From an uncultured Candidatus Saccharibacteria bacterium (GTDB lineage: Bacteria > Patescibacteriota > Doudnabacteria > UBA920 > 2-01-FULL-46-14), in assembly GCA_964396685.1 (NCBI GenBank), contig CAYNFS010000001.1, positions 16,638 to 80,637 on the forward strand: DNA of 64,000 nucleotides. The letters are read 5' to 3'. The notes under the pieces are model-generated. The model was given only the letters and a program-made list of their open reading frames with translations, made no database searches and was not told the DNA's origin. The translations under genes were made by a program, and so were the position numbers. Of the stretch, positions 1 through 64,000 are shown in pieces (positions within the stretch are counted from its first letter, which is position 1; every line of letters begins with the position of its first letter).

Positions 1-859
1 TTTGGTTGCGGAGTACCGTATAGTCGCCGATAACAGTTCCTCCGGCTTCGGCATCCTCTCTCCAGCCGTTTATCTGCTCGTCAGTGATTGGCAAAGGTAA
101 AGGATCAGGATCCGGTTCTCCAGGATAAGGAAAAGTTTCAGTGCCGGTAACTACGCAAGCGCTTTTTGTCGTATAATAGGCATTGCCGCTTATTGTACAA
201 TTGCTAATTGCATTGGCAAAGACACTTCCTGTGACCGTAAAATTATCCATAATCTGCCCGAACGCGCTGCCGCCAACAATGACTTGCGTGTCAATCTGGT
301 GGGCATGGGCGTGTCCGGAAACGGTCAGGCGATCAAAAATTCTCCCAAGCGCTCCTGCGGAAAAAGCATCGCCGGTGATTCTGGCTCCCGCTCCGCCGTC
401 TATCGGACCGTTGCTGTAGACATTGCCCAAGATGCTGGAATTATTGTCCATCACGAGTCCTCCGTCGCCGACCTGCACGCCGTAAAAAAAACTTGCCGAA
501 GTGGCGCTGATGCTAACAACGGCTCTGACCTCTTTTTGGGCCTTGGGCTGATTTTTCCCTGGAACATAACCAATTGCCGTAATTTCTTTTCGCGTGGGAT
601 TGATCGGAGCGACACTCACGTCAAACTCGCCTGTCGCGAGTACTGTGCCAGTCTCGCCTATGTAGTTTCCGGCAGTCTCGTTGAGCTTAAAGATTGCCTT
701 ATCTATGCCGGCATCAGCAAGCTGCAAGGCCTGTTCTTTGGCCAGCGCGTTTCTGGTGGCCGCGACGTTCTGAAAAACAAACCCCAAAAGGCCAATAGCC
801 AAAGCCAGGATCACCACCATGAAAATCAGCGAAATTATCAAAACCTGACCGCGTTGCAT
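1..859 (-). CDS. PilX-like / minor-pilin-like protein, C-terminally truncated by window start (N-terminus MQRGQVLIISLIFMVVILALAIGLLGF..., Gly-rich extracellular part)
   Basis: Checked codon by codon: the minus-strand frame starting at ATG 859-857 has no stop down to position 2. Single N-terminal TM helix resembles PilX_N. Sits directly downstream of two prepilin genes. Absent from the ORF track, presumably because it has no stop inside the window. Confidence 0.45.
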   Translation of the reverse strand, partial: MQRGQVLIISLIFMVVILALAIGLLGFVFQNVAATRNALAKEQALQLADAGIDKAIFKLNETAGNYIGETGTVLATGEFDVSVAPINPTRKEITAIGYVPGKNQPKAQKEVRAVVSISATSASFFYGVQVGDGGLVMDNNSSILGNVYSNGPIDGGAGARITGDAFSAGALGRIFDRLTVSGHAHAHQIDTQVIVGGSAFGQIMDNFTVTGSVFANAISNCTISGNAYYTTKSACVVTGTETFPYPGEPDPDPLPLPITDEQINGWREDAEAGGTVIGDYTVLRNQ

Positions 860-875
860 AAATTTTGCTCCTGAA

Positions 876-1427
876 TTATTTGTTGCGCAGGCTCGCCGAG
901 CCGGCAATTTGATCCGAAGCCGGGTATCTGCCAGTCTGCCGAACCTTAATTGTGTAATCCACTTTTCTTGCCAGTGATAAATCGGAATTGTCATAGGTAA
1001 AACTCAAGCTTGTCAAAGCCGGAGTTAGTTCGTGAAAGCGGGGCAGGCGGAGGCTTGAGGGATGAGGATCGACGATAAGAATCAGGCGATTTGCGGCATT
1101 TGGATCCTGCGCCACAATAACGTAATCAAAAATGCCGCTGATGATTTGTCCCTGCGAATTAATGGCCGGAATTTCCAAAACCAGCACTGTGGCACCAGTG
1201 GCATAGTTAACGCCGTCATAAACTCTTGAAGCCGCAAATTTTGTCGCCGCCCGGGTATACTCGTTGATGCGGTCCGCGGCCTCGCGGGTAGCATTATTGT
1301 TTAAAACTTTGCCCGACTCATTTTCGTAAAACTTGTTGTTGGACAAAAAAATCCCCACGCCTAAAGTGACTAATATCGCCAAAAGGAAAGTCACCACCAA
1401 AACTTCAGCCAATGTAAAGCCTCTCAT
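876..1427 (-). CDS. type IV prepilin / pseudopilin (N-terminal methylation motif GFTLAEVLVV)
   Basis: Class III signal-peptide motif G|FTL.E followed by a hydrophobic helix. In an operon with PilB/PilC. Confidence 0.7.
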   Translation of the reverse strand: MRGFTLAEVLVVTFLLAILVTLGVGIFLSNNKFYENESGKVLNNNATREAADRINEYTRAATKFAASRVYDGVNYATGATVLVLEIPAINSQGQIISGIFDYVIVAQDPNAANRLILIVDPHPSSLRLPRFHELTPALTSLSFTYDNSDLSLARKVDYTIKVRQTGRYPASDQIAGSASLRNK

Positions 1428-1840
1428 TGCTTATTTAATCCGTTTTTACTCATCAAAGTTTCAAGCGCCACGCTCTTGGCGGGTCCCACCGGATCAGTCC
1501 AGACCACAGTCACGGTCACTTTTTTGATGTCGCTTGCTCCTTCATAATCGGCAACTGTAAGCGCGCCGCTTGCGTTTTCGAGCTTGTTTAAGGCTGGATC
1601 AGAAAAAGAGCCGCTTGATGGGAGGGAATTAAAAGGCGTATTGCGCAGTTCCTCAATTTTTTTGGCGGCGATGTGGTAGGCCAAGTTTTGGTTTCTTGCG
1701 GCTTTGGTTAAAGGAATTGAGGAAAGAACCGAGCTGAAAATTATGATGGTGGCCATCAGCAGGGCCAAAGCAATGATCACCTCTATCAAAGTAAACCCCG
1801 TCACCACTCTAACATCATGTCGCGAGTGGCATTGGGTCAT
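1424..1840 (-). CDS. type IV prepilin-like protein (leader MTQCHSRHDVRVVTG|FTLIEV); ORF extends to 1960 but the likely start is ATG 1840
   Basis: GFTLIEV(I)IAL motif with Glu at +5. Starting at 1960 would give a 62-aa leader, atypical for prepilins. ATG 1840 gives a 15-aa leader. Confidence 0.6.
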   Translation of the reverse strand: MTQCHSRHDVRVVTGFTLIEVIIALALLMATIIIFSSVLSSIPLTKAARNQNLAYHIAAKKIEELRNTPFNSLPSSGSFSDPALNKLENASGALTVADYEGASDIKKVTVTVVWTDPVGPAKSVALETLMSKNGLNKQ

Positions 1841-1920
1841 TCTGCTTCGCGTTTCTTCAGACCATTCATCCACGGGTTTACACTCGTTATATTCTGGTGA
1901 CGGGGTAAACCCCAAAAGAA

Positions 1921-1948
1921 TTTTTGATTTTTGATTTTTGATTTTTGA
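1921..1948. repeat. heptanucleotide tandem repeat (tttttga)x4 between PilC stop and pilin start
   Basis: Four perfect 7-mer units read directly from the sequence. Lies 9 nt after the pilC stop, in the putative pilin promoter/5' region (or in the N-terminal extension if ATG 1960 is used). Confidence 0.9.
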
Positions 1949-1956
1949 TATTTTTA

Positions 1957-3171
1957 TCATAGGTTCTGTCCGATATTGTAAATCGGCAAAATGAGTCCCA
2001 CGGCCAAGACGCCAACTACGGCGCCGATCAAAATGACCAGGACAGGCTCAATTATGGATGAGAGATTTTTGACGGTGTCGTCAATTTCCGCCTCGTAAAA
2101 ATTGGAAACTTCCGCCAACACCTTTTCCATGGTTCCTGTCTCCTCGCCGACCTGAATCATCTGCGTTACCATCGGGGTGAAAAGTTTGGGATATTTCTCC
2201 AAAACCACCACCAAATCAACCCCGACTTTCACTTTTTCGGAAGCGTCGGCTATGGCTTGCCGGTAGTAAACATTGTTCATGGTGTCGCTGGTAATCTTCA
2301 AAGCCTCGACAATCGGCATGCCGGAACGAAGAAGGCCGCTAAAAATGATAGTAAACCTCGCCAGATTGAGTTTTTTCACGATTTTGCCGATGATCGGCAG
2401 ACTTAGATTGAGCTTATGAAAAAACGCGTGGCCTGATGCGGTTTTGTGCCAAAACCATATCCCGAATACCGACACTGCGATAACCGCCAAAAGGACCAGC
2501 GAATAGCTCGCGAATAAGTCCACAATCCTGATGATGATTTTGGTGAGCACCGGCAATTCGGCATCGAACTCCTGGAATGTTGAGGTTAGCTTCGGCAGAA
2601 CGAAGGAAAACATGATATAGCCGATGATGAGCAACGCAGCCATCACGACTGCCGGATAGGTGAGCGCCCCTTTGGTGCGGCGCAACAAATTGTAATCACG
2701 CCCTATCTGGGTGCCCAGATACTCCAAGGTTTTATCCAGCTCGCCGCTTTGTTCTCCAACCTTGACCATATTGACAAAGATGGCAGAAAAAATATTGGGA
2801 TATTCACCCAGGCTTTCAGACAAAGTTTTGCCGCCTTCCACATTGTGCGCCACCGCGCTGATGACATTCCGAAAATAGGGATTCGGCATTTGTCTCGTCA
2901 GCACAAGCAAAGCTTTGGATACCGGAAGGCCGGCTTTGATGGTTACGGCCAGGTTGTTTATAAAAGTCAGCTTCTCCAGCAATGAAACATGAGAAAAAAT
3001 TACGTTTAAGGCTCGACTTCTCAAGGAGCCCAGTCTTCGTTCCTCAATTGAAGTAGGAAGCAGGCCCTTGCTTCTTAGAGCCTGCCCTACTGCTTCCCGG
3101 GACGGCGCTTCTGCGATGTCCGAGACCATTTTGCCTTCCTGGTCCCGCGCTGTATATATAAATTCAGGCAT
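1957..3171 (-). CDS. pilC: type II secretion / type IV pilus platform protein PilC/GspF family
   Basis: Two T2SSF-like repeats and polytopic membrane segments. Adjacent to a GspE-type ATPase. Stop overlaps ATG 1960 (ATGA). Confidence 0.85.
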   Translation of the reverse strand: MPEFIYTARDQEGKMVSDIAEAPSREAVGQALRSKGLLPTSIEERRLGSLRSRALNVIFSHVSLLEKLTFINNLAVTIKAGLPVSKALLVLTRQMPNPYFRNVISAVAHNVEGGKTLSESLGEYPNIFSAIFVNMVKVGEQSGELDKTLEYLGTQIGRDYNLLRRTKGALTYPAVVMAALLIIGYIMFSFVLPKLTSTFQEFDAELPVLTKIIIRIVDLFASYSLVLLAVIAVSVFGIWFWHKTASGHAFFHKLNLSLPIIGKIVKKLNLARFTIIFSGLLRSGMPIVEALKITSDTMNNVYYRQAIADASEKVKVGVDLVVVLEKYPKLFTPMVTQMIQVGEETGTMEKVLAEVSNFYEAEIDDTVKNLSSIIEPVLVILIGAVVGVLAVGLILPIYNIGQNL

Positions 3172-3172
3172 T

Positions 3173-4915
3173 TTACTCCTTCGTCACCCTTAAGATTTCG
3201 GAGATTGTTGTAAGCCCCATATGGGCTTTGATGAATCCGTCCTGCCACATCAAAATCATGCTCTCCTCCACAGCCCGCTCTTGGATTTGACTGGTCGCCG
3301 CTCGAGACAGAATAAGTTTGGCAATGTTTTCCGTGATATCCAAGACTTCATAAATGCCGATCCGGCCCCGAAAACCCGTGCGGGAGCATTTTTCGCATCC
3401 TTTGCCGTGGTAAAAATCCACGTCTTTGAGATTTTTGGCTTTTTTGTCCAAAACCCCTTCCCGCTTCATCACTTCCATAAGGTGCAGGAGATCAAAATCC
3501 AAAGATAAACTCTGAACGGTCTTTTCGTCCAGACGCATCGGAGTTTTGCAGTCCTGACAGATTCTGCGCACCAGCCGTTGTCCCACAATGGTATGGATGG
3601 TTGAGGCAATTAAGTATGGTTCAACCCCAATGTCCAAAAGACGGGGAAGAGCCCCGGCCGCATTATTGGTGTGAAGCGTGGAAAGCACGATGTGGCCGGT
3701 CATAGCGGCGTGCACCGCTTCTTCGGCTGTTTCCAGATCGCGGATCTCCCCGATCATGATGATATTGGGATCCTGCCGCAAAAGAGCGCGCAGCCCCACC
3801 GCAAAAGTGAGGCTGATTCTGGGATTGACCTGCATTTGATTGACTCCCGGGACACGGTACTCAATCGGATCCTCAATGGTGCTGATATTTACCGATTTTG
3901 TATTTAATTTGCTCAAAATAGTATACAGTGTCGTGGATTTACCAGAACCGGTGGGGCCGGTAATAAGCGTCATGCCGTGAGGTCTGCTTAAATTTCGCTT
4001 GATGACCTCAAGAGAGGTCCTGGCAAAGCCCAAATCTTCAAAGGTCAAAGCTTTGGCCCCCTCATCCAGAAGCCGCATTACTACTTTTTCCCCGTCAAAC
4101 ACCGGGATGGTGGAAACGCGAAACGAGATATTGTATTCGTCAGTCTGAAGCTTAAAGCGGCCATCTTGGGGAAGACGATGCTCGTCAATTTTGAGATTGG
4201 ACAGAACCTTGATCCGGGCGATTAGTGCCGGCTGAATGACTTTCGGCAAGGTCATGACATCGTGCAAAATGCCGTCGATGCGGTAACGCACTGTCACTTC
4301 TTTTTCCTGCGGCTCAATGTGGATGTCCGAGGCCCCTTCAAAAATGGCGTACTCAAGCAGAGTATCCACCACCCGCACCACCGGAACTTCCTCCGCCATT
4401 TTTTTGAGCTCCTGACCTTCTTCCGCAGGCGCCGCTTTTTCCGCTTTTTTCGTGGTGAGGATTTTTTCAAACTCGGCCTTGAGGCTGGTATGATACTGGG
4501 AAAGCGCGTAGTCCATCCCGGTTTTGGTGGCCAAATACGGCTTGATTACAAAACCGGTTTTCTTTTTGACAAACTCCCTGGTTTGCAAATCCTCGGGATC
4601 AGTCATAGCCAAGTCAAGCTCGTTGCCCTTTTTGCGAAAAGCGATCACCTGATGACGGCGAGCTATTGGCTCGGGTATGATTTTTAAATCTTCCTGCGCA
4701 ATTTTTACCTTTGTCAGATCCGCAAACTCCACTTGCAGAAAATCGCTGACGAGCTTTGCGAGCTTGTCTTCCGGAATGATCTTGCGCACCACCAAATAGG
4801 AAGCCAGATTCTGATTTTTGCTCTCGGCCTCGGCTTTGAGTTTTTCAAAATCCTGCTCCGCGATAATTTTCTGCCCGACCAGAATTTTTTTCAGGTCAGT
4901 TGAAGCAAGCGCCAT
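3173..4915 (-). CDS. pilB: type IV pilus assembly ATPase PilB (GspE family, with N-terminal GSPII_E_N domain)
   Basis: Walker A GPTGSGKST, Asp and His boxes, C-terminal tetracysteine (CQDC...CEKC), N-terminal GspE_N-like region. Confidence 0.9.
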   Translation of the reverse strand: MALASTDLKKILVGQKIIAEQDFEKLKAEAESKNQNLASYLVVRKIIPEDKLAKLVSDFLQVEFADLTKVKIAQEDLKIIPEPIARRHQVIAFRKKGNELDLAMTDPEDLQTREFVKKKTGFVIKPYLATKTGMDYALSQYHTSLKAEFEKILTTKKAEKAAPAEEGQELKKMAEEVPVVRVVDTLLEYAIFEGASDIHIEPQEKEVTVRYRIDGILHDVMTLPKVIQPALIARIKVLSNLKIDEHRLPQDGRFKLQTDEYNISFRVSTIPVFDGEKVVMRLLDEGAKALTFEDLGFARTSLEVIKRNLSRPHGMTLITGPTGSGKSTTLYTILSKLNTKSVNISTIEDPIEYRVPGVNQMQVNPRISLTFAVGLRALLRQDPNIIMIGEIRDLETAEEAVHAAMTGHIVLSTLHTNNAAGALPRLLDIGVEPYLIASTIHTIVGQRLVRRICQDCKTPMRLDEKTVQSLSLDFDLLHLMEVMKREGVLDKKAKNLKDVDFYHGKGCEKCSRTGFRGRIGIYEVLDITENIAKLILSRAATSQIQERAVEESMILMWQDGFIKAHMGLTTISEILRVTKE

Positions 4916-7156
4916 TTATTTTTTGCACTTTGTTTCAAGCTCTTTCAAAAACTCCTGCCCTTCTTGCTGAAAGACAGGATTAAGCCTAATGGTTTCCAAA
5001 ACTTGAATGCGCGCGTTGTCGGTATCGCAAATCTCGCCATAAGCCACCGCAAGTTTGGCGTGAAGCTCGGCATTTTGCGGATCCAACTCTGCGGCTTTTT
5101 GGTAGCTTTCCGCCAATTTGAAATTATCCCCTGCCTCCAAATAGGCTCTGGCCAAATTGGTATAATCTCTGGAAGTAAGCTCGTATCCTAACTCTTTAAG
5201 TTTTGCCAGTTCCTCGGTAGCGATGTCCTCCCGTTTCGCGATAATCCCGGCCAGCAGGTAATTAAAATGCGACTCTTTGGGCTCGGGATTCTGGGCAATC
5301 GCCGATCTAAAGTACTCAAGGCCCTCTTCAAACTGCTTTTTGGAAAAAGCCGCTTGACCCAATTCAAAATAAATTTGGGGCCTCGTGGGAGAAAGCGCCA
5401 AGGCCTTTTGCCCCAAACTTAGCGCCTCGTCAATCATTTGTTGATTGCCCGTAAAGCGGTTTATCACGCTTACGAGATACAAATAATTTTTGACATCTTC
5501 CGGAAAATCTCTGATGCTTTTTCTAAGCTCGTCCATTACATATTGATAGACCTCGCTTTGCTCTTGAGAAGAAAGCTGTCCCGAGAACACAGCTTCGCTG
5601 GCATAATCCACCAGCCTCTGCCGGATTTCTTCATCCATATAAGTCCCGTAAGATAGGGCTTTTTTGAAAGTCGGCAAAACTTCCCGGTACTGCTTGACTT
5701 TTGCGGCCTTGATCCCTTGGGTCGTATAGTAGTTTGCAAAAGCGGGTCTCAAGTTTACGAAGAGAGCCGCAAAAAACATCAAGACGGCTAAGATCGTCGG
5801 CATCACAAAGCCCGGATGATAACCGGTGCGAGCTTTGGCCGGAGAAGATGACAGATATTGATTCGTCAAAAAAGCGATGTTGCCAAAAAGCAAAAATGAA
5901 AGCATGTAAGTTGCTTGTGTGTCAAACACAAAAAGATTCTGCAGGAAATAACCTGCCAGAAGCACGCCCAAAATTAAAATCATTCTAGGTTCCAAGTCCG
6001 GAGGCTTTTGAAGCCAAAGTTTAAATAAAATCCAGAAAGCCGCCGCAAACATGACAAGATACGCCAAAAAACCAATCAAACCGGCTTGTACCAGAACGTC
6101 AAAGACCACGTTGTGGGCGCGGTCAAACCAGATTTGACTGCCCTGATCTTTGAAAATTCGGGCTGGAAAATATTTGTTGAAGGCAATGTGATAATTTTCA
6201 TAGCCCCAGCCGAAAACCGGTCGGTCTTTGAACGCCTGGTAAGAAGCATTCCAGGTGTCCAAGCGCGACTGGGTCGTGATATCCCTTGGCGAAATGGTCG
6301 CAAGCCTGTAAAGCGTGTTGCTTCGGCTCACCCAGGAAGCGTCGCGGTTGAAATACAAAATGAAACCAAACGCCAAAAGCAAAGCCAAAAAGCCAAGCGA
6401 GAGGATTTTGGTCTTGCGTTTTTGGGATTTAAAGACATTGACTAAAAAATATAAACCGAAAGCCAGAGCCGCCGCCAGAATCGCCCCTCGAGTCTCTGTT
6501 TGGTACAGGATGTATAGTTCAAACCAAAACACAAACCAAAGATATACGCGCTGCGTTTTGGATTTTGCCTCCTGCAGGAGGTAGAGGGAAAGAAAAACTC
6601 CAAATAGCATCACTGCCGCAAAAAACGAAGCGTTGCCGATGGTGCCCACGATCCGGCCGCCGCGGAAAATGTTTGAAAGAATTGGCAAATCCAAAAGCTG
6701 GCTTAATCCCACCAAGGCGTTCAAAAAAGTCATGGTAATGGCGGCCAACAAATACCTGTGCCAATCGCGGCGAGTCTGAAATACCGCCGGCAAAATCGTA
6801 AAGTAAGCCGCGAAATGAAGTATGGTAACAAGCCCCTCGCCCCGCTCGATCGTCCCCCAGAAACTGTGGTTGAAATTCACGCCAAAAAGGCTTGCGACAA
6901 AAATTACACCGATATAAATCCATACTGCTTTTGTCAGCCAATTCCACTTAATTCTCAATTCCGGGTACTTTACGGCCAAAACCGCATAAACCACGACGGC
7001 CAGTTCCACCAAAAGCCTGAAATACAAAATTTTCGTGGTAATAAATGGAAACAAAAAAACGCTCCACACCAGAAGCGGCATGACGAGCAAGGCATACAGA
7101 ATTAATCTTAGGAGTTTATACCACTTATTTGTTTCCAGCGCGTCACTGTTTGCCAT
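4916..7156 (-). CDS. O-antigen ligase (Wzy_C) family polytopic membrane protein with C-terminal TPR domain; candidate O-oligosaccharyltransferase/ligase
   Basis: Wzy_C-type segment (ETRGAIL..., FGWGYENY...AHNVVFDVLVQAGLIGFL), more than 10 TM helices, C-terminal TPR repeats. Immediately upstream of pilB. Confidence 0.7.
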   Translation of the reverse strand: MANSDALETNKWYKLLRLILYALLVMPLLVWSVFLFPFITTKILYFRLLVELAVVVYAVLAVKYPELRIKWNWLTKAVWIYIGVIFVASLFGVNFNHSFWGTIERGEGLVTILHFAAYFTILPAVFQTRRDWHRYLLAAITMTFLNALVGLSQLLDLPILSNIFRGGRIVGTIGNASFFAAVMLFGVFLSLYLLQEAKSKTQRVYLWFVFWFELYILYQTETRGAILAAALAFGLYFLVNVFKSQKRKTKILSLGFLALLLAFGFILYFNRDASWVSRSNTLYRLATISPRDITTQSRLDTWNASYQAFKDRPVFGWGYENYHIAFNKYFPARIFKDQGSQIWFDRAHNVVFDVLVQAGLIGFLAYLVMFAAAFWILFKLWLQKPPDLEPRMILILGVLLAGYFLQNLFVFDTQATYMLSFLLFGNIAFLTNQYLSSSPAKARTGYHPGFVMPTILAVLMFFAALFVNLRPAFANYYTTQGIKAAKVKQYREVLPTFKKALSYGTYMDEEIRQRLVDYASEAVFSGQLSSQEQSEVYQYVMDELRKSIRDFPEDVKNYLYLVSVINRFTGNQQMIDEALSLGQKALALSPTRPQIYFELGQAAFSKKQFEEGLEYFRSAIAQNPEPKESHFNYLLAGIIAKREDIATEELAKLKELGYELTSRDYTNLARAYLEAGDNFKLAESYQKAAELDPQNAELHAKLAVAYGEICDTDNARIQVLETIRLNPVFQQEGQEFLKELETKCKK

Positions 7157-7197
7157 GATTTAATTTTACTAAATTTTCCCCAATCGGTCAATGCGCT

Positions 7198-7602
7198 TTA
7201 TTTCTTTCTCTTTCTGGCCAATTGGCGCACAGCCGGTTCGTCAAAGCCGAAATGATGGGCGACTTCATGCCAGACCGTGTCTTTGACCAGCTTTTTTATT
7301 CTTTCAGGATCCGAGCCTGACGCCATCTCCACGGGCTTTTGAAAAATCGTGATCTTGTCAGGTAAAACCATCGTATAAAAAGGCCCTCTTTTGGTCCGCG
7401 GCACCCCTTCATAAAGACCCAAAAGCAGGTCTCCTCTTAGCGTCCCACCCTTGCTCATCTGCTCTTTAGTAGGAAAATCCTCTATGACGATTCCCACATT
7501 ATCCATGAGCCTGCGCAACCGTTTGGGAATATCAAGCAGGGCATTTCTTACTAATTGTTCAAAGTCTTCCCGCGACATGGGTTTACTCACCCTCATCATC
7601 AA
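7198..7602 (-). CDS. zincin-like metallopeptidase family protein (HEVAHHFG motif)
   Basis: HExxH-type motif HEVAHHFGFDE in a protein of about 130 aa, typical of the Zincin_1 'possible metallopeptidase' family. Confidence 0.6.
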   Translation of the reverse strand: MMMRVSKPMSREDFEQLVRNALLDIPKRLRRLMDNVGIVIEDFPTKEQMSKGGTLRGDLLLGLYEGVPRTKRGPFYTMVLPDKITIFQKPVEMASGSDPERIKKLVKDTVWHEVAHHFGFDEPAVRQLARKRKK

Positions 7603-8479
7603 CCTGATTTTCTAACTGGTGCAGACTGTCTAGCATATGAAATACGGCGGCGTATTTTTCCAAATAACTTTTTAAGCGATATTTCTCTTCCAAAATCCTG
7701 TTCGTTTGAACCCACTCCTTGCCTATCCTGTCCCATTCCACGTCTTTGTGAAAAGCATGCGGCAAAGGATTTTGTCCATTTACACGAAACCTGCTGATTA
7801 GTGTCAGAGCAGCTCTGAAATTTGCTTTTTCAAGATCATCTACCTCTTGATTATTTGTCTCCCGAATTTTTGCCCATCCGCCCGCAACCCCGGCGCCCGC
7901 AAGCCCTCCAGCCATGGAGGCTAAAAACTTCCTGCGCGTAATGCCCTTTTCAGGGGCTAAATCCTCTTCCTTCGCCCTCTTTCTGGAAAGCTCGGGTGAG
8001 GCAAGAATGCTGGCTACACCGCTTCCGGCAAGACTGCCGTACAGGGCGGCACGCAGAATTTTTTCTTTTGCCTTTTTCGACCTTGTACTCTCAACTACAG
8101 GCGCTACGGCCTGAATACCCCGGATAAGCTCCGGCTTTAATTTCTCCACTACTTGTTCAACGGCAAGCTTCTTTCGGCCGAGTCTTTTTACAATTTCTTT
8201 TTTCAGCCCTTCTTCGAAGTTGCGAATTTCTTGCACTTCCTGTTCAGGCTTTAATACCCTCGGCTTAATATCAGGCTTTTTCGAAAATTTAATCTCGGCC
8301 TTGAGAACTTGCTCCGGCAACGATTCCGCCACCTTGCCGGAGACGCTGGCTGAACCCAAAATCGCTCCCGCCTTCAAAAATTCTGCAAGATGTGTTTTTT
8401 TCTCGTTGCTTTCCGCCTCTGGTTCTTTCGGCTGTCCTTCATATTCTTCTGGAATAAATCCCGGGGTTTCTTGGGTCAT
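7583..8479 (-). CDS. hypothetical protein, Lys/Glu-rich, with an internal twin-arginine-like motif TRRKFLASMAGGLAGAG
   Basis: Long ORF with a coherent low-complexity charged N-terminus. No recognisable domain. Confidence 0.35.
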   Translation of the reverse strand: MTQETPGFIPEEYEGQPKEPEAESNEKKTHLAEFLKAGAILGSASVSGKVAESLPEQVLKAEIKFSKKPDIKPRVLKPEQEVQEIRNFEEGLKKEIVKRLGRKKLAVEQVVEKLKPELIRGIQAVAPVVESTRSKKAKEKILRAALYGSLAGSGVASILASPELSRKRAKEEDLAPEKGITRRKFLASMAGGLAGAGVAGGWAKIRETNNQEVDDLEKANFRAALTLISRFRVNGQNPLPHAFHKDVEWDRIGKEWVQTNRILEEKYRLKSYLEKYAAVFHMLDSLHQLENQVDDEGE

Positions 8480-8566
8480 ATCTTGATGTTATCATATGCA
8501 AAGCTTTCTCTCCAAACCTGCGAACCTTTGTCCATCGCCTTGATTTTTGCTATACTGACCGCCAGC

Positions 8567-9946
8567 ATGCTGCTCAACAAGCTCAAAAAAATCCTGCTTT
8601 TGGCGGGCGACATCCTCGTCCTTTACGGCTCGCTTTATCTCACTCTTTTGATTCGCTACCAGCAAATCCCGACTAGCCGTGTTTGGAATTTGCTTTTTTG
8701 GCCCTTCTCCATACTTTTTGGTTTCTGGCTCATAATTTTTTACATCAACGGGCTGTATGATATTTCCGCGAGCAAAAACGATGTGGCTTTTTACAATAAA
8801 CTTCTGCGCAACACGCTCATCAATTATGCTCTGGCAGCCGCCTATTTTTATCTTCTCACTGACAAATTTTTTAATATCAAACCGCAGACCGTATTTTTTA
8901 TTTTCATGGCCACAAACCTCGCTATCCTTTCCCTCTGGCGGTTTTGGTACAACAGCTTGGTGCAAAACCCAAATCTCCTGCGCAATATCTTGGTAATTGG
9001 GATGAAAGACGAAGCAAGAGAGCTGGTCGAGGAAATCCAGCGCAAACCCCAGCTTGGGTACAAAATTGCGGCCATCATCCACAACAGTTATAGAGGCCAA
9101 AACGATTTTCCCGGAGTTAAGATGTTTGATTCCAAAGCCGATATCAAACAAATCCTGCGTGAGCACGATATCACCACCGTGCTTACCGCTTTAGATCCCA
9201 GAAGCAACCCGACGCTTGTTAAACACCTTTACGAGAGCCTAGCGCTGAAATTGCAATTTTTTGACCTGCCGACTTTTTACGAAAAATTAACCGGCAAAAT
9301 TCCGGTAACCACCATCGGGCACATCTGGTTTCTGGAAAACTTGGCCGAGAGCGAAAAAGCGATCTATGAACTGGGCAAACGGATTTTTGACATGGTTTTT
9401 TCTACCGTCATCCTCGTCTTATCTCTGCCTTTTATCCCTCTCATCGCTTTGCTGATCAAATTAGACACTAAAGGGCCGGTATTCTTCCGGCAAATCCGCG
9501 TGGGGCTTTTGGGCAAGCCTTTTGAGGCCGTAAAGTTTCGCAGTATGATAGAGGGCGCTGAAAAAAACGGAGAGGCGCAGTGGGCCTCAAAAAACGATCC
9601 TCGCGTCACCAAAATCGGCCGATTTTTGCGCAAGACCAGAATTGACGAAATCCCCCAGCTTTTGAATGTTTTCCGCGGCGAAATGTCGCTAATTGGCCCG
9701 AGACCCGAGCGCCCCGAATTTGTCGCAAAGCTTCTGGAGCTAATTCCTTTTTACAATGAGCGGCATTTGGTCAAACCGGGGCTTACCGGCTGGGCGCAAA
9801 TCAGCTTCCAGTATGGCTCATCCACGGGAGATGCTTTGAAAAAACTCCAATACGATCTTTTTTACATCAAAAACCGCTCGCTTCCCCTGGACATCGGGAT
9901 TGTTCTCAAAACTATTAACATCATCCTTTCAGGAAAAGGGCAGTAA
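8567..9946 (+). CDS. polyprenyl-phosphate sugar phosphotransferase (WbaP/bacterial sugar transferase family), initiating enzyme
   Basis: C-terminal bacterial sugar transferase domain (DEIPQL, GEMSLIGPRPERPEF, KPGLTGWAQI) and N-terminal TM helices. ORF track start 8390 overlaps the upstream gene; ATG 8567 (MLLNKLKK...) or 8486 is more plausible. Confidence 0.85.
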   Translation: MLLNKLKKILLLAGDILVLYGSLYLTLLIRYQQIPTSRVWNLLFWPFSILFGFWLIIFYINGLYDISASKNDVAFYNKLLRNTLINYALAAAYFYLLTDKFFNIKPQTVFFIFMATNLAILSLWRFWYNSLVQNPNLLRNILVIGMKDEARELVEEIQRKPQLGYKIAAIIHNSYRGQNDFPGVKMFDSKADIKQILREHDITTVLTALDPRSNPTLVKHLYESLALKLQFFDLPTFYEKLTGKIPVTTIGHIWFLENLAESEKAIYELGKRIFDMVFSTVILVLSLPFIPLIALLIKLDTKGPVFFRQIRVGLLGKPFEAVKFRSMIEGAEKNGEAQWASKNDPRVTKIGRFLRKTRIDEIPQLLNVFRGEMSLIGPRPERPEFVAKLLELIPFYNERHLVKPGLTGWAQISFQYGSSTGDALKKLQYDLFYIKNRSLPLDIGIVLKTINIILSGKGQ

Positions 9947-10016
9947 TCTTGATTTAAAACGCACGGGACGCTGCTCCCCGTCCGCCAGAGACACTTCATG
10001 GTTCCCGGCGGCTTTT

Positions 10017-10949
10017 TTATGAAAAGGCACTAATCTTATATTTATCCATTACCTGACGCACTAGCTCCAAAGTCAATTCATCGACAATCTGGGCGAGCTT
10101 GTCCGTGAGATTATTCTTCCAATCTCCAACGATGCCCTTGCGGTAATGACTGCCGATTGACTGCTCACCCGGGCGCCGGGGTCTGCCGCCCGAATCAACC
10201 TCTGTCAAACGCTCGAACGAGGCTTCGTTAATCATGTTTTGAATAATCTCGTCACTGTATTTGACTCCCAAATAATCCAGCAGACTCTTTACCGCCTTTC
10301 TGGGATGCTGGTGCAATGCTTCATAAGTCAGACAGTGTATCCCTCCCTCATAAGCCAATAACGATCGAAATTCGGGCTGAATTGTGCCGCGACAATACTC
10401 CTCCACAAACCCGTCTCTAATCGGCTCCTCGGGCGATTTGCGTCCCTTTCGGATGAGATTGAAATGCCAGGAAACCACGACGTCTTTCGGATCGCGGAAA
10501 ATGCAAATCTTTTTTATGTTCGGATAAAAACTATCAATGAAGTCAAGGTGAAAAACATACAGAGGCGTGTCTTCCCCGACCAGCAGTTTGTTTCCCCTCA
10601 TCTTTTCGCACAACTCTTCGTACCTTGCCAAAAAATTTCTATAAACTTCTTCTCGAGGCAGCCGGTCTTTGAGGGGAACCAAGTCAGCAAAGATGCCGTG
10701 CACTTGCGTCAGAAAATTTTCCATCGGCCTGGTAAAAGATTTATCAACGTCGGGTTCAAGACTGGCAAGCGTGTTAAATAAGTGGACCTCGCCGATTCGT
10801 TTCATATCGGACTCTGGATTTTCCGAACGAAAAGGAAGCGCAGGAAAACAGGCAATCTCGGGATGAGAGTTCAAAAGGGCTGAAACCCAGTGGGTTCCGC
10901 TGCGCTGCATGCCGACAATGAGGAAATCTGGTTTGTGCTTTCGCTTCAT
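10017..10949 (-). CDS. sulfotransferase family protein (PAPS-dependent)
   Basis: 5'-PSB-like loop at the N-terminus (FLIVGMQRSGTHWV) and overall Sulfotransfer_1/3-like layout. PAPS synthesis and PAP recycling genes are in the same cluster. Confidence 0.7.
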   Translation of the reverse strand: MKRKHKPDFLIVGMQRSGTHWVSALLNSHPEIACFPALPFRSENPESDMKRIGEVHLFNTLASLEPDVDKSFTRPMENFLTQVHGIFADLVPLKDRLPREEVYRNFLARYEELCEKMRGNKLLVGEDTPLYVFHLDFIDSFYPNIKKICIFRDPKDVVVSWHFNLIRKGRKSPEEPIRDGFVEEYCRGTIQPEFRSLLAYEGGIHCLTYEALHQHPRKAVKSLLDYLGVKYSDEIIQNMINEASFERLTEVDSGGRPRRPGEQSIGSHYRKGIVGDWKNNLTDKLAQIVDELTLELVRQVMDKYKISAFS

Positions 10950-10954
10950 AAAAT

Positions 10955-12019
10955 TTACTCAATCGTGATTACTCGCCCCTTTTCGCGTGATAAATGGGCA
11001 GCCTGAATAACCTTCATAGTATCGAGTCCCCGCTGAAACGATATAGGGCTGTCTTCTGCCTTGATTTTCCCTTCCAAAATCTCCCGGATATGCAAAATCT
11101 CTTCGTAGAAATCATCCGGTCTTGTCTTCTCAATTCTGACTTCGCTCGTAGGCTGTCCCACTCGCCCGAAACGCAACAAATCCCCTTTGTCCCAGCCGTT
11201 TATTAAAATCTCCGCAAAACCCTCTTCACACTGTATTCGCAGCCATTTTTTGTCTGGCTTTGCAATCACGTCCTGGGCGACGCGACCGACAAATCCATCC
11301 TCCGTCGTCAAATTCAAAAAACAAGATTGGTCGTAATCAACCTTGTCGTTTCTCACCATCTGCATCGCCGCAGAGACTTGCCTGACCTTCCCGAATCCCA
11401 AAAAGTGAGCAAAATGCTGCCAAAGATTGGCGGCGTGCGAGTGTTCACCGGAAGCGCCGCCACCTTTCTTCCAAAATCCCAAATAAGTATCATGCGGTCC
11501 GGCAAGCCAAGGGTGAACCGCAAAAATCCCCTGCCAATTCTGGCGAAACTCCACATCCAACGCCTGCGGTCTGCCAAACGGCCTATCCGACAGAACCTCC
11601 TCGGCTTTTTTGACCACCCTGCTCACCGCATGATCATATCCCACAACCACAGCGGTTCGACTCTTTTTAAGTTTTTTTTGAAACTCCGCTACGCCTTCAA
11701 GCGAAGGCGGGCACAAGGGTTTTTCCAGCAACAAAACTTTGGGGTCTTCGTCGAGAACGAAATCTGCCAAGGACATACGAACGTGCGGCGGAGTTCCCAG
11801 CATAATCACTTCAAAACCCCCTTTTGGCTCTTCGCCGAATTTATAAAGCTCGATACTTTCGTCCCAACTACCGTAGCGATTGGGATAAATTTCCTCTCGC
11901 ATCCGCCGCAATGCGCTCTTGTCGGGGTCCACCACCGTAACACCCCACCCCTCCCGTCTCGCCGCTTGCGCCAAATGATTGCCGATCGACCCAGCGCCGT
12001 AGATTTTTGCCTTAATCAT
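10955..12019 (-). CDS. Gfo/Idh/MocA family NAD(P)-dependent oxidoreductase
   Basis: N-terminal Rossmann motif IYGAGSIGNHLA and GFOR-type fold length. Confidence 0.8.
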   Translation of the reverse strand: MIKAKIYGAGSIGNHLAQAARREGWGVTVVDPDKSALRRMREEIYPNRYGSWDESIELYKFGEEPKGGFEVIMLGTPPHVRMSLADFVLDEDPKVLLLEKPLCPPSLEGVAEFQKKLKKSRTAVVVGYDHAVSRVVKKAEEVLSDRPFGRPQALDVEFRQNWQGIFAVHPWLAGPHDTYLGFWKKGGGASGEHSHAANLWQHFAHFLGFGKVRQVSAAMQMVRNDKVDYDQSCFLNLTTEDGFVGRVAQDVIAKPDKKWLRIQCEEGFAEILINGWDKGDLLRFGRVGQPTSEVRIEKTRPDDFYEEILHIREILEGKIKAEDSPISFQRGLDTMKVIQAAHLSREKGRVITIE

Positions 12020-12660
12020 AGACTTTTTATTTTCGCCAAAGTTAATTGCTTGAATCCGTCAATAACCAAGTCTGCTTTGCCCAGGCGGTCCCGGCCGGTG
12101 GTAAAAGTTACAGCGATGCATTTCATCCCTGCCCTTTTAGCCGCTTTGACACCGACCTCGCTGTCTTCCACCACAACACATTCTTCCGGACTTATTTTTA
12201 ACTGCGAGGCGCTTTTCAAATATATGCCGGGGTCAGGCTTCTTTTTTTCAATATCTTCCTGCGTCAAGACTAAATCAAAGTATTTCTCCAAATCAAAACG
12301 CTTGAGAATTATTGCAGTCGAGCGGCGGTCGGAACTGGTAGCCAAACCCAGACGCTCACCCTCCCCGTGGAGCTTTTCAAGCAATTCGGCGGCATCAGAA
12401 AATATCCCGAAAGGCACTTCGTCCAAGATCCGGTAATAAGCCTCTCTTTTTTCGCGGATAATCTCTGCCACGTCGCCGTTAAATCCGTATTTTTTCAGAA
12501 AAAATTCAACAGCCGGGATTTCGTGCTTTCCCAAACGCTCTGGATCGTCTTGCAAAATGACATCGAAACGGTTTTTGAATACCTCCTGATAGGCCTGAAA
12601 CTTCAGCGGTTCGGTATCTACCAATACGCCATCCATATCAAAAATTACTGCCCGAATCAT
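12016..12660 (-). CDS. HAD-IA family hydrolase / sugar-phosphate phosphatase (candidate nonulosonate-9-phosphate phosphatase)
   Basis: Motif I VIFDMDGVLVDTE, motif II and motif IV (VVVEDSEVG). Overlaps the stop of the NeuB-like gene. Confidence 0.8.
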   Translation of the reverse strand: MIRAVIFDMDGVLVDTEPLKFQAYQEVFKNRFDVILQDDPERLGKHEIPAVEFFLKKYGFNGDVAEIIREKREAYYRILDEVPFGIFSDAAELLEKLHGEGERLGLATSSDRRSTAIILKRFDLEKYFDLVLTQEDIEKKKPDPGIYLKSASQLKISPEECVVVEDSEVGVKAAKRAGMKCIAVTFTTGRDRLGKADLVIDGFKQLTLAKIKSL

Positions 12661-14234
12661 AATAGTTCGATGGTTAGTTTTTGTTTTTCATCCAAGTCAT
12701 CAAACTGATGCCGGCCCCAGTTGATAAGCGACGTCTTTCGTTCTGCCAGTGGTTCTTTGTTAATATCCTTATCTGCATAAAACGAATCATTGTGCCAATG
12801 GGTTGTGGAGATTTCTTCGAAAATCGCTCCCTCGGGCGCGAAAAAACCGTGCCACACGCCACGGGGAATAAGCAGAGTATCGCCTGGATAAACCATGCGC
12901 GTGCGCCCTTCGATCTCCGCGTGCAAAACGCCGCTTAACACCTGAAACGTCTCTTCTTTTTTCTTATGATAATGAATGGGGTGAGCCTGCCCGGGAAGCA
13001 TGACGATGATTTTCTTGCAGTACTCACGATTAATGCATTCGATCAAAAACGCCCCGACTTCAAAAAATTTCTCCAGACCGTAATGATGCGACAATTCCAC
13101 GTTAGAGTCGTAATTTACGAAGATACGAGCGCTGTTGAGCATGCCCTTAACCTCGCGAATTGCCCGATAGACAGTATCCTTTTTGGAAAAATTGCGGGAC
13201 TGCAAACCTGCGGAGAGCGGCTCTAGCGCGGCGTAGTCGCGATCGACCACCAAATCTTCTTGCCATTCCCCGCTTTTCAGTTGGCCGGGCTGCAAAGGTA
13301 GGGCGAAGAAAACGTCGGGACGCAAAATGGCGGCCCCTTGTCTTAAAAACCGGCTCGCGTAAACCCCCCGCTGGAACTGACGCAAACTCTTCTCCTCTTC
13401 CACGGAATCGGAAAATGTTGACGTCTCTGGCCGGCCAGCCATGCTTACGGCCTGCTGATAGGCGACGAGCCAGTTTCTTATTTGTTCGGGGCGCGAGGAA
13501 TAGGCGTTGAGTTTTACGCTCTCCAACTCTACTCCAATGTGTCTTTCAAAAATTCTGGCTCCTTTGGAGAAAGCAATCTTTATCGCGTCCACATTGTTTG
13601 GATCCTCATGGGTTGAAAATCCTACGGTTAACTGCGGATAACGGTTTTTCAAAACGGCAATGCGCTCCAAATTCAATTTGTCGCTTGGTGTGGGATAAAT
13701 CGAAACGCAGTGCTCTAAAGCGAACTCCGTGCCCCGGTGTTCAAAAAAACTGACAATTTTATCAACCTCGTTGATTGACAGCCCCGCCGTGGAGCAAATA
13801 ACCGGTTTCCCAGTCTCCGCTATTTTCTCCAAAAGCGGCCAATCAGTTGCGCCACTGCTTGCCACCTTAATCACTTCTATTCCAAGTTTTTCCAAAAGTT
13901 CCACCGACTGTTCGTCGGAAGGTGTTGCCATAGTGACCAGCCCCGCCTCCTTGATGTCTCTGACCAAAATCGCGTAGTGCTCGGGACGAAGTCTGTTGGC
14001 CAAAAAATATGAAATATATTGATATTCGGAATTTCGCCTGTGGTACGGATGAATCAAGGCCTCAAGATCTCGGAACTGAAACTTAATCGCTGCTCTGACC
14101 CCGGCTTCCTTCGCCACCCATGCAAACTCGCGCACAATCAAACGCCCCAATTCCAAACTCCCCTTGTGGTTGTTGGCCATGTCAAAAATAAACAGGCCGT
14201 CAAACTCAAATGATTTTTTCTTTAGAGGAAACAT
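12657..14234 (-). CDS. NeuB-family nonulosonic acid (sialic-acid-like) synthase with SAF domain and extra C-terminal cupin domain
   Basis: NeuB TIM-barrel signature (FDMANNHKGSLELG...AIKFQ), an SAF-like segment, and a C-terminal cupin (PIHYHKKKEETFQVLSG...GDTLLIPRGVWHGF). At 525 aa it is much longer than canonical NeuB. Confidence 0.75.
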   Translation of the reverse strand: MFPLKKKSFEFDGLFIFDMANNHKGSLELGRLIVREFAWVAKEAGVRAAIKFQFRDLEALIHPYHRRNSEYQYISYFLANRLRPEHYAILVRDIKEAGLVTMATPSDEQSVELLEKLGIEVIKVASSGATDWPLLEKIAETGKPVICSTAGLSINEVDKIVSFFEHRGTEFALEHCVSIYPTPSDKLNLERIAVLKNRYPQLTVGFSTHEDPNNVDAIKIAFSKGARIFERHIGVELESVKLNAYSSRPEQIRNWLVAYQQAVSMAGRPETSTFSDSVEEEKSLRQFQRGVYASRFLRQGAAILRPDVFFALPLQPGQLKSGEWQEDLVVDRDYAALEPLSAGLQSRNFSKKDTVYRAIREVKGMLNSARIFVNYDSNVELSHHYGLEKFFEVGAFLIECINREYCKKIIVMLPGQAHPIHYHKKKEETFQVLSGVLHAEIEGRTRMVYPGDTLLIPRGVWHGFFAPEGAIFEEISTTHWHNDSFYADKDINKEPLAERKTSLINWGRHQFDDLDEKQKLTIELL

Positions 14235-14275
14235 AGCTCATCTTATTAAATCAACTTCTCATTCTAACAATATGT

Positions 14276-15025
14276 TCAACGCAAGTCAAGCCTGCGCTTA
14301 AGCAATATTTCAGCCAACAGAAAATCGATCTCGTTGTCAAGATTTACTGAATCCTCTGACTTCATATAAAAATAGGCTATTTTCTCCCCTGAGGTTGATT
14401 TCAGTTTGCGGATAGTCCTAAGCCACATCACATCCATTGCTCCCGTGTGAATATAAACTTCGGGGAGCGCTTGTCTCGACGAGTTGTAAGGTTCCTTCAT
14501 CTTCGTAAAATCCCGAGGCAAAAACGGCTGGAGCCATTGGCCGTCCTTCGATATCTTCCACATTTTGTAAGGATGCTTCGGCGACTCAATAATCGGGCGA
14601 ACAGAATGAGCACCCGGAGTGTCAATGAGTTTCTGAATTCCTTCATCAATATGCGCTGCCGTGCGCAGGGGCGAAGTCGGCGGCAGGCGCAAAACGATGT
14701 CCGGTTCGTAATTCTCCTTTGCTTTGAGCCAATCCAAAGCATGCCGTAAAAACTCCTCTCCCAAAGAAAGATCCCCGGAAATATCTGCCGGACGCAGAAA
14801 AGGAACCTCGGCTCCGTAACGCCTCGCTACGTCGGCAATTTCCTCGCTGTCCGTGGAAACAATCGTGCGCGTTAAGAGTTTCGATTTTTTTGCCTCCTCA
14901 ATGGTCCATGCAATAAGCGGTTTCCCCAAAAGCGGTTTGATGTTCTTTTTGGGTATAGATTTTGACCCTTCTCTGGCACCAATGACCGCCAGGGCTTCAT
15001 ACGACTTGTTGGCTGACTTTGGCAT
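14276..15025 (-). CDS. acylneuraminate (CMP-nonulosonate) cytidylyltransferase family protein
   Basis: CTP_transf_3 N-terminal motif (LAVIGAREGSKSIPKKNIKPLLGKPLIAW). Confidence 0.8.
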   Translation of the reverse strand: MPKSANKSYEALAVIGAREGSKSIPKKNIKPLLGKPLIAWTIEEAKKSKLLTRTIVSTDSEEIADVARRYGAEVPFLRPADISGDLSLGEEFLRHALDWLKAKENYEPDIVLRLPPTSPLRTAAHIDEGIQKLIDTPGAHSVRPIIESPKHPYKMWKISKDGQWLQPFLPRDFTKMKEPYNSSRQALPEVYIHTGAMDVMWLRTIRKLKSTSGEKIAYFYMKSEDSVNLDNEIDFLLAEILLKRRLDLR

Positions 15026-15034
15026 ATCGGCTCC

Positions 15035-15793
15035 TTATTCGTGCATTAACAACTTAATTCTGCGAAAACGATAAGCGAAAAAATTTCTCACAGTTTGCCA
15101 TTCAACTACTTCCCAGAACAAATAATTCAGCAATCTTAATAGACGGGAAGCACTCGGATGACATTGTATCAAAACTCCCCCGTTTAAAACCTCCCCTTGA
15201 TACTGCGTATCGGCATGGCGCTCAAGTGAATAGCCGTACTTTCCGGCCAGGGCCTTGCGAGCCCAATTTCGCTGGATGTGCCGGTGTCCTTCGATATAAA
15301 CAAACCTGACGCTTTTTAAATAACAAAGGTAATGCCAAACGGCATCATTGAACCCGTGACTTGGATCGTCCTCTCCCTTTCTGGCTTGTCCGCCGTCGAC
15401 TACCACCAAATCATACTCTCGCAACGGGGGAAGCATTCGGTAATCTTTGAGAATTTGAAACCGGCCACTAAACTCTTTGAGGTTTTCCGCGAGCTTTTCC
15501 GCAAAATACTGGTCATGCTCATATACGTCCAGTTTGGCTTGCGAATGTTTGAGCACCAAGTAGCTGATGGTCCCCAAACCTCCGCCGAGTTCCAAGACAC
15601 GCTCTGGGTGCTGCTTGCGGCAAAGCTCTAATAAAACGTGCAAAGTTGCGGGTTTGGCGATATGTTCGGAACGCGGAAACTGTCTAAACCGCTCGTATAC
15701 CGCGATGGCTTCTGGGTCAAAGTCAATCAACTTAATTTTTCGAATTGGCATGGGCAAACTCCCTAATGGTATTGATAATTTCCGCCTCCGCAC
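15035..15793 (-). CDS. class I SAM-dependent methyltransferase
   Basis: Motif I VLELGGGLGTISY. Start probably at an internal Met. Confidence 0.55.
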   Translation of the reverse strand: MRRRKLSIPLGSLPMPIRKIKLIDFDPEAIAVYERFRQFPRSEHIAKPATLHVLLELCRKQHPERVLELGGGLGTISYLVLKHSQAKLDVYEHDQYFAEKLAENLKEFSGRFQILKDYRMLPPLREYDLVVVDGGQARKGEDDPSHGFNDAVWHYLCYLKSVRFVYIEGHRHIQRNWARKALAGKYGYSLERHADTQYQGEVLNGGVLIQCHPSASRLLRLLNYLFWEVVEWQTVRNFFAYRFRRIKLLMHE

Positions 15794-17096
15794 GAATACT
15801 GGCTTGACCGTCAGGCGTATGAATCAAATATGTCAGAAACTCATCGCGGCGTTGTTTATCAGTTTGAATAAAATGCCGCTCTGGATTATCCAAAAGTTTT
15901 TCCAGCTCCCGTTCGGTCTTGGCATAAGAAACCAGCTCTGGATAGTGGGTAAAATAATCCCAAGGTTTTGCCGGAATCAAATCGCCGAAATAAGGAGAAA
16001 TTACCAATCGATTGGCCAGGAGTCCTTCGATTAAAGTTGTGGAAAGGTAACCCAAAACCGCAAAAGACGATTCAATGCACTCCCGAGGACTCGGGGCGCT
16101 GGTGATGGTGAGGTTTGGGATCGAGCGGCTAAAATTTTCGCGCTTAATCTTCTGAACATAGTCGAGATAAAAGCCTGCGGCTTTGGTTTTTATCACCACG
16201 CTGATCTCGGGATGTTTGAGGGCATAGTTCATTACCCAGAGATGGAAGTCTTCCGCTCGTCTCTCCCCCAGCTTAATCGTTTCCGGATCGGAAACAAAAC
16301 GCGGCAGACGATGCTTGACATAAAAAGAGAAAAGCACAATTTGCTTCGTTGGAGTCGACCCGCGGGTCTGAAAATAATAATCCAACCGCGGCACGCCGAC
16401 TATTTTTATCTGCTCTTTTGCCAAACCTTTGACTTTGCCGAGCAACGCTCCCAGAATCTTTTCGTTATAGGCCAAAAATTTGTGGCCGACGAACCGCCGA
16501 TTGACATACATGTCCTCCGCCCCTTCAAAAATACCCGCCGACAAGCCTTCTTTATGCAAAACCAGAAAAGGAATATTATCCTCCACACAAACTTTGGCCA
16601 GCTCCTGCTGAACAAGATAACCAAAATTTCCGGAAATGACTGCGTCGATTTTTAAATATCTGCGCAGATACGGAAACATCTTTTTAAGATACAGATAATA
16701 ACGCCGTTTCCCCTCTCGGCCGTGATCGGTGATATGGTAATTTGCTTCGGTCCATCCGGCTCTTTCATCATGATGCGTAAAGTGTTTATAAATAATCGCC
16801 CAGTAACTTTTGTGAACAGAAACATAATTAAGCTTGCCGCTAAACTCGGCCATGGCGCTGATGTCATCGTAAAAAATGCTTCGTCCTAAAACCAAAGCCG
16901 TGTAGTGACTGCCCCGGTCGATTTTTCCGGAAATCAAAGCCAGTACGGCAGCGGTCAGGCGGGGACTGTGAACATAAACACTGCCCTTGATCAGCAGCGG
17001 AAAAAACACCGCTCTCAATTTTACGATAATTTTTCTGCCAAGATCATTTGTCATATTCGATTCCAAAATCGGGCAATCCGAAACAGCGCTGCCCAA
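15732..17096 (-). CDS. large GT-B-like hypothetical protein, paralog 1 (possibly Capsule_synth/KpsS-KpsC-like or TagF-like transferase)
   Basis: Shares architecture and length (about 450-500 aa) with ORFs 25487..26998 and 36774..38201. No classical GT2/GT4 motifs. Confidence 0.4.
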   Translation of the reverse strand: MGSAVSDCPILESNMTNDLGRKIIVKLRAVFFPLLIKGSVYVHSPRLTAAVLALISGKIDRGSHYTALVLGRSIFYDDISAMAEFSGKLNYVSVHKSYWAIIYKHFTHHDERAGWTEANYHITDHGREGKRRYYLYLKKMFPYLRRYLKIDAVISGNFGYLVQQELAKVCVEDNIPFLVLHKEGLSAGIFEGAEDMYVNRRFVGHKFLAYNEKILGALLGKVKGLAKEQIKIVGVPRLDYYFQTRGSTPTKQIVLFSFYVKHRLPRFVSDPETIKLGERRAEDFHLWVMNYALKHPEISVVIKTKAAGFYLDYVQKIKRENFSRSIPNLTITSAPSPRECIESSFAVLGYLSTTLIEGLLANRLVISPYFGDLIPAKPWDYFTHYPELVSYAKTERELEKLLDNPERHFIQTDKQRRDEFLTYLIHTPDGQASIRAEAEIINTIREFAHANSKN

Positions 17097-17857
17097 TAAT
17101 ATCTCGAAAGTCTTTGAAAACGGTTGCCGGCCTCAAGGCTGTATTTCGCGATTTTCCACCGGTTGAAAAAATACTGTTCATGGTTCATTAAGAAACGGTA
17201 CTTGTGGGTAAACTGAAAGACTCCTTCCGCCAATGTCGCTTGATTGGTCAGCCTTTTGCCTTCCTGCGTCCCGTCAATTACCATATTGGCGGGAAGGACC
17301 GCGACTTCCTTCCCGAGGCGCAAAACCTCCAACACCAAGGCTTTATCCTCGGACGGCGGCAGTTTGGGATCATAACCTCGAACATGAAAGAATAGATCTT
17401 TGGAAATAACGATATTCGGTCCGCCGGCTCCTGGATTTGACACCAAAAGCACCTCCATCTTCACCCGACCCGTTGGGATTTTCCAAGGCAAAAGTTTGCC
17501 GTCTTTTTCTATATACACTCCGCTTAAAACGCATTCGGCGCCCTTCTCCAATTCTCTTGAAACATTTTCGAGATATTTCTCATTCCACTGGTTGTCATCG
17601 TCCAAAAAGGCGAGGTACTCACCCTTCGCTACGTATGCTCCGAAATTCCTCGCTTGCGCCGCACCGGCATAAGGCATGATCTCAAGAACCTTAACCCTAC
17701 TGCCAATCTCTTCCAAAAGCTCAACTTTGCCCCGGCCGTTGTTAACCACAATAATTTCGTGCGGCTGATATGTTTGCTTTAAGACAGTGCTAATAGCTCT
17801 CAAAAGCAACTCAGGCCGGTCGCAGGTTGGAATAATACAGCTGATCATTAGATTCAT
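17051..17857 (-). CDS. glycosyltransferase family 2
   Basis: N-terminal GT-A motif (CIIPTCDRPELLLRAISTVLKQTY...) and DxD-type acidic residues. Confidence 0.8.
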   Translation of the reverse strand: MNLMISCIIPTCDRPELLLRAISTVLKQTYQPHEIIVVNNGRGKVELLEEIGSRVKVLEIMPYAGAAQARNFGAYVAKGEYLAFLDDDNQWNEKYLENVSRELEKGAECVLSGVYIEKDGKLLPWKIPTGRVKMEVLLVSNPGAGGPNIVISKDLFFHVRGYDPKLPPSEDKALVLEVLRLGKEVAVLPANMVIDGTQEGKRLTNQATLAEGVFQFTHKYRFLMNHEQYFFNRWKIAKYSLEAGNRFQRLSRYYWAALFRIARFWNRI

Positions 17858-17885
17858 ACCTACCCCATTGCTGTCCAGTTGGACT

Positions 17886-18695
17886 TTAATTCATAAAAGC
17901 ATGTTGCATTATAAAAGCCTTGCTGGCGCTACCCGGAAGCGAAAATATTTCAAGAACGCTAAATCCGTTTTCCTCTGCCGTTTTAATCATCATTTCTTCA
18001 TTTTGCCATCTTGTATTGACAGCAAATATAAGTTTAGCTTGTCTGTATCTTTCCGGTAACTCCCTAAGAGCCCGCACTATCAATTCTCTTCCGGTTGGTC
18101 CGCCATCGGCCGGACGGCCAAAAAGAACTTTTTCCTTAACTGCTGCACTCGGTACGTAAGGAGGATTCCAGGTGATATAATCTGGTTTTTCTGGTAATTT
18201 ATCACTATCGGAAAAAGGGTGATAAATATCAGAATGTATAAATCTCACATTGGCTTTATTAGCTTTAGCCGTTATTTTACTGCTAGCAATATATGGTTTA
18301 TGTATCTCTAAAACAGTCACCGGCATATTCTTTTCGATACTTAAGACGCAAGCTTCGGTCGCAAAGGGCCCAGATCCTATCGCCAATACAGTACTTGTGG
18401 GGTCAATGTATTTAAGCATCGCGGCCATAAGTACCGGCGTGGAATTATCCCACGCACCTTGTCCTTTCAAATCTGGGTCCAAAAAGGGATTTATATCTAA
18501 TCCGAATACTGCTTTTGCAAATGACGCGGAATGGCGCATCCGGGTTATATCTGCCGTAAAACCAAACTTGCTATAAAAATTGCTAAGTTGTGCCGCAAAG
18601 ATTTTTAGACACTCTTCCCTGTTGCGACCTTTTTTTACAGCATTCAAAATAATCTTGAAAGGCGCTTCCTCTTCCTTAATGGAACGGTAAATCAT
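17886..18695 (-). CDS. class I SAM-dependent methyltransferase with NPPY motif (HemK/PrmC-like amino-N methyltransferase fold)
   Basis: Motif I AIGSGPFATEA and catalytic tetrapeptide NPPY (ITWNPPYVPS). Confidence 0.6.
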   Translation of the reverse strand: MIYRSIKEEEAPFKIILNAVKKGRNREECLKIFAAQLSNFYSKFGFTADITRMRHSASFAKAVFGLDINPFLDPDLKGQGAWDNSTPVLMAAMLKYIDPTSTVLAIGSGPFATEACVLSIEKNMPVTVLEIHKPYIASSKITAKANKANVRFIHSDIYHPFSDSDKLPEKPDYITWNPPYVPSAAVKEKVLFGRPADGGPTGRELIVRALRELPERYRQAKLIFAVNTRWQNEEMMIKTAEENGFSVLEIFSLPGSASKAFIMQHAFMN

Positions 18696-18724
18696 CTATA
18701 TCTTCTCCTTAATTAAGTTTAGAA

Positions 18725-20482
18725 TCATTTACGGTGTTTGTTTATCAAATAGCGGCCAATGGCCAGTGCATCCAAACCCGTTGCCCAAAAAGTGCGCAGT
18801 GCATCCTGGATGGAACAGACAATCGGCTCGCCTTTCACATTAAAGGAAGTATTAAGTAGCACAGGAACTCCGGTTTTGCTCTCAAACGTTTTCAGCAGCC
18901 TATGATACAGCGGATTTACGTCCTCTCTTACGGTCTGAACGCGCGCGGTCCCGTCTATGTGCACGATCCCTGGCGCCTCTTTTTTCAATCGGTCATTGGC
19001 GAGAAACGCGAGATTCATAAACGGCGCCTCACAGAATTTATCAAAATAGCGATCCATAGCTTCCAACGGTAGAGACGGACAAAACGGCCGCCAATATTCG
19101 CGGAATTTCACCACGGCATTGACTTTGTCGCGATTTTTCACGTCCCTTGGGTCAGCCAAAATACTTCTCTGCCCAAGCGCCCTGGGTCCCGCTTCCATGC
19201 GGCCCTGAAACCAGGCGACCATACGGCCCGCTGCAAGAGCGCTGGCAACCGGCTTGCAAATGTCATCAAATTTTTCGTACGGAACATGCGTCATTTTCAG
19301 AACCTCCTCTATTTCCTCATCAGAAAATTCCGGCCCCAGGGCCAAGCTTTCCAATTTTTCCGGCCTGGCCCCAGTTTCCTGAAAAGAAGCCGCCAGAGCG
19401 ACGCCAGCCGCTGTGCCCGCATCATTGCATAAAGGATGAGCAAAGATCCGCCCCACTTCCGGCAGTAGAAAAATCGCACTATTCATTTTGATGTTGTGAG
19501 CAATTCCGCCCCCGACGCAGACATTCTGAATTCCCGTTTCCGAAATTGCCCAAAGCGCCAGACGGTTTACCGCTTCCTCTAATTTTTTTTGCACGGCAAA
19601 AGCGAGATTCTCGTGCCAAGCGGTAATCCCCTCGTCAGGCAAACGGGGGTTTTTCCCAAGAAGAACTATCAATTCGTCAGTAAAACGGCCTGAAAAAGAA
19701 TGCTTGCCGTAATGAATGTAGCGCGGATCAAGGCGGTATTCGATTCCATCTTCAGCCTGGCGAATCACCTGGTTAAGCTTGGACGTGAAATCCTCGTCTA
19801 AGCCGCCGTACGCCGACAATCCCATAACTTTGTATTCTCCGTCTTTGGAGCGAAATCCTAAAAATTCCGTAATAGCCGAATACAGCCAACCTAGGGAATG
19901 AGGCATGAGAATTTCCCGCATCGGCTTGATTTCATCTCCCTCGCAGCGCCACACCACGGCGCAGTGCTTGTCACCGGAACCATCTATAGTAAGACAAACA
20001 GCTTCATTAAAACCGGATTGCATGTAGGAATGAAAGGCGTGAGTATAATGATGCGGCATGTGAATGATTGGCGGCATTTTGATGTCGCCAAAAACCTTAC
20101 GCCAGTTCTTGTAATGGATATTTTCCATGCCTTCAAAGTTATGTCCGGAAATCATATAATTCTGCCAAGCTTTGGTTTGATTGTCCACCGGCCATGTTTT
20201 GGCCATCTCATCAAAAAATTTTCTCATAGTCCCGTCAGAATAGGCTTTGACGTTCCATGCTACTCCCACCCCGGCTATATCTTGCATTGATATACCTGCA
20301 CGTTTGAGGCAATATTTCAAAGCTCTGATCGGGTATATCCCGACCCCGTGCTTGTGGCGAATAAAGCGTTCTTCTTCGGCCAGGCCCAAGACTTTTCCAT
20401 CCCTGACTACGGCCACCGACGGATCCACCGGCTCAGCATTTATGCCAAGATAAATTTGTGACTTTTTTTCCATGTTCATCAA
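18725..20482 (-). CDS. carbamoyltransferase (NodU/CmcH/NovN family), full length
   Basis: Carbam_trans_N (ASKHA/Kae1-like) and C-terminal carbamoyl-phosphate-binding domain. Length 585 aa. Confidence 0.85.
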   Translation of the reverse strand: MMNMEKKSQIYLGINAEPVDPSVAVVRDGKVLGLAEEERFIRHKHGVGIYPIRALKYCLKRAGISMQDIAGVGVAWNVKAYSDGTMRKFFDEMAKTWPVDNQTKAWQNYMISGHNFEGMENIHYKNWRKVFGDIKMPPIIHMPHHYTHAFHSYMQSGFNEAVCLTIDGSGDKHCAVVWRCEGDEIKPMREILMPHSLGWLYSAITEFLGFRSKDGEYKVMGLSAYGGLDEDFTSKLNQVIRQAEDGIEYRLDPRYIHYGKHSFSGRFTDELIVLLGKNPRLPDEGITAWHENLAFAVQKKLEEAVNRLALWAISETGIQNVCVGGGIAHNIKMNSAIFLLPEVGRIFAHPLCNDAGTAAGVALAASFQETGARPEKLESLALGPEFSDEEIEEVLKMTHVPYEKFDDICKPVASALAAGRMVAWFQGRMEAGPRALGQRSILADPRDVKNRDKVNAVVKFREYWRPFCPSLPLEAMDRYFDKFCEAPFMNLAFLANDRLKKEAPGIVHIDGTARVQTVREDVNPLYHRLLKTFESKTGVPVLLNTSFNVKGEPIVCSIQDALRTFWATGLDALAIGRYLINKHRK

Positions 20483-21282
20483 TGCAAGCTTTTATAAATT
20501 TTTAGCACCTCGTCATGGATCTTGCTGTTACTCATCAAAACTCCATCCCGATGATAAAGATCCTCTGTGTTATAGACAAACTCCCGTCCCCAAAGATCAG
20601 TAATCCTGCCACCCGCCTCGGAAATCAAGCAATGAGCCGCGGCCGTATCCCACTGTTTCATCTTGTCTGTGGTCGCCAAATACAATTCTACTGTTCCAGC
20701 CGCCACCAACCCAGCCTTTAGTCCGGCGCTGCCCTGCGAAACGTATTCCCGAACGTTCAATTCGCGGGCCAGGCGCTTGTCTAATTCGGACAAATGATGC
20801 CGGCTCACAACTGCCTTTGCCTGCGAAAGCTGATCCACCAAGCTTACCCAAAGTTTTTGCCATTCACCGTTCTGGTTAAGATAAGCTCCCTCCCCTTTTT
20901 GTGCCGCATAATATCGGCCCGTGGCTGGCTGATATATGACCCCCAAAACCGGAGTACCTGCCTCAACCAAGGCGATCATCACACTAAACTCGCCGGTTTT
21001 GCCTATGAAATCCATGGTGCCGTCCAAAGGATCAACAATCCAAATCCGCTGTGCTTGCACTCTCGCGAGATCATCTTCCTGTTCCTCGGAAAGGATTGGT
21101 AGACCGGAGGAACGCAAAAATTTACTTATCGTATCCTGACTAGCACGGTCAGCAACAGTAACCTCCTCGCGATCCTGTTTGAATTCGGTCTCGAATTCAT
21201 AATGGTAAATGGCCATGATCTTGCTCCCGGCCGCTCTGGCGGCATCAATCGCCAACTTGGTTTCGTTCCAAAAATTCATCAT
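20479..21282 (-). CDS. inositol monophosphatase family protein, CysQ-like 3'(2'),5'-bisphosphate nucleotidase
   Basis: IMPase signature WIVDPLDGT and second metal-binding motif. Immediately downstream of the PAPS-synthase fusion. Confidence 0.75.
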   Translation of the reverse strand: MMNFWNETKLAIDAARAAGSKIMAIYHYEFETEFKQDREEVTVADRASQDTISKFLRSSGLPILSEEQEDDLARVQAQRIWIVDPLDGTMDFIGKTGEFSVMIALVEAGTPVLGVIYQPATGRYYAAQKGEGAYLNQNGEWQKLWVSLVDQLSQAKAVVSRHHLSELDKRLARELNVREYVSQGSAGLKAGLVAAGTVELYLATTDKMKQWDTAAAHCLISEAGGRITDLWGREFVYNTEDLYHRDGVLMSNSKIHDEVLKIYKSLH

Positions 21283-24035
21283 ATCAGCCCCTCGCTTTTA
21301 AGAAATTCCCAAACCTTCTGAACGCTTTGCTCAATGCTTTCACGGTTCGTGCTGATTGTGACATCCGGGTTTTGCGGGATCTCATAAGGATTTGATTCTG
21401 AAAAGCCGATAAGGTTTTTGAGTTGGCCGGCTTTTGCCTGCTGGTACAAACCCTTAGTATCGCGCTTCATGCATTCCTCCAAGGGGCAGTCGGCATACAC
21501 CAGAAAAAAGCTGCCCCCTACTATTTCGCGAACCATCTGCCGATCCGCCTCATATGGCGAAATAACCGGCACGAGCACAAAATCATGCTTTTCTCTTTCC
21601 TCCCGGGCCAGCCGGGCAATCAACTCGTTGTTTTTACGGATGTCCTCGCGGGAAAAACCCAAATTTTTGTGCAAAATCGCCCTGATTTCATCGCCATCCA
21701 GCATTTTCACTTGGTGCCCGAAACGCGAAAGTTCTTGTTTTAATCCTTCAGCCACAGCGGTTTTACCCGAACCGGAAAGTCCCGTAAACCAAAGCACGTG
21801 CCCGGCCGGGGCGGCGCTTGGATGTTTGACAAAAACTTCTTCGCCCCGTTTGATCGCTTCAACTATCATTTGGGAAATTTCCGGGCGCATAAACCATTCG
21901 GGTGGGGCCTCCCCCTTTTCAAACGTTTTTCTGGCTTCGGTGCCGCTGATATGAAGCTTGTCCTCTTCTGAATGCTCGATGCTGTCCATCTCATGGACAT
22001 GGGACTGCATTTTTTTGGAATAAAAAACCTGGTCAAACCGAATGGGAACAATGCCCAAATCAGGAAACTTGTCAAAAATCTCGTGGCTGGCCTTGGGGTG
22101 ATAAAAATCACCGACTCCGGTATGGTCGCGCCCCACGACGAAATGGCTGCAGCCGAAATTTTGCCGGCAAATGGCAGTAAACAGCGCCTCGCGCGGCCCA
22201 GCGTATCGAGAATAAGTAGCAAAAGTTCCCAGCACCACGCTGTCTTTGGGATAAAATTTTTGCATCATCATTTCATAAGCGCCGATGATGTATTTGGCGT
22301 GAAAATCCCCGGCCTTTTTCTTGCCGACGACCGGATGCACAAAAAGTCCGTCAGCGGAAGCTTGATCCATCGCCGCGAGCTGAATAAATTCGTGGGAGCG
22401 ATGAATGACGTTTCGGGTATGAAATCCAACGACCCTCTGCCAGCCGCGCTCGGAAAAAAGCCGTCTTGCTTGCCGCGGCGTCAACTCATACTCCTTGGCT
22501 TCGGAAGGCCGGCGGCGGATGAGATCAATTTTTCCGCCTAGAAACCAAGGCTCAAGCTGTTTGACATGCCGAACTCCCGGATGCTCCTCGTTTTGCGTGC
22601 CATACAGCTTTTGCGCCATTTCGTCCAAATCAAAGCGATACTTATCCTCGACATGTAAAAGAGCCGCCGGCTGATCCGACTCGTCAACGAGAACCACCAC
22701 ATCGCCGACATTAAGGGTGTTGGATTTTTCCTCGGAAACATTCAAAGTGATCGGCAGAGGCCAGATGACGCCGTTTGGCAGACGCATGGAATCCAAAACA
22801 CTGGCCAGTTCCTGGCGGCTCATAAATCCTTCTAAGGGACTGAAAGTGCCAATGGCAATTTGCTCCAAATCCATGTGAATTTCCTGGGATATGGAAATGC
22901 TCGCAAGTTTTCTAAAATCAATGCTCGGCATTTCCACTAATACGCGGTTGACCAATTTTCCTCCGTGGGGCGGCACCAATCCGCTGCTTCGATGCTGGAG
23001 CATAGAAGACGCTTTGGGAAAAGTGCCGGGATTGAGCATGGCTTCGGCCTCGGAAATGAGTTTTAGCATCATGTTCACGCTTTTGATCGGATATTTTCCG
23101 ATCGCGGTTTCCGCGGACAGCACTACGCCATAGGCTCCATCCAAAATAGTGCTCACCACATCATTGGCCTCGGCTCTCGTGGGACGCTTATTTTTTACCA
23201 TCGATTCCAAAAAGTTAGTGGCCACAAAAACCCCTTTGCCGAATTTCTTGGCCTGCCCTATGACGTGCTTTTGCAAAAAGGGAAGCTTTTCAATTGGCGC
23301 CTCTTTGCTCAAATCGCCCCGGTCCAAAAGCAGATAATCAGACGCTTTTATGATCCCCTCAAGGTTGTTCAGGGCGTCCGCGCATTCGATCTTGGAAATT
23401 ATTTTCATTTTCCCCATGCATGCCCTTCGTACTTCTTCCACAAAAGAAGCGGAACGCATGAAAGAAGCGGCAATCATATCTATTCCCTGGCTTAAACCGA
23501 GCTTGATGGATTCATAATCTTTGGATGTGAGAGCGGGCAAATCAAACTTCTTGGGAAATCCGGGATCCACAACAACGGCTTTGTTGCGGCCAACAATCCC
23601 GGCGCTTATCGCACGCGCTCTAATAAATCCTTGGGGCACAGTGGAAATATCAGTAACTCGCAAAATGGCCGTGTCAAAATCCACGTGCAACAGATCCCCT
23701 TTCAGGAGCTGGGAGAGAATGTAAGCGGGTTTCAAGGCGATTGTTCCGGGCCCGCCGATTTTGGGATAAGCACAAATTTTTACTTCTTCGTTTTCATCAA
23801 GATAAATCTGCTCATCAGAAAGTTCTCCGGTTCTGATTTGCGATCCCTCGGTGTCAAGAATAAACGGGATGCCGACTTTTTTTGCAAGGGCGATGAAATA
23901 TTCCAAATCGGCAATCGTGGAGTGGGACATGTTGATCCGCACGAAATCAACCCCGCGCGTTTTAATCATGCGCAAATCGGCTTCGCTTCTAGTCGCGGGT
24001 CCTAGAGTGACTATTAATTTTACTTGTTTATCCAT
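21279..24035 (-). CDS. tri-domain fusion: pyruvate-kinase-like barrel (N) + sulfate adenylyltransferase/ATP sulfurylase (middle) + adenylylsulfate (APS) kinase (C), i.e. a PAPS synthase with an N-terminal PK-like domain
   Basis: PK core motifs (LDTEGSQIRTG, DRGDLSKE, TNFLESM, PTRAEANDV, VLSAETA). Sat motifs (PPHGG, GFHTRNVIHRSHEFIQ, VHPVVGKKKAGD, GRDHTGVG). CysC P-loop WFTGLSGSGKTAVA. A single 918-aa ORF with no internal stop. Confidence 0.85.
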   Translation of the reverse strand: MDKQVKLIVTLGPATRSEADLRMIKTRGVDFVRINMSHSTIADLEYFIALAKKVGIPFILDTEGSQIRTGELSDEQIYLDENEEVKICAYPKIGGPGTIALKPAYILSQLLKGDLLHVDFDTAILRVTDISTVPQGFIRARAISAGIVGRNKAVVVDPGFPKKFDLPALTSKDYESIKLGLSQGIDMIAASFMRSASFVEEVRRACMGKMKIISKIECADALNNLEGIIKASDYLLLDRGDLSKEAPIEKLPFLQKHVIGQAKKFGKGVFVATNFLESMVKNKRPTRAEANDVVSTILDGAYGVVLSAETAIGKYPIKSVNMMLKLISEAEAMLNPGTFPKASSMLQHRSSGLVPPHGGKLVNRVLVEMPSIDFRKLASISISQEIHMDLEQIAIGTFSPLEGFMSRQELASVLDSMRLPNGVIWPLPITLNVSEEKSNTLNVGDVVVLVDESDQPAALLHVEDKYRFDLDEMAQKLYGTQNEEHPGVRHVKQLEPWFLGGKIDLIRRRPSEAKEYELTPRQARRLFSERGWQRVVGFHTRNVIHRSHEFIQLAAMDQASADGLFVHPVVGKKKAGDFHAKYIIGAYEMMMQKFYPKDSVVLGTFATYSRYAGPREALFTAICRQNFGCSHFVVGRDHTGVGDFYHPKASHEIFDKFPDLGIVPIRFDQVFYSKKMQSHVHEMDSIEHSEEDKLHISGTEARKTFEKGEAPPEWFMRPEISQMIVEAIKRGEEVFVKHPSAAPAGHVLWFTGLSGSGKTAVAEGLKQELSRFGHQVKMLDGDEIRAILHKNLGFSREDIRKNNELIARLAREEREKHDFVLVPVISPYEADRQMVREIVGGSFFLVYADCPLEECMKRDTKGLYQQAKAGQLKNLIGFSESNPYEIPQNPDVTISTNRESIEQSVQKVWEFLKSEGLI

Positions 24036-24793
24036 AATTTCAGATAATTGTTAAAGTCTTTATATTTTCTCTGCTTATGTTCATCAAAACGTTTTCTTAA
24101 ACTCAAAAGTTTCACTTCCGCGGTCACTTTCCATATCGCGTACGCCAAATAGTCGGTTGGTGAAATTGCGATCCCGAATAATTCCCTTGGAGGAGTTGCG
24201 CTGTTTCTTTTCCATACCTCGATCCAAGATTCCTTACCTATTTTCTCGGAGAAAATCCAAAAATTTATCAGATCAAAATAACGGCTGGAGATTGCCTCAT
24301 ATAGCACCCAATCGATAAAATACAATCTTTCGGCTTCGAAAAAAATGTGATCCATATGAAAGTCCCCATGCGACGAGCTTTGGCTCATCGAAAGCTTGTC
24401 TAAAATTTTGCTCCAAAATTCCCAATCCTCTTTTGCGTGCATTTTGACAAAATCCTCAAAATAGTGCAGGTCACTAAGCAGTTTCAATGAAACCCGCGGC
24501 CAGCTGTGAAAGCTGACAAAAGCCTTTCTGAAATATTCTTTCATCAAATGTTCTTTCTCGGGATGAGAAGCCAATTCCTTAAGAAGCGGGGTTCTGGATG
24601 CATTGAAGAGAAACTTATAAGACGGCAAATACGAGGAAAAATGTGAGTCTTTTTTGACGGCTGCAATATTTCTTTTCTCCAACCCGGCCTCCCGCCAGGT
24701 CACGGAAGATACTGGAAATTTCCAGACTGTTTTTCCGATGCTTATAACCAAACACCTATTTTCGCGAATAATATTTTGACTAAGTATTTTCAT
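24020..24793 (-). CDS. protein-kinase-like fold phosphotransferase (APH/choline-kinase/Kdo-kinase-like)
   Basis: Catalytic-loop-like HGDFHMDH and downstream FIDW, as in APH/ChoK Brenner motifs. Confidence 0.45.
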   Translation of the reverse strand: MKILSQNIIRENRCLVISIGKTVWKFPVSSVTWREAGLEKRNIAAVKKDSHFSSYLPSYKFLFNASRTPLLKELASHPEKEHLMKEYFRKAFVSFHSWPRVSLKLLSDLHYFEDFVKMHAKEDWEFWSKILDKLSMSQSSSHGDFHMDHIFFEAERLYFIDWVLYEAISSRYFDLINFWIFSEKIGKESWIEVWKRNSATPPRELFGIAISPTDYLAYAIWKVTAEVKLLSLRKRFDEHKQRKYKDFNNYLKLWINK

Positions 24794-24795
24794 AA

Positions 24796-25482
24796 TTATG
24801 GCTCCGCGCGAAAGATTGCCCGCCGCCGCCCGCTTCTAAATGAATCGCTTTCGCCGATTTTTTCGACCCGAGAAAAACCGCAGGAGAGCAAAAACCTCTC
24901 AATCCATTCGTGAGGATTTGCCCCCATATCAGGCAGTTTCCGGGACCACTCATGTATGTCCTCATCTGACTGGCCCATTTCAAAAATCATGGCTTTGCCG
25001 ATTTTCGGCCGTAGCTTTTGCAGGATCAAGCGGCAATAATTCTCGCCATTCTTGTACATCATATGGTGCATGACTGACATAAAAATTACCAGATCGAATC
25101 GCGGCAGCTTGTCTAAAAGTTGCTCGTCCACGCTGCCCAACAAAAATCCGGCGGGCATGATTTTTTCCATTACCAGCTGACTTTGTGCCACGTTTAAGCG
25201 ACGGGTGTTTGACTCGATACCCAAAGAAATGCAGCCGCATTCCTTGGCCGCTTGGATGACATAAAATCCTTCAGCGCAACCCAAGTCGAGCACGCTTTGG
25301 GCCCGGAAAGCCGCAATTTCTTTTTTGATCATTTGCCAGCGATCCAAACAATTTCGATCGCCTGTTTTGATCAACTTTCCCTTTTGGTACACCGGCTGAT
25401 AAACGGAAAAAAATCGGATTAATATTCGATAGTGTAATTCCAGGAGCAATCTTGATAATTTCTGCAGTATTTTTCGAAACAT
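24796..25482 (-). CDS. class I SAM-dependent methyltransferase (ORF track extends to 25623; an internal Met avoids overlap)
   Basis: Motif I VLDLGCAEGFYV. Confidence 0.6.
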   Translation of the reverse strand: MFRKILQKLSRLLLELHYRILIRFFSVYQPVYQKGKLIKTGDRNCLDRWQMIKKEIAAFRAQSVLDLGCAEGFYVIQAAKECGCISLGIESNTRRLNVAQSQLVMEKIMPAGFLLGSVDEQLLDKLPRFDLVIFMSVMHHMMYKNGENYCRLILQKLRPKIGKAMIFEMGQSDEDIHEWSRKLPDMGANPHEWIERFLLSCGFSRVEKIGESDSFRSGRRRAIFRAEP

Positions 25483-25486
25483 ATTC

Positions 25487-26998
25487 TTATTGATTATTTT
25501 TGAGCAAATTCCGTTCAATTTCCTTGCGGTAAATCTGCCACAATTCTTCCTTGTCTCCTCTGCCCCTCTCCCAAGCGGCGATATAATCATAATCGAAACC
25601 GGTATCGTAAACGGCTGCGACAAAATTTTCTAAGCGGCGCTCATTTTCCGCAGTCTTGAGATTGAGTCCCAGCACTTCTTTAATTTTGGCGGAAAGCGTA
25701 GTCATATCAGTGTAATGAAACACGGTTGGAAGTTTGAGCGTGGTGCCCAGATTCCCCAGTTGGATTACCGGCTTCAAGCAAAAGGCCGCTTCTGCCAGGG
25801 TGGTGCCGCTCGGCCCGATGATCAGATCAGCTTGCCGCAGCAGTTCCCCGCTCCCGATGCGATAGTCAACCAATTTAACATTGGGGGTGCGCGCAATTTT
25901 TTCGAGATAAGAGGGGGAGCGCATGCCGTACATGGCCGGATGCTCTTTTACAACCAAAGTGTAGTCGTCGGGGAGGGACTGGGCTACCAGTCTGGCGGTT
26001 TCAATTTGATTGCTGAAAAACGGAGAAATAACATCAATCGACTCTTCGGGCTGAACCTGGAGGGGAAAATAAACAAATTTTTTGATTTGCTCGAAAGGAT
26101 AATATTGATAAGTGTCCATAAATTTCTCGTAAGCTCTCCTGGCATAGTGATCGCGCAAAATAATGCGCGGCGGACGGTAATCAATGGTTATCCCCGTGCT
26201 TTCCAAATAATTGATTTGCGGGTGCAAGTACCATTTCAGTATGTGATAGAAAGGCGACAGTTCCCTGCGAATTTTTTGTTTCCAATTCCGGTGTTTGAAC
26301 TGGGCTTGGGGTGACCGGTTGAATGTCTTTCGGAATTCGTCAATGTATTGCCTGGCCTTTGCTCTGTGAGAAGAATCTTCCTGACCGTTGTTCAAGAGAT
26401 CCACACGCTCGTAAAAAAGCCCGCTGTCATCAAGATAGCTGTGGGTGAAAATAAAGTACCCCTGAACTTTGGAATCAGTTATGCCAATCATAGGCACCCC
26501 GCGCTTTCTGGCATAAAGATAGAACATGATGTGCGGCAGGGAAGCAAAATTGGGAGTGATAATCAAGTCAGGCTTGAAATCCCGAAAAATTATTCGGATA
26601 TACTTGTATGTCGCCGTGACAAAATCGATGATGCCTTCATCTGACACATTTTGGCGGAAAGAGTAATAAAATTTGTCTTTGTACGATCTGACATGGTTGC
26701 GCATGGCAGATACCACAGGCCAAATAGAATCAACATTCAACTCCCGACAAATCTCTTCAAGGGAATATTTCTCTTGGCCCAAATATTTTTTGGGATTGCC
26801 CATAATCTCGTCGTTGCCGATTACCAAATCGTACTTGACCTCGTTTTGGTTCATGACAAATTCGTGGACGGTTCGCTTGAGCGTCAAAGCGGCTAGAGCG
26901 CACCCCTCGGCCTGCAGTTTTTTTGCCAAAAAGTGGCCGATGCCCCGCCCCCAATTACGCTGCTGAAAAATCAAGATTTTTTTGCCTTTGAGGTTCAT
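25487..26998 (-). CDS. large GT-B-like hypothetical protein, paralog 2 (putative KpsC/KpsS-like ulosonic-acid transferase)
   Basis: Shared motifs with 36774..38201 (YFPLQVQPEES / YIPLQYQPERT; VVKEHP / YVKEHP; YLEKIARTPNVKLV / YYEKIARIPKVFLV). Confidence 0.45.
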   Translation of the reverse strand: MNLKGKKILIFQQRNWGRGIGHFLAKKLQAEGCALAALTLKRTVHEFVMNQNEVKYDLVIGNDEIMGNPKKYLGQEKYSLEEICRELNVDSIWPVVSAMRNHVRSYKDKFYYSFRQNVSDEGIIDFVTATYKYIRIIFRDFKPDLIITPNFASLPHIMFYLYARKRGVPMIGITDSKVQGYFIFTHSYLDDSGLFYERVDLLNNGQEDSSHRAKARQYIDEFRKTFNRSPQAQFKHRNWKQKIRRELSPFYHILKWYLHPQINYLESTGITIDYRPPRIILRDHYARRAYEKFMDTYQYYPFEQIKKFVYFPLQVQPEESIDVISPFFSNQIETARLVAQSLPDDYTLVVKEHPAMYGMRSPSYLEKIARTPNVKLVDYRIGSGELLRQADLIIGPSGTTLAEAAFCLKPVIQLGNLGTTLKLPTVFHYTDMTTLSAKIKEVLGLNLKTAENERRLENFVAAVYDTGFDYDYIAAWERGRGDKEELWQIYRKEIERNLLKNNQ

Positions 26999-28455
26999 AA
27001 ATGTAAATAATAATACCTATCATCCTCCCGATTAATATGAAATCCAAATTTCTGGAAAAGTTTGAGCGATGCCTGATTGTCCTTTTCAACCTCTGCCACA
27101 ACACTCGAATTTTGGGGCAACCTTTTCAGCCCTTCAGCCAAAAGCTTTTTACCCAATCCTCGTCCTTGAAAAGACGGAGCAAGCGCTATCGAGATACGGT
27201 ATTTCCCCGGCTGCTGCATATCAAATCGACAATAGCCGGCAACCAATCCATCCGCTTCCAAAACGAAACACAAATTATTTTTATTTTGAAAGTATTGTTT
27301 ATTAAACCAAAACTCGTGCGATTCAAACGGTATGGGTTCGGCGTTCATTGAAACGGACCTGGCCTGCGGATGATTGCGAATCTTCCAAACCGCCTCCGCA
27401 TCTTCCTTCCTTGCGAGCCGCACGACAGTCCAAGATCTCGTCCCAATGTAAAAGGAATACTTTGCATCCGGGATTGGAATCCCGTCAAAAATGAAATAAA
27501 TTCTCGCGCATTTGCCGCAGAATAAGTAATTGTCTTCCTTTTTCAAGTCTGATTTGCAAATCGGGCAGACATACTTAAATTGATTGACCCCATTTAATTG
27601 TTCTTTGGTTATGATATGACAAGCCGTTTGGTTCAAAAAAACCCCGTGATTTAGATGAAATGGTTCTCGTGATTTGACATTTTTGAGACTTTTTACGTAG
27701 TGGGGTATGCCTCTTACGTAATCAGTGGCTCTCATGTAAACTTTTTGCGCAAAGTTATCCAGCTCATAAGTTGGCTCAAACAGAACAACCGTTCTTTTAC
27801 TTACTCTGACCATCTCATCAATAACTTTCTTGTAATTGTACGGTATCTGCTCTAAACAATGGGAAGTAAATACTATATCAAAACAATTGTCGGGATAAGG
27901 CAGCGAGACCGCGTCGGCTTTGCATAATTCCACACTACTAACGCCCATTTTCCGGATTTCTTCTCTACCATGAATAAGCCTGTTAAGGGATAAATCCATG
28001 CCGTAATATTGTTTTTCCTTGCCGAAAAATTTCATGACCGGGATTATGGTTGACATTTCACCGGCACCGACTTCTAAAACGCTTTGAAAATCAAATTGTG
28101 AGAGAATTTGATTATATTCATTTTTCTTTTTTTCTTCCTGGTCAATCCATCGCATTTTTTGGATTGTGCCGTCTATGTGACAATAAATCTTGTTCTGACC
28201 GTCTGTGTAATATTTGGCTTTTAGTGCATCACGGCCGGCATGCAGGTCGTATTTCGCCTCGACTCTGTCAGTCGTAAGTCTCCAATCAATATGCCGGAAA
28301 AGTTTTAAAAAAGGCCTAAAAGCAATAATCGCCATTGACTTTACGGTATTTTCAATCACGAACTCTCTGAAAGTGTCCTTTCTCGTAAAAGTAATCGCCT
28401 TGAGAACGGCGGCTAAAAAGTCTGTCAATCTTTTCCTTAATTTCAGTCCTTTCAT
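26995..28455 (-). CDS. fusion protein: SAM methyltransferase + CxxC...CxxC zinc ribbon + C-terminal GNAT acetyltransferase
   Basis: MTase motif I LEVGAGEMS. CPICKS...CGKC ribbon. GNAT motif A (QGRGLGKKLL). Confidence 0.65.
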   Translation of the reverse strand: MKGLKLRKRLTDFLAAVLKAITFTRKDTFREFVIENTVKSMAIIAFRPFLKLFRHIDWRLTTDRVEAKYDLHAGRDALKAKYYTDGQNKIYCHIDGTIQKMRWIDQEEKKKNEYNQILSQFDFQSVLEVGAGEMSTIIPVMKFFGKEKQYYGMDLSLNRLIHGREEIRKMGVSSVELCKADAVSLPYPDNCFDIVFTSHCLEQIPYNYKKVIDEMVRVSKRTVVLFEPTYELDNFAQKVYMRATDYVRGIPHYVKSLKNVKSREPFHLNHGVFLNQTACHIITKEQLNGVNQFKYVCPICKSDLKKEDNYLFCGKCARIYFIFDGIPIPDAKYSFYIGTRSWTVVRLARKEDAEAVWKIRNHPQARSVSMNAEPIPFESHEFWFNKQYFQNKNNLCFVLEADGLVAGYCRFDMQQPGKYRISIALAPSFQGRGLGKKLLAEGLKRLPQNSSVVAEVEKDNQASLKLFQKFGFHINREDDRYYYLHL

Positions 28456-29567
28456 TTCGCTATCATCTCCCAGGTTAAGGGTGTTCCAAATTCAATATCT
28501 CTGGATGCACTTTTGCCCAAAACTTCCTCGTAATATTTTGGCTCAAGCCCGAAAGCCGGCCGGATGACCCGAATGTTTTCTGGACTAAATTTCTCGCCCC
28601 GTCTGATGTCCTTGACTAGAAAAATTGATCGTCTAAATCTTTTGTTGTATTCTTCAGCAGGGTTTACCGGACCATATTTAACTAAACCAGCTTGTGTCTC
28701 CTCTGTAGTAGCGCGCCCATTTATGGGCCGATAAATCGGCATGCTACGAATCTCCTCTACCATCCCTTTAAATTCCTGCGGCTCGAGAGAAAACCGCGCA
28801 TCCGGCCCGCCATCCTCTCGCGACAAAGTTAGATGCTTTTCAATAACCAAAGCCCCTGCTTTCACAGCCTCAATGGGCAATTCAATTCCTGCACTGTTAT
28901 CAGAAAATCCGGTCACTGTATTGAATCTGTCTTGTAAATCTTTTATCGTTGCCAAATTGGCATTTGCCCTGTCTGGTTCCGCGCCGTACGAGGTCAGACA
29001 ATGGAGCAGAACCAAATCAGTCGTTCCGTTATCGCGAAGCGTTTTGACAGCTTCTTCAATCTCTTTAAGGCTTGCAAACCCAACTGATATAATCACCGGT
29101 TTTCCCGTAGCGCCGACTTTTTTGAGAAGCGGGATATCGGTCGCCTCGTAAGAAGCGATTTTGTAGCAAGGGACTCGGAGTTCCTCAAGAAAATCCACCG
29201 CCGTTGCGTCAAAAGGCGTAGAAAAAAATATCAGTCCCAAATCGGTCGCCAAATTTTGCAGTTTTGGATGCCAGTCCCAAGGAGTATAAGCTTTCTGATA
29301 AAGCTTATACAAAGTCTTCCCTTGCCATTCTTTGGGATTATCCGCTCCCCCGACCAAAAACCATTCTTTATCCGAATCAATAGTCATGGTGTCGGCCATA
29401 TAGGTTTGCAATTTCACCGCATCAGCTCCGGCTTCTGCCGCGGCTCTCACTAATTGCTCGGCCCGATTATAATCATGCAGGTGATTGCCGGACAACTCGG
29501 CCACGACAAACACCGGCTGGCCTGGCCCGATTGTTCGATTCTTAATTTTTAGGCCATCAATTTGCAT
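28452..29567 (-). CDS. neuB: NeuB-family nonulosonic acid synthase (N-acetylneuraminate/pseudaminate/legionaminate synthase-like) with SAF domain
   Basis: VFVVAELSGNHLHDYNRAEQLVRAAAEAGADAVKLQTY, HC and C-terminal SAF. Canonical length of about 370 aa. Confidence 0.85.
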   Translation of the reverse strand: MQIDGLKIKNRTIGPGQPVFVVAELSGNHLHDYNRAEQLVRAAAEAGADAVKLQTYMADTMTIDSDKEWFLVGGADNPKEWQGKTLYKLYQKAYTPWDWHPKLQNLATDLGLIFFSTPFDATAVDFLEELRVPCYKIASYEATDIPLLKKVGATGKPVIISVGFASLKEIEEAVKTLRDNGTTDLVLLHCLTSYGAEPDRANANLATIKDLQDRFNTVTGFSDNSAGIELPIEAVKAGALVIEKHLTLSREDGGPDARFSLEPQEFKGMVEEIRSMPIYRPINGRATTEETQAGLVKYGPVNPAEEYNKRFRRSIFLVKDIRRGEKFSPENIRVIRPAFGLEPKYYEEVLGKSASRDIEFGTPLTWEMIAK

Positions 29568-30183
29568 ATTGTCTGGCTCTCAAGGCGTTAATTCCATTCC
29601 TCTCATTTTTTTCAATCCCCCTCATTTTAGGATTATTGTATAGATTCCCGATTATACTCTTCCACCTGCTGGGCTCTTTACTCAAAAGAATGTCCTCGGC
29701 CGCTATAATTTTGACATTGGATTTTCGCAAAGATTCCAAATCAGGTTTGTACTCAATCATCGCTTTAACCCGACCTACATGGCACCGACTAGTAATGATT
29801 AATATTTCTGAAAAACCAGTCTGGCCGAAAGAAACTAAAGCCATAAGCTGCTCATGCGTATTATTTGATTTATGCTCGGTGATTATTCGATTTGTCTGAA
29901 CGCCAAGCTCAACCAGTTCATACTTAATAATGTCCGAGAGATCGGGCCTAGCCGGCTCATCATTGACAACATCGTGACCTCTTTGGCCCGGAACGAAGAT
30001 TATCGCTTCTGGAAAATCATTGGACAAATAATAAGTCGCCCACTCTCGAAGTGTTCCACCAGGAATCCCGTAATCAAAATCCTCATCATCCCAACCAGTG
30101 CTCATCCATTTGCCGTCTTTGCTCTTTACACCAGCGCACAAAATGCAGATTATTTTATTTTTAGAATTCGGATACATTCGCAT
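29557..30183 (-). CDS. DUF218/YdcF-like family protein
   Basis: ILIITSRCHVGRVKAM resembles the DUF218 conserved core. Weak call. Confidence 0.4.
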   Translation of the reverse strand: MRMYPNSKNKIICILCAGVKSKDGKWMSTGWDDEDFDYGIPGGTLREWATYYLSNDFPEAIIFVPGQRGHDVVNDEPARPDLSDIIKYELVELGVQTNRIITEHKSNNTHEQLMALVSFGQTGFSEILIITSRCHVGRVKAMIEYKPDLESLRKSNVKIIAAEDILLSKEPSRWKSIIGNLYNNPKMRGIEKNERNGINALRARQYAN

Positions 30184-30194
30184 ATTCGAATCTC

Positions 30195-31481
30195 TTATCT
30201 CACCTTAAAAATATTAGTGATTGGCTTACCTTTGAGAGCTTTGCGGAGTTGCTCATTGGCAAGCAATACACTTAATTTCGCAAAAATCTCGTCATAAGCT
30301 TCCAAAAGTTTATCTGCATCGCCTTTGGTATGGCTAAAACTCATATTATGACTGCCGTACCACAAAAAACCTCTTTGCAAGAGCTCCTGTTGGATATAAC
30401 TTTTGATTTCCAAATCCGAAAAACCGTTTGATTCGTGAATGCTAAATACTTGCCAGGCTGGATTTCCTTTGACCTCAACAATTCCTCTCAAACCATGGCT
30501 TAAGATTAGATCATTAGTTTTGGTTTGCAAATATGTGCCAAGTTTTTTGATATAGGAAATAACATTGCGTCTTTCCATCTCCTTGATTGTGGCAATCGCG
30601 GCCGCGATGGACAGGATTTCTCCGCCTTGAGTAAACGAATAAAATATATCTTTTATCTTTTCCATGTACTTCCGCTTGCCCACCAGCGCGGAAATCGGCA
30701 TACCGTTGGCCATGGATTTGCCGAAAGCGGCCAAATCCGGCGTAACCCCGAAAAGTTTTTGCGCGCCTCCCAAATCAAACCGAAATCCGGTAATAACTTC
30801 GTCAAAGATGAGCAGTGCGCCATGCTTATGCGCCAGCGCCTTGACCTTGCGCAGGAAATTATCTTTCGGCTCCTCATAACTCATGGGCTCCATAATCACG
30901 GCTGCGACTTGATTTTTATACCGCTTGAAGATTTTTTCGAGTGAAGCAAGATTGTTATATTCAAACTTATGCGTGAGCTGCTGGGTAGATTTTGGCACAC
31001 CCAAATTTCTGGGAGTAGACCCAATATACCAATCATGCCAGCCGTGATATCCGCAAACGGCAAGGTGCTCTCGGTCTGTTGCGGCTCTTGCTAATCTGAT
31101 GGCTCCAGTCGTGGCATCTGATCCATTTTTTCCAAATCTCACCATCTCGGCACAAGGAATATGTTTTTTAAGAAGCGTCGCCAACTCGTATTCCAGAGGC
31201 GAAGGTAGCGAAAAGATGATTCCCTTTTTAAGCTGCTTTTTAATTGCCTCATCCACTGCGGGATATTGGTAGCCCAAAATTACCGGCAATAAGGCATTAA
31301 TAAAATCGAGATATTTATAACCGTCAATGTCCCAAACGTTTGCTCCTTTTCCGCGCTCAAGAAAAAGCGGCGCCGCACCTTTTACAAACTGTAAATAACT
31401 TTTACTGAAGGTTTGGGAGGCTAATGGAATTACCTTCTCGACTTGTTTTAGAAATTGATTACTTTTGCGAAAATGTCTCAT
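30195..31481 (-). CDS. class III (GSA-aminomutase-like) PLP-dependent aminotransferase
   Basis: AT-III fold motifs (FDEVITGFR, PLP Lys region). ORF track start 31547 overlaps the upstream gene; internal Met at 31481 is used here. Confidence 0.8.
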   Translation of the reverse strand: MRHFRKSNQFLKQVEKVIPLASQTFSKSYLQFVKGAAPLFLERGKGANVWDIDGYKYLDFINALLPVILGYQYPAVDEAIKKQLKKGIIFSLPSPLEYELATLLKKHIPCAEMVRFGKNGSDATTGAIRLARAATDREHLAVCGYHGWHDWYIGSTPRNLGVPKSTQQLTHKFEYNNLASLEKIFKRYKNQVAAVIMEPMSYEEPKDNFLRKVKALAHKHGALLIFDEVITGFRFDLGGAQKLFGVTPDLAAFGKSMANGMPISALVGKRKYMEKIKDIFYSFTQGGEILSIAAAIATIKEMERRNVISYIKKLGTYLQTKTNDLILSHGLRGIVEVKGNPAWQVFSIHESNGFSDLEIKSYIQQELLQRGFLWYGSHNMSFSHTKGDADKLLEAYDEIFAKLSVLLANEQLRKALKGKPITNIFKVR

Positions 31482-31491
31482 GACTATATGA

Positions 31492-32274
31492 TTAGACCGA
31501 GGATTTAGTGATAAAGTCGTTAGCAAGCGATTTGAGGAGACCCTCATTCCTGGTAATACTCAAATTCTTAACCGCTACCTTCATATTTTTAGTCAAAAGC
31601 GAAATATGATGAAGGTAGCCATCGGTAATTCGACTGTTGGTAATTAAAAATTTTGCCACCTCGAAATCTTCCTTTTCATCCACCGTGAACCGAAAATGCC
31701 TAAAATCGGCAGGCGCTTTGAGGTTTCCTTTTTTGTACTTTTGGCGTTTGCGTATATACAAAGTTACGTGTTCGCGTTCCGAAAAAAGTTTGGCAAAACG
31801 GTCTGCCTCAAGCAAGGCTTTTCTCGTAAAAACCTCTACATCCAGACCGTCGGGGAAAGTTTCTTCGAGAATATTGGCCGCATAATCGTAACGTTTTAGG
31901 CGGTATAACTTAATCACTTCATAGATAACCTCTGGATCAATCAAAGGGCAATCGCCAGTGACTCGCACGATATTACGGTACTGAGAATATCGCCGGGCGC
32001 ACTCCGCATAACGGTTTAACACATCTTGTTCGGAACCTCGAAAGCACGCAACTCTTAACTTGTTACACAACCTGACTACTTTTATATCCTCTTTATTTGT
32101 TGTTGTTGCAACCACGATCTTGTCAATCCCGTCAGCCAGTTGCACCCTTCTAATCTCGTATGCAAGAAGTGGAATCCCTTTAACTTTAAGCAAAACTTTT
32201 CCGGGCAGCCGGGTTGATCCCAAACGAGCTTGGATGATGCACAGGGTTTTCCCTCTCATTTTCGTTGCACGCAA
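31492..32274 (-). CDS. CMP-sugar cytidylyltransferase (acylneuraminate cytidylyltransferase / SpsF-PseF-like)
   Basis: LCIIQARLGSTRLPGKVL motif. Confidence 0.8.
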   Translation of the reverse strand: MRATKMRGKTLCIIQARLGSTRLPGKVLLKVKGIPLLAYEIRRVQLADGIDKIVVATTTNKEDIKVVRLCNKLRVACFRGSEQDVLNRYAECARRYSQYRNIVRVTGDCPLIDPEVIYEVIKLYRLKRYDYAANILEETFPDGLDVEVFTRKALLEADRFAKLFSEREHVTLYIRKRQKYKKGNLKAPADFRHFRFTVDEKEDFEVAKFLITNSRITDGYLHHISLLTKNMKVAVKNLSITRNEGLLKSLANDFITKSSV

Positions 32275-33215
32275 TATTTTAAGACTTGACTGGCAATCGA
32301 CAGATTGTTGAACGTCTGCTCTCGTCGGCTAACACACTGAAAAAAATATTTTATCTCATCAATGTAAGTCTGGTTAAATACAAAGCCTTTCGGATGCAGC
32401 AGCTTTTTTGTCCGGTTTTTTGACTTAAGCCAGACGACATTTTCGTGAAAATCCCACTCTAAATTCCCCTTTTCCCCCACAACCTTACAGTTTCTGGAGT
32501 AATGCTGCTGCAGATAGTCAGAATGAATGGAAGCAAAAATATCATTTTGAAATCGAAAAATAGCCAGGCTTAAATCCTCAGTTTCAATTTCTAAGTTGCT
32601 GACCCGCTCATAGAAAAATTTAGACTGGCGTACGGGACTGAAATTGTTTAACCAAAAAGCTAAATCAAATTCGTGGATATCGTCCAAAATAATTCCGCCA
32701 CCGGTGTCCCGTCGGGCCGCGAAATTTTTCCTATAATCAGTTTCCGGCCGCCAAAAAGGCAGATAATAACCGAATTCCAAATAAATGCTGTATATTTTAC
32801 CCAACTCCTTATTCGCCAGATAGTTTTTGATGAACCGCAGACAAGGATGAAAACGTAGGTTACATCCGACCATGGTGATTAATTTTTTCCTCTGGCAAAT
32901 CTTGTTTAACATCGCCACTCCAAGCAAATTGTGGGAGAGTGGCTTTTCAATAAAAAGGTGACAACCGGCCTTTGCCGCAAGCATCGCCTGCTTAATATGC
33001 AGATGGTTCGGCGAACAAATGAATGCGACATCAAATTTTTCTAAAGTTCCCATTCCTAAATTTTGAATTTTGAATTTTGAATTTTGAATTTTGCGCGAGT
33101 TAGAATCATAAACATAAACCTGTTCGTAACCCAAGGCGAGCAAGTTCTTATAGTGCCTCTTCCCAATTGACCCAACCCCAATTATTAAAATTTTAGGATT
33201 GAATTGTTTCGGCAT
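32256..33215 (-). CDS. Gfo/Idh/MocA family oxidoreductase carrying an in-frame heptanucleotide repeat
   Basis: Rossmann motif ILIIGVGSIGKRHYKNL. ORF track start 33401 is unlikely (it overlaps the upstream stop); Met at 33215 is used. Confidence 0.75.
   Translation of the reverse strand: MPKQFNPKILIIGVGSIGKRHYKNLLALGYEQVYVYDSNSRKIQNSKFKIQNLGMGTLEKFDVAFICSPNHLHIKQAMLAAKAGCHLFIEKPLSHNLLGVAMLNKICQRKKLITMVGCNLRFHPCLRFIKNYLANKELGKIYSIYLEFGYYLPFWRPETDYRKNFAARRDTGGGIILDDIHEFDLAFWLNNFSPVRQSKFFYERVSNLEIETEDLSLAIFRFQNDIFASIHSDYLQQHYSRNCKVVGEKGNLEWDFHENVVWLKSKNRTKKLLHPKGFVFNQTYIDEIKYFFQCVSRREQTFNNLSIASQVLKYCVQRK
33059..33093. repeat. heptanucleotide tandem repeat (aattttg)x5 inside the oxidoreductase CDS (encodes KIQNSKFKIQN)
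   Basis: Five perfect 7-mer units read directly from the sequence. Confidence 0.9.
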
Positions 33216-34305
33216 ATTGCCTGGTCCGAGCTTCGTATTCCTTAAGAAAATATCTTTTATCATAATATTTTTCGCCCATAAAAAGCGGAATCGTAAACCC
33301 CCCAAAACCGCGCTTAAATTTGGAAATATTGATCTGCTTTGGGGAGAAATAAGGGGTAAGATCGGGTGCAAAATATTGCCATCCCAGCTCGTAAAACTCA
33401 ATCTTACTTTTATGCATCCACTCGATCGCTGCCCACTGAATAAAATGAGACACTGGAATATCTTTTGCTTGCTCCGAAATACCTACGGAACCGTAATAAG
33501 CGTTATTTTTATAAACAAAGAAATAAATGAAACCTAGATAAGCGGCCCCCAGTTTGGCACCAGCCAAAAAAGCCTCACCGCGTTTTGCTGTCTCGTACAT
33601 ACTTTCGTAAGTTTTTGGCGAACGGATAATTCTTTTTGCTTCTTGTTGATGTAACTGAACATAGTTTTCAAAAATCTTGAGAGTAAGCTTATTTTGGTCA
33701 AAAAACTCCGCCTCCAAGGTCTTAGCTCCTTGAGCAATTGCCGCATCGTGGCCATGGCGCAAATCACGACGAAGGACCGACAACGGCTGTTTGAGATCAA
33801 TCACCTGCGTACTGATCGAACAATCCAAGTATCCGAACTTGTGAAGAAAATTAGATCTTCGTCTTAAGGTTTCCTGCAAATAAGATTTGTTCAGGGTGAC
33901 AAACCGAAAACTGGCTCTACTGACACGATGCTTTCGCGCCAACCGGTCAACTTCTTCAAAAATAAACTTCAAGACTTTCTCTCTGATCTTCGGAGATAAA
34001 TCATTCGCCAAAGCCGGAACGGGAAGGGGAATATCACCCATGGTAAACTCGCGGCCAGTAGCCTTGGTCTCAAGAAATAAAGGACAAATCGCCAAAATTT
34101 TGCCGTTGTCTTCCACAATAAAAGATAAGGATAGGGGGTAAAAATCGGTGCGATAATCCAAGTTATACCGAAGCCAAGAAGTAGTATGCCAAAACCAAGC
34201 ATCATCGCTTTTTAGACAAAATTCGTCCCAGAGGAGATAATTTTTTGCAGTCAATTCTTTAATCTCCATTTGAAACTTGGAAAAAGGTTTTAATGACTTT
34301 AGCAA
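33193..34305 (-). CDS. FemAB/BioF2-like GNAT-fold acyltransferase (putative sugar aminoacyl/acyl transferase)
   Basis: Length, charge pattern and C-terminal GNAT-like region resemble Acetyltransf_6/FemAB. Weak. Confidence 0.4.
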   Translation of the reverse strand: MLKSLKPFSKFQMEIKELTAKNYLLWDEFCLKSDDAWFWHTTSWLRYNLDYRTDFYPLSLSFIVEDNGKILAICPLFLETKATGREFTMGDIPLPVPALANDLSPKIREKVLKFIFEEVDRLARKHRVSRASFRFVTLNKSYLQETLRRRSNFLHKFGYLDCSISTQVIDLKQPLSVLRRDLRHGHDAAIAQGAKTLEAEFFDQNKLTLKIFENYVQLHQQEAKRIIRSPKTYESMYETAKRGEAFLAGAKLGAAYLGFIYFFVYKNNAYYGSVGISEQAKDIPVSHFIQWAAIEWMHKSKIEFYELGWQYFAPDLTPYFSPKQINISKFKRGFGGFTIPLFMGEKYYDKRYFLKEYEARTRQYAETIQS

Positions 34306-35380
34306 TAGATTTCACCTCGCCTCGGGAAAGTCTAGGGAAACAGGGTAAAGTCAGGCAAGAACGGTGATAAACTTCGGCGTTGGGAAGTTGTAAATTTTTG
34401 TACCCAATTTTCTGATAATATGGGTGGGAATAAACTGCCGGATAATGAAAATTTACTCCAATTCCCCGCTCTTTCAAAAAACTCATCAAGGGGTCCCGCA
34501 ATTCAGGGTTTGTGACCAGAACCACATAAAGGTGCCAGCCGGAATAATTTCTCGGAAGTTGTTTGGGTAAGACGATCTCTTTGACTTGGTTTAATTCTTG
34601 ATAATACCATTCCGCCACCTTGTGCCTTTTGTGAAGAAAACTATCCAGTCGTTTCAGTTGCGAGAGGCCCAGCGCCGCTTGCAAGTCTGTTGTCCGGTAA
34701 TTATAGCCCAGGTCAATCATGACATTTTTGCCAGCTTGGTCTTTGTAAATCCCGTGATTCCTGAGCGAAACTAATCTCCGATAATATTTTTCGTTATCAG
34801 TCAAAATCGCTCCTCCCTCCGCCGTGGTAATAGCTTTTACTGGGTGAAAACTAAAAACCGCCATGTCACTTTTTAGCGAACCAATTTTTTTATTCCGGTA
34901 TCTGGCCCCCAACGCATGACAAGCATCCTCAATCACAATCAGCCGATATTTTTTTGCCAGCTTTAAAACTTTCTCCATTTCGACCGGCTGGCCGGCAAAG
35001 TGAACAGGGATAATTGCTTTCGTTTTTTTAGTCAGGAGTTTCTCAATTTTCGCTTCATCCAAATTGTAAGTATCAAGGCGGATGTCGGTGAAAACTGGCT
35101 TTGCCCCAACGGCCAAAAGCATATTTGCGGTGGCAGCAAAAGTGTTTGGTGTAGTAATCACCTCATCGCCTTTTTTCAATCCTGCCGCAAGGTACGCCAA
35201 GTGCAAAGCGTCCGTCCCGTGACTCGTGGCCACGGCGTATTTCGCGCCACAGTAACGGGCCAATGCCTCCTCAAAAGCCGAAATGTTTGGTCCTTGGGTT
35301 AACCAATCTGAGCGCAAAACCTTGATGACCGCAGCAATATCCTCGGCACTAATAGTTTGTCGTCCATAAGGGATCGCCAT
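34259..35380 (-). CDS. DegT/DnrJ/EryC1/StrS family PLP-dependent sugar aminotransferase
   Basis: Characteristic N-terminus (IPYGRQTISAEDIAAV...WLTQGP) and PLP-Lys region (FSFHPVKAIT). Confidence 0.9.
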   Translation of the reverse strand: MAIPYGRQTISAEDIAAVIKVLRSDWLTQGPNISAFEEALARYCGAKYAVATSHGTDALHLAYLAAGLKKGDEVITTPNTFAATANMLLAVGAKPVFTDIRLDTYNLDEAKIEKLLTKKTKAIIPVHFAGQPVEMEKVLKLAKKYRLIVIEDACHALGARYRNKKIGSLKSDMAVFSFHPVKAITTAEGGAILTDNEKYYRRLVSLRNHGIYKDQAGKNVMIDLGYNYRTTDLQAALGLSQLKRLDSFLHKRHKVAEWYYQELNQVKEIVLPKQLPRNYSGWHLYVVLVTNPELRDPLMSFLKERGIGVNFHYPAVYSHPYYQKIGYKNLQLPNAEVYHRSCLTLPCFPRLSRGEVKSIAKVIKTFFQVSNGD

Positions 35381-35396
35381 AATAATTTTTCTTTAA

Positions 35397-35810
35397 TTAC
35401 TTATACTCGATATCCCAAATATTCCATTTATCATAGGGAAAACGAATGTCGTCCTTTTCACTTTCTTCTAAGCTTAGGGAAGAAAAGAAAATTACAATTG
35501 TGTCTTCCTCTAAAGTCATAAAACCGTTGGCGTGATTCGGTGGAATCCACAAAATTCGCGGCTTTTCGGCTGCCAGCACGAATTTTTCAACTTCTTCAGT
35601 GTGCAAATTAACCACTCCAACAAATGCCGAACCACGCGCGACATAAACATATTTCTGCTCGGTCTTATGCCCGTGCCAACCACGGATAAAACCTCGTCGA
35701 TGGTTTTCGATCTGATAAAACCGCTTGACGTTTTTGAAATCAAAATCGTTGACGAACCGCACAACGCCGCGTTGATCAAAAACCAAATCACCAGATATTA
35801 AGTTAGCCAT
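35397..35810 (-). CDS. WxcM/FdtA-like cupin (sugar 3,4-ketoisomerase family)
   Basis: FYQIENHRRGFIRGWHGHK and downstream His residues. About 135 aa. Confidence 0.65.
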   Translation of the reverse strand: MANLISGDLVFDQRGVVRFVNDFDFKNVKRFYQIENHRRGFIRGWHGHKTEQKYVYVARGSAFVGVVNLHTEEVEKFVLAAEKPRILWIPPNHANGFMTLEEDTIVIFFSSLSLEESEKDDIRFPYDKWNIWDIEYK

Positions 35811-35833
35811 ATTCTTTCTTCTTAATGTTAATT

Positions 35834-36781
35834 TTAAATTATGCGACTTTTAATAAACTGGGCATTGGAATAGTTAATGTCATTCGGTTCTCGCATCCGG
35901 TGCTCCTCTAAAATCTGGGAAAATTCTTTGATACCGAAAGGTAAGTCATATTTCGGGCGCCAACCATAAGAACGTAGTTTCTCCGAGCTAACTTTATAAT
36001 TACGCAAATCTTCGAATCTGATGTTAGAATAACTAATCCGCGTGTGCGGGATAATTTTTTTCACCTCTTCTGCAATATCGCAAATTCTAAAATTTTTGTA
36101 ATTGATATTAAATATGCCTTGCAAGTTCTGCTCTATGCCGAATAAAACCGCTTCGGCCACATCTTTAACATGAAGTAACGGCCGCCATTGCCCTCCGCCA
36201 AACACGTTAAGATTTCCAAGCAGTATGGCTTGTTTGGTCAGCGCGTTGACTACCAAGTCCATGCGGGGACGCGAGTATCGATCGCCCAGTCCGAAAAGCG
36301 TTGCCAGCCGAAAAATCAGATAATCTTTACTGTGCGCCACGACGCCTTGCTCCGCCTTCAATTTGCTTTCGGCGTAGACAGAAATGGGATTAAGTTTGGC
36401 ATCTTCGTCGAGTAAATCATCATTAATTCCATAAACCGAAGCGGTAGACATAAAGATAATTTTGCCGTGGTAATTTTTTGCCAGCCACTCGACCGGCTTT
36501 GTATTAATCTCAAAAGTCAAGGTTGGATTTACGGCACAAGCCGCGTCCCCAACTAATGCCGCAAGCCAAATCACGATATCAAAATTATTAATAATACTTC
36601 CAAGTCTTTCGTGGTCTCTCACGTCGCCATAAATAAACGAAGCGTTCTTCAAATACCGGGATTCGTACACCAAATTATCGTAAATCGTCACCTCATAACC
36701 CTTTTCTCTCAACAAATCCGTCAAATATCCCCCCACATAGCCGGCGCCGCCGGTAATTAAAATAGTTTTATCTTCAGACAT
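35834..36781 (-). CDS. NAD-dependent epimerase/dehydratase (extended SDR; nucleotide-sugar 4,6-dehydratase/4-epimerase-like)
   Basis: ILITGGAGYVGGYL and YAESK. Confidence 0.85.
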   Translation of the reverse strand: MSEDKTILITGGAGYVGGYLTDLLREKGYEVTIYDNLVYESRYLKNASFIYGDVRDHERLGSIINNFDIVIWLAALVGDAACAVNPTLTFEINTKPVEWLAKNYHGKIIFMSTASVYGINDDLLDEDAKLNPISVYAESKLKAEQGVVAHSKDYLIFRLATLFGLGDRYSRPRMDLVVNALTKQAILLGNLNVFGGGQWRPLLHVKDVAEAVLFGIEQNLQGIFNINYKNFRICDIAEEVKKIIPHTRISYSNIRFEDLRNYKVSSEKLRSYGWRPKYDLPFGIKEFSQILEEHRMREPNDINYSNAQFIKSRII

Positions 36782-38201
36782 GTAATTCCGAAATTATGGC
36801 TTCGCTTAAATTACGAAGTCTCTGTCCAGTGGTCAATTGAGATATGTCGGTATTAAATGGATCGTCTACGGAGCAATGAATCGTTGCGTCATCAAAACTT
36901 TTAAGAAAATTGATGACTGCCTGTGCTTTGATCTTAAAACCATTTCTGATCTTTTCAAACGCCGCACGGCAAGTGGCTACGTCTTCAACTTTGAATACCA
37001 AGGGACAATCGCGATACCATGGATAGCCAAAAATCACGGCCGGCTTGCGCCGCAGAATCGCCTCCCAACCGGGTGTGCCGGTTACCGTTGCGACGGCCTG
37101 AGAGCGATCAATCAGTTCATAGTTGTCGGTTTCAATTGGCACCAAAAAAACTTTCGGGATCCGAGCAATTTTTTCATAATAACCACGATAACGAAAAGGC
37201 GAATATTTACGGCCTTGCCTCCACCATTGTACCGGATGTTCTTTGACATACACTATCCATTGTTCCGGCAGGGTGGCCGCCACGGTTTCGATCATAAAAA
37301 TCAAATCCGCAAAAATTTCTCCAAGCGGCACGGTAGTCCGCTCTGGCTGGTATTGCAAAGGAATGTACACGAATTTTCGCTGATAATCCGGTCTGACTTG
37401 ATACTCGCGATACTCCTTCCAAGCATTGGGACCCAGGCGACTTGCAAAAAAACGATAGGCTAAAACGAAAAGCCGCGGGCTTATCAAATTTTTCCCAAAG
37501 ATTTTCAATTTTCGTCGGAAGTTATTAAAACCCAAATATCGCCGCCTATCAAGTTTTAAATACCAAGGTTTGGCTTCTTCAGTGTCTTTTCCAGTCTGTT
37601 TCAAATAATACGTCTGCAAATCGGGACTCAATTCATTCAAAGAAAATTGCTTGCCTTGATTTTGTTGCAATATCTGCGAAAGTTTCGGGCTTGGTTCCCA
37701 GGGATCAAAGTGAACAAATGTCCTATCGGAAACCGGGGTATCGGAGAACATAATCGTTTTTATGCCACTAAGTTTAGCAAGGCTGTAAAGAAGGTAATTG
37801 TAGTTGTTTGCCGGGGATATTGGAAAAATTATTGCGTCCGGACGAAACTCCTCAAGCACTCCCTGCCAATAACGCAGCAAGTCATAATACAAATGTTTGT
37901 GCTCTTCGAAAGAGAGATAAGGAAATACCTTGTTCGTCATTGTCATAACAATTGACTCCACTCCATAAAGTCTGCGAACAAGATCGGCCGAGGGGGGCGG
38001 ATATTTCCAGACTTCAATACCGGGAGCCGGAATTCCTCGACGGGCATCTTTGTAATTGTGAAAAATAATTTCCGGAAAATTTTTGACCTCCCTATTAAAC
38101 GCCCCTACCCAATAAAGCACCTGATGAGAATGCTTCTGAAGTTCTGTGATCGTATTTGCCGTTTCCGCGCCATGGTTGGCGAAAATTAAAAAAAGACGCA
38201 T
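36774..38201 (-). CDS. large GT-B-like hypothetical protein, paralog 3 (putative KpsC/KpsS-like ulosonic-acid transferase)
   Basis: See paralog 2. Shared PLQ...Q and KEHP motifs. Confidence 0.45.
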   Translation of the reverse strand: MRLFLIFANHGAETANTITELQKHSHQVLYWVGAFNREVKNFPEIIFHNYKDARRGIPAPGIEVWKYPPPSADLVRRLYGVESIVMTMTNKVFPYLSFEEHKHLYYDLLRYWQGVLEEFRPDAIIFPISPANNYNYLLYSLAKLSGIKTIMFSDTPVSDRTFVHFDPWEPSPKLSQILQQNQGKQFSLNELSPDLQTYYLKQTGKDTEEAKPWYLKLDRRRYLGFNNFRRKLKIFGKNLISPRLFVLAYRFFASRLGPNAWKEYREYQVRPDYQRKFVYIPLQYQPERTTVPLGEIFADLIFMIETVAATLPEQWIVYVKEHPVQWWRQGRKYSPFRYRGYYEKIARIPKVFLVPIETDNYELIDRSQAVATVTGTPGWEAILRRKPAVIFGYPWYRDCPLVFKVEDVATCRAAFEKIRNGFKIKAQAVINFLKSFDDATIHCSVDDPFNTDISQLTTGQRLRNLSEAIISELHV

Positions 38202-38203
38202 AT

Positions 38204-40009
38204 TTAAATCTCCCGCAAATGATAAACTTTGAAAAAGTAAGAATCTTTATCCGACAAAAGTTGCCTCGGTTCTCCCTGCTCCACGATCACGCCCTTTTCC
38301 AGAGAGATTAACCGGTCGGTATTCAAAACAGTAGACAGCCGGTGGGCAATCACCAATATGGTAATCTTGCCTTTGAGTTTTTGGATCGATTCCTGAATCC
38401 TTATCTCCGATTCATTGTCCAGAGCGCTGGTCGCCTCATCCAAAATAAGCAACTGGGGGTGCCTAGCCAGAATGCGCGCGATGACTATGCGCTGCCGCTG
38501 TCCCGCGGACAACATGACGCCGCGCTCGCCGATTACCGTCTCAAATCCTTCCGGACGGCCGATGATAAAATCGTAAATATTCGCCTGTTTGGCCGCTTCA
38601 ATCATTGCCTCGTTGTTGATAGCGTCATCATAAAATTTGATGTTGTTTGCGATGGTGTCGTTCATCAAAAAAATGTCCTGCGACACGTAACCGATATTCT
38701 GATACCACTCCCTAAGACCAATTTCGGCGATTTCGTGTCCGTCCAGCAAAATTTGACCCCGAGTCGGGGTCAAAAGTCTCAAAATCAAATCCACTAAGGT
38801 CGTCTTCCCCACTCCGGATGGGCCGATAAGGCCTACCATTTCTCCTTTTTTCAAAACAAAATTAATTTGCAACAAGACGGTTTTTCCCCCGTCATAGGCG
38901 AAATTAACATCTTGAAATTCCAAAGCGCGTTCGAAAATGAAAGGCCTCCCGCTTGACTCAATCTCGCGATGGCGGGAAGATTCTGCTTCATAGTTCAAAA
39001 CGCTCAAAACGTGGGGAACGGAATCATACGCCGTATGCAATGAACTTTGCAATGCCTGGAAATAAGTAAAAATTCGTTCGACCAAATAGATGATCACGGC
39101 CAAAGCGGCAAGATTGAAATTCGGAGATTGATAAAAAAAAGCAAAAATAAAGAGGATAAAAATAACGCCCAAAGGCAGAACAAATGCTCCACCCAATCCC
39201 TTCAGGAACGCTGCCCTGACATTCAGTTCTTTAAGCCTTCGAAAATAACGGCGTCCTTTTTCGGCAACACCGGCCTGCGCAAACAAAGTTTTGACGGTTT
39301 TGATTCCGGAAATATTTTCACTGACATGATGGGTTGCTTCTTTGGCCGTAACCGTTCGTTCGTAGGCTAGATGCTTAATTCTCGAAAATAACGGCTTGAT
39401 GAGGAACATAAACGCCCCGCCAAGAACCAAAGCAGTCAAACTAATCGGCAAAGATACGTTGAACGCCACGAACATATAAACCACCAAGCCTCCGAGCGTG
39501 CTCAGGACAATTGCGAATTGATTGAGCATGCCGCTGCTTGCCGGCACGTCATGCAGGAGTATGGTCTCGAGATAACCGGATTTTTGTTTCATAAGGTGCG
39601 GCCAATTGGCCATGAGAATTCCGTCAAACAGACGGTTGCGGAGTTGTTCTTCATACTCCGAAGTGATTCTGGCTCGAATGAAATTGAGCACCACGCCCAG
39701 AAACGCGCGAAAAATAAACAATGAGCCGATAAAGATCAACAAATAAGTTACAGAGAAATCAATCCCTAACAAACCGAACACCTTCGCGATCTGCCTGGAA
39801 AGAAAATCGCTCCCTCCGTTGCCGTCGCCGAACGCAAAAGAAAATAAAGGGATTAGGGCGGTAATGCCAATACCTTCCAAAAAACTGCTCACAAGACCCA
39901 ACAACGTAAGCAAAACAATCCGCCTCTTGTAAGGCCCGTAAGTTTTCCAAGCAAGCGTAAAGACCTTCATTACGCGATCCAAGTTCAGAAATTTGTCCAC
40001 TTTTACCAT
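38204..40009 (-). CDS. ABC transporter permease/ATPase fusion (MsbA/PglK-type exporter)
   Basis: Six TM segments plus NBD (GPSGVGKTTL, LSAGQRQRIVIARIL, ILDEATSALD). Confidence 0.9.
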   Translation of the reverse strand: MVKVDKFLNLDRVMKVFTLAWKTYGPYKRRIVLLTLLGLVSSFLEGIGITALIPLFSFAFGDGNGGSDFLSRQIAKVFGLLGIDFSVTYLLIFIGSLFIFRAFLGVVLNFIRARITSEYEEQLRNRLFDGILMANWPHLMKQKSGYLETILLHDVPASSGMLNQFAIVLSTLGGLVVYMFVAFNVSLPISLTALVLGGAFMFLIKPLFSRIKHLAYERTVTAKEATHHVSENISGIKTVKTLFAQAGVAEKGRRYFRRLKELNVRAAFLKGLGGAFVLPLGVIFILFIFAFFYQSPNFNLAALAVIIYLVERIFTYFQALQSSLHTAYDSVPHVLSVLNYEAESSRHREIESSGRPFIFERALEFQDVNFAYDGGKTVLLQINFVLKKGEMVGLIGPSGVGKTTLVDLILRLLTPTRGQILLDGHEIAEIGLREWYQNIGYVSQDIFLMNDTIANNIKFYDDAINNEAMIEAAKQANIYDFIIGRPEGFETVIGERGVMLSAGQRQRIVIARILARHPQLLILDEATSALDNESEIRIQESIQKLKGKITILVIAHRLSTVLNTDRLISLEKGVIVEQGEPRQLLSDKDSYFFKVYHLREI

Positions 40010-40269
40010 GGATTGATTTTCTCCACGATCTTTCGTTTAAGTTTCATGTAGGCGCGTTCCACCTGTTTTTCAACTTCCGGAGAGACCAGTCGCAAAAGTT
40101 CCTTGCCCAGAATCCGGTATTGACCGCCGACTTTGTTGGCACGAATAAGACCGCGTTTCAGGAGTCTTTTGATCGTGCTTTCGCTGACTTTCAAAAGCTC
40201 TTGCGTTTCCGCGGTCGTATAAACGGCATTTTCTTTGATTTCTTGGTCCATTTTGTTTGGAGCACACAA
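40003..40269 (-). CDS. small helix-turn-helix DNA-binding protein (excisionase/MerR-like HTH_17)
   Basis: YTTAETQELLKVSESTIKRLLKRGLIRANKVGGQYRI. Confidence 0.5.
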   Translation of the reverse strand: MCAPNKMDQEIKENAVYTTAETQELLKVSESTIKRLLKRGLIRANKVGGQYRILGKELLRLVSPEVEKQVERAYMKLKRKIVEKINPW

Positions 40270-40500
40270 TGCAAAAACCTATTCAAATGATAGCAAAAAG
40301 GGTCAAAAAGTGTCAAGTCGTGCCAGAAACTCATATTTTCCGCTTAAATTAGGCAATACTAACAAATTTGATCTATCCGACTCCCGCCCCGTAGTGTCCC
40401 GACTTTGCGTCGGGACTACTACTGGGGTCAAGAGGTATCAAAAAAATAGGCCCGTTTTGGCTTAAATAAGCTGAAAAGACTAACTTTACGCTCTAAAACC

Positions 40501-41187
40501 TTACTTCTTCACGAGATAGTGCTTGTTAGTTTCCGGGTAGTGGACAATGGTTTGGAATTTGCCTGCGAAAAATTCATCAATGGCTTTTGTGGCTCCGGGC
40601 CATTTGTCCTCACCCTCTGGATGAGCCTCTGTCGGCTGGATATCCTTGTATTCGTCAAAGCATACTACTCCGCCGGGCGACACCCTGTCCCAAAGATTCT
40701 GTAGAATATCCCGGTAAGAAACATAAAGGTCCGCATCAGCGTGCAGAAAAGCGATTTGCCTGTCAGTCGGGAAATTTGGAAGGCTCTTGTCAAAAAAGCC
40801 GGGCACTATCTGGATATTCAAATCAGGATACCACTTGCGAATCCCTGACGCCTCCAGTAAATCCAGAACTGCTTTTTGGTCAACTTTCCATTCTCCTTTT
40901 TGCGGGTTTCGAAAAGATTTGTCCTGCTTGCCAGGTTCTGGAAATCCCTCAAAAGAATCAAAGCCCCAAAGCATGCGGCGGGGCGGCCGAGCTTCTCTGC
41001 CGATTAAGTAAGCGAGCATCGCAAAAGTGGTACCCATTCCCACTCCGCACTCCACCACGTCACCCCGGATCTTTTTGATTTTTTCAAAAAGCGAGATGAA
41101 ATAGCGAAACTGTGCCATCCATCCTACAGGCACGGGAGAAGACGGGGTCCAATTCGGCAGATGTTTGGTCGGCTGTTTGGTTCTCAT
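40501..41187 (-). CDS. TylF/MycF-family (macrocin O-methyltransferase-like) SAM-dependent sugar O-methyltransferase
   Basis: GDVVECGVGMGTTFAMLA and downstream DxD...D pattern typical of PF05711. Confidence 0.7.
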   Translation of the reverse strand: MRTKQPTKHLPNWTPSSPVPVGWMAQFRYFISLFEKIKKIRGDVVECGVGMGTTFAMLAYLIGREARPPRRMLWGFDSFEGFPEPGKQDKSFRNPQKGEWKVDQKAVLDLLEASGIRKWYPDLNIQIVPGFFDKSLPNFPTDRQIAFLHADADLYVSYRDILQNLWDRVSPGGVVCFDEYKDIQPTEAHPEGEDKWPGATKAIDEFFAGKFQTIVHYPETNKHYLVKK

Positions 41188-41370
41188 AATAATGTACTAC
41201 GCGCGAATCAACCGAAAAATCACAAACTTTCTAATAACGAAACGGTCAATTACCAATTTTTTTTCCTTTTGTCGACAAGATAGCATTATTGAGGCTGCTG
41301 GTCAAACATTTGAAAAAAAGAAGCCGAAACGCAAAGCGTCTCGGCAAACCGCAAGACAACCGAGGATGAT

Positions 41371-42234
41371 TCAAACAGTGGAGTCCTCTTCCAGCCCAGC
41401 ACGAATGCGATTCCTGATCTCCTCGACAAACCCGTCGAGGTGTGAATCAAAGTTCGCCTCCGCGCTGGCAAGAAGAATTCCGGCCAGTACTCGTTGCCCG
41501 ACATGCAAAGCGATCTCTGCCGCGTGCACGAGATAGGCTCCGGCATCTCCCGGAGACTCCGTCCACAGTCTTTCGGCTGAAGCCTCCAACAAACGGATGG
41601 CCTCGTTCGGACGCGCCGATGCGATGATGAGCGCCTTGCTGTAGTTGAAACGCGCTACTTCGGCATCATCCGGATGAAGCTTTGGCAGAAATGCCTCGAT
41701 TCTCTTCAGGCAGTCTTTCTTCTGCGCATCCGTGCCCCAGTTGCAAACTGTCCCGGCCAAACGGTGCAAGGCGAAACTCTCGGCCCGAAATCCCGCCACA
41801 GGATCAATCTCGGCGGCCATTTGGGCAAGCTCGATCGCTTCCTGCAAAAGCCGGATATTTTCGGCTACCCCTTCAGGATCCTCTTCGCCGTGCTCGGTTG
41901 GGTAGGAATAGACCATGGCCTGCATGGCCCGAAGCCGGCTTTTGGTCAAGAGGTCTGAAGGCAGAGATGCTGCCTCCTGGAAAATCTCCAAAGCCAGGGG
42001 TAAATCCCCGGCAAACCGCCTCACCCAGTCGCCGATGTTGGCAAGACACTCGGCTCGCAACTGCTTGTTGCTACCCGCTAACCGCAGGACAGCAAGAAAT
42101 ACTGACAATGCTTCTTCGGTCTGACCTCGCATCATGGCGGCGATAGCCGCCTGATTCTGGTCACGGACCAGCTGTTCAACCGTGACAGCGGCCTTAAGCG
42201 CGTCCCAAATCCGTTCACCTAACGTCTTGTTCAT
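41371..42234 (-). CDS. hypothetical all-helical (TPR/HEAT-like) protein in a GC-rich segment
   Basis: ORF with GGAGGG 6 nt upstream of ATG 42234. Composition differs from the flanks. Confidence 0.4.
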   Translation of the reverse strand: MNKTLGERIWDALKAAVTVEQLVRDQNQAAIAAMMRGQTEEALSVFLAVLRLAGSNKQLRAECLANIGDWVRRFAGDLPLALEIFQEAASLPSDLLTKSRLRAMQAMVYSYPTEHGEEDPEGVAENIRLLQEAIELAQMAAEIDPVAGFRAESFALHRLAGTVCNWGTDAQKKDCLKRIEAFLPKLHPDDAEVARFNYSKALIIASARPNEAIRLLEASAERLWTESPGDAGAYLVHAAEIALHVGQRVLAGILLASAEANFDSHLDGFVEEIRNRIRAGLEEDSTV

Positions 42235-42419
42235 CAGTGCCCTCCGTTTCGAATTGACAACTAGGCATAATAACAAAGCCGGACGGTTTGAGTCAAGAGT
42301 TTGATGACGCGAATATTATTTCCGCAGGGACTGATAAAGCAGGGAAAAAGCCGCGGCGGCAAGAAAGGCCGGGATAAAGGCCTGCGGATAAAAGTAAATC
42401 AGATTAAGCTCTTTTTTTA

Positions 42420-43553
42420 TCATTGCACGTCGCGGATAAATGCCAAAATTGAGGCCGCCCTTAAGTCCCAGGTGAATTTACGCGCTTTTGCTCTGGCCCT
42501 GGCCGAAATGCTCTCTCCCAACTTTTCGTCGCTCAACACCTTCTTGATTCCCCGAGCCAAGCTTTGCGCGTTGTCCGGCTCGACGAAAACAGCGCTTTCC
42601 TCGTCAAGGACTTCCCGGATGCTCGGCAAATCCGAAGCCACGATCGGCCGCCCGGAAGCCATGTATTCAAAAAGCTTCAAAGGCGAAATAAAATACGCAT
42701 AATGGTCATTCTGGGGAAACGACAACAAGAGCACATCAAAGGCTTTTTGGTACCAAGCCAGCTCGGATAATCCCACGCGACTCCTAAATTCCACCCAGTC
42801 TTTAACCCCCAAGCTTTCCGCCAATACTTTATACTCTTTGATATGCCGCGGCAAGCCGCCCACCGCGATGAATTGCACGTTCTTGTCAGAAAGCAGGGGC
42901 ATGGCGTGAAGAATCGTGCTAATTCCCTTCTCCATTTCATTGGTCTTGAGGCTTCCGGTGTAGCCTAAAATTACCTTATCAACCGGCAGACCAAGTTTTT
43001 GCCGCGCTTCCGTTTTTGACATCTTAAGATCAAACACCTTGAGATCCACCGCGTCCGGCGCCACGATGATCTTATCGGCGGGCATTCCGGCCGCCGCAAG
43101 ACGCTCGTTGATAAACCTCGTGGTCACCACGATTTTTCTCGCTCTCCCCCACACCGAGAGGTCGCGCTTCTTAATCTCGCGCGGCAGAGTGTGAGTTTCG
43201 AGAATGAAATCACGAAAAAACAGCCCGCTCATGTGCTCGCGGATATAGAGCACATCATAACCTCGAAAAGCGAGGTAAATCTTGGCAGAGAGTAAAAAGC
43301 TCAAACGCGAAAGCCAGCTGCCATATTTTGGAATGAGATTTACCAAATCTAGTGACCAGATTCTGGTAATCCGAAAATTGCGTTTGATCCCATAATATTC
43401 AAACGGATCGGTTTTGATCAGATTCTTGCGCCTCGACACAATCAATTCCACATTGTGGTTTGCTTGAGCAAACGCCTCGCACATTTTCATGATCTGATAG
43501 CCATGCGCCTTTTCCGTGGGCATCCTTACGCTTGCTAAATAAACTAGCCGCAC
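42420..43553 (-). CDS. glycosyltransferase family 4 (GT-B)
   Basis: C-terminal GT4 motif (LFEYMASGRPIVASD). Confidence 0.85.
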   Translation of the reverse strand: MRLVYLASVRMPTEKAHGYQIMKMCEAFAQANHNVELIVSRRKNLIKTDPFEYYGIKRNFRITRIWSLDLVNLIPKYGSWLSRLSFLLSAKIYLAFRGYDVLYIREHMSGLFFRDFILETHTLPREIKKRDLSVWGRARKIVVTTRFINERLAAAGMPADKIIVAPDAVDLKVFDLKMSKTEARQKLGLPVDKVILGYTGSLKTNEMEKGISTILHAMPLLSDKNVQFIAVGGLPRHIKEYKVLAESLGVKDWVEFRSRVGLSELAWYQKAFDVLLLSFPQNDHYAYFISPLKLFEYMASGRPIVASDLPSIREVLDEESAVFVEPDNAQSLARGIKKVLSDEKLGESISARARAKARKFTWDLRAASILAFIRDVQ

Positions 43554-44200
43554 AAAATTTGGTTATATCCTTTAAGTTCTCTCGCTCTTTTCTCCGCATA
43601 TTTGAAGTCCGGATCAGGCATCGCAACAACATAAAAATGCGGATAAATCGGATCAAAAAGTTTGTCTAAAGTTTTATTGCCAAAATGAAAACCTCTGATT
43701 ACCCTAACCTTCCACCCCGCCCGCTCTACAGTCGTAAGGAGCGTGGCCTGGGTAAAAAAATTGATATGCGCACTGGCCAAACTGCCGCGAAATTTTTTTA
43801 AGCGCGATAATGACGCAATTTTTGGGACGCAAGGAACACCAAGGATTAAATTTCCTTCTGATTTCAGATAGCTTTTTATTTTAATCAAAAAATTATGAGG
43901 TGAATAAAGGTGCTCTAATAAATTATTTGAAAAAATTGCATCAAATTTTTCGGACAAGACAAAATCATCCGCTTCGATGTTCCCCAATCTGACGTCGAGC
44001 CCAAGACTTGTCCCGTACGATACTTCTTCAGGTATAATGGTGATGCCGGCGCTGCCTTTGCCGAAATGAATCAAGAACTCGCCGTAAGAACAGCCGATAT
44101 CGAGAACCGCCTTTTTATCCAAATCAAAAAGGCGTAAAATGTTTCGAAAAGTTTTTGAACGCGAAACATTTTTGAAGCGATTTGCTATTTCTTGGCTCAT
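43544..44200 (-). CDS. class I SAM-dependent methyltransferase
   Basis: Motif I VLDIGCSYGEF. Confidence 0.7.
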   Translation of the reverse strand: MSQEIANRFKNVSRSKTFRNILRLFDLDKKAVLDIGCSYGEFLIHFGKGSAGITIIPEEVSYGTSLGLDVRLGNIEADDFVLSEKFDAIFSNNLLEHLYSPHNFLIKIKSYLKSEGNLILGVPCVPKIASLSRLKKFRGSLASAHINFFTQATLLTTVERAGWKVRVIRGFHFGNKTLDKLFDPIYPHFYVVAMPDPDFKYAEKRARELKGYNQILCG

Positions 44201-44237
44201 GAACTAATAAATCTCATCCTTAGCATTTTATCAAAAT

Positions 44238-45263
44238 TCAAAAAACTTTGCCATGGTAAAGCTTAACCAATACGTTGGCGAACACTCCGCCGGCGACCGC
44301 GATTTTATCATAAGGAATTTTGGTTCCCGCGTTCCGCACGAGCTGCGTCAAGATTTCTTCCAATCTTTTTTGGGCGGCCGCGGCGACATCTTCGCGACTG
44401 GCCTCGCCCAAAAAAGTTTTCATTCGTTCCGGTTCATAGCTGGTCCAGTCTGGAATCAGCCTCAATTCGTCAAAAAATAAACTCTCTCGCGAATGAAATC
44501 TTAGGCCTTTGCAAAAAATTGCCTGCCTCATTTTGCCAATCAATTTATCCGGGTTGCCGCGAGCGGCAAGGCCGGTGGTTTTACCGCCGTGGCGGGTGCC
44601 TGAACGAAAACCGCAGGTTTTGGTGATACTGCCCCAAAAAGTACCGGCCGAATGGGGTAAAAAAGTTTTATCAATGATTGTAATTTTTCCCCGCTCTCCC
44701 CTGCTGACCGTGGAAGTGAGCAAATTGCCTGCGCCATCCACCGTTATAATCAAAGTGTTTTCCCACGGAGAGGTAAAATAAGCCGACGCGGCATGAGCCA
44801 AGTGATGATCTATGCAGGAAATTCTGGCCTTGGGAAAATTTTGCTTGATGAAATCCCGCCAATAGTATTTGAGCGTAAATTCTTCCTGCTCTTGATTTTG
44901 CGGTTTTGCCAATTTCTTAACATTTTTTTCTCTTACGATGATTCGCCATATTTGCTGATATGTGCGATACGACAAAAGACGGCCCCTTCGTTCCCGCCAG
45001 AGAAACTCTAGAAACCGCCCCACCTTTTGGACAAAAGTCAGGGTCGGCACCGCCACCCACGCGATTTGTTCGCGTCTGACACCCGTATAGTCAAGCATGG
45101 CTTGAATAGACATTGCCGGAAAATCCCCGTCCTGTTTTTTGCGCGAAAGCCGCTCCTCGTTCACGGCGAAGAGCACATTGCCTTCCATATCCAGCAAAGC
45201 CACCCCCGATTCGTGACAGCGCGATTTGAGCGGTAAATTGATTCCTAATATGTATCTTTTCAT
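44238..45263 (-). CDS. carbamoyltransferase N-terminal (Kae1/ASKHA-like) domain protein lacking the C-terminal carbamoyl-phosphate domain
   Basis: DHHLAHAASAYF motif and Carbam_trans_N-like sequence. About 340 aa, with no C-terminal domain. Confidence 0.65.
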   Translation of the reverse strand: MKRYILGINLPLKSRCHESGVALLDMEGNVLFAVNEERLSRKKQDGDFPAMSIQAMLDYTGVRREQIAWVAVPTLTFVQKVGRFLEFLWRERRGRLLSYRTYQQIWRIIVREKNVKKLAKPQNQEQEEFTLKYYWRDFIKQNFPKARISCIDHHLAHAASAYFTSPWENTLIITVDGAGNLLTSTVSRGERGKITIIDKTFLPHSAGTFWGSITKTCGFRSGTRHGGKTTGLAARGNPDKLIGKMRQAIFCKGLRFHSRESLFFDELRLIPDWTSYEPERMKTFLGEASREDVAAAAQKRLEEILTQLVRNAGTKIPYDKIAVAGGVFANVLVKLYHGKVF

Positions 45264-45979
45264 TTTATCGAAAAAAAGCGGCGAAGAATTTTTTTTGTGT
45301 ACCGCCAAAAACCCGGCAAATAATCCTCAATCCAGACGTCAGAGCCGCTTACTTTGCCTATTTCGCCAATAGCCGCGCGGTAAATGACAGAAGCTACTGT
45401 TCGAGGATTAGCGCCTTTTCCTCCCCCCATGCCGCTATTGGTCAAAGGTGGGTGCAGAGCTAAAATCCTCAAGGCGGGCCATTCTTTGGCCAAAGCCTGC
45501 GTCATGCCGCGAATGCCGAATTTTGCCGAACAATACGCGGCCAGATTTTTCTTGCCCAAGCGGCTCAAGTTGCTTCCGACATTGATCACAGCCTCTTGGA
45601 CCGCCGGCAAAAGCAAGCTCGTAAATTTCAAAGGTCCCAAAAGACTGACATTCACCTGCTGATCTATCTCCTCAAAACTTTGTTCGGACAATTTGCCTGA
45701 AACAAGTATTCCCGCATTGTTAACCAATATATCTATCCTCTCAAATTTGGCCATGATTTTTTGCGCGCACTCCCGGATACTGCCTTCATCCGAGAGATTA
45801 AGCCTCAACGCAAAAGCTTGAGGTGCGTCCAGCGCCAAGCAGTGTTTGACTACTTCTGCCACGCGCCCTTCCTCACGATGAAAAGTCAGCGCCAAGGCGC
45901 TGTCCCTTTTGGCAAACTCGTATGCCAGCTCCTCTCCGATTCCCCGGCTTGCCCCGGTTATTACGACAACTCTGCTCAT
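45260..45979 (-). CDS. SDR family short-chain dehydrogenase/reductase
   Basis: VVITGASRGIGEELA, NNAG, YCSAKFG. Confidence 0.85.
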   Translation of the reverse strand: MSRVVVITGASRGIGEELAYEFAKRDSALALTFHREEGRVAEVVKHCLALDAPQAFALRLNLSDEGSIRECAQKIMAKFERIDILVNNAGILVSGKLSEQSFEEIDQQVNVSLLGPLKFTSLLLPAVQEAVINVGSNLSRLGKKNLAAYCSAKFGIRGMTQALAKEWPALRILALHPPLTNSGMGGGKGANPRTVASVIYRAAIGEIGKVSGSDVWIEDYLPGFWRYTKKILRRFFSIK

Positions 45980-47205
45980 AACCCTTTGATTTTAACTGAT
46001 TGAATAATATCCGCAAGCTCATCAATTAACACTTCATAAGTATAATTTTGGAGCACGCGCTGCCGTCCCGCCTGCCCCAAACGATGGCGTAACGCCTCAT
46101 CCGACAAAAGTTTTACTGCCGCTTGCGCCAGCGTTTTGGCATCGGCCGGGGGCACGACCAAGCCGGTTTGGTTGTGCAAATTTATTTCCGGACCCCCACC
46201 CAAGCTGGTCGTGATTACTGGCAAGCCTGCGGCCATGGCTTCAATCGTGACCTGGCCGAAATGCTCAACCCAAGTGGAGGGGACAATCAAAGCGTCTACG
46301 GCATTCAGGTACTCCGGAAGTTTTTCAAACGGCTTAAGCCCCACAAGTTGCACGTGTTCACGAATGCCCAATTTTTCAATAAGCGCCTTCATTCTCTCAC
46401 TCTCTCCTCCGCCGCCAATAATAACCAGGTTGACGTCCGGAAATTTTGCGATAATGTCCGGCATGGCCTGAAGAAGATAACCAATGCCTTTTTCCGCAAA
46501 ATTTATTCGGCCGATGAAAAGCAAAACTTGCTCGCCACGAATACCCAATTGTTTCTTCCACAATAATTTATCATCGCGCGGGGCAAAAAGATCCGCCTCA
46601 ATGCCAACTGACCAGACTGCGACTTTCTTTGCCACAACACCCAGAGGCCTTTCGGCTTCGGCCGCGGCACGACTCACAAATAATATTTTGGCGGCCTTTT
46701 CATAAATTGTCTTCGCAAACCGACGCTGATTTTTGCGATCCAAAACCCATTCCAAAAAAGGGATTTTGGCAGCGGGACGAGAAAGATGCCATTGCCAAGC
46801 CGTGATTTGTCGAAACATAAACGGAGCGCGCAGCCGGTCACAAATCTTGGCCACCGCAAAACCAGTCTCCCTAGCTTGCCAAACGAGAATCGCGTCATAC
46901 TTCACCGCTCTGTCCAATTTTAACACTGTCTTTCTGGTAGCCCAGAAATACCAAAGCCGCAGCGGTCGGGAAAGAAAAAACAATTTACGGCTATTCCAAA
47001 GCGGGGGGTAGTATCGACAAACCTTCACTCCGCCGACATCTATGCTGCCCTTCTTGAAAAAAGACAGCCACGGCGCCGCCACCAGAACTTCGTGTCCCGA
47101 AGCCGCAAGCCTGCGCATCATTTCTATAAAGTAATGATAGGTGCCCAAGTGTCGCCCCAGCTCTTCCTCCGTTCCAAATTTGTAAGCGACAACGAGAAGC
47201 TTCAT
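45976..47205 (-). CDS. glycosyltransferase family 4
   Basis: EHFGQVTIEAMAAGLPVITT. Confidence 0.85.
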   Translation of the reverse strand: MKLLVVAYKFGTEEELGRHLGTYHYFIEMMRRLAASGHEVLVAAPWLSFFKKGSIDVGGVKVCRYYPPLWNSRKLFFLSRPLRLWYFWATRKTVLKLDRAVKYDAILVWQARETGFAVAKICDRLRAPFMFRQITAWQWHLSRPAAKIPFLEWVLDRKNQRRFAKTIYEKAAKILFVSRAAAEAERPLGVVAKKVAVWSVGIEADLFAPRDDKLLWKKQLGIRGEQVLLFIGRINFAEKGIGYLLQAMPDIIAKFPDVNLVIIGGGGESERMKALIEKLGIREHVQLVGLKPFEKLPEYLNAVDALIVPSTWVEHFGQVTIEAMAAGLPVITTSLGGGPEINLHNQTGLVVPPADAKTLAQAAVKLLSDEALRHRLGQAGRQRVLQNYTYEVLIDELADIIQSVKIKGL

Positions 47206-48293
47206 AGACTAAATTCCTCAATGATTTTTTTCACCAGATTATTCAAATCATGTTCTCTGGCCACCCAGTCTCGCAATTTCTTTGCGAGTGTATGTTTTTC
47301 AGATACCGGAAGATTTTTCATTTGGACTATTCTCACGGCCAGTTCTTCCGGCCTGTCTCTTTGAAAAAAAAGAAGCGAAGATATTTCCCCGAGTGGTTTG
47401 GCAAACGCTTCATTCGAGGTCAAAACCGGAATCCCGCAGGCCGCCGCTTCCAGCACCGTTTTGTCAATACTGCCGGTCTGGCTTAAATTCACAAATAAAT
47501 CCGCTTCCTGATACGCTTCATCAGCATACTCATAGTTCAGCTCGCCTTGGAATTTGACGATCCCCTCCAGATCAGCATTATGAATAAATTCAATCAGAGA
47601 ATCTAGATAGCTCTGATGCTCCGGCAGGCCGATTTTGCCGTAAATTTCAACCACAAAATCCTTAATTTGTTTCTCGTAATATAAAATTTGCGCGGCTTTA
47701 ACGAGAGTTTCATAATCCTTCACAGGCGAAATCCGGCCAATACTTAGTATTTGGAATTTGACCCCCTCTCTTTCTCCCCCTGTCCGCTTGAGGCGGATAG
47801 GGGGAGATGAAGTGGGGGTAAATTTTTCTATATCAATCCCGTGCCCCACCACTTTCACTTTCTTTGACGGCATTCTGAAACTCTCTTTTGACGCCGTAAA
47901 AACCGTATCAACCAAAGCATGAGCGATTTTTAATTTCCAATCTACTGCCTTGTGCGTGTACCATAAAATTATTTTTTTGCCGAAAATTTTGGCTGGCAGC
48001 CAAGCGATGATCGCGTAAAAAGGATGCATGTGCACAAAAAAGCCGTCAGTTTTTTGGGCTAACCTAAAAGCTATAAGCCATAAGCTACAAGCTTGTCTTA
48101 TTTTCCCATACCCCTTCTCTTTGCCGAAAGAATAAACCTCGATATTCGAAGCCAAACCAGAAGTGTCGCCTTTTTCTTGGCAGATGACATAGAGTTTTTC
48201 CAACCTTGCCGCGAGATTGTTAAGCCAGCCAAACACAAACCCCGTTAGCGAATCTCCTCTATCAACTTTTCTGGTTATAAAAACTAACCCCAT
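47202..48293 (-). CDS. glycosyltransferase family 4 (contains in-frame palindromic element A1)
   Basis: TVLEAAACGIPVLTS. Element at 47762-47818 encodes PTSSPPIRLKRTGGEREGV before the conserved ILSIGRISPVKD. Confidence 0.85.
   Translation of the reverse strand: MGLVFITRKVDRGDSLTGFVFGWLNNLAARLEKLYVICQEKGDTSGLASNIEVYSFGKEKGYGKIRQACSLWLIAFRLAQKTDGFFVHMHPFYAIIAWLPAKIFGKKIILWYTHKAVDWKLKIAHALVDTVFTASKESFRMPSKKVKVVGHGIDIEKFTPTSSPPIRLKRTGGEREGVKFQILSIGRISPVKDYETLVKAAQILYYEKQIKDFVVEIYGKIGLPEHQSYLDSLIEFIHNADLEGIVKFQGELNYEYADEAYQEADLFVNLSQTGSIDKTVLEAAACGIPVLTSNEAFAKPLGEISSLLFFQRDRPEELAVRIVQMKNLPVSEKHTLAKKLRDWVAREHDLNNLVKKIIEEFSL
47762..47818. repeat. palindromic element family A, copy A1 (ccccctctctttctccccc-N19-gggggagatgaagtggggg)
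   Basis: Imperfect inverted C5/G5-bounded arms. 57 nt, in frame in a GT4 gene. Confidence 0.8.
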
Positions 48294-48709
48294 TGTTTCG
48301 GGATAATGAAACTAAAGGTCTTAGGATGAATAATAGGAATACCGCGAAATGTCTTGATTTTGAGCAAGTGCTTATCCATAGTTACAATCAGATTTGCCTT
48401 AGCCGCAACCGCACATTCCAAAATTTTATTATCATCGGGATCTTTCTCGACAACTCGTACCTGTTCTCTAACTGCAACAAATCGACAACGCCTTAAAATT
48501 AATTGCTTAAAATCCTCGATATCGGATGAGGCAGCCAATCCCTTTTCCGGAAATATAGATAATTTAGCAAATATTTCTTCTAATATTTCTGCAGAAATGA
48601 ATAAAAAATAACCATTCTTTGGATCAAGAACAGTCTGCAAAAGTCTGTACGAAAAGCCGCGACTCAATACTGCTGAAACAAAAATATTGGAATCGAAAAT
48701 GATTCTCAC
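48284..48709 (-). CDS. vapC: PIN-domain protein (VapC-like toxin)
   Basis: MRIIFDSNIF...DPDDNKILECA...LIVTMDKHL acidic quartet. Confidence 0.7.
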   Translation of the reverse strand: MRIIFDSNIFVSAVLSRGFSYRLLQTVLDPKNGYFLFISAEILEEIFAKLSIFPEKGLAASSDIEDFKQLILRRCRFVAVREQVRVVEKDPDDNKILECAVAAKANLIVTMDKHLLKIKTFRGIPIIHPKTFSFIIPKQWG

Positions 48710-48716
48710 AGATATT

Positions 48717-48956
48717 TTAGCCGAAATACTTCTCCACGTCCTCTTCCGTTTTTATTCCAAGTTTTTTGGCGGCCCGTCCAAAAATTTTCTGAAGCCGGTC
48801 AAGTTCACTTTTCACGACATAACTGCTGAACGCATCTTTAGCCGCTTGACTCACGGGAATTCCTCGGTCTTTAGAAAATCTAATAACCTCCTCTTTGAGG
48901 GATTTAGGGAGCGAAACGCTAAGAATTTCTGTTTTATTGCGGTTAGCTTGAGGCAT
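48717..48956 (-). CDS. ribbon-helix-helix (CopG/Arc-like) antitoxin candidate
   Basis: Small basic protein 7 nt upstream of the PIN gene. LSVSLPKSLKEEVIRFSKDRGIPVSQAAKDAF. Confidence 0.5.
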   Translation of the reverse strand: MPQANRNKTEILSVSLPKSLKEEVIRFSKDRGIPVSQAAKDAFSSYVVKSELDRLQKIFGRAAKKLGIKTEEDVEKYFG

Positions 48957-49097
48957 GTTATTTATGAATTAATTTTTATTACTCTGTAATAAGATTACAT
49001 TATTCAAACGCGATTTGTCAAGGGAGAGGAGATGGGATGCTTGTCACACTCCCCTACCTAGCCCCTCCCATCCAGGGAAGGGAAAATTAAGCTTAAA

Positions 49098-49817
49098 TTA
49101 CCTAAACAATCCATACCTTACTATCCACCAAATCGCGGCAACGCCGTCTTTCCAGTTGATCTTTTTGCCCTCTTCATAGGTGCGGCCGTGGTAGGAAATG
49201 CCGGCTTCATAAACCCGCAATTTGAATTTCGAAGCGAGTGAGACGAGCTCTGGTTCGATTCCAAATCGCTTAGAGGAGAGACGGGCTTTGATCAAATCAA
49301 CGGCTTTGCGGTTAAACGTTTTGTAGCAGGCGTAAACATCGGATAGATTAAGATTGGTGAACATGTTGGAAAAAGTGGTCAAGGCGCGATTTCCCAGATA
49401 ATGCCAGAAATACAAGACGCGGTGGGGGCGTTCGGAAATAAACCGCGAGCCAAAAACCGCATCAGCCTCTCCCGCCACAATCGGGGCGACAAGCGCTTGA
49501 TACTCGTCTGGGTCGTATTCCAAATCCGCATCCTGAATAATCACGAAATCGCCGGTCGCGGCCAAAAAGCCCGCCTTTACCGCAGCACCTTTTCCTTCGT
49601 TTCTTTCCTTAAAAATTATTTTGTATTCGTTTGCGACACCTCGCAAAATTTTCCGCGTCCCGTCGGTTGAGCAGTCATCAATGACAATGATTTCTTTTTC
49701 AATTCCCAAAAGCTTGCTCTGCTTAACCCGCTGCAGCACTTCCAGAATGGTATTTTTTTCGTTGTAAACCGGGATGATAATAGATAATGTCATGCAGTTT
49801 TGGCAATGTCTTTCCAA
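49098..49817 (-). CDS. glycosyltransferase family 2 (DPM1/polyprenyl-phosphate glycosyltransferase-like)
   Basis: LSIIIPVYNE...DDCSTDGT...QDADLEY. Confidence 0.85.
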   Translation of the reverse strand: MERHCQNCMTLSIIIPVYNEKNTILEVLQRVKQSKLLGIEKEIIVIDDCSTDGTRKILRGVANEYKIIFKERNEGKGAAVKAGFLAATGDFVIIQDADLEYDPDEYQALVAPIVAGEADAVFGSRFISERPHRVLYFWHYLGNRALTTFSNMFTNLNLSDVYACYKTFNRKAVDLIKARLSSKRFGIEPELVSLASKFKLRVYEAGISYHGRTYEEGKKINWKDGVAAIWWIVRYGLFR

Positions 49818-50860
49818 AAATTAACGATTCGAGGAATCGCTTTCTCGGAATCATAAAGCCTCGCCTCCTCCTGCGCTTTCCCACCAAGCCGTGAGCGCAA
49901 ATCGGGACTAGCAATGAGCCTTTCAAGCGTCTTCCTTAATTCCGCCTTGCCGCCAATGTAAACTAAAAGTCCATTTTCGCCGTTTCTGATAATGTTAATA
50001 GCGCCCGGAGTTCTGGTCGCCACAATTGCGCAACGGGCGGCGGCCGCTTCCAAAAGTGCCCAGCCAAAGCTTTCAGTATTGGAAGGCAGAACAAAGATAT
50101 CCGCCTCCCGATATATAGGCGGCAGCTCTTCGTGAGTTTTGAATCCCAAAAATTCAATTTGTTTGGCATCCCTCGCGAGATTTTTAAGCTTACCCTCCTG
50201 CGGCCCTTGGCCTGCAATCTTCAAAACCGCCGCGACTTTCAATTCTTTAACCGCCTCAATGAGCATAGCCACATTTTTCTCGGTGGACAAGCGGCCGACA
50301 AAAAGAATCACGGGAATCGGGTTTGTTTTTTTATCTGGTGTAAAAAAATCCTTAATGGCTACGGGGGTGGGTGCTACCAAAACGGGTTTGCCAATGCCCC
50401 ACTTATCGAGTCTTTCGGCAATATTTGAATTCACTACCCGAAAAGCATCGGCTATTTTGATCGCTTTCTTGATGCAGATATACAAAAACCATTTGAGAGG
50501 GTCTAGCCCGAGCCACTTACTTGTAAAAAACATGCTGTGAATGCTCACAAGCAAAGGCGTGCCGAATTTGGCTTTAAGCCTTGCCCCGACTGGGGAGGCA
50601 AATTCCTGGGTCACGACAAGCTCATATTTGTTTTGGACAAACAGGCGCGCGGCCAGCTGATACGCCTTTTGGTAGTGGAAAAATTTGGTGGAGCCCGTGC
50701 TGTACACTCGAAAATTTGAAGTCCACTCGAGCGCTGACTGGTTTGGCGCAAAAACAATGACGTCCAAAGCGCCAGCACAGTCTGCGTATTTTTTGTGCCT
50801 TTCTGTTACCTCCCCGGCCGTAAAAAGTCTTCTGTCCAAACTGATCATCAAGACACGCAT
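49790..50860 (-). CDS. glycosyltransferase family 4
   Basis: ESFGWALLEAAAARCAIVAT. Confidence 0.85.
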   Translation of the reverse strand: MRVLMISLDRRLFTAGEVTERHKKYADCAGALDVIVFAPNQSALEWTSNFRVYSTGSTKFFHYQKAYQLAARLFVQNKYELVVTQEFASPVGARLKAKFGTPLLVSIHSMFFTSKWLGLDPLKWFLYICIKKAIKIADAFRVVNSNIAERLDKWGIGKPVLVAPTPVAIKDFFTPDKKTNPIPVILFVGRLSTEKNVAMLIEAVKELKVAAVLKIAGQGPQEGKLKNLARDAKQIEFLGFKTHEELPPIYREADIFVLPSNTESFGWALLEAAAARCAIVATRTPGAINIIRNGENGLLVYIGGKAELRKTLERLIASPDLRSRLGGKAQEEARLYDSEKAIPRIVNFWKDIAKTA

Positions 50861-51990
50861 TTTTGCAGTATCTTAATTGTTCTTTCTATCATATTTTTCT
50901 TTGAGAGATTTACCTTAAATTTCTCAAACGCGCTTCTGGCACTGCTCGCAAGCTTTTGCCGTAAGGCAGGATCACTGTAAACTTGCAAAATAGCCTTTTT
51001 CAGCTGCTCTTTATTATTATACTCGATCAAAATCCCGCTTACTTTGTCCTCGACAAGCTCCGCGTTCCCGCCAATGCGAGTCGCAATGACGGGCAACCCA
51101 GCTGACATCGCCTCCAAAATCGTGTGCGACAACCCTTCGTAACCGGTATTGAGCACAAAAAGATCAGACGAGCCGAATTTTTTATACAATTCAGCACGGG
51201 GCAGATCATGATAAATCTCAAGCCTGATATCCGGATAGATTTGTTGCAGCTCTCCTACCGCCTTCCTCAATAATTCAAAGCCTTTCCAAGGAACATCGCG
51301 CCCGGCAGAAACAATCAGAAATTCTGACCCCCTCTCTTTCTCCCCCTTAACAAGGGGGAGATGAAGAGGGGGTATCGCGTTGTAAATTACTTCAACGTGG
51401 CTTTCTTTGACCCCCCAGCCCATAACCAAATTTTTCAAGTACAATGAGGGCACAACGACTTTGCAGGCCGCCTTGCAAACGCGAATCTGGATGTCGCGCA
51501 TCTTGGCAATTTTTTTGGGATAGCGGGGCAATTTCTGAAATTCGTCAATCAATTTATCAGTCAAGCCACGGCCCATGGCCTGCTCCCAGGAATAATCCCC
51601 GGTAATTTTCACGACATAGGGTTTTTTGAGCACGCGAGCGGCCAGAGAGGTCGGGTAGCCGGCCGAGACGGGATCTTGGGCGTAAAATATGTCAAAACCC
51701 CTGCCGAATTTTTTTACAGCGCGGAAATATTTATAGTAATGCCAGGGCTTGAACCAGGAGCGTGTGACGCGTGTTACTAAATAATCGTCATTGCGAGGAG
51801 TCTGCGACGAAGCAACCCCTGTGAGATTGCCGCGCTCCCTGCGGTCGCTCGCAATGACACTAGAATTTCCATAGGTAATCACCCTCACCTCATGCCCTAA
51901 TTTCTTTAACCCCCATGCGAGGAATTCACTATACGTCGCCGGCCCTCCTATCTCGGGCGGGAAAATCCCAGTACAAATTAAGATTCTCAT
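50848..51990 (-). CDS. glycosyltransferase family 4 (contains in-frame palindromic elements A2 and B1)
   Basis: EGLSHTILEAMSAGLPVIAT. Insert peptides PPLHLPLVKGEKERGSE and VIASDRRERGNLTGVASSQTPRNDD. Confidence 0.85.
   Translation of the reverse strand: MRILICTGIFPPEIGGPATYSEFLAWGLKKLGHEVRVITYGNSSVIASDRRERGNLTGVASSQTPRNDDYLVTRVTRSWFKPWHYYKYFRAVKKFGRGFDIFYAQDPVSAGYPTSLAARVLKKPYVVKITGDYSWEQAMGRGLTDKLIDEFQKLPRYPKKIAKMRDIQIRVCKAACKVVVPSLYLKNLVMGWGVKESHVEVIYNAIPPLHLPLVKGEKERGSEFLIVSAGRDVPWKGFELLRKAVGELQQIYPDIRLEIYHDLPRAELYKKFGSSDLFVLNTGYEGLSHTILEAMSAGLPVIATRIGGNAELVEDKVSGILIEYNNKEQLKKAILQVYSDPALRQKLASSARSAFEKFKVNLSKKNMIERTIKILQKCVS
51328..51372. repeat. palindromic element family A, copy A2 (short 7-nt spacer)
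   Basis: Identical left arm. 45 nt, in frame. Confidence 0.8.
51787..51858. repeat. palindromic element family B, copy B1 (gtcattgcga...tcgcaatgac termini)
   Basis: 10-bp perfect inverted termini plus inner cgacgaagcaa arm. 72 nt, in frame. Confidence 0.8.
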
Positions 51991-53681
51991 TTGAATTGTC
52001 CGTGATAAATGTAAAAGGCTTCGCGACCCTGGTCATCATAAATAATCTCCGGAGTAATTCCTTGATTTACAAAATTATCTACCAAAATCTTGGTTTCAGG
52101 GAAATTGACCCGGGACTCGCGAGCCACCTCCTTTCCAGATACCACCAGATATAAGCTGTCTAAATTCAGGCTATTAAACATGGTAAGGTCGTTCTCGCTT
52201 CGGACAACCTTTAAAAATTCTTCCGAAGTCATAATCAAAAAGCGGTGATATTGCTTCCATCTTTCAAAAATCCACATGGTGGCAAACCAGTTTGTTTGAA
52301 GATCGTAAATCAGAAGCGAGGCAAAAGGTGTTGAACCTTCCCGCAGCATCGCGAAATCAACAGCCTCTGGTTTCATGTCTTTGTACCACCAGAGCCTTGC
52401 TGCTTCTTGAACATTGGGCGGCGAGCGTTTACCGGCAAGCAGTTCTGTAATTTTTTGATCCAGCTGGGTATAGCCGTAATTTTCTACACGAAAATCAGAA
52501 TATAAAAATTGACCCCCAACAGGCTTGCGTAAATGATTCGTATTTATGATGTAAAATACAAAAAAAACTGAAACAATTCCTACAAGTGCCCAAACCAGAT
52601 ATTTAAGCTTTTGATAAGAATTGGTCCTTTGCCAAGAACCGAATCCTAAACCCAAAACCAAAGCAGCAAATGGACTTGTCACCCCCAACCATCTGGCGGC
52701 ACCTCCCACAACCGGAAAAATGATTAGCATGGAACTGATTACTAAAACCGGCAAAAGTTTGACCGATAAAAACCGCTCTTTGCGCAGAAAAAAGAGCAGA
52801 GTTGAAAACGATAGGACAACAAGCGCAAAATACGGGATTGAATATCCTTCAACGAGTGTGTTTACAACTGCCCCAAAATTCCACCGCAGCGGCTGGACAC
52901 GATTGGAAAGTAGAGTCCAGTCAGCATGCTGCTGTTTGAAAAGGTCCGAAAACTGGACGTCAAAATGCCCACGAGCCACATACAGCATGAGATTATAAAT
53001 TATTATCGGGCTTATCGCCAAAACGAAAATTATAACGCCCTGCCAGAATTTTTTGTTTGAGAAAATTTGCCTCTGCTTCCAGAGAATATACAAAAAAAGT
53101 CCCGGCAAAACAAAAAGAAAGGTGTATTTGGTCAAAAAGGCCAATCCGAGGTAAAAACCGGCATGCCGGAAAAATTTTGGGCTGTCCTCCAAAGCTTTGA
53201 GCAAATACAAGATACCAAGCAACAGAAAAAAAGTGAAAACACTTTCCAATAATCCAATCCGCCCAGTCCAAATGAAGTAATTATTCAAAACCAAAGCGCC
53301 CATTGAAAGCAGCCCCGCTTCTATTCCCGCCATTCGTTTGCCAATCAAATAAACCAAAACTGCGGAACCCAAAGCGGCAAAAACAGAAGGAAGTCTGGAA
53401 ATCAAAATTGAAACGCCAAAAATTTTAAAAAACCAATTTTGAATCAAAAAAAACAGCATGGGATGATCGTGGAAAGACAAATATGACCACCATGGCCTTT
53501 CCCCAAACCACTGTACCGGAGTGGTCTGTTTCAAAGAGGACAAAAAATCAAAATAGCCAAGCGAACGGAAAGCGTAGTGTCCGTCATCGCCCAGCATGTC
53601 CTGCCGCGTCAGGCGGAAAAAAAGCAGGAACGCGGCGAGCAACATCAGACTGATAAAAATTATTTTCTGATTCTTGGACAC
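51987..53681 (-). CDS. glycosyltransferase family 39/83-like (ArnT/PMT-type) polytopic membrane glycosyltransferase
   Basis: Eleven or more TM helices. N-terminal DDGHYAF-type periplasmic loop resembling the GT-C ArnT/PMT DE/DD motif. Confidence 0.7.
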   Translation of the reverse strand: MSKNQKIIFISLMLLAAFLLFFRLTRQDMLGDDGHYAFRSLGYFDFLSSLKQTTPVQWFGERPWWSYLSFHDHPMLFFLIQNWFFKIFGVSILISRLPSVFAALGSAVLVYLIGKRMAGIEAGLLSMGALVLNNYFIWTGRIGLLESVFTFFLLLGILYLLKALEDSPKFFRHAGFYLGLAFLTKYTFLFVLPGLFLYILWKQRQIFSNKKFWQGVIIFVLAISPIIIYNLMLYVARGHFDVQFSDLFKQQHADWTLLSNRVQPLRWNFGAVVNTLVEGYSIPYFALVVLSFSTLLFFLRKERFLSVKLLPVLVISSMLIIFPVVGGAARWLGVTSPFAALVLGLGFGSWQRTNSYQKLKYLVWALVGIVSVFFVFYIINTNHLRKPVGGQFLYSDFRVENYGYTQLDQKITELLAGKRSPPNVQEAARLWWYKDMKPEAVDFAMLREGSTPFASLLIYDLQTNWFATMWIFERWKQYHRFLIMTSEEFLKVVRSENDLTMFNSLNLDSLYLVVSGKEVARESRVNFPETKILVDNFVNQGITPEIIYDDQGREAFYIYHGQFK

Positions 53682-53789
53682 GTCTTTGAAATAGGAATAT
53701 GCTATTATTAACTCGCCAAAATCATATCATATATCCGCACAACAAACCAATTTATGCTATTATAAACTCATCATATCGCCCAAAAACGA

Positions 53790-53834
53790 GTTATCGGAAA
53801 TATTGCTCTTTTAAAACAAATATTTTTAGGAAGC
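53790..53834. repeat. left arm of an approximately 45-bp imperfect inverted repeat flanking the small ORF cassette
   Basis: gttatcggaaatattgctcttttaaaacaaatatttttaggaagc. Its reverse complement recurs at 54133-54208. Confidence 0.8.
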
Positions 53835-53852
53835 TACATTAAACAACCAAAA

Positions 53853-53858
53853 AGGAGG
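53853..53858 (+). promoter_or_regulatory. Shine-Dalgarno AGGAGG, 6 nt upstream of ATG 53865
   Basis: Perfect AGGAGG. Confidence 0.6.
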
Positions 53859-53864
53859 CGTGCC

Positions 53865-54092
53865 ATGACACGTTATACCGCGCTTGTTATTCAAAGCGGA
53901 GGCGACATTCGCTGTAAACCATACCAGCACAAAGTTACTGGCAAATGGGCTGGAGCAGTAAATCTGTACCATGATGGTTCTCTCCATACCACGCTACTTT
54001 CTTCGAAACCGGTCTTTGAATCTTCCGAGATGGCAGTGGCCTATATGGAGGATGTCGTCAAGCGGGTTCGCGCCGCAAATGTGCTGACCTAA
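53865..54092 (+). CDS. small hypothetical protein (75 aa) inside the IR-bounded cassette
   Basis: Strong SD, ORF followed by two hairpins. No recognisable domain. Confidence 0.45.
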   Translation: MTRYTALVIQSGGDIRCKPYQHKVTGKWAGAVNLYHDGSLHTTLLSSKPVFESSEMAVAYMEDVVKRVRAANVLT

Positions 54093-54132
54093 AGTCAGCT
54101 TCCAAATTTCCGGGGAGACGCAACGTTTCCCC
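54083..54132 (+). terminator. two consecutive hairpins (gctgac-ctaaa-gtcagc; ggggagacg-caa-cgtttcccc) after the small ORF, possible terminator
   Basis: Stems read directly from the sequence. No clean U-tract. Confidence 0.3.
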
Positions 54133-54208
54133 GCTTCCTAAAAATATTTGTTTTATTTTGGCTAACCGCCAAAAGGCTATCGCCTAAAAGAGCAATACAT
54201 CCGATAAC
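54133..54208. repeat. right arm of the inverted repeat (interrupted by an approximately 29-nt insertion containing the ttttggc/gccaaaa mini-hairpin)
   Basis: gcttcctaaaaatatttgtttta ... taaaagagcaatacatccgataac. Reverse complement of the left arm with 2 mismatches. Confidence 0.8.
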
Positions 54209-54295
54209 ACGGCATATCTGAAAAAATAAGCCACGTAGCAGGCTGGTTTTTGGCAAATTGCCGATTTTTCTTTTATTTGTTATGCTTACGCCACC

Positions 54296-54586
54296 ATGGC
54301 ACAAATAAAAATACGCGAGAAAATTCGTAAACAATTTCCTTTATTAAGGGAAAAATACCATGTCAAAAAGATCGGGATTTTTGGCTCTTTTGCCCGTGGC
54401 GAACAAGAAAAGGGAAGCGACTTGGATGTTCTGGTGGAATTCGAAACTCCCGTCAGCTTTTTTGATTTTATCAGGCTGGAAAATTTTTTAACCCATGCTT
54501 TACGCAAAAAAGTGGATTTAGTTTCCAAGAGGGCCGTCAAGCCAGCGGTAAAAAAGGAAATTTTCAAAGAAGTGCAATATGTCTAA
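54296..54586 (+). CDS. minimal nucleotidyltransferase (MNT) antitoxin-type protein
   Basis: GIFGSFARGE...SDLDVLVEF (GS...DxD). Confidence 0.8.
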   Translation: MAQIKIREKIRKQFPLLREKYHVKKIGIFGSFARGEQEKGSDLDVLVEFETPVSFFDFIRLENFLTHALRKKVDLVSKRAVKPAVKKEIFKEVQYV

Positions 54587-54923
54587 AAGAGGGATAAGAC
54601 TCTACCTTGAAGATATCCAGAATTCTATTCGAAAAATAGAGAAGTATACACGTGGCTCTAATTTTGATAAATTTTCCAAAGATGAAAAATTGATTGACGC
54701 AGTCGTCAGGAATCTCTCTGTTATCGGCGAAGCGGTCAGGAGTATTCCCCGGCATATGAAGGCCAAAAATCCAGACATGGCTTGGAAAGAAGTCAAAGGC
54801 ATGAGAAACAAGGTTGTTCATGAGTATTTTGGCATTGATGAAGAAATCTTGTGGAAGACTATTCAAGAAGATCTGCCAGTTTTCAAAAAGCAAATCGCCA
54901 GACTATTAAGCGATATTAAATAA
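54579..54923 (+). CDS. hepT: HepT-like HEPN toxin (DUF86)
   Basis: Rx4-6H HEPN motif RNKVVHEY. Overlaps the MNT gene stop. Confidence 0.8.
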   Translation: MSKRGIRLYLEDIQNSIRKIEKYTRGSNFDKFSKDEKLIDAVVRNLSVIGEAVRSIPRHMKAKNPDMAWKEVKGMRNKVVHEYFGIDEEILWKTIQEDLPVFKKQIARLLSDIK

Positions 54924-54957
54924 AAGAAAAATCGGCAACTTCAGATACACTTGAACG

Positions 54958-56187
54958 TTATGCTTTAACCAATCGCTCGAGAAGCGTTCCCATTTTTTGA
55001 GCGATAATCTCCCAGTCGTATTTTTCTTCCACGAGTTTTCGGCCGTTCTGGCCGAGCTTTTCCCGCAACTGCCCGTCTTCCAGGAGCAGTTTTATTTTTT
55101 CGGCTAAATCTTTGGGGTCATCGGCTTTGACGAACAAGCCGTTAGGATTTGACCCACTCTCACTCTCCCCCTCCGCCCCGTTGGCGAGGAGGAGAAAAGG
55201 AGAAAGAAACTCCGGAATTCCCCCGACCGGAGTGCCAATCACCGGCAATCCCGCGGCCATGGCTTCCAGAAACGAGCTTCCCAAGCCCTCGGAGCGCGAA
55301 GGGCGGACAAAAATGTCGGCTTGGCTTAAGTAATCGGGGATCTTCTCCGACTCGACATTTCCGACAAATTCTACCATGTCTTCCACGTTTAAATCTTTTG
55401 CAAGCTGTTTAAGTTTAACTTCTTCAGGCCCGCTTCCCACAATCAACAACTTGACGTCATTGCGAGGAGTCTGCGACGAAGCAATCTCATGATTTTGGGA
55501 TTGCTTCCTCCTCGACAAGCTCGGGGTCGCAATGACAGCCATTGCGTGAATCAAAATATCAATCCCGTTCTTCGGCACCAGCCGGGAGGTTGTGATTATT
55601 TTAATAATTCTGCCCCCTCTCAATCTCCCCCGTGATAAGGGGGAGAAAACAGAGAAGGTGACTCCATTCGGCACAACTTCAATCGGACGAGTCGCTCCTT
55701 CCGCTTTTGCCCAATCGGCAAGATATTGGCTGATTGCCTGAATGCAGTCCGCTCGCCTGAAAATTTTCTGCCACTGCTTCTTAAAGCCTCTGACCCTGCG
55801 ATGAATGTGGACAATCTCGTCTCCTTCCTGCAATGTCAGCAAAAACTTTACTTGAGGAAACCTGCGCAGATACATCAAAGCCGCGGCTCCCGCGTAAGCC
55901 GCCATAACCCCCCAGACAATTTGATATGGACGCTCCTGATGAAATTTTTTAGCAAGCCTAAATGCCAAAACCGGATACAAATACCTCCCCAAGCGACTGC
56001 CGAATCCTACGCGATAGACATTGACGTTGCCTATCCGCTCGAAAGATTTGTGCTTGCGGCTGAAACGGCAGGTGACCAAATCAAAATCAAAGGACGGCAA
56101 ACGATCGGTAATGTTCCTGACCGCGAGTTCTGCGCCTCCGATCAAGGGCTCGTAAGCAATGCTGAAAATCAAGATACGGGGTTTCAT
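54958..56187 (-). CDS. glycosyltransferase family 4 (contains in-frame palindromic elements B2 and A3, plus a possible degenerate third copy)
   Basis: SFLEAMAAGLPVIGT. Insert peptides VIATPSLSRRKQSQNHEIASSQTPRND and FSPLSRGRLRGGR. Confidence 0.85.
   Translation of the reverse strand: MKPRILIFSIAYEPLIGGAELAVRNITDRLPSFDFDLVTCRFSRKHKSFERIGNVNVYRVGFGSRLGRYLYPVLAFRLAKKFHQERPYQIVWGVMAAYAGAAALMYLRRFPQVKFLLTLQEGDEIVHIHRRVRGFKKQWQKIFRRADCIQAISQYLADWAKAEGATRPIEVVPNGVTFSVFSPLSRGRLRGGRIIKIITTSRLVPKNGIDILIHAMAVIATPSLSRRKQSQNHEIASSQTPRNDVKLLIVGSGPEEVKLKQLAKDLNVEDMVEFVGNVESEKIPDYLSQADIFVRPSRSEGLGSSFLEAMAAGLPVIGTPVGGIPEFLSPFLLLANGAEGESESGSNPNGLFVKADDPKDLAEKIKLLLEDGQLREKLGQNGRKLVEEKYDWEIIAQKMGTLLERLVKA
55456..55536. 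repeat. palindromic element family B, copy B2
   Basis: gtcattgcgaggagtctgcgacgaagcaatc...gattgcttcctcctcg...gtcgcaatgac. Confidence 0.8.
55613..55658. repeat. palindromic element family A, copy A3 (divergent arms)
   Basis: ccccctctcaatctccccc-gtgataa-gggggagaaaacagagaagg. Confidence 0.65.
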
Positions 56188-57095
56188 GAAAGTCCATACA
56201 GTTTTTTAAGTTCCGCAATTCCTTTTTCCAAAGAGTTCTTCGGCTGCCAGCCTAAAAGTTTTCCGGCTTTTGTGTTGTCGGCCAAAGTTACGCGGGTTTC
56301 AGCCGGTCTGGGCGGAATATGCGCGCTTTCTCCGCCGATAATTTTCGCCACCTCATTAATACTGTAATTTTTCCCGGTACCGATATTAAAAATTTCACCG
56401 CCAAGAACTTCCTTTTGCCAAGCCAAAATATTCGCCTCCACTACATCTGAAACGTAAGTAAAATCGCGCTGCTGCTCTCCATCACCGACGATTGGCAGAG
56501 GTTCTCGATTTTTAAATCTATCTAAAAAAATGCCTATGACCGTGGCATAAGGCCCATCGGCTTCCGTAGTTTGCCTCGGCCCATAAACATTGAAGTAGCG
56601 CAAAACCACAGTCGGAAATTTGTAAAGCTCGGAAAAAAGCCGACAGTACATCTCCCCGACCAGCTTTTGCAATCCATAGGGGCTTTTCGGGCGCGGCGTC
56701 ATATCTTCGGTCAGCGGCAACCGATTCTGGTCTCCATACACCGAAGACGACGCGGAGTACACAAGCTTCTTCACCCCTGCTTTGTAAGCGGCCCATAAAA
56801 CGTTCAGAGTCCCGGTGATATTTGACTTGTTCCAAGGCAAAGGATTGGCAATGGACGGCTGGATGCGGGCCTGGGCCGCCAAGTGAAACACGCATTCCAC
56901 GCCTGCAAAATGCGGAGCGATTTTTTCGTAATCGGCAATGTCACATTCTACAAATTTTGCCCGGGGATTTAGATTTTTTTTCTTGCCGGTGGAAAGATTA
57001 TCCAAAACCACAACTTCATGGCCGTCCGCTATGAGCCTGTCCGCCAAATGTGAACCGATGAATCCAGCACCACCTGTGACTAAAAGCTTGGTCAT
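56184..57095 (-). CDS. NAD-dependent epimerase/dehydratase (extended SDR; UDP-sugar 4-epimerase or UDP-glucuronate decarboxylase-like)
   Basis: LLVTGGAGFIGSHL and YGLQK. Confidence 0.85.
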   Translation of the reverse strand: MTKLLVTGGAGFIGSHLADRLIADGHEVVVLDNLSTGKKKNLNPRAKFVECDIADYEKIAPHFAGVECVFHLAAQARIQPSIANPLPWNKSNITGTLNVLWAAYKAGVKKLVYSASSSVYGDQNRLPLTEDMTPRPKSPYGLQKLVGEMYCRLFSELYKFPTVVLRYFNVYGPRQTTEADGPYATVIGIFLDRFKNREPLPIVGDGEQQRDFTYVSDVVEANILAWQKEVLGGEIFNIGTGKNYSINEVAKIIGGESAHIPPRPAETRVTLADNTKAGKLLGWQPKNSLEKGIAELKKLYGLS

Positions 57096-57883
57096 TTTTT
57101 TGCTTTAAGGCGTTCGTTAATCTTGTCCACTTGCTCGAGGAGCCGTAAATCTAAGCCAAGTTTTTGGCCAAGCCAAACTAGGCTTTTGAGATCTTTTGGC
57201 AGGCATTTGCCGTCGTACCCTCGATAGCCTGCGTGCAAGACGTCAAAGTGCGCGTTGTCATTTCTGATTCTCGAATCAGCCGCCAATCCCTCTCGCACCG
57301 TATGATAATCAATCTCAAGCTTTTCGCAAAGATCATAAATATTGTTGGCAAAAATCACTTTGAAAGCGTAATAAGAATTGATGGCATATTTCGCCATCTC
57401 GGCAATGCTTGCCGGCGCAATTTTTTGATAAGGGGCGGATGGCAGAATCTTCAAAACCTGGTCCGCCAAATCCTTGGTTTTTGTGGTATATCCTACAAGC
57501 TGTTTGTCGGGATGCGCAAAATCCTCAATTGCGGTCTTTTCCGTCAAAAATTCGGGGTTGAAGATAAAATTAGCTTGAGAGTACTTTGCTTGATAATTAT
57601 CAGTCGTCCCAGGCACCACCGTGGATTTAATAATAATAATCTGTTTGTCAGGATTAACCAGGTGCGAAACTGTTTTGGCAACGGCATCGTCCATCTCCGT
57701 TAAATCCTGACCGTTGTTGTGCGGAGTCGGAACTGCTACAAAAATCAAATCACTCGCTGCCACTTCTTCGATGGGATCGGAATCCTTGTATTTATCGTAA
57801 ACCTTCACTTTCCCATAATAAGCGGCTATGGCCTTGCCGACTGCTCCGCCGCCAACGATTCCGACTGAAAATTTATTGGTCAT
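57092..57883 (-). CDS. short UDP-glucose/GDP-mannose dehydrogenase-family protein (NAD-binding domain plus catalytic-Cys region, no C-terminal UDP-binding domain)
   Basis: VGIVGGGAVG, VAVPTP, IIIKSTVVPGTT, NPEFLTEKTA, DGKCLPKD. Confidence 0.6.
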   Translation of the reverse strand: MTNKFSVGIVGGGAVGKAIAAYYGKVKVYDKYKDSDPIEEVAASDLIFVAVPTPHNNGQDLTEMDDAVAKTVSHLVNPDKQIIIIKSTVVPGTTDNYQAKYSQANFIFNPEFLTEKTAIEDFAHPDKQLVGYTTKTKDLADQVLKILPSAPYQKIAPASIAEMAKYAINSYYAFKVIFANNIYDLCEKLEIDYHTVREGLAADSRIRNDNAHFDVLHAGYRGYDGKCLPKDLKSLVWLGQKLGLDLRLLEQVDKINERLKAKK

Positions 57884-58712
57884 ACTTTCCTTGGTTTAGG
57901 CGAAGATTCACTTCTTTAGCTTTTTCAAACAAAGACATATCCACGCCCAGTGCTTTCCCTTCGGCAATCACACTTTTGATGTCCTTTGGGAAACATTTCC
58001 CGCCATAGCCACGGTATGCTTCATGACGATTTTGATTAAGGCTTGCCTCGGTATGCCAGATTTCCCAATGGCTTTCTCCCACGCGCTTGTCGGCCACCAC
58101 CGCCTCTTTGACCAGTTCATAATCAATTCCTAGAGCTTGGCAAATGTCATAAATTTGATTTGCAAAAATCACGCGCAGGGCCAAAAAAGTGTTAGACGCG
58201 TATTTAATCATCTCCGCAACGGTGGCTGGGACAATTTTCCGGTAAGGCGCTTCCGGCAAAATTTCCAAAAGTTCAGAAATCAAAGGATTATCTTTGGTTT
58301 TGCTTGTAAACCCCGCGATTTGTCTGTCGTTTTTGAGAAAATCATCGTTCGCGGTTTTGTCGCGTAAAAATTCCGGGTTGAAAGCAAAGTTAATCAAGGG
58401 ATATTTTTGCTGATACTTTTCAGTGGTTCCCGGAAGCGCCGTTGATTTGATCACGACTAACTGATTGGCCGAATCAACAAGATGAGTTACCACGTTCTCG
58501 ACCGCCTCGTCCAAAATAGACAAATCAAAACCGCCATTGTATGGGGTAGGTACGCAAATAAAAATAAACCGAGCTTGGGCTACTTCCTCGATTGGGTCAG
58601 AATCTTTATATTTGTCGTAAACCTTGGCGGAGTTAAAAAAATTTTTAACCGCGCTCCCGACTACCCCGCCGCCGATGATTCCAACTAAATGTCCACTCAT
58701 GTTATAATCCAT
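57873..58712 (-). CDS. short UDP-glucose/GDP-mannose dehydrogenase-family protein, tandem paralog
   Basis: VGIIGGGVVG, ICVPTP, VVIKSTALPGTT, NPEFLRDKTA, GGKCFPKD. Confidence 0.6.
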   Translation of the reverse strand: MDYNMSGHLVGIIGGGVVGSAVKNFFNSAKVYDKYKDSDPIEEVAQARFIFICVPTPYNGGFDLSILDEAVENVVTHLVDSANQLVVIKSTALPGTTEKYQQKYPLINFAFNPEFLRDKTANDDFLKNDRQIAGFTSKTKDNPLISELLEILPEAPYRKIVPATVAEMIKYASNTFLALRVIFANQIYDICQALGIDYELVKEAVVADKRVGESHWEIWHTEASLNQNRHEAYRGYGGKCFPKDIKSVIAEGKALGVDMSLFEKAKEVNLRLNQGKYDQ

Positions 58713-58726
58713 TATGTCTTAAAAAT

Positions 58727-59929
58727 ATGGAAAAGTCAATCTGTTTTGTGGTAACCCAGGGAGAATTAGGCGGCGCCCAGCGCTACGTTTTTGATCTGGC
58801 TGCAAGTCTTGCGGGCTCTTATCGAGTTTTGGTCGTGGTCGGAGCCGAAAAGTCAGAATTGCAGCAAAAACTGCAAGAAGCAAACGTTGAAGTGAAAATG
58901 GCTAACAATCTTGTGCGAAAAATTCATCCGATCAAAGACCTTCGCGCAATTTTTGAATTAAGAAAGGTTTTTCGGGAAATAAAGCCGGATATCGTGCATC
59001 TAAACAGCAGCAAGGCGGGAGTTATGGGAAGCATTTCGGCCAGGCTTGCCGGTATCAAAAATGTGATTTTTACGGCGCACGGATTTGCCTTTTTGGAGCC
59101 GCATTCCTGGATAATCAGACAAATTTATTTTTGGGCCGAAAAAATTGCCAGTCTTTTTCGCCGCAAAATCATCTGCGTTTCGGAGTTTGACCGGCAGGAA
59201 GCGATCAAATGGGGCCTTTGCCAGCCGGAAAAACTGGTAACTATTCATAACGGGATTGAACCCTTCAACGTCATTGCGACCCCGAGCTTGGCGAGGGGGA
59301 AGCAATCTCATGAGATCGCCACGGGCTTACGTCCTCGCGATGACAGAAATACGGTAATTGGAACGATAGCCAACCTCTACAAAACCAAAGGCTTGGAATA
59401 TCTGATAGAGGCCGCCCATATACTAAATACTAAATACCAAATACTAAATACTAAATTTCTCGTCATTGGCGAAGGGCAGGAAAGAGGGAATCTGGAATCA
59501 CAAATCAGGAATAATGGTTTACAAGACAAATTCATTTTGCTTGGGGCAAAACCGGATGCCGCGCAATATCTGCCGCAATTTGACATTTTTGTTTTGCCGT
59601 CAATCAAAGAAGGTTTCCCTTATACCATTCTGGAAGCAATGAGTGCGGGGTTGCCAATCGTGGCAACGGCGGTGGGAGGTATTCCGGAAATGCTAACCCC
59701 CTCTCTTTCTCCCCCTATTTCGCAGAGCGAAACAGGGGGAGATGAAGTGGGGGTTCTCGTTCCTCCCAAAGACCCGCAAGCGCAGGCAGAAGCAATCCGG
59801 TTTCTGGTCAACAATCCCGGAATAGCAAAAAAACTCGGACAAAATGCCCAAGCCAAAGTCAAAGAATTCACCGCAGAAAAGATGATAAACAAAACGATCG
59901 GAATTTATGAGTCATTGCGAGGAGTGTAA
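58727..59929 (+). CDS. glycosyltransferase family 4 (contains in-frame elements B3 and A4 and an in-frame (atactaa)5 repeat; element B4 overlaps its stop)
   Basis: FPYTILEAMSAGLPIVATAVGGIPE. TATAAT-like hexamer at 58704-58709 about 18 nt upstream of the ATG. Confidence 0.85.
   Translation: MEKSICFVVTQGELGGAQRYVFDLAASLAGSYRVLVVVGAEKSELQQKLQEANVEVKMANNLVRKIHPIKDLRAIFELRKVFREIKPDIVHLNSSKAGVMGSISARLAGIKNVIFTAHGFAFLEPHSWIIRQIYFWAEKIASLFRRKIICVSEFDRQEAIKWGLCQPEKLVTIHNGIEPFNVIATPSLARGKQSHEIATGLRPRDDRNTVIGTIANLYKTKGLEYLIEAAHILNTKYQILNTKFLVIGEGQERGNLESQIRNNGLQDKFILLGAKPDAAQYLPQFDIFVLPSIKEGFPYTILEAMSAGLPIVATAVGGIPEMLTPSLSPPISQSETGGDEVGVLVPPKDPQAQAEAIRFLVNNPGIAKKLGQNAQAKVKEFTAEKMINKTIGIYESLRGV
59270..59344. 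repeat. palindromic element family B, copy B3 (variant termini gtcattgcga...tcgcgatgac)
   Basis: 75 nt, in frame. Encodes VIATPSLARGKQSHEIATGLRPRDD. Confidence 0.7.
59420..59454. repeat. heptanucleotide tandem repeat (atactaa)x5, with one ataccaa variant, inside the GT4 CDS (encodes ILNTKYQILNTKF)
   Basis: Read directly from the sequence. Confidence 0.9.
59697..59753. repeat. palindromic element family A, copy A4
   Basis: Arms identical to A1. The spacer is itself palindromic (tttcgcagagcgaaa). Confidence 0.8.
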
Positions 59930-59991
59930 CGACGAAGCAATCTCACAGGCTTTAGGATTGCTTCGTCCGCCTCTGGCGGACTCGCAATGAC
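59911..59991. repeat. palindromic element family B, copy B4, spanning the GT4 stop codon and the convergent intergenic region; possible bidirectional terminator
   Basis: gtcattgcgaggagtgtaacgacgaagcaatc...gattgcttcgtc...ctcgcaatgac. Contains the TAA at 59927-59929. Confidence 0.8.
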
Positions 59992-60001
59992 GCGTATCTA
60001 A

Positions 60002-60691
60002 TTAGGTCTTTAGTTTCTCCAACTCTCTTCTCACAGCCTCATTAGTTGGATTGAGTTCCAGGTGTTTCTGGTAGTATTCTATCGCTTTTTCTTTATTGCC
60101 GATTTGCTGATAAAAACTTCCGGTCAAAGAATAGAGATCGGCGGCTTCGGGATTGTTTTTGATTGAGTCCAAAAGCAAAGCCTCGGCCTTGCCGTTGTCT
60201 TTGAGCGCGTAAAAATACAGCTCAAACAAATTGCGAATGGTCGGAATGTCGTCCGGATCGTTAGCTATGGAAATCAGATAATTTTTTTCGGCCTTGTCAT
60301 ACTCTTGAAGCTCAAAGTGGTAAAGAGCGGCAAGATTTGAGAAAGACAAGGAGTTTTGGGGCCGAATGATATTGGCATATTCCCAGGCGTCAATCGCACC
60401 CTCGTAATCTCCCAGATACTGCTTGAGGATGGCGACATCGTTTATACCCTGAAGCGTGTCAAAATTGGCATTGATTACCGCTTCCCGGGCTGTTTTCAGC
60501 TGCTCCAGATATTTATCTCTCTGCTCTTCAGTCAAATCGGTCTTTGTGATTTTTGCTTCCGCGATAATGCTGGCCTTGAGAGCTTCCAGATCAGCATCTT
60601 GAGGCACGGTTTTGCTAAACTCGCGGTACGTAAAAAAACCGGCAGCGGCTACCAATATCAACGCGATTGCGATTTTGACAGTTTTGCCCAT
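60002..60691 (-). CDS. TPR-repeat protein with N-terminal signal/TM segment
   Basis: MGKTVKIAIALILVAAAGFF, then TPR-like repeats (AIEYYQKHLELNP). Confidence 0.6.
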   Translation of the reverse strand: MGKTVKIAIALILVAAAGFFTYREFSKTVPQDADLEALKASIIAEAKITKTDLTEEQRDKYLEQLKTAREAVINANFDTLQGINDVAILKQYLGDYEGAIDAWEYANIIRPQNSLSFSNLAALYHFELQEYDKAEKNYLISIANDPDDIPTIRNLFELYFYALKDNGKAEALLLDSIKNNPEAADLYSLTGSFYQQIGNKEKAIEYYQKHLELNPTNEAVRRELEKLKT

Positions 60692-60713
60692 AGAAAAATA
60701 ATAGCAAAAACTT

Positions 60714-60758
60714 GAACCAAAAACAACCCCGCCCTTTTTGCGAAAAGGGCGGGGTGTT
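60714..60758 (-). terminator. rho-independent terminator (stem ccccgcccttttt/aaaagggcgggg followed on the minus-strand transcript by UUGUUUUUGGUU)
   Basis: Perfect 12-bp GC-rich stem and U-run, read directly from the sequence. Lies downstream of the large surface-protein gene. Confidence 0.6.
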
Positions 60759-60817
60759 TCTCCTCTGCTTCCTTTTTTGAATCAGGAAGCAGTCATAACC
60801 AAGTTTTTATTACCTGA

Positions 60818-63800
60818 TTATTTGGTGAGAGTCTCAGCAGTGGAAGTCACCGGCAGACCTGACACCCGGTACCCGTTGAACCACTCGGCCGTATTGGTCG
60901 CAGTGGAGGAACTGTTGCCGTAGTGCAGATCCGACCAGACAAACTTGCCCTGCTCTTGGTCGGCAATACCAGTGCTGGGGTTGTTGCCGGTCGCCGTGCT
61001 TGCACTTCTGGGATCAGTGTTGGTTCCGCTGAACGCACTGTCGCCGCGGAACACAACTGACACTGACGAACCAGTAACAGCGCTGGCCACGGTCCCGCGA
61101 AGCTCGAAGGTCTTGGACTGGCCCGCCGAGATGAAGCGGAATTCTCCACCATTGCCGACACCGTCAGTGCCGGTATCAAACAATAGGTTGACGCTGTACT
61201 GACCGCCCTTGCCGTCAGAAGAGGTTACAAGCACTGTGCTCACGTCTCTCGCGGCATTGTTGGTCAAGTTCTTCTCGCTTGAGGTATTCGGCTCTTCGAT
61301 AAGCTCGAAGTTGGTTACAGTCGCCGTGGTAGTGGTGATCGCAAAGCTTGCCTTGTAGAAGCCGAGGTCACCCTTGGCATCAGCCGTGACTTTGAACTTG
61401 AACAGCGACACACCGCTGGAGTTGACCAAGGTATTGCTGGAAAGCGCCAGTTTTTGCCAGGTCGGCACGCTCTTGTAGATAGTGTACTCCTGTCCGGTGA
61501 AGGTGCCTGACTTGTTGCCGGCAGCTAGGTTCGTGCCGGAAGAAACACCTTTTGCACTGTATTTATCCTCGGCAACCGAGAAGGATACTCCGTCCCCGGA
61601 ATCACCCACATTGCCGTCACCCTGGTTGTTGGTGACAGCTTGAGTGTCAACCTTCAAGGTCAGCTTTTTGCTGGTGCCCTTCGTGATGACGAATTTCCCG
61701 TCAAGGTTCATAAAGGACACTGCAGAAGTGGTGGTCGGCGCAACGGACGCAATTTGGGTTGAGCCGTCAAAGAGGTAGGCCATCGAAAATTCATCATTGA
61801 TATTCCCGCCATTTACCTGTGTGCGACTAAAGTGAATCTCCGTAAGATCTACGTTCTCATTGTTGGCCGATAACAGTAATTCTCCCACTGTCACTTTGCT
61901 TGCCCCGCCAGTTATCAAGGCACCCTGGCTCGGGTTGGACGCGTCTGTTGCGACCGTCATTGAACCAGAGTCCGCGATGGTCATGGTCTGACCCTCGCTC
62001 ACAGCCACGGTTTCGGTAACCGTGTTGCCTGTCGTGGCACCTACCGCCGTCACGAGATCCGAGTTGCTTATGCCGAAGGTGTGATCGTCACCTGCAACGC
62101 CCGAAACCAGATCGCCTTTCAAGGTGAGGGTTTTGGACGCGCCTTTAGCAATTACAATCGGACTCGTAAGCGAGAAGGTTGAGGTGGCCGCTAAACCTGC
62201 GACATTGGTTGGCTGGACTATCGGCAGAAGAGCGGTTGTGCCGTCAAATAGCTGAAGGTTTGCAACCTGCGACTGCTCGTTGTTGCCATCAGTCCTGTGC
62301 ACCACCGCAAGCTGTGTTAGGCGAACGTCTTCGCCGGAGTTGGCGGCGTCAAAGATGAAGTTCGCAAACACGAAATCTGTTGCTCCGACGATTACGGATT
62401 GAGCCGCCGGCGTGACAGACGTTGAAACGCTCAATGCTGCGGTTTTCACGGTTACCGTGTCAAGCGACAGATCGCTTGTCGGATTGGCCGTGATGGTCTG
62501 ATTGGTTACTTCGCCTTTGGCGGTAACCAGACCGTCTGGGTCGGACAGTCTCAACGTAATCGTGTCGTTTGCCGAATAACTCGAATTCAAAGTTCCGTAG
62601 ACCGTGTAAGTGTGAGTCCCCACCGGGAAGACAATGGTGTCGGTCGAAGTTGCGCTTCCCAAGGTGGTCAGGCCTGACGCCACGGCCGGATCAAACGGAC
62701 CGGCAACTGCGACGCCGCTTTCATCCTTCACTGTCAAGTCGCTCAAGTTAGCAATCGCGGCAGTAGAAGTAACGCCGATAATCAACTGGGTCACGCGAAT
62801 CGCTTCACCCTGAACCGTGGACTTGAACGCGCCCAAAGCTTGTGCGCTTGCGCCTTCCGCCACATTGAGGGATGACAATACTCCTTTCGAGTAGGTTATG
62901 GAACCGTTCCCAATCGTCGTGTCGGCGGGGTTGTAGAACGGACTCGTAGTGACTGCCACAGCAGCGCTGGTCTGGTAGGTCGGCACTACGTAGAAACCGT
63001 AAGTTTGACCCTTTACAACCACATCGGCCTTTTTGTCAATGTCCAAGCTGATAGCGCGGGCTGATCCGTCGACGATGTCCAAGCGCAAATCCAGATTCTT
63101 GGTTTGACCTTTGTCAACTACCAAGGGACTTGCGAGAACAAACTGGGCTTTCTTCGCGCTTGGCGAAGCGACACTGGTCAGCGCGGAGCCGTCCACCATT
63201 AACTCCAAGTCTTTCACATCAGTGTCTCCGGCACTGCCGTTCTGGGTGAACGTGATGCTGGAGAGTTCAACTTTTTCTACGGAGTTGTTGATGATCTGAA
63301 GTGAAGAGACAATGTAATCAACGGTACCGACGTTTTGCGTCGTGGCCGAAGGAGTAGCGCTGGCTTTGACCGTGACCGCGGCAATCGTGACCGAGTTGTT
63401 CATGGTCATGGCATTACCCGCAATTGGCAAAGTGCCAGACTTAGTAGCAGAGCCCGCTACCACCAGATCAATCAATTCTAGCTTGGCTTGCTCTGCGGCC
63501 TGCAGGGTGCCGGCCATGTTGGCCGCAATCATGACACTCTTGGTCGTGCCGCTTTTGACGACCATATCGTCGCCAAACGAGGCTTTGTGTGTGGAACTCA
63601 AGGATTTCTCATTGCCGATCTGGGTTGCTTGACCGACTGAAATACCTCCGGAAACATCAAGCAAGATGATATCCGTGAAGTTGGAGTCGGACGAAACCCC
63701 GGTTCGCTCCACAGTGAGGGAATCAATCGTGACGTCCCCGCCTGTGGCAGTGAAGTTGACTTTGGTAAAGCCGACGCGAGCCGCATTTTTGACAACTGTT

Positions 63801-64000
63801 GCGGCAGCAGGCGTGTCAGAGGCCAAAGACATGGTAAGCGTGCCAGTAGACGGTGTTGTCGGAGGGGTAATCACTTCTTCCGCGCAGTAGTTGGAACCGG
63901 CAGTCAGTCCCGAAGTAGAGCCCGCAACCGGCGTTGAGAAGCTAAATCCAAAACCGGTATAGCAGGAAGCTGTCGGGAATCCGCGCTTGGCGGTCGCTGT
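60818..64000 (-). CDS. very large Ser/Thr/Val/Ala-rich repetitive surface protein (S-layer/adhesin/pilus-associated candidate), N-terminus beyond window end
   Basis: The ORF track 'M' at 63874 is a GTG. The same frame stays open, with no stop, up to position 64000 (checked by hand). Composition is typical of extracellular beta-rich, potentially O-glycosylated proteins. Confidence 0.6.
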   Translation of the reverse strand, partial: TATAKRGFPTASCYTGFGFSFSTPVAGSTSGLTAGSNYCAEEVITPPTTPSTGTLTMSLASDTPAAATVVKNAARVGFTKVNFTATGGDVTIDSLTVERTGVSSDSNFTDIILLDVSGGISVGQATQIGNEKSLSSTHKASFGDDMVVKSGTTKSVMIAANMAGTLQAAEQAKLELIDLVVAGSATKSGTLPIAGNAMTMNNSVTIAAVTVKASATPSATTQNVGTVDYIVSSLQIINNSVEKVELSSITFTQNGSAGDTDVKDLELMVDGSALTSVASPSAKKAQFVLASPLVVDKGQTKNLDLRLDIVDGSARAISLDIDKKADVVVKGQTYGFYVVPTYQTSAAVAVTTSPFYNPADTTIGNGSITYSKGVLSSLNVAEGASAQALGAFKSTVQGEAIRVTQLIIGVTSTAAIANLSDLTVKDESGVAVAGPFDPAVASGLTTLGSATSTDTIVFPVGTHTYTVYGTLNSSYSANDTITLRLSDPDGLVTAKGEVTNQTITANPTSDLSLDTVTVKTAALSVSTSVTPAAQSVIVGATDFVFANFIFDAANSGEDVRLTQLAVVHRTDGNNEQSQVANLQLFDGTTALLPIVQPTNVAGLAATSTFSLTSPIVIAKGASKTLTLKGDLVSGVAGDDHTFGISNSDLVTAVGATTGNTVTETVAVSEGQTMTIADSGSMTVATDASNPSQGALITGGASKVTVGELLLSANNENVDLTEIHFSRTQVNGGNINDEFSMAYLFDGSTQIASVAPTTTSAVSFMNLDGKFVITKGTSKKLTLKVDTQAVTNNQGDGNVGDSGDGVSFSVAEDKYSAKGVSSGTNLAAGNKSGTFTGQEYTIYKSVPTWQKLALSSNTLVNSSGVSLFKFKVTADAKGDLGFYKASFAITTTTATVTNFELIEEPNTSSEKNLTNNAARDVSTVLVTSSDGKGGQYSVNLLFDTGTDGVGNGGEFRFISAGQSKTFELRGTVASAVTGSSVSVVFRGDSAFSGTNTDPRSASTATGNNPSTGIADQEQGKFVWSDLHYGNSSSTATNTAEWFNGYRVSGLPVTSTAETLTK

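Follow-up and report, generated by a model that had tools for sequence, protein, structure and literature searches.

PglL from Neisseria and PglS from Acinetobacter baylyi are O-oligosaccharyltransferases (O-OTases) which modify pilins and other proteins at internal sites, by en bloc transfer of a glycan from Und-PP (PMC3643930, PMC9829042, PMC12800693). Their Wzy_C domain (PF04932) is a mark of ligases and OTases, not of true Wzy polymerases (PMC3643930, Text S1), and its residues R224, R298, and H349 in Neisseria PglL correspond to R215, R288, and H338 in Escherichia coli WaaL (PMC3643930). PglS has 13 transmembrane (TM) helices and a C-terminal periplasmic domain, which was proposed to aid in the recognition of internal sequons (PMC12800693, PMC9829042). 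A C-terminal TPR motif is carried by PglL and by WsfB (PMC2943079), and overall the literature reports a C-terminal TPR or periplasmic architecture for the O-OTases PglL, PglS, and WsfB, and not for WaaL (PMC2943079, PMC9829042, PMC12800693). WsfB from Paenibacillus alvei, and WsaB together with WsaA from Geobacillus stearothermophilus, are the S-layer protein O-OTases of slg clusters (PMC2943079). TfpO/PilO and TfpM are pilin-dedicated O-OTases which modify the C-terminal Ser/Thr of pilins (PMC9829042), and PilO/TfpO lacks the PglL motifs (PMC3643930). According to a 2025 paper, O-OTases are still without a solved structure (PMC12800693), and for pilin glycosylation in Patescibacteria PMC11623550 gives predictions only.

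The DNA examined here is a 64,000-nt window from an uncultured Patescibacteria (CPR) bacterium, and positions are given in window coordinates. A minus-strand gene (4916..7156; ORF and Pfam) encodes a Wzy_C + TPR membrane protein of 746 aa, a candidate O-OTase, and is followed on the same strand by pilB, pilC, two minor-pilin-like genes, and a PilX/GspK-like gene. The position of this gene directly 5' of a type IV pilus (T4P) operon, claimed in an earlier note on this DNA, was confirmed by the domain assignments (Pfam, NCBIfam) and by a 0-nt junction, where the TAA stop is followed directly by the pilB ATG (...AAAAAATAAATGGCG...). The T4P extension ATPase PilB (3173..4915; 580 aa; T2SSE 424 bits, MshEN, NCBIfam type_IV_pilB 584 bits) is separated by 1 nt from the platform protein PilC (1957..3171; 404 aa; T2SSF 195 bits, NCBIfam PilC/GspF). 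Overlaps of 4 nt join pilC to the first prepilin-like gene (1424..1960; GFTLIEV; N_methyl, GspI, PilV, and ComGF matches and motif scan), and the first to the second (876..1427; MRGFTLAEV; 183 aa), and a 16-nt gap precedes the start (859) of the PilX/GspK-like gene. The latter, a putative minor pilin gene (1..859; NCBIfam GspK, E 2e-4), is cut at the left window edge; its orthologues of 447-453 aa are found in all PilB-linked loci. The two prepilins of the earlier note do carry N_methyl / IV_pilin_GFxxxE motifs; however, judged by their sequences both are of the minor-pilin type (GspI/PilV/ComG-like), and the first probably starts near 1840, giving 138 aa (orthologues, 125-136 aa). The Ser/Thr content of the operon's minor pilins is only moderate, the immediate neighbours PilB and PilC cannot be acceptors, and a motif scan found no major pilin gene anywhere in the window.

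The minus-strand unit begins with a gene for a 298-aa protein of unassigned function (7583..8479), which has no Pfam match and no homologue among 93 related loci (L001-L093). Next comes a Zincin_1 metallopeptidase-like gene (7198..7602, minus strand; Pfam Zincin_1, 85 bits), located between the priming transferase described below and the Wzy_C-TPR gene; in relatives, no Zincin_1 gene is found at the corresponding position. In the 41-nt gap 5' of the Wzy_C-TPR start lies a sigma-70-like promoter match (TTGACC-17-TAAAAT; 7163..7191, minus strand), to be read as a consensus match only; the total number of such matches in the region is not above the shuffled expectation.

In the 746-aa protein, the Wzy_C domain spans aa 209-367 with 84.3 bits against a Pfam cut-off of 31.7, and it is matched by all 63 relatives. 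The membrane domain (aa 1-472; 5741..7156) has 13 TM helices predicted from AF2 models, with the N-terminus inside, and short inner loops contain 19 K+R versus five in short outer loops. A profile match to WaaL (7tpg) has an E value of 1e-10, and R223, R298, and H348, which are invariant among the 63 relatives, align to R191, R265, and H313 of Cupriavidus metallidurans WaaL; they correspond to the conserved outer-face Arg/Arg/His set of the Wzy_C ligase/O-OTase superfamily. Two of them lie in the predicted extracytoplasmic catalytic loop (aa 270-349; 6110..6349; R298, G316, G318, D345, H348), which aligns to WaaL R265...H313 and is the most conserved segment of the family. According to the models, the 13th TM helix leads into an extracytoplasmic C-terminal TPR domain, as in PglL and PglS. 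This all-helical solenoid (aa 490-746; 4919..5689) is predicted from Pfam matches (several TPR families at aa 570-710), the structure model, and topology, and its top Foldseek matches are the TPRs of OGT. The protein is thus a ligase/OTase-type Wzy_C enzyme with the WaaL-like polytopic fold and, as far as activity can be read from these features, probably a protein O-OTase.

PglL_A (PF15864) is not among the 18 Pfam matches of the protein at E<=1, nor among the 25 families commonest in the 63 relatives (six relatives match the rarest of these families). The HMM of Wzy_C_2 (PF11846) does not match the 746-aa protein, and it matches nine of the 63 relatives weakly, inside their TPR region. TIGR03097 is the best of the NCBIfam matches, with a score far under the cut-off. 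The earlier note had held that grouping with WaaL-type ligases, with no PglL signature, would speak against an O-OTase. Such an outcome is not decisive: the PglL motifs are missing from PilO/TfpO as well (PMC3643930), and among structural and sequence relatives WaaL alone has been solved, O-OTases having no solved structure according to the 2025 paper (PMC12800693).

The patescibacterial family of the protein comprises 4,825 representatives at E<=1e-30, and its gene neighbourhoods were counted in 80 species-level loci, with denominators that differ by feature. Across the family, the gene found most often beside it is a divergent one for a WbaP-like priming phosphoglycosyltransferase (34/70 loci). 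A secreted subtilase/FG-GAP protein is encoded 3' of the Wzy_C-TPR gene in 20 of 68 loci, and pilB in eight of 65, the latter in a single monophyletic clade which includes the gene studied here; in its sister clade, a subtilase takes the corresponding position. The order Wzy_C-TPR, pilB, pilC, minor pilins also occurs in ten other species-level genomes (37-73% protein identity), and within the clade it is kept down to about 37% identity. This arrangement is more than chance. Within 10 kb, no major pilin gene was found in ten of 11 related PilB-linked contexts. The sole exception is the closest relative (L001), where a major-pilin-like gene lies 39 nt upstream of the Wzy_C-TPR gene and encodes a pilin which ends in Lys and has a C-terminal Ser/Pro/Thr/Ala/Gly-rich stretch.

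Divergently from the minus-strand unit lies the gene of a WbaP-like polyprenyl-phosphate phosphoglycosyltransferase (Bac_transf + CoA_binding_3; 8567..9946, plus strand; Bac_transf 224 bits). Its ORF opens at 8390, and M60 is the likely start, giving 459 aa as in the relatives; in the 34 of 70 loci above, the orthologue is likewise divergent and adjacent to the Wzy_C-TPR gene. The minus-strand genes at 10017..48293 were verified by Pfam scans as a glycan-biosynthesis locus, in agreement with the glycan locus of about 50 kb which the earlier note had placed on the same strand; the Wzy_C-TPR gene is next to this locus and to the priming transferase. They include a sulfotransferase and a PAPS-synthesis fusion, two NeuB, two CMP-sugar synthetases, and aminotransferases, as well as carbamoyltransferases, methyl- and acetyltransferases, GT2/GT4 glycosyltransferases, and KpsC/S-like proteins (Capsule_synth in Pfam). 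An ABC exporter with six TM helices and an ATPase (ABC_membrane + ABC_tran; 38204..40009, minus strand) is the candidate flippase for the lipid-linked glycan. A TM census of ORFs together with Pfam detected no Wzx, Wzy-like, or Wzz polytopic protein in the window, which likewise contains no lipid A genes.

At the right edge, a minus-strand gene (60818..64000) encodes the C-terminal 1,060 of the 1,292 aa of P0121, a secreted Ser/Thr-rich protein which runs past the window. Its complete sequence is acidic, with S+T of 23.5% and two Cys, and includes a signal peptide and, in the N-terminal part, three repeats; its family is conserved across Patescibacteria, and its composition suggests an S-layer-like nature. 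Beside it lies its conserved partner, a small TPR protein of 229 aa (60002..60691, minus strand; TPR Pfam matches) anchored by an N-terminal TM helix, and this position is conserved in relatives. A 72-nt convergent gap with a hairpin (59930..60001) separates the latter gene from that of a convergent GT4 glycosyltransferase (58727..59929, plus strand; Pfam). In relatives, the place of the gap is taken by a Wzy_C-TPR paralogue with the GT4 orthologue 3' of it, and the module of giant protein, small TPR protein, Wzy_C-TPR paralogue, and GT4 is conserved in at least ten genomes. In three genomes of the PilB-linked clade, such a giant-linked paralogue exists in addition to the PilB-linked gene, which would fit a division of labour.

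Since the slot is empty in the window, whose only Wzy_C-TPR gene is that at 4916..7156, the enzyme may serve the giant protein instead of, or as well as, the pilins, and the presence of the paralogue directly after homologues of P0121 in other genomes gives strong comparative support to the second acceptor suggested in the earlier note. The adjacency to pilB could be historical, since the T4P linkage is confined to the eight of 65 loci above and the sister clade has a subtilase instead. It is therefore possible, albeit on balance unlikely, that the protein is an O-OTase for giant S-layer-like or other secreted surface proteins, as are WsfB and WsaB, and that its place before pilB is the inherited gene order of one clade; the likeness of the locus to slg clusters (PMC2943079) and the signal peptide and composition of P0121 would agree with this. 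Against it, the module in the window has a candidate glycosylating enzyme of its own, a PMT_2 (GT-C) polytopic glycosyltransferase (51987..53681, minus strand; Pfam PMT_2 / PMT, about ten TM helices), and in one relative (L096) the giant protein is followed by PMT_2 genes, which serve it without a Wzy_C-TPR gene. Besides, the 746-aa protein falls in the primer-linked lineage, with 31-36% identity to giant-linked paralogues, and its gene is 53 kb from the giant gene and 0 nt from pilB.

A rather improbable reading is that of a WaaL-like ligase which puts the Und-PP-linked glycan on something other than a protein in the monoderm envelope (a cell-wall polymer, for instance, or a glycolipid anchor), with the TPR as a scaffold. 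WaaL as the sole solved relative, the lack of PglL_A, the priming transferase rather than a protein substrate as the commonest partner, and the KpsC/KpsS-like genes, which hint at lipid-anchored polymers, all point in this direction. However, WaaL (PDB codes: 7TPG, 7TPJ), the acceptor of which is lipid A-core, is a protein of about 400 aa with 12 TM helices that lacks any C-terminal domain, TPR included, and the tight associations with genes of secreted proteins recur. TPR is a protein-binding module which, in the Wzy_C family, occurs also in known O-OTases (PMC2943079). A polymerase of the Wzy type for a surface polysaccharide, after which the Pfam domain is named and for which a Polysacc_synt (Wzx-like) gene near some relatives might be quoted, is very unlikely: the domain itself marks ligases and OTases, the window lacks Wzx and Wzz and its export route appears to be of the ABC type, and the His/Arg ligase set is invariant. 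Unlike serotype-specific Wzy, moreover, the protein keeps a strongly conserved sequence in clades which differ in their neighbouring glycan genes, with 59% identity in the catalytic loop between the PilB-linked and the subtilase-linked clade. The operon position and a weak match of the TPR region to NCBIfam PilW (33 bits versus a cut-off of 154) could suggest a mainly structural T4P assembly factor, with a TPR like that of PilF/PilW and a catalytically irrelevant Wzy_C. This is extremely unlikely, since thousands of relatives keep the catalytic residues unchanged and the majority of the family is encoded away from T4P genes; as far as is known, PilF and PilW act on outer-membrane secretins, which monoderms lack. 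As to the WaaL-like ligase, Patescibacteria are, to our knowledge, not known to make lipid A, and we know of LCP enzymes, not of Wzy_C proteins, for the attachment of glycopolymers to peptidoglycan.

The reading which we tentatively favour, with the evidence for and against it close to balanced, is an O-OTase working like PglL, PglS, and WsfB, with type IV pilins as the likeliest, although maybe not the sole, acceptors, because the gene heads the pilB-pilC-minor-pilin operon in this lineage. The pilin O-OTase of the earlier note thus stands as to the type of enzyme, its architecture, and the conserved T4P link in one clade. Since there is no PglL_A and no adjacent major pilin, and since the T4P linkage is a minority in the family, the pilin acceptor is something we infer; specificity for pilins is plausible, and they are one among several plausible targets. 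A proposed mechanism can be described as follows. The divergent WbaP-like transferase would prime undecaprenyl phosphate, on which the adjacent locus, with its cytoplasmic glycosyltransferases and its enzymes for nonulosonic acid, sulfation, carbamoylation, and methylation, would assemble the glycan, and the ABC exporter would flip it across the membrane to the outer side. The Wzy_C domain would then move the glycan en bloc onto a hydroxyl of an extracytoplasmic protein, where, by analogy with WaaL and PglS, R223 and R298 may hold the pyrophosphate and H348 may act as the base. Recruitment of the acceptor may fall to the C-terminal TPR solenoid, which faces outward next to the catalytic loop.

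In its fullest form, which is conceivable though doubtful, this scheme would add the PilB-linked lineage to TfpO, PglL, PglS, and TfpM as a new, fifth class of pilin O-OTase, the first of any in a monoderm CPR bacterium. The enzyme gene would lead the transcript of the pilus assembly operon, the large external TPR solenoid of the enzyme would catch pilins as they leave the membrane, the glycan, an unusual one, would be sulfated, carbamoylated, and contain nonulosonic acid, and a sister paralogue would serve the giant S-layer-like protein. If true, no protein-glycosylation system would have been defined for Patescibacteria before the PilB-linked enzyme and its sister paralogue.

Eukaryotic TMTC1-4 and OGT are glycosyltransferases which choose their protein substrates through TPR domains. 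They share with the 746-aa protein the combination of a catalytic glycosyltransferase domain and a TPR solenoid, an analogy only, since their catalytic folds and donors are unrelated. TfpO/PilO and TfpM are likewise Wzy_C enzymes linked to T4P genes, with the catalytic His conserved. However, membership in their class was rejected by size, the C-terminal TPR domain, and the absence of an adjacent major pilin: they have 420-470 aa and no C-terminal domain (PMC9829042), in contrast to 746 aa with a TPR domain of about 260 aa, and their genes directly follow that of the major pilin, whereas the genes upstream here are Zincin_1 and the 298-aa gene. The Lys at the end of the linked pilin in L001 also differs from the C-terminal Ser/Thr which they modify.

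PglL and PglS share with the protein a Wzy_C domain containing the Arg/Arg/His set and 13 TM helices followed by a C-terminal periplasmic domain, which has a TPR motif in PglL and is Wzy_C_2 in PglS (PMC3643930, PMC9829042, PMC12800693). Unlike PglL, the protein has no PglL_A / PglL_B signature, and its C-terminal domain consists of about 260 aa of canonical TPRs versus about 110-170 aa in PglL and PglS. Its host is a monoderm CPR bacterium and its gene is upstream of pilB, whereas pglS is beside a pilin gene and pglL is unlinked. WsfB and WsaB, compared here through their descriptions and not their sequences (PMC2943079), share the monoderm host, and the window contains the constituents of an slg-type locus as defined there, namely a Wzy_C enzyme with TPR, a WbaP-like primer (WsaP/WsfP), and many glycosyltransferases. 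WsfB is a Wzy_C protein with a C-terminal TPR motif and WsaA a separate small TPR protein, and both kinds are present in the window. The ABC exporter has its counterpart in the Wzm/Wzt system of the G. stearothermophilus cluster, and the surface-layer protein gene at the locus edge may have one in the gene of P0121, S-layer-like by its composition (PMC2943079). Unlike WsfB and WsaB, the enzyme gene of the window is joined to the head of a T4P operon, and its glycan genes are those for nonulosonic acid, sulfate, and carbamoyl groups, whereas the WsfB and WsaB clusters make rhamnan or galactose-based glycans.

The gene order described in the earlier note, in which the Wzy_C gene is followed by pilB, pilC, two prepilin-like genes and a PilX/GspK-like gene, was borne out, with all genes on the minus strand. 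The first of these, Wzy_C-TPR (4916..7156), encodes 746 aa with matches to Wzy_C at aa 209-367 (84.3 bits; cut-off 31.7) and to TPR families at aa 570-710. Its TAA directly abuts the ATG of pilB (3173..4915; T2SSE, 424 bits; NCBIfam type_IV_pilB, 584 bits). The genes pilC (1957..3171), the two prepilin-like genes (1424..1960 and 876..1427) and the PilX/GspK-like gene, which is cut by the left window edge (1..859), follow, the first and last after gaps of 1 and 16 nt and the two prepilin-like genes each with a 4-nt overlap, and the near-absence of intergenic space was confirmed as well. Both prepilins are present as claimed, but their domain matches are of the minor-pilin type, and the true start of the first is probably some 40 codons into its ORF. 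No major pilin gene was found within the window. Matches in promoter and terminator scans were overall no commoner than expected by chance.

Upstream of Wzy_C-TPR lie a Zincin_1 gene and a gene for a 298-aa protein (7583..8479, minus strand), ahead of a divergent WbaP-like phosphoglycosyltransferase (Bac_transf, 224 bits, plus CoA_binding_3). This priming transferase likely starts at M60 (position 8567, plus strand), which gives 459 aa and matches the length of its orthologues. The 298-aa protein has no Pfam match, and no homologue was detected among 93 related loci (L001-L093). Two of its segments are rich in Gly/Ala and resemble each other, and a twin-arginine-like RRKFL stands before the second. 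In L001, the closest relative (enzyme 73% identical), a gene for a 168-aa major-pilin-like protein (4457..4963 of that locus, plus strand; GFSLIELLVV..., N_methyl E 6e-9) is located 39 nt upstream of Wzy_C-TPR, and its C-terminal low-complexity stretch, SSPTAGAGTG...GASGPNGSP, is of the Ser/Pro/Thr/Ala/Gly-rich kind targeted by PglL. The window has the Zincin_1 and 298-aa genes at this position instead.

A full-length PDB profile search and a Foldseek search with the full model were dominated by TPR proteins, and the membrane domain was therefore re-run alone; single-sequence phmmer of this domain against the PDB gave zero matches. In the alignment to Cupriavidus metallidurans WaaL (CmWaaL; PDB 7TPG/7TPJ), R223, R298 and H348 of the enzyme align with R191, R265 and H313. 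They correspond to the Arg/Arg/His set that is essential in E. coli WaaL and kept in Neisseria PglL (PMC3643930). All three are invariant in the family, as are E104, R105, R168, G316, G318, D345 and D412. The equivalents of G316/G318 have been given as PglL-specific (PMC3643930); they were dropped as a discriminator between PglL and WaaL since CmWaaL also has glycines at the aligned positions. From helix positions and the positive-inside rule, thirteen TM helices with the N-terminus inside are predicted, with 19 Lys and Arg residues in the short inner loops versus 5 in the short outer loops. By this prediction, the catalytic loop (aa 270-349) lies outside, as does the TPR solenoid of 260 aa. 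PglL_A (PF15864) was detected neither in the enzyme nor among the families most often matched by 63 relatives. Nine of these relatives match, weakly and within the TPR region, Wzy_C_2 (PF11846), to which the C-terminal domain of PglS-like enzymes belongs.

The enzyme belongs to a Patescibacteria family of constant length (~740 aa), for which the membrane-domain profile retrieved 4,825 cluster representatives (50% identity) at E<=1e-30. Contexts were surveyed for six homologues and for 80 loci at species level, the latter taken from a genome scan, with ORFs called for this analysis and compared by phmmer. The most frequent partner is the divergent priming transferase; it is adjacent in 34 of the 70 loci whose flanks are long enough, and in 41 it lies no more than 10 kb away. 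The pilB gene is directly downstream in 8 of 65 loci; it lies no more than 10 kb away in 10. By neighbour joining, the window and these PilB-linked members, most of them titled Doudnabacteria, fall into a single clade. The order Wzy_C-TPR, pilB, pilC and three minor pilins is retained in this clade down to ~37% identity, followed by pilM, pilN and a pilO-like gene where gene calls reach far enough. In the sister clade the priming transferase is kept, and a subtilase or an HExxH/TIG protein is tightly coupled downstream. The subtilase, a secreted Peptidase_S8 + FG-GAP beta-propeller protein of ~740 aa, is the commonest downstream partner of the family (20 of 68 loci: L024, L026, L027, L033, L034, L036, L038, L040, L042, L044, L046, L049, L051, L052, L054, L057, L062, L069, L072 and L086), and in 18 of the 20 its spacing from Wzy_C-TPR ranges from a 10-nt overlap to 51 nt. 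The secreted HExxH/TIG protein is downstream in three loci. Homologues of the subtilase/FG-GAP or TIG partners were found neither in the window nor in PilB-clade loci. Between clades, identity is 59% in the catalytic loop and 30% in the TPR domain.

A further context involves a giant Ser/Thr-rich secreted protein. Its representative here, P0121 (minus strand), has 1,292 aa, of which the C-terminal 1,060 are encoded at 60818..64000. It has a Sec signal peptide, three N-terminal repeats of ~57 aa, two cysteines, an acidic composition and no Pfam domain; Ser+Thr make up 23.5%, versus 9.4% in the window's enzymes. The family is length-conserved across Patescibacteria (about 1,200-1,300 aa), and by composition the protein may be called S-layer-like. 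In at least ten scanned loci and in L097 (L032, L039, L045, L047, L058, L060, L065, L080, L089, L093, L097), the giant-protein gene precedes a gene for a small TPR protein with a membrane anchor, and next comes a Wzy_C-TPR paralogue, sometimes as a tandem pair. Tandem duplicated Wzy_C-TPR genes were seen in L047, L050, L055, L056, L058 and L089, mostly in this giant-protein-linked context. Downstream of the paralogue is a convergent GT4; most loci also carry UDP-sugar dehydrogenase/epimerase genes, further GT4s and often a PMT_2, and in L096 PMT_2 genes take the paralogue position. The module of the window comprises the giant protein, a small TPR protein (60002..60691, minus strand), a convergent GT4 (58727..59929), dehydrogenase and epimerase genes and a PMT_2 (51987..53681). 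The paralogue slot is empty, consisting of a 72-nt gap with a hairpin (59930..60001), and no second Wzy_C-TPR copy was found in the window. Both paralogues occur in three PilB-clade genomes (MFEF01, PFAJ01, JAHFJD01). In each of two tandem short UDP-glucose/GDP-mannose dehydrogenase-like genes (57092..57883 and 57873..58712, minus strand; 263 and 279 aa), the N-terminal and central domains are incomplete and the C-terminal domain is missing. This short form may be a genuine variant rather than a split gene, since a 286-aa form is also present in L097.

The region at 10-48 kb contains a sulfotransferase, a CysQ-like phosphatase, two NeuB homologues, two CMP-sugar synthetases, carbamoyltransferases, methyl-, acetyl- and aminotransferases, KpsC/S-like proteins and many GT2/GT4 enzymes. 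A 918-aa fusion of a pyruvate-kinase barrel, PUA_2, ATP sulfurylase and APS kinase (21279..24035) adjoins the CysQ-like gene of the inositol-monophosphatase family (20479..21282), and the sulfotransferase is at 10017..10949, all on the minus strand. Together in one locus, these genes suggest a sulfated surface glycan and a PAPS synthase of unusual architecture. Two NeuB-type nonulosonic-acid synthases (12657..14234 and 28452..29567), one of them a cupin fusion, and two CMP-sugar cytidylyltransferases (14276..15025 and 31492..32274), again on the minus strand, may make two different nonulosonic or ulosonic acids. Two KpsC/KpsS-like Capsule_synth proteins are encoded at 25487..26998 and 36774..38201. 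Two small overlapping plus-strand ORFs (54296..54586 and 54579..54923) interrupt the minus-strand glycan locus; judged by eye from their translations, they resemble an MNT nucleotidyltransferase / HEPN toxin-antitoxin pair. The only polytopic membrane proteins of the window are the priming transferase, an ABC exporter (38204..40009), PMT_2 and Wzy_C-TPR, and no Wzx or Wzy-like protein was found within it. This set would fit an ABC-exporter route with a ligase or oligosaccharyltransferase as its last step, as likewise in the Geobacillus slg cluster (PMC2943079).

The best-supported reading is that the enzyme would be a protein O-oligosaccharyltransferase (O-OTase) working like PglL, PglS and WsfB. 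It is favoured by the ligase-type core, the outward protein-binding domain common to known O-OTases, the neighbouring primer, the repeated genetic coupling to secreted-protein genes, and a host phylum not known to make lipid A. Overall, the enzyme probably acts on a protein acceptor. A non-protein acceptor appears unlikely; if the enzyme were such a ligase, the final step of envelope glycopolymer assembly would be identified in a phylum not known to make lipopolysaccharide. A polymerase role is highly improbable, because a Wzx or Wzy-like protein is absent from the window, where the ABC-exporter route fits, and because the family is conserved, with the 59% catalytic-loop identity between clades, across loci whose sugar genes differ. 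The least probable reading of all, barely credible, is a purely structural pilus factor, which would have the position beside pilB on its side and the invariant catalytic set against it.

As to which proteins the O-OTase would modify, pilins may be among them, a proposal held tentatively. In its favour, the arrangement with pilB is conserved and co-directional and leaves no gap in the window; related genomes have a separate paralogue linked to the giant protein; the giant-protein module of the window has a PMT_2 of its own; and the major-pilin-like gene of L001, with its Ser/Pro/Thr/Ala/Gly-rich C-terminus, is 39 nt upstream. However, a linked major pilin is missing in the window and in most relatives, the directly adjacent pilB and pilC do not encode substrates, the subtilase holds the same position in the sister clade, and the giant protein has no Wzy_C-TPR other than this enzyme within reach in the window. 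That the acceptors are other surface proteins only is rather doubtful.

Wzy_C+TPR O-OTases are already known as a kind, and the public annotation already names the gene product 'O-antigen ligase family protein'. Patescibacteria are ultrasmall episymbionts that use type IV pili and a surface layer to find and hold hosts. A literature search found no description of an O-OTase or of Wzy_C+TPR in CPR bacteria, of a phylum-wide family with two paralogue lineages and three conserved contexts, or of such a gene heading a pilBC operon instead of following a pilin gene. Glycosylation processes in Saccharibacteria were called unexplored in a recent paper on pili (PMC11623550). The family offers a concrete enzyme candidate for glycosylation in Patescibacteria, and candidate acceptors are suggested by the three settings in which it recurs, with the pilus operon, with the giant Ser/Thr-rich surface protein and with the secreted subtilase. 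Bioconjugate vaccines are produced with O-OTases (PMC12800693), and the large, well-predicted TPR domain, a candidate acceptor-binding domain, could widen the range of sequons usable in glycoengineering.

WaaL has 12 helices, is shorter (403-413 residues in PDB entries) and, unlike the window enzyme, lacks such a C-terminal domain. By published descriptions, the extra helix and the external C-terminal domain are the architecture reported for protein O-oligosaccharyltransferases. That the enzyme is closest to WaaL and has no PglL motif is indecisive on function, since PglL motifs are missing in PilO/TfpO as well (PMC3643930) and the structure of an O-OTase has yet to be solved (PMC12800693). 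In the PglS model there are 13 helices and, at the C-terminus, a periplasmic domain (PMC12800693); a domain of this type has been proposed to recognise internal sequons and is missing in the small, pilin-C-terminus-specific TfpM (PMC9829042). WsaB has no TPR motif and is preceded by a small TPR protein, and a C-terminal TPR motif is present both in PglL and in WsfB, the S-layer O-OTase of Paenibacillus (PMC2943079).

Follow-up and report, generated by a model that had tools for sequence, protein, structure and literature searches.

The locus analyzed here, a 64,000-nt stretch of DNA from an uncultured Candidatus Saccharibacteria bacterium (the window), raises the question of whether the heptanucleotide tandem repeats in its pilin and glycosylation genes could be switches that vary the cell surface at random. 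The type IV pili and surface glycans of Patescibacteria are thought to mediate host-cell attachment and phage exposure; hardly any of these bacteria has been cultured, and little is known of how they regulate their genes. An earlier note on this DNA had proposed phase variation at three such arrays. Two parts of that reading stand, namely the frame-shifting nature of the units and the existence, in two other species, of unit-number alleles at the site orthologous to one of the arrays, whereas the option of promoter control falls away and the presence of similar arrays in housekeeping genes weighs against it.

The three arrays are indeed present, together with a fourth, degenerate one that had gone unreported. 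Array 1 (positions 1920-1953, minus strand; TRF, sequence and in-frame ORF) has the coding-strand unit CAAAAAT, given by TRF as ATTTTTG in 4.9 copies with 96% matches, and its longest exact run spans 30 nt, or 4.3 perfect units. Array 2 (33059-33093, minus strand; TRF, sequence and exact-repeat census) is made of 5.0 copies of the coding-strand unit CAAAATT (AATTTTG in TRF), 35 nt without a mismatch. Array 3 (59420-59456, plus strand; TRF and sequence) holds 5.3 copies of ATACTAA, and array 4 (48060-48093, minus strand; TRF, sequence and translation) 4.9 copies of TAAGCTA with 77% matches. According to the ORF list and the translation of the window, all four lie in frame within intact ORFs. 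In the 64 kb of genome examined there are, then, four arrays with four units, two of which differ by one base, and all of them are coding; a single dispersed, mostly intergenic unit, as in the STRR and TAACTGA families, is not seen in this window. The genes that carry them encode a prepilin, an oxidoreductase of the nonulosonate pathway and glycosyltransferases, all with surface or host-interaction functions by Pfam, which also bears out the previous assignments of pilC, of a Gfo/Idh/MocA gene in a nonulosonate module and of a GT4 gene.

A census of units of 1-12 nt in at least three exact copies returned only the heptamers and two trinucleotide runs of 12-13 nt, and no repeat class of the window other than period 7 goes beyond chance. 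Second-order Markov simulations of the window (200 runs) gave longest exact period-7 stretches with a mean of 15 nt and a maximum of 19 nt, as compared to the 30 and 35 nt observed. The claim that three arrays at one surface locus are unlikely to be due to chance holds against random sequence but not against the biology of the group, since heptamers are dominant throughout 1.29 Mb of related Patescibacteria loci, where 75 arrays of at least 3.5 copies have period 7, versus 14, 25 and 10 for periods 6, 8 and 9. Gain or loss of a 7-nt unit was rightly said to shift the frame: in simulations, one or two units more or fewer truncate each of the four products, cutting the prepilin to 19-45 aa, the oxidoreductase to 50-63 aa, the GT4 enzyme to 237 aa and the second glycosyltransferase to 71-78 aa.

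Unit-number alleles are known, in other species, from the site of array 2. The gene of this array (32256-33215, minus strand), surrounded by NeuB, cytidylyltransferase and DegT genes that make up a nonulosonate cluster by Pfam, encodes a Gfo/Idh/MocA oxidoreductase of 319 aa (Pfam; 100% match to the database protein P0001), of which the array codes residues K42-N52 (KIQNSKFKIQN, in the alignment with homologues). In the AlphaFold model this segment is mostly coil between the strands at residues 33-36 and 63-66, and it connects strand two of the NAD-binding domain to strand three. Orthologues have arrays at this position too, though the units vary: L082 shares CAAAATT with the window, and other units are AAGAATT in L010 and L022, AAAGTCA in L007, AATCTCA in L004, AAATTAC in L011, L083 and L085, and the ACACGAA type in L084 and L086, while dozens more homologues show peptides of 7-aa periodicity at this site. 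Natural alleles, both in frame and frameshifted, occur here in two species. Within Kuenenbacteria, whose alleles have flanks 99.3-100% identical, there are 2 units in L083 (in frame, 311 aa), 4 in L085 (frameshifted, with a stop after 49 aa) and 5 in L011/P0241 (in frame, 318 aa). In the second species, L086 has 5 units in frame (319 aa) and L084 has 4 and stops after 47 aa, the two being separated by a 7-nt gap with 0 mismatches in 377 nt. Near-identical strains of these two species differ by 1, 2 or 3 units, with a frameshift and a truncated product in two of the alleles, although these OFF alleles come from assembled consensus contigs and not from reads.

On the other hand, a second sequence of the window's own organism was not found, and all the unit-number variation seen is in other species. 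Repeat number does vary among relatives at the array-2 site, but three of the five arrays that can be compared between near-identical strains are invariant, which speaks against switching. Moreover, the ON state is strongly commoner, with the 5-unit Kuenenbacteria protein on 26 contigs versus a single contig for the 4-unit allele. In favour of switching, only near-perfect arrays vary, and degenerate ones are invariant on many contigs.

Arrays 3 and 4 belong to glycosyltransferase genes. The GT4 gene (58727-59929, plus strand; 400 aa, Pfam) contains two more in-frame insertions of small repeats (59270-59310 and 59692-59755; repeat families and homologue alignment), and its array 3 codes ILNTKYQILNTKF, a loop from helix to strand where the C-terminal Rossmann domain begins. 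This array had been described as a plain (atactaa)x5, but it is imperfect: unit 3 reads ATACCAA, with a C at 59438 flanked on either side by exact 18-nt runs. Codon 238 begins with this C and reads CAA (Gln); an unaltered unit would put TAA there. The T-to-C change, needed for an open frame, splits the array, which should slip less for this reason. Orthologues carry ATACGAA in the syntenic L167, a perfect AAATACA x5 in L168, and many periodic peptides; unit-number variants were not seen in the GT4 clusters. Array 4, in a second glycosyltransferase gene (47202-48293, minus strand; Glycos_transf_1, GT1-family, Pfam), is probably a decayed array, and would represent a fossil of the same process.

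We judge it somewhat probable, on the sequence data, that in-frame heptamers, chiefly those of arrays 1 and 2, act as slippage-type contingency switches for surface genes. Arrays would arise and stay homogeneous through slipped-strand mispairing at replication, in places where a filler peptide rich in Lys, Asn, Ile and Gln appears to be tolerated. A tract longer or shorter by one or two units would be frameshifted and give a truncated product (OFF), and a change of three units would keep the gene ON. Arrays 1 and 2, which are uninterrupted, would most likely be low-rate, reversible frameshift switches for a pilin and for a glycan-modification enzyme; we infer switching in the window's organism, its rate, and an adaptive rather than a tolerated state.

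The gene classes involved match those of known phase-variable heptanucleotide genes, neuO (PMC13001214) and pglE (PMC7157529), to which the arrays are likely, if unproven, relatives in function as heptanucleotide contingency loci. The neuO gene of the CUS-3 prophage in E. coli K1 has 3-53 units of AAGACTC in its 5′ coding region (PMC13001214). In both cases a heptanucleotide is translated, one class of unit numbers modulo 3 gives the full-length protein, a surface nonulosonic acid (sialic acid in neuO) is the substrate, and ON and OFF genomes coexist (PMC13001214). However, neuO switching has been measured and some 66% of complete genomes are OFF, whereas the arrays described here have about 5 units, are mostly ON, are known from sequence, and lie in mid-domain or in a leader peptide. 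Proven heptanucleotide switches usually are much longer than these tracts, which also argues against switching. The Neisseria pglE gene harbours a heptanucleotide tract within the coding sequence of a pilin-glycosylation glycosyltransferase, with ON/OFF frameshifting (PMC7157529). As in the window, the tract is that of a glycosyltransferase, which in the case of pglE decorates type IV pili and surface proteins; nevertheless, Neisseria is a host-adapted pathogen whose switching was demonstrated during carriage, whereas here we deal with uncultured Patescibacteria and a GT4 tract bearing a rescue substitution.

The alternative that best survives is that heptamers are a neutral by-product of a 7-nt bias in replication slippage, arrays surviving where in-frame filler is harmless (leaders, surface loops, UTRs) and frameshifts being ordinary loss-of-function in dispensable accessory genes. 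We regard it as a serious explanation, albeit an unlikely one. Heptamers are the dominant class in all the Patescibacteria loci sampled, and in-frame heptamers are also found in other phyla, for instance in DegT genes of Desulfobacterota (CGTTCAC; L062/L064) and in L040 (CAATCCG). Heptamers are over-represented in bacteria in the summaries of Mrazek 2007 given in PMC4679880 and PMC4692102, and in most prokaryotic genomes they are reported to be more abundant than any other long SSR, for which polymerase slippage has been offered as a cause (PMC4679880, PMC4692102). The array-bearing genes also tolerate other in-frame junk in the form of palindromic insertions, and ON alleles predominate. The earlier note had held that similar arrays scattered at random through the genome, housekeeping genes included, would count against phase variation; in housekeeping genes they do occur, in the LigA adenylation domain and in a Mur ligase, and there are others in the prepilin peptidase and in PilB/PilT. 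Neutral arrays should decay, however, and here the same codons carry arrays in orthologues with some 45-63% identity, many of them still perfect. The perfect arrays found sit in accessory surface genes, while that of LigA is degenerate; one species has ON alleles of 2 and 5 units beside an OFF allele of 4; and many arrays map to gene 5′ ends, as in known contingency genes.

Array 1 raises a separate alternative. The prepilin/pseudopilin ORF (1424-1960, minus strand; ORF list and three-frame translation) lies directly downstream of pilC (1957-3171, minus strand), which encodes the T2SSF platform protein (Pfam PF00482, E 3.8e-58). Its ATG at 1958-1960 overlaps the pilC stop codon (ATGA), and the frame is open through the array, which codes K-I-S-K-I-K-N-Q-K-S-K-I of the leader peptide, into G|FTLIEV. 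The array had been placed either upstream of or within the 5′ end of the prepilin gene, and only the second location proves right. After the leader and the first G|FT there is an in-frame insertion of 114 nt (1791-1913, minus strand; pattern search with 0.05 matches expected, and DNA fold), followed by G|FTLIEVIIALALL. The insertion is bounded by a 9-nt direct repeat, GGGGTTTAC (1913-1905 and 1799-1791), and its inverted arms are ACCCCGTCACC and GGTGACGGGGT in the DNA fold. It also contains an alternative start, MTQC..., at the ATG 1838-1840, which could bypass a switch at array 1.

An intergenic promoter or 5′-UTR element, whose unit number would tune pilin transcription through promoter spacing, is nonetheless very improbable at this site. 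Such a reading would fit with the location of the array after the pilC stop, with the internal ATG 1838-1840, from which the array would be about 80 nt away on the upstream side, and with an array of the distant relative L113 that has stops in all frames and lies about 20 nt before the pilin ATG. It also has a precedent in hmw1A and hmw2A of H. influenzae, where 13-38 repeats of 7 bp in the promoter/5′ UTR grade transcription and do not act on the frame (PMC2651432, PMC8262952, PMC12721329). What these genes share with the prepilin case is a surface gene of the adhesin type with a 7-bp unit, and in one H. influenzae strain the hmw1A ORF itself even contains (AATTTTG)14, the unit of array 2, as well as a frameshift (PMC2651432). 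However, array 1 maps to leader-peptide codons and not to a promoter or 5′ UTR, and no sigma-70-like promoter was detected across it on the gene strand, so that the promoter-spacing option of the earlier note does not hold. The overlapping ATG starts a frame that stays open as far as G|FTLIEV, and the same ATGA coupling exists in the relatives L087 and L088, whose leaders (MRG|F and MKG|F) have no arrays. Arrays are found inside leader codons in six relatives (L093, L095, L103, L138, L154 and L159), and a comparable insertion at the same codon of the prepilin gene in L091 has no internal Met, which indicates that read-through of a long prepilin leader is tolerated. Another parallel to array 1 is Neisseria opa, with CTCTT repeats in the signal-peptide coding region. 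Both have a simple repeat in the codons of a cleaved N-terminal leader, so that in-frame changes of repeat number leave the mature protein as it is, whereas the opa unit is a pentanucleotide with many more copies, in a multigene family, and in a Sec signal peptide instead of a prepilin leader.

No more credible is a role of the arrays as cis-acting nucleic-acid elements, either sites for oligomeric RNA- or DNA-binding proteins or A/U-rich translation enhancers, that would require some 31-35 nt. Array lengths do have a mode at 31-32 nt with few above 40 nt, arrays outside long ORFs included, unlike classical contingency tracts, whose lengths spread widely, and this uniformity also speaks against switching. 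Many arrays abut the start codons of pilus genes, among them pilB/pilT, and a regulatory role has been proposed for the Beggiatoaceae TAACTGA repeats (PMC4679880). These repeats, like the cyanobacterial STRR and the Xanthomonas/Nostoc GGGAATC, typically have 2-6 copies, often by start codons and occasionally in frame (PMC4679880, PMC4692102). They share with the present arrays the 7-nt unit and the over-representation of heptamers with respect to other unit sizes, but in those families one unit is dispersed genome-wide, mostly in intergenic regions, whereas here each array has its own unit, is coding, and occupies conserved codon positions. A sequence-specific binder does not fit, because the units are completely different among arrays and orthologues (AAAGTCA, AAAACAC, AAATTAC, GGAACTG, GCTTATC and others). 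Moreover, arrays 2 and 3 are deep within enzyme-coding sequence, and a uniform length can also stem from selection on frame, since in-frame states are 21 nt apart.

The least probable explanation is selection for a Lys-rich segment of 7-residue periodicity, with the DNA periodicity as a mere consequence, for although the oxidoreductase site of homologues without clear DNA arrays still has segments rich in K/I/N and similar in length, and basic residues are normal in prepilin leaders, no peptide demands exact unit identity including third codon positions, one homologue clade has an unrelated segment (PSDxAFxGF...), some segments have only 13-17 aa, and close relatives manage with prepilin leaders of 3 residues.

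Returning to contingency switching, a broader and more tentative proposal, which we hold with less than even confidence, is that of a persistent heptanucleotide phasome across the Patescibacteria (CPR) lineage, with arrays that would stay at the same codons in pilus genes (prepilin leaders and the starts of pilB, pilT and pilC) and in glycan-biosynthesis genes across orders, units being turned over by concerted evolution and ON states quantised in three-unit steps. Among the evidence for the switches themselves, units within one array are more alike than units of orthologous arrays, which indicates concerted evolution and thereby ongoing unit turnover. No heptanucleotide contingency loci described in Patescibacteria were found in the literature, and the phasome, if real, would be the first case of phase variation described for CPR, through which these tiny episymbionts would vary their pili and surface glycans stochastically so as to attach to hosts or evade phages. 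If the arrays do switch at random, surface variation in Patescibacteria would follow the bet-hedging logic of Neisseria, Haemophilus and E. coli K1. Finally, contig ends or N-gaps are found at or beside arrays in L011, L081, L015, P0242 and P0261, which is consistent with population heterogeneity, and the coincidence of arrays with contig breaks and split gene calls means that they affect CPR genome annotation and pathway inference.

Tandem Repeats Finder (TRF) located four heptanucleotide tandem repeats in the window, ATTTTTG x4.9 in the prepilin gene (array 1, 1920-1953), a perfect AATTTTG x5.0 in the gene of a Gfo/Idh/MocA oxidoreductase (array 2, 33059-33093), ATACTAA x5.3 in a GT4 gene (array 3, 59420-59456) and a degenerate TAAGCTA x4.9 in a second glycosyltransferase gene (array 4, 48060-48093), and all four lie within intact open reading frames. 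The first three coincide in position with those of the earlier note, which had given array 3 as five perfect units, whereas the third of these reads ATACCAA. An exact census of the window for units of 1-12 nt at three or more copies returned only heptamers and two short trinucleotide runs, and the longest exact period-7 run did not exceed 19 nt in 200 second-order Markov simulations, as against the 30 and 35 nt observed, which argues that the arrays are real and not due to chance.

Array 2 encodes the peptide KIQNSKFKIQN, residues 42-52 of a 319-aa oxidoreductase (Pfam), whose gene is surrounded by NeuB, cytidylyltransferase and DegT genes (Pfam). In an AlphaFold model (mean pLDDT 84), the segment is mostly coil and leads from strand 33-36 to strand 63-66 of the NAD-binding domain. 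The protein is identical to a single NCBI entry (P0001); the relatives that follow, at about 62% identity, are from Patescibacteria (CPR), the group to which the window organism belongs. At the orthologous site, the units read from genome and metagenome contig DNA of relatives (L-numbers) were AAAATTC, which is the window unit in another register (L082), AAGAATT (L010, L022), AAAGTCA (L007), AATCTCA (L004), AAATTAC (L011, L083, L085) and an ACACGAA type (L084, L086), and dozens more homologues have peptides with the corresponding 7-residue period, for example RIKNYELRIKN, KIKNQKSKIKN or KTQKHKNTKT. No clear clades of unit type appeared in the leaf order of a neighbour-joining tree of 100+ oxidoreductase homologues with the array segment masked. 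Orthologous arrays of the oxidoreductase, GT4 and pilin genes occupy the same codons with different units. Copies are nearly identical within one array, whereas several of the seven positions vary from one orthologous array to another. This is a pattern of concerted evolution, and it requires that units be gained and lost continually. Each array is coding sequence read in frame, at a position that is kept while its units turn over.

Unit number also differs between strains. Three assemblies of a Kuenenbacteria species, with flanks 99.3-100% identical, differ in the length of the oxidoreductase array: two units (L083) and five units (L011/P0241) correspond to intact proteins of 311 and 318 aa, and four units (L085) to a frameshift with a stop after 49 aa, the gene being called as two ORFs. 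In a second species, one contig encodes an intact protein of 319 aa (L086), and another (L084), exactly one unit shorter and otherwise identical over 377 nt, reaches a stop after 47 aa. Both in-frame (ON) and out-of-frame (OFF) alleles of the array-2 site are therefore present in nature, so that the comparison of repeat numbers among relatives proposed in the earlier note yields differing counts in two other species, OFF alleles included. The L083 and L085 sequences are assembly consensus, not reads; their MEGAHIT-style contig names (k141) suggest a final k-mer longer than the array, so that collapse by the assembler seems unlikely. In three independent assemblies, a scaffold gap or contig end lies at this array or next to it (L011 9875-9991, L081 2994-2995 and the start of L015), and two database proteins labelled as partial (P0242, P0261) begin at the array; strain heterogeneity would yield such breaks in an assembly graph. 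A further candidate OFF allele (P0113/L081) was rejected, because the sequence there is a scaffold gap (NN) that lacks the array region and not a clean frameshift. Look-ups of cluster members showed no variation among the degenerate oxidoreductase arrays present on many contigs and no copy-number variants in GT4 homologues, and three further arrays were unchanged between near-identical strains. For the window itself, exact-protein look-ups of the GT4 and the oxidoreductase found no second copy of the genome, with no contig on record encoding either exact protein in the encoding-contig collection, and scanning metagenomes with the flanks of array 2, separated by a variable gap, produced 0 matches. 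Directly 3′ of the oxidoreductase gene, an octanucleotide array (ATAACTTT/ACAACTTT x8.1; L011 10834-10898, L083 6503-6567) is identical in two Kuenenbacteria strains whose heptamer arrays differ.

The explanation towards which we lean, with modest confidence, is a frameshift switch driven by slippage. Slipped-strand mispairing would add or remove units of 7 nt; as the earlier note anticipated for a single unit, simulated changes of one or two units shift the frame and truncate the product, and a change of three would keep it. Arrays 1 and 2 would switch likewise in the window organism, at a modest rate given their five units, and to the benefit of the cell. The main rival, which we regard as possible if rather doubtful, is that the arrays are tolerated by-products of heptamer-biased slippage, the OFF alleles being ordinary nulls of dispensable genes. 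Heptamers are common: in 1.29 Mb of Patescibacteria loci, all fetched around surface genes, TRF reported 75 arrays of period 7 with at least 3.5 copies, together with 14 of period 6, 25 of period 8 and 10 of period 9. According to the accounts of Mrazek 2007 in PMC4679880 and PMC4692102, no long simple repeat is more abundant than the heptanucleotide in most prokaryotic genomes, and the proposed cause is an interaction between the polymerase and about 7 nt. With heptamers as the commonest class in both the loci and the literature, three of them in one surface locus are by themselves no evidence of a selected switch; the earlier argument that they are unlikely to be chance holds against Markov-simulated sequence, but not as a sign of selection. 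Arrays are not limited to surface genes either (Pfam). They occur in a Mur-ligase protein gene (L089/L090), in a prepilin peptidase gene (L147), where PilB and PilT genes start (L143, L164, L166) and in the adenylation domain of LigA, the NAD-dependent DNA ligase (L141 14601-14630, TTGAAAA-type x4.3, encoding LKIENLKLKI), normally an essential gene. Arrays in housekeeping genes, which the earlier note had counted against phase variation, are thus found in LigA and a Mur ligase, the LigA copy being degenerate.

Exact period-7 runs are bimodal, with a background that declines between 14 and 20 nt and another mode at 28-38 nt, none being longer than 38 nt; the modal array is 31-32 nt (4.4-4.6 copies by TRF), and about one third of the arrays within ORFs sit within the initial 7% of the frame. 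This narrow distribution comes in part from selection on frame, in-frame states being 21 nt apart, and arrays seemingly just outside coding sequence have the same lengths as coding ones. For the 31-32-nt mode, a rule of three units added to a single copy (1.4 to 4.4 to 7.4 copies) is suggested by its fit to many arrays, but it is not universal, the Kuenenbacteria ON states having 2.4 and 5.4 copies. In the non-CPR loci (L062, L064 and L040, from Desulfobacterota and Bipolaricaulota), several in-frame arrays, each of about 4-5 units, are also present. Those of the Desulfobacterota, with CGTTCAC or its complement as unit (L062 5886-6727; L064 7071-9440 and 14342-14375), lie mostly inside DegT aminotransferase genes, the protein being lengthened to 463-493 aa, and therefore in-frame heptamers in glycan genes are not limited to Patescibacteria. 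The array in L040 (13805-13842) has the unit CAATCCG.

In the case of array 1, the ATG at 1958-1960 shares bases with the pilC stop (ATGA), and the frame that it opens reads MIKISKIKNQKSKILLG|FT..., a 114-nt in-frame insertion and then G|FTLIEVIIALALL, the mature pilin N-terminus; 'intergenic' is no useful description of the array. An effect on promoter spacing, the option offered in the earlier note, was dropped because a scan found no sigma-70-like promoter spanning the array on the gene strand, and the Sm-site-like AAUUUUUG of the antisense strand was rejected as a sequence-specific binding site because the units of orthologous arrays are entirely different. Close relatives (PilC 65-71% identical) have leaders that are either of three residues (MKG|F or MRG|F, with ATGA coupling as in the window) or array-expanded (L093, MKTEYRISNIESRFEIRNSKFG|F; L095, MKKFQISNFKFQKFHSG|F), and the expanded pattern recurs in more distant pilus loci (L103, L138, L154, L159). 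The 114-nt insertion (1791-1913, minus strand) has a 9-nt direct repeat, GGGGTTTAC, at its bounds and inverted arms, and lies exactly at the G|FT codons; a different palindromic insertion, with arms CCCCGTTAGAAATT / AATTTCTAACGGGG, occupies the same prepilin codons in L091 (4050-4140), so that the cleavage site looks like an insertion hot spot.

Array 3 encodes ILNTKYQILNTKF, leading from a helix (LEYLIEAAHIL) to a strand (FLVIGEG) of the GT4 C-terminal domain. A perfect (ATACTAA)n tract has a stop in all frames within three units, and the frame is kept open by the mismatched C at 59438, the first base of codon 238, which gives CAA (Gln) instead of the TAA of the unit. Any simulated change in unit number puts a TAA in frame at this codon. 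Since the rescue substitution cuts the perfect tract in half, array 3 would be expected to be more stable than arrays 1 and 2. Periodic peptides occupy this site in many GT4 homologues, and the arrays there are ATACGAA/ATACGAG x4.4 in the syntenic L167 and a perfect AAATACA x5.0 in L168. Array 4 is probably a relic. About 30 nt past array 3, three heptamer-like units (GGAATCA CAAATCA GGAATAA, 59487-59507) code for the GT4 peptide LESQIRNNGLQ; at this position L167 has a clearer array (ATCACGA x3.9, 4997-5023) and many homologues read RIKNYEL, so that the GT4 gene may contain another array site here, now decayed. In the 8.8-kb Patescibacteria contig L168 (1-8864), the glycosyltransferase genes contain between six and eight heptamer arrays, each of 4.3-5.0 units, and one unit is present in both orientations (TTGTATT at 30-64, AAATACA at 5045-5079).

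The mechanism, unit size and gene classes of the arrays are all known already. Their closest functional analogue is neuO of E. coli K1, a translated heptanucleotide repeat in a sialic-acid-modifying enzyme that is ON only if the unit number is divisible by three (PMC13001214), and the Neisseria gene pglE, for a glycosyltransferase of pilin glycosylation, likewise contains a heptanucleotide repeat (PMC7157529). The hmw promoter repeats, the analogue chosen in the earlier note, have only the unit length in common with the arrays, array 1 having failed the promoter test. The dispersed heptamer families (STRR, TAACTGA, GGGAATC) are alike in unit size, low copy number and closeness to start codons, but what defines them is the recurrence of a single unit throughout the genome, a feature that the arrays in the window lack. 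Anatomy, frame logic and gene function are those of simple sequence repeat (SSR) contingency loci, and strain variation is seen by proxy only, in orthologues of two other species. A limited full-text literature yielded nothing on phase variation, contingency loci, simple sequence repeats or heptanucleotides in Patescibacteria/Candidate Phyla Radiation. Less expected are the quantised ON states and the finding that, in three gene families, deeply diverged orthologues have their arrays at the same codons; together they make phase variation a testable proposition for this uncultured radiation.

Other small insertions are present in the window. Palindromic elements of about 50-60 nt (CCCCCTCTCTTTCTCCCCCT...AGGGGGAGATGAAGTGGGGGT) lie in frame in four glycosyltransferase ORFs (47757-47820, 51323-51374, 55608-55658 and 59692-59755), encoding peptides such as SPPI..TGGEREGV, and three such ORFs contain in-frame copies of another family of small repeats (GTCATTGCGAG...GCGACGAAGCAATC type; 51786-51815, 55455-55536 and 59270-59310). 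The GT4 interdomain-linker peptide ARGKQSHEIATGLRPRDD is a copy of this second family, and GT4 homologues have other insertions or heptamer arrays at the linker. Finally, a 918-aa protein encoded in the middle of the glycan cluster (21279-24035, minus strand) fuses a pyruvate-kinase barrel, a PUA-like domain, an ATP sulfurylase and an APS kinase, and its location suggests that it may supply PAPS for glycan sulfation.

Follow-up and report, generated by a model that had tools for sequence, protein, structure and literature searches.

In the CysDN/NodPQ system, an extra nucleotide or energy module is set on sulfate adenylylation against its unfavourable equilibrium, with the coupling provided by GTP hydrolysis within the complex; fusion with APS kinase is common in this system (CysNC/NodQ), which serves in glycan (Nod factor) sulfation. 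In algal fusions of APS kinase, Sat, and pyrophosphatase, a helper that removes a by-product pulls the pathway. The bifunctional ATP sulfurylase/APS kinase of A. aeolicus (2gks; NF004040) yields PAPS with a PUA-Sat-APS kinase arrangement, and eukaryotic PAPS synthases are also multi-domain proteins, with the order APSK-Sat. PAPS synthesis by human PAPSS1 in vitro needed ATP regeneration by pyruvate kinase (PK) and phosphoenolpyruvate (PEP), the reason being that APS kinase is trapped in a dead-end complex with ADP and APS (PMC9885120).

The 64,000-nucleotide stretch of DNA analysed here (the window) encodes a 918-aa protein in which a PK domain precedes the ATP sulfurylase (Sat) and APS kinase domains. 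Domain order and PAPS-yielding chemistry are shared with the A. aeolicus enzyme, which ranks first in the PDB for residues 375-918 (368 bits, approximately 35% identity), but 2gks has no PK domain and its sulfate-site motif is FQTRN where the window protein has FHTRN. Eukaryotic PAPS synthases differ in domain order and are not known to have a PK domain, and the same holds for the algal fusions, whose helper clears PPi and not ADP. CysDN/NodPQ follows the same logic with unrelated proteins, CysD being a PP-loop enzyme and CysN a GTPase, and the coupling in the PK fusion would instead run through the ATP/ADP pool and PEP. Canonical PKs (E. coli PykF, M. tuberculosis PykA 5wrp, and PKM2) have the A and B domains and the catalytic, metal, PEP, and ADP residues in common with the fusion; unlike them, the window protein is fused to Sat, lacks the C domain, carries a Q66/S243/N274 signature, and is found in a sulfation rather than a glycolytic context. 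The set of activities is identical to that of engineered PK/PEP regeneration for PAPS synthesis (Sat, APS kinase, PK, and PEP), which is meant to clear ADP and so keep the dead-end APS kinase-ADP-APS complex from forming (PMC9885120). The engineered system is an in vitro mix of separate enzymes, whereas the PK fusion is natural, genetically joined, and phylogenetically widespread.

Architecture of the fusion protein

The ORF is unbroken and encodes four domains in the order PK barrel, PUA_2, ATP sulfurylase, and APS kinase, all with Pfam scores far over the cut-offs (Table 1). This agrees with the initial annotation of the DNA, which had described an uninterrupted 918-aa ORF with PK, ATP sulfurylase, and APS kinase regions and whose quoted motifs are all present. 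An AF2 model of the whole protein (pLDDT 87.3, pTM 0.73) contains a single long stretch with pLDDT below 50, the linker that follows the PK domain.

Table 1. Features of the sulfation and glycan locus, with positions in the window
Feature	Position	Strand	Evidence
PAPS-dependent sulfotransferase (predicted)	10017..10949	-	Sulfotransfer_1, 105.4 bits, E 4e-30
Glycan genes between PAPS module and sulfotransferase	10955..17857	-	Pfam and NCBIfam
O-carbamoyltransferase, NodU/CmcH family	18725..20482	-	Carbam_trans_N and Carbam_trans_C
CysQ-like 3'(2'),5'-bisphosphate nucleotidase (PAP phosphatase)	20479..21282	-	Inositol_P, 177.9 bits; WIVDPLDGT and WDTAA motifs
PK-fused PAPS synthase, 918 aa	21279..24035	-	Pfam and NCBIfam matches, AF2 model
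APS kinase domain, aa 745-894	21354..21803	-	PF01583, 159.8 bits; P-loop GLSGSGKT
ATP sulfurylase catalytic domain, aa 515-726	21858..22493	-	PF01747, 262.8 bits; FHTRN..HxxH and GRDHTGVG motifs
PUA_2, N-terminal domain of ATP sulfurylase, aa 355-507	22515..22973	-	PF14306, 154.7 bits
Flexible linker, PK to PUA_2/Sat, ~aa 335-350	22986..23033	-	AF2 pLDDT <50
PK A (TIM barrel) and B (lid) domains, aa 3-320	23076..24029	-	PF00224, 233.5 bits
Nonulosonate synthase	28452-29567		PseI, 414 bits, over 340-bit cut-off

The reading that separate pyk and sat-cysC genes were joined by an assembly or frameshift artefact is refuted. Over 99-100% of its length, the 918-aa protein is colinear with more than 120 database proteins of independent assemblies (52-73% identity), and in a scan of species-representative genomes, in which the best 80 loci were kept of up to 383 candidates, PK and Sat form one ORF in 80/80. 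No frameshift was found in the long ORF, nor any point in favour of the artefact reading. The database annotation of the relatives is automatic and names them either "sulfate adenylyltransferase" or "pyruvate kinase".

The pyruvate kinase domain

The N-terminal domain aligns with the full length of PF00224 (profile positions 2-328 of 328). The pyruvate kinase model TIGR01064 matches at 281.4 bits, below its 306.4 cut-off, and only over model positions 1-347 of 476; PK_C, the C-terminal alpha/beta domain with allosteric and tetramer-forming roles, had no Pfam match in the 918-aa protein, and this allosteric C domain is missing throughout the PK fusions. The best matches in a PDB sequence search are the PKs of M. 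tuberculosis and G. stearothermophilus (E about 1e-51). In the AF2 model, the secondary structure is that of a barrel with a beta-rich lid (aa 76-157), and Foldseek superimposes the domain on PKM2 over approximately 350 columns at approximately 3 A rmsd and 34% identity.

Conservation was assessed at the equivalents of rabbit PK R72, N74, S76, D112, R119, K269, E271, D295, T327, and E363. Across 85 fused and 32 stand-alone relatives, no variation occurs at R33, N35, S37, H38, D61, R68, K215, E217, D241, E289, D292, or E309, and T273 is almost fixed (T, rarely S). These positions serve PEP, K+, Mg2+, and ADP as well as catalysis; retention of the K+-, Mg2+-, and PEP-binding residues had been named in the initial annotation as a point to check. 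The catalytic residues among them include K215, the Mg2+ ligands E217 and D241, and the proton-relay T273. We infer from this pattern that the domain is a catalytically competent PK core (A + B). The subfamily has its own signature of Q66 (aligned with E117 of rabbit PK, close to the K+ site), S243, and N274, and a neighbour-joining (NJ) tree did not resolve it as a clade.

These signature residues could alter catalysis, and the PK-like domain might serve, rather than as an enzyme, as a sensor or scaffold, where binding of PEP, ADP, or ATP gates Sat, or as a platform for oligomerisation, by analogy with the APS-kinase-like allosteric domain of fungal ATP sulfurylase. Degenerate partner domains of this kind do occur among the structural matches, in P. 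chrysogenum ATP sulfurylase (1i2d) and in the APS kinase of T. denitrificans with its inactive Sat-like domain (3cr8). Such domains, however, normally lose the catalytic residues, and here K215, E217, D241, and (with rare S) T273 are kept in addition to the binding residues, which makes a purely regulatory or structural role unlikely.

The sulfurylase and APS kinase domains

The Sat region scores 360.5 bits against TIGR00339 (cut-off 322.95) and 436.3 against NF003166 (cut-off 387), its closest structures being 2gks and M. thermolithotrophicus Sat (8a8d), and the RN, H545xxH548, and GRDHTGVG motifs are all seen. In the FHTRN motif, H replaces the canonical sulfate-contacting Q of QTRN, a lineage-wide change present in 166/167 relatives. 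The APS kinase model TIGR00455 matches at 176.8 bits (cut-off 138.7), and the bifunctional Sat/CysC equivalog NF004040 at 445.3 bits, below its cut-off of 669. Judged by sequence, this part of the protein is a divergent lineage of Sat/CysC with an unchanged domain order and one domain extra.

Distribution and gene neighbourhoods

The initial annotation had treated the fusion as an unfamiliar architecture. Our literature search found no paper on a PK-Sat-APS kinase protein, but rare it is not: the architecture is uncharacterised yet widespread in uncultured bacteria and archaea, with at least 80 species-level genomes among up to 383 candidates. Hosts of the 80 loci belong to the CPR/Patescibacteria, DPANN archaea, Chloroflexota, Acidobacteriota, and Planctomycetota, together with two cultured Flavobacterium-group strains. 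Sulfotransferase genes are within 10 kb in 48/80 loci (34/45 where both flanks are full), and in 26 of those 48 the distance is about 130 bp or less; CysQ genes neighbour the fusion in 26/80.

With its catalytic residues intact, the PK domain might be an ordinary glycolytic pyruvate kinase that is merely fused to Sat, for instance in reduced CPR or DPANN genomes, and has no part in sulfate activation. Many of the hosts are CPR or DPANN with minimal genomes, and JGI labels several members just "pyruvate kinase". The fusion is also found, however, in a 10.4-Mb Ardenticatenaceae genome, a 5.8-Mb Acidobacteriota genome, and Flavobacterium, hosts in which it is unlikely to serve as the housekeeping PK. 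The loss of the regulatory C domain in every fusion and the TIGR01064 score under the equivalog cut-off also speak against a glycolytic enzyme, and the loci sit in glycan or NRPS clusters with sulfotransferases and not beside glycolysis genes. Unfused relatives that lack the C domain point the same way: 5 of the 6 stand-alone PKs looked up adjoin PAPS-pathway genes, the contig of the sixth being too short. One is encoded with separate Sat and APSK genes (L084), one with APSK (L085), one at four genes' distance from Sat-APSK (L083), and two next to a sulfotransferase (L082, L086). We consider a glycolytic role improbable.

APS kinase accompanies PK-Sat in 59/80 loci: 29 have it fused, 21 have it adjacent, and in 9 it is elsewhere within 10 kb. 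It is absent within 10 kb in 14 full-flank PK-Sat loci, some of which (L032, L060) nevertheless have CysQ directly downstream. Together with the distinct signature residues, these loci would fit a PK domain with a changed substrate that passes phosphate from PEP straight to APS (an isostere of ADP) or to some other nucleotide and replaces APS kinase in the PK-Sat forms of approximately 750 aa. Where APS kinase is part of the protein, however, the PK signature and catalytic residues are no different, and the two activities are therefore not redundant. PK chemistry moreover acts on a terminal phosphate oxygen and not on a ribose 3'-OH, and APS kinase may be encoded elsewhere in those genomes. 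A changed substrate is very unlikely.

The sulfation and glycan cluster

The genes for the fusion, CysQ, and the sulfotransferase are co-directional within one glycan cluster. The CysQ-like ORF, whose start overlaps the fusion stop codon by 4 nt, has CysQ (TIGR01331) as its top NCBIfam match at 196.6 bits, below the 228.8 cut-off. Genomic context supports the CysQ assignment made earlier: elsewhere CysQ is fused to APS kinase (L013, L023, L041, and L075) or to the whole synthase, as PK-Sat-APSK-CysQ in one ORF (L021). The O-carbamoyltransferase gene is translationally coupled to that of CysQ and is kept at the syntenic locus L001.

The sulfotransferase, the only one in the window, had been placed about 11 kb away on the same strand; all of these genes lie on the minus strand, and this one starts approximately 10.3 kb downstream of the fusion stop. 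Its assignment holds, with a 5'-PSB motif (GMQRSGTHW), a 3'-PB motif (FRDPKDVVVS), and RKGIVGDWKN (RKGxxGDWK), and an orthologue is present at L001. Between it and the PAPS module are genes, in partial synteny with L001, for a GT2, an unknown 454-aa protein, a CMP-sugar cytidylyltransferase, a NeuB-cupin fusion, a HAD phosphatase, and a GFO/IDH/MocA oxidoreductase, with two methyltransferase-like proteins nearby. The PseI match (Table 1) bears out the proposed nonulosonic-acid glycan setting, as do the second NeuB-cupin gene of the window and its two CMP-sugar cytidylyltransferases. The module had also been called complete, which applies to activation, transfer, and PAP removal only, because neither a sulfate importer nor a pyrophosphatase was found within the window.

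Two further proposals fared less well. A link through PEP between the PK domain and NeuB is weak, NeuB being a neighbour in only approximately 20/80 loci. A likeness to the Nod-factor decoration toolkit goes no further than functional analogy: the NodU model gives 134.7 bits (cut-off 1000) and NoeE 32.2 (cut-off 500), and NCBIfam matched no CysD/CysN-type (NodPQ) protein in the window, where sulfate activation is of the Sat type.

A proposed model for PEP-driven PAPS synthesis

We favour, with a probability of about 0.6, a reading in which the locus would be a self-sufficient source of PAPS for the sulfation of a cell-surface glycan and the PK core would regenerate ATP from PEP. The Sat domain would convert ATP and sulfate to APS and PPi, the APS kinase domain would convert APS and ATP to PAPS and ADP, and the PK core would return that ADP to ATP with PEP, releasing pyruvate, for a net conversion of sulfate, ATP, and PEP to PAPS, PPi, and pyruvate. 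The sulfotransferase would place the sulfate on a sugar, possibly an ulosonic acid whose synthesis is encoded next to it by the NeuB-cupin, HAD, and cytidylyltransferase genes, and CysQ would convert the inhibitory by-product PAP to AMP. With the PK step, APS would be removed in a strongly exergonic reaction whatever the cellular ATP/ADP ratio. The same step would also prevent the dead-end APS kinase-ADP-APS complex, relieving inhibition by ADP and APS, and therefore, we propose, pull the very unfavourable sulfurylase equilibrium forward.

The PK domain probably keeps PAPS synthesis supplied with ATP via PEP, as the initial annotation had suggested; comparative sequence evidence favours this in the near-invariant catalytic residues, in PK-APS kinase fusions that lack Sat (P0124 and P0194), and in the operons with split PK, Sat, and APSK genes. 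Also in its favour are the need for PK/PEP regeneration with human PAPSS1 in vitro, the sulfotransferase and CysQ neighbours, the stand-alone PKs beside PAPS-pathway genes, and the hosts with large genomes. Several observations count against ATP regeneration. The unvarying fusion is PK-Sat and not PK-APS kinase, and Sat itself yields no ADP; the 14 full-flank loci without a nearby APS kinase, the PK subfamily signature, the H for Q in the Sat motif, and the NJ tree result weigh in the same direction. The flexible linker of approximately 16 residues in the model offers no hint of channelling, and diffusion of small nucleotides is rapid, so the gain from physical fusion may be stoichiometric co-expression or portability and not local ATP. 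If ATP regeneration by the PK core is true, PEP/PK coupling would be a third solution beside GTPase coupling (CysN/NodQ) and pyrophosphatase coupling.

Domain architecture of the fusion protein

The open reading frame encoding the fusion is translated without interruption into a 918-aa protein that carries a pyruvate kinase (PK) barrel, a PUA_2 domain, an ATP sulfurylase (Sat) domain and an APS kinase (APSK) domain. The initial annotation had read PK, ATP sulfurylase and APS kinase from motifs; Pfam matches all three, including a PK-like N-terminal region, and Pfam, NCBIfam and motif comparisons together bear out that description of the fusion and its surrounding genes in all substantive details. 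Both the Sat part and the APS kinase part score above their NCBIfam equivalog-domain cut-offs; together they are related to the Aquifex-type bifunctional enzyme but divergent from it. The PK part reaches 281 bits against TIGR01064, below the 306-bit cut-off, because only positions 1–347 of the 476 in the model align, and PK_C, the C-terminal allosteric and tetramer domain of pyruvate kinase, has no Pfam match in the 918-aa protein. Judged by its fold and its catalytic residues this half is a pyruvate kinase, though for want of the C domain it falls short of the full-length family definition. NCBIfam holds no dedicated model for the whole PK-PUA_2-Sat-APSK architecture.

An AlphaFold2 model built on a 33-sequence alignment is confident (mean pLDDT 87.3, pTM 0.73), and its sole long disordered stretch lies between PK and PUA_2 (aa 335–350). 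In Foldseek comparisons with the PDB, the Sat part matches Sat from M. thermolithotrophicus at 2.1 Å and the PK part matches PKM2 at ~3 Å. No solved chain in this search accounts for more than ~40% of the model (TMq <=0.40), and the architecture is therefore without a solved structure.

Coordinates of the fusion, its domains and signatures, and other features in the window (nucleotides, unless marked aa) and in related loci (prefix L).
Feature	Location	Strand	Evidence or remark
Fusion	21279..24035	-	918 aa
PK barrel	aa 3-320 of fusion	-	Pfam 233.5 bits; profile 2-328 of 328, full length
PUA_2	aa 355-507 of fusion	-	Pfam
ATP-sulfurylase	aa 515-726 of fusion	-	Pfam 262.8 bits
APS_kinase	aa 745-894 of fusion	-	Pfam 159.8 bits
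DTEGSQIR for DTKGPEIR	23832-23855, aa 61-68	-	Q66 at position of rabbit PK E117
FHTRN in Sat domain	22410-22424, aa 538-542	-	FQTRN in characterised ATP sulfurylases
IMPase-family protein, CysQ best named match	20479..21282	-	Pfam, NCBIfam; 4-nt overlap with fusion's stop codon
Sulfotransfer_1 protein	10017..10949	-	Pfam; canonical 5'-PSB, 3'-PB and RKGxxGDWK motifs
NeuB-family synthase + C-terminal cupin	12657-14234	-	NeuB 127 bits vs 400, PseI 123 vs 340; far below equivalog cut-offs
Protein of 454 aa	15732-17096	-	no Pfam match; counterpart in L001, 432 bits
Wzy_C (O-antigen ligase / O-oligosaccharyltransferase family) + TPR repeats	876-7156	-	directly adjoins type IV pilus genes
Second carbamoyltransferase-like gene	44238-45308	-	N-terminal domain only
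PIN-domain gene + small upstream ORF	48284-48956	-	Pfam PIN_3
MNT-type nucleotidyltransferase, then HEPN/DUF86 protein	54296-54923	+	by eye: GSFARGE..SDLDV; RNKVVHEY
Two overlapping tandem short ORFs	57092-58712	-	263 and 279 aa
ORF of 1018 aa	60818-63874	-	no Pfam match
PK-Sat-APSK-CysQ four-domain ORF	L021:3-3230
APS kinase-CysQ fusions, both domain orders	L013:5652-7028; L023:12140-13516; L041:15042-16364; L075:12246-13580

Distribution of the fusion

Relatives of the fusion were sought among 5.8 billion proteins, and the matches listed include at least 120 proteins, all with PK, PUA_2 and Sat, at 52–73% identity and 80–100% coverage. They come from Patescibacteria/CPR MAGs and Nanoarchaeota and fall into two size classes, ~920 aa with APS kinase and ~750 aa without it. 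Scanning a single genome for each of 185,579 species gave 383 candidate relatives, an upper bound, one of the two search patterns falling in Sat alone. In the best 80 of these up to 383 candidates, the loci that were kept, PK and Sat always form one ORF (80/80). An artefact of frameshift or assembly joining pyk to sat-cysC was considered and rejected, given that at least 120 listed database relatives share the architecture and that all 80 kept loci encode it in a single ORF. The architecture was unfamiliar to the initial annotation; in public genomes it proves to be widespread.

Hosts include CPR lineages and Woese-, Pace- and Nanoarchaeia, as well as Chloroflexota (among them a 10.4-Mb Ardenticatenaceae contig), Acidobacteriota, Planctomycetota, NC10, Omnitrophota, Gemmatimonadota, Nitrospinia and Acidimicrobiia. 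Two hosts are cultured, Flavobacterium sp. Leaf82 and [Flexibacter] sp. ATCC 35103. The titles "uncultured Gammaproteobacteria" and "Methanosarcinales" on binchicken assemblies are apparently unreliable automatic labels and were not relied on. The closest relative among the kept loci (L001, 73% identity) is identical to a protein labelled Candidatus Doudnabacteria at NCBI, and its locus is partially syntenic with the window, the two having in common a Capsule_synth-like protein, carbamoyltransferase, GT2, the fusion, CysQ, an unknown protein, a methyltransferase-like protein, an oxidoreductase, a cytidylyltransferase, NeuB and a sulfotransferase. This relative, along with the type IV pilus and Wzy_C-TPR genes, points to a CPR bacterium as the most likely source of the window; the exact sequence of the window protein matched no record.

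A full-text search, whose coverage mostly leaves out subscription journals, found no publications on a PK-Sat-APSK fusion; its matches were PK/LDH-coupled assays or unrelated genome surveys. Copies of the architecture are widespread across sequence databases, where their annotation is automatic.

Pyruvate kinases without the C domain

The PK domain alone was searched against 1.84 billion cluster representatives and the best 150 matches were classed. These comprise 86 PK-Sat-type fusions (three of them also with APS kinase), 2 PK-APS kinase fusions without Sat (P0124 and P0194), ~32 stand-alone proteins of 325–360 aa consisting of the barrel only, and 16 canonical PKs of ~470–490 aa, which score lower. 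Of six stand-alone PKs whose contexts were looked up, 5 lie beside PAPS-pathway genes and the sixth is on a contig too short to inform. PK, Sat and APS kinase are consecutive genes on an archaeal contig (L084), PK is directly followed by APS kinase in L085, a Sat-APSK gene is found four genes from the PK in L083, and a sulfotransferase adjoins it in L082 and L086.

Across 85 fused and 32 stand-alone PK representatives, R33, N35, S37, H38, D61, R68, K215, E217, D241, E289, D292 and E309 are invariant, and T273 is nearly so (T, rarely S). These are the PEP-, K+-, Mg2+- and ADP-binding and catalytic residues, and the question raised in the initial annotation, whether the PEP, K+ and Mg2+ ligands are retained, can be answered in the affirmative. 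Fused and stand-alone C-domain-less forms also share a signature of Q66, S243 (RGDLS replacing RGDLG) and N274 (ATN replacing ATQ); Q66 stands at the position of E117 in rabbit PK, the residue governing K+ dependence. In a crude neighbor-joining tree of 141 PK domains, canonical PKs and those lacking the C domain do not fall into separate groups, and monophyly is not claimed; only nearest neighbors in this set were informative, and by that measure stand-alone domains are mostly closest to fused ones and canonical domains to canonical ones.

The Sat domain has a signature of its own, FHTRN, in which the Q of FQTRN, the residue contacting sulfate in characterised ATP sulfurylases, is replaced. 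This form (or HxRN) occurs in 166 of 167 relatives and also in the Sat of L084, which is unfused and adjoins a stand-alone PK. FHTRN looks like a lineage marker of Sat that co-occurs with the PK partner. The site was also noted in five loci (L045, L052, L055, L057 and L059) where PK-Sat is adjoined by a second protein with a Sat-like domain fused to APS kinase; these second proteins recall the APS kinase of T. denitrificans, whose Sat-like domain is inactive, and the one in L059 retains FQTRN.

A probable sulfation locus within a glycan cluster

The fusion is one of a long series of genes on the minus strand. The CysQ-like gene downstream is followed, again with a 4-nt overlap, by a carbamoyltransferase gene, and then by genes for a methyltransferase, a GT2 enzyme, a protein without a Pfam match, a CMP-sugar cytidylyltransferase, the NeuB-cupin fusion, a HAD phosphatase, a GFO/IDH/MocA oxidoreductase and the sulfotransferase (Pfam, NCBIfam). 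The last is the only sulfotransferase in the window, and its assignment in the initial annotation stands, both PAPS-binding motifs being present. This run belongs to a single large glycan cluster extending from ~8 kb to 59 kb of the window, with a true PseI (414 bits against a 340-bit cut-off), DegT and class-III aminotransferases, several GT4 and GT2 enzymes, KpsC/S-like Capsule_synth proteins, an ABC exporter, a PMT_2 protein and an initiating Bac_transf; on the flanks of the cluster are type IV pilus genes and a Wzy_C-TPR protein. The locus is very probably a PAPS supply and glycan sulfation module. The Nod-factor decoration toolkit, to which the initial annotation had likened these genes, is an analogy only; NCBIfam tests for membership in it were negative.

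Together with genes for a PseF-like cytidylyltransferase, a HAD phosphatase and a GFO/IDH/MocA oxidoreductase, the NeuB-cupin gene forms a group next to the sulfotransferase; the synthase may make an unusual ulosonic acid, itself the target of sulfation. The pilus genes next to the Wzy_C-TPR gene encode a PilB-like T2SSE protein, a PilC-like T2SSF protein and a protein with a pilin N-methylation motif, a setting that is a hint of possible glycan transfer to pilins or to other proteins of the surface. A similar Wzy_C-TPR gene lies beside the stand-alone PK of L082. The PIN-domain gene with its upstream ORF, and the nucleotidyltransferase-HEPN pair, which was judged by eye, are likely two toxin-antitoxin inserts that interrupt the glycan cluster. 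The tandem 263- and 279-aa ORFs match only the distal NAD-binding part and the central domain of UDP-glucose/GDP-mannose dehydrogenases and could be truncated duplicate paralogues or an unusual short form. Rfam and tRNA scans found no RNA genes in the window.

Similar surroundings recur in the best 80 loci. APS kinase is fused in 29, encoded at most 400 bp away in 21 and within 10 kb in 9; it was not found at 14 loci with full flanks and 7 with short ones. CysQ is a neighbor in 26 of the 80 by a single-round profile. With a profile built from two neighbor clusters and the window protein, a sulfotransferase was detected within 10 kb in 48 of the 80, or 34 of the 45 having at least 5 kb on each side, and in 26 loci it lies ~130 bp or less from the fusion. 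Frequent glycan neighbors are GDP-mannose dehydratase/epimerase (36 loci), DegT (25), GT4 (23), CTP_transf_3 (23), UDP-GlcNAc 2-epimerase (22), NeuB (20) and Wzx (16). The loci of the two cultured hosts (L070 and L071) have a different setting: over ~1–17.5 kb the tri-domain fusion and CysQ sit amid large NRPS genes (one C-A-T...TE protein of 2442 aa, another of at least 1296 aa) with a PLP enzyme alongside, and no glycan genes were found near the fusion, which suggests a sulfated non-ribosomal peptide product.

Proposed PEP-driven sulfate activation

Sulfate activation is among the thermodynamically most unfavourable steps of core metabolism; the equilibrium constant of ATP sulfurylase is ~1e-8, and the reaction depends on removal of APS and PPi. 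APS kinase, for its part, is inhibited via a dead-end enzyme-ADP-APS complex, because of which human PAPSS1 required ATP regeneration by PK and PEP for appreciable PAPS synthesis in vitro (PMC9885120). That mixture and the natural fusion combine identical activities, and it is on this basis that its PK domain is proposed to regenerate ATP, mirroring what enzymologists add. ADP from APS kinase would be returned to ATP at the expense of PEP, for a net reaction of sulfate + ATP + PEP -> PAPS + PPi + pyruvate, and CysQ would clear PAP once sulfate has been transferred. The coupling logic resembles that of CysN/NodQ GTPase coupling and of pyrophosphatase fusions.

The PK-APSK fusions without Sat and the adjacent PK and APSK genes are a specific fit to this proposal. 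It is weakened by the invariant covalent partner of PK being Sat, which is not an ADP producer, and by the loci with no APS kinase nearby. We put the probability of ATP regeneration by the PK domain at roughly 60%. The fusion may owe its selective advantage to stoichiometric co-expression and to being portable as a horizontally mobile module, and not to local channelling. There is also a broader reading, to which we give even odds: PEP-driven sulfate activation would be an unrecognised third energy coupling for PAPS, next to CysN GTPase and pyrophosphatase coupling. In it a dedicated subfamily of C-domain-less PKs, whether fused or not, would be obligatory to FHTRN-type Sat and APS kinase, and the module would have spread horizontally through CPR, DPANN and several other phyla, serving the sulfation of surface glycans and probably, in Flavobacterium, that of non-ribosomal peptides.

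Implications

A natural PK fusion of this kind would reveal a new way for cells to pay for sulfate activation. The culturable hosts of L070 and L071 offer a system in which the PEP-driven hypothesis is directly testable, and a single polypeptide that turns sulfate, PEP and catalytic ATP into PAPS would find direct use in enzymatic sulfation, for instance when heparin or chondroitin is synthesised.

Relatives of the fusion are named "pyruvate kinase" (JGI) or "sulfate adenylyltransferase" (NCBI), and such names can therefore inflate what is concluded for CPR and DPANN genomes about glycolysis or sulfur cycling; the architecture of genes so named should be checked before either is inferred. If the broader reading is true, part of the "pyruvate kinase" and "sat" signal in metabolic reconstructions of these groups would reflect glycan sulfation instead. 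The results obtained here imply that many CPR and DPANN organisms invest in sulfated, nonulosonate-rich surface glycans, which bears on episymbiotic host attachment.
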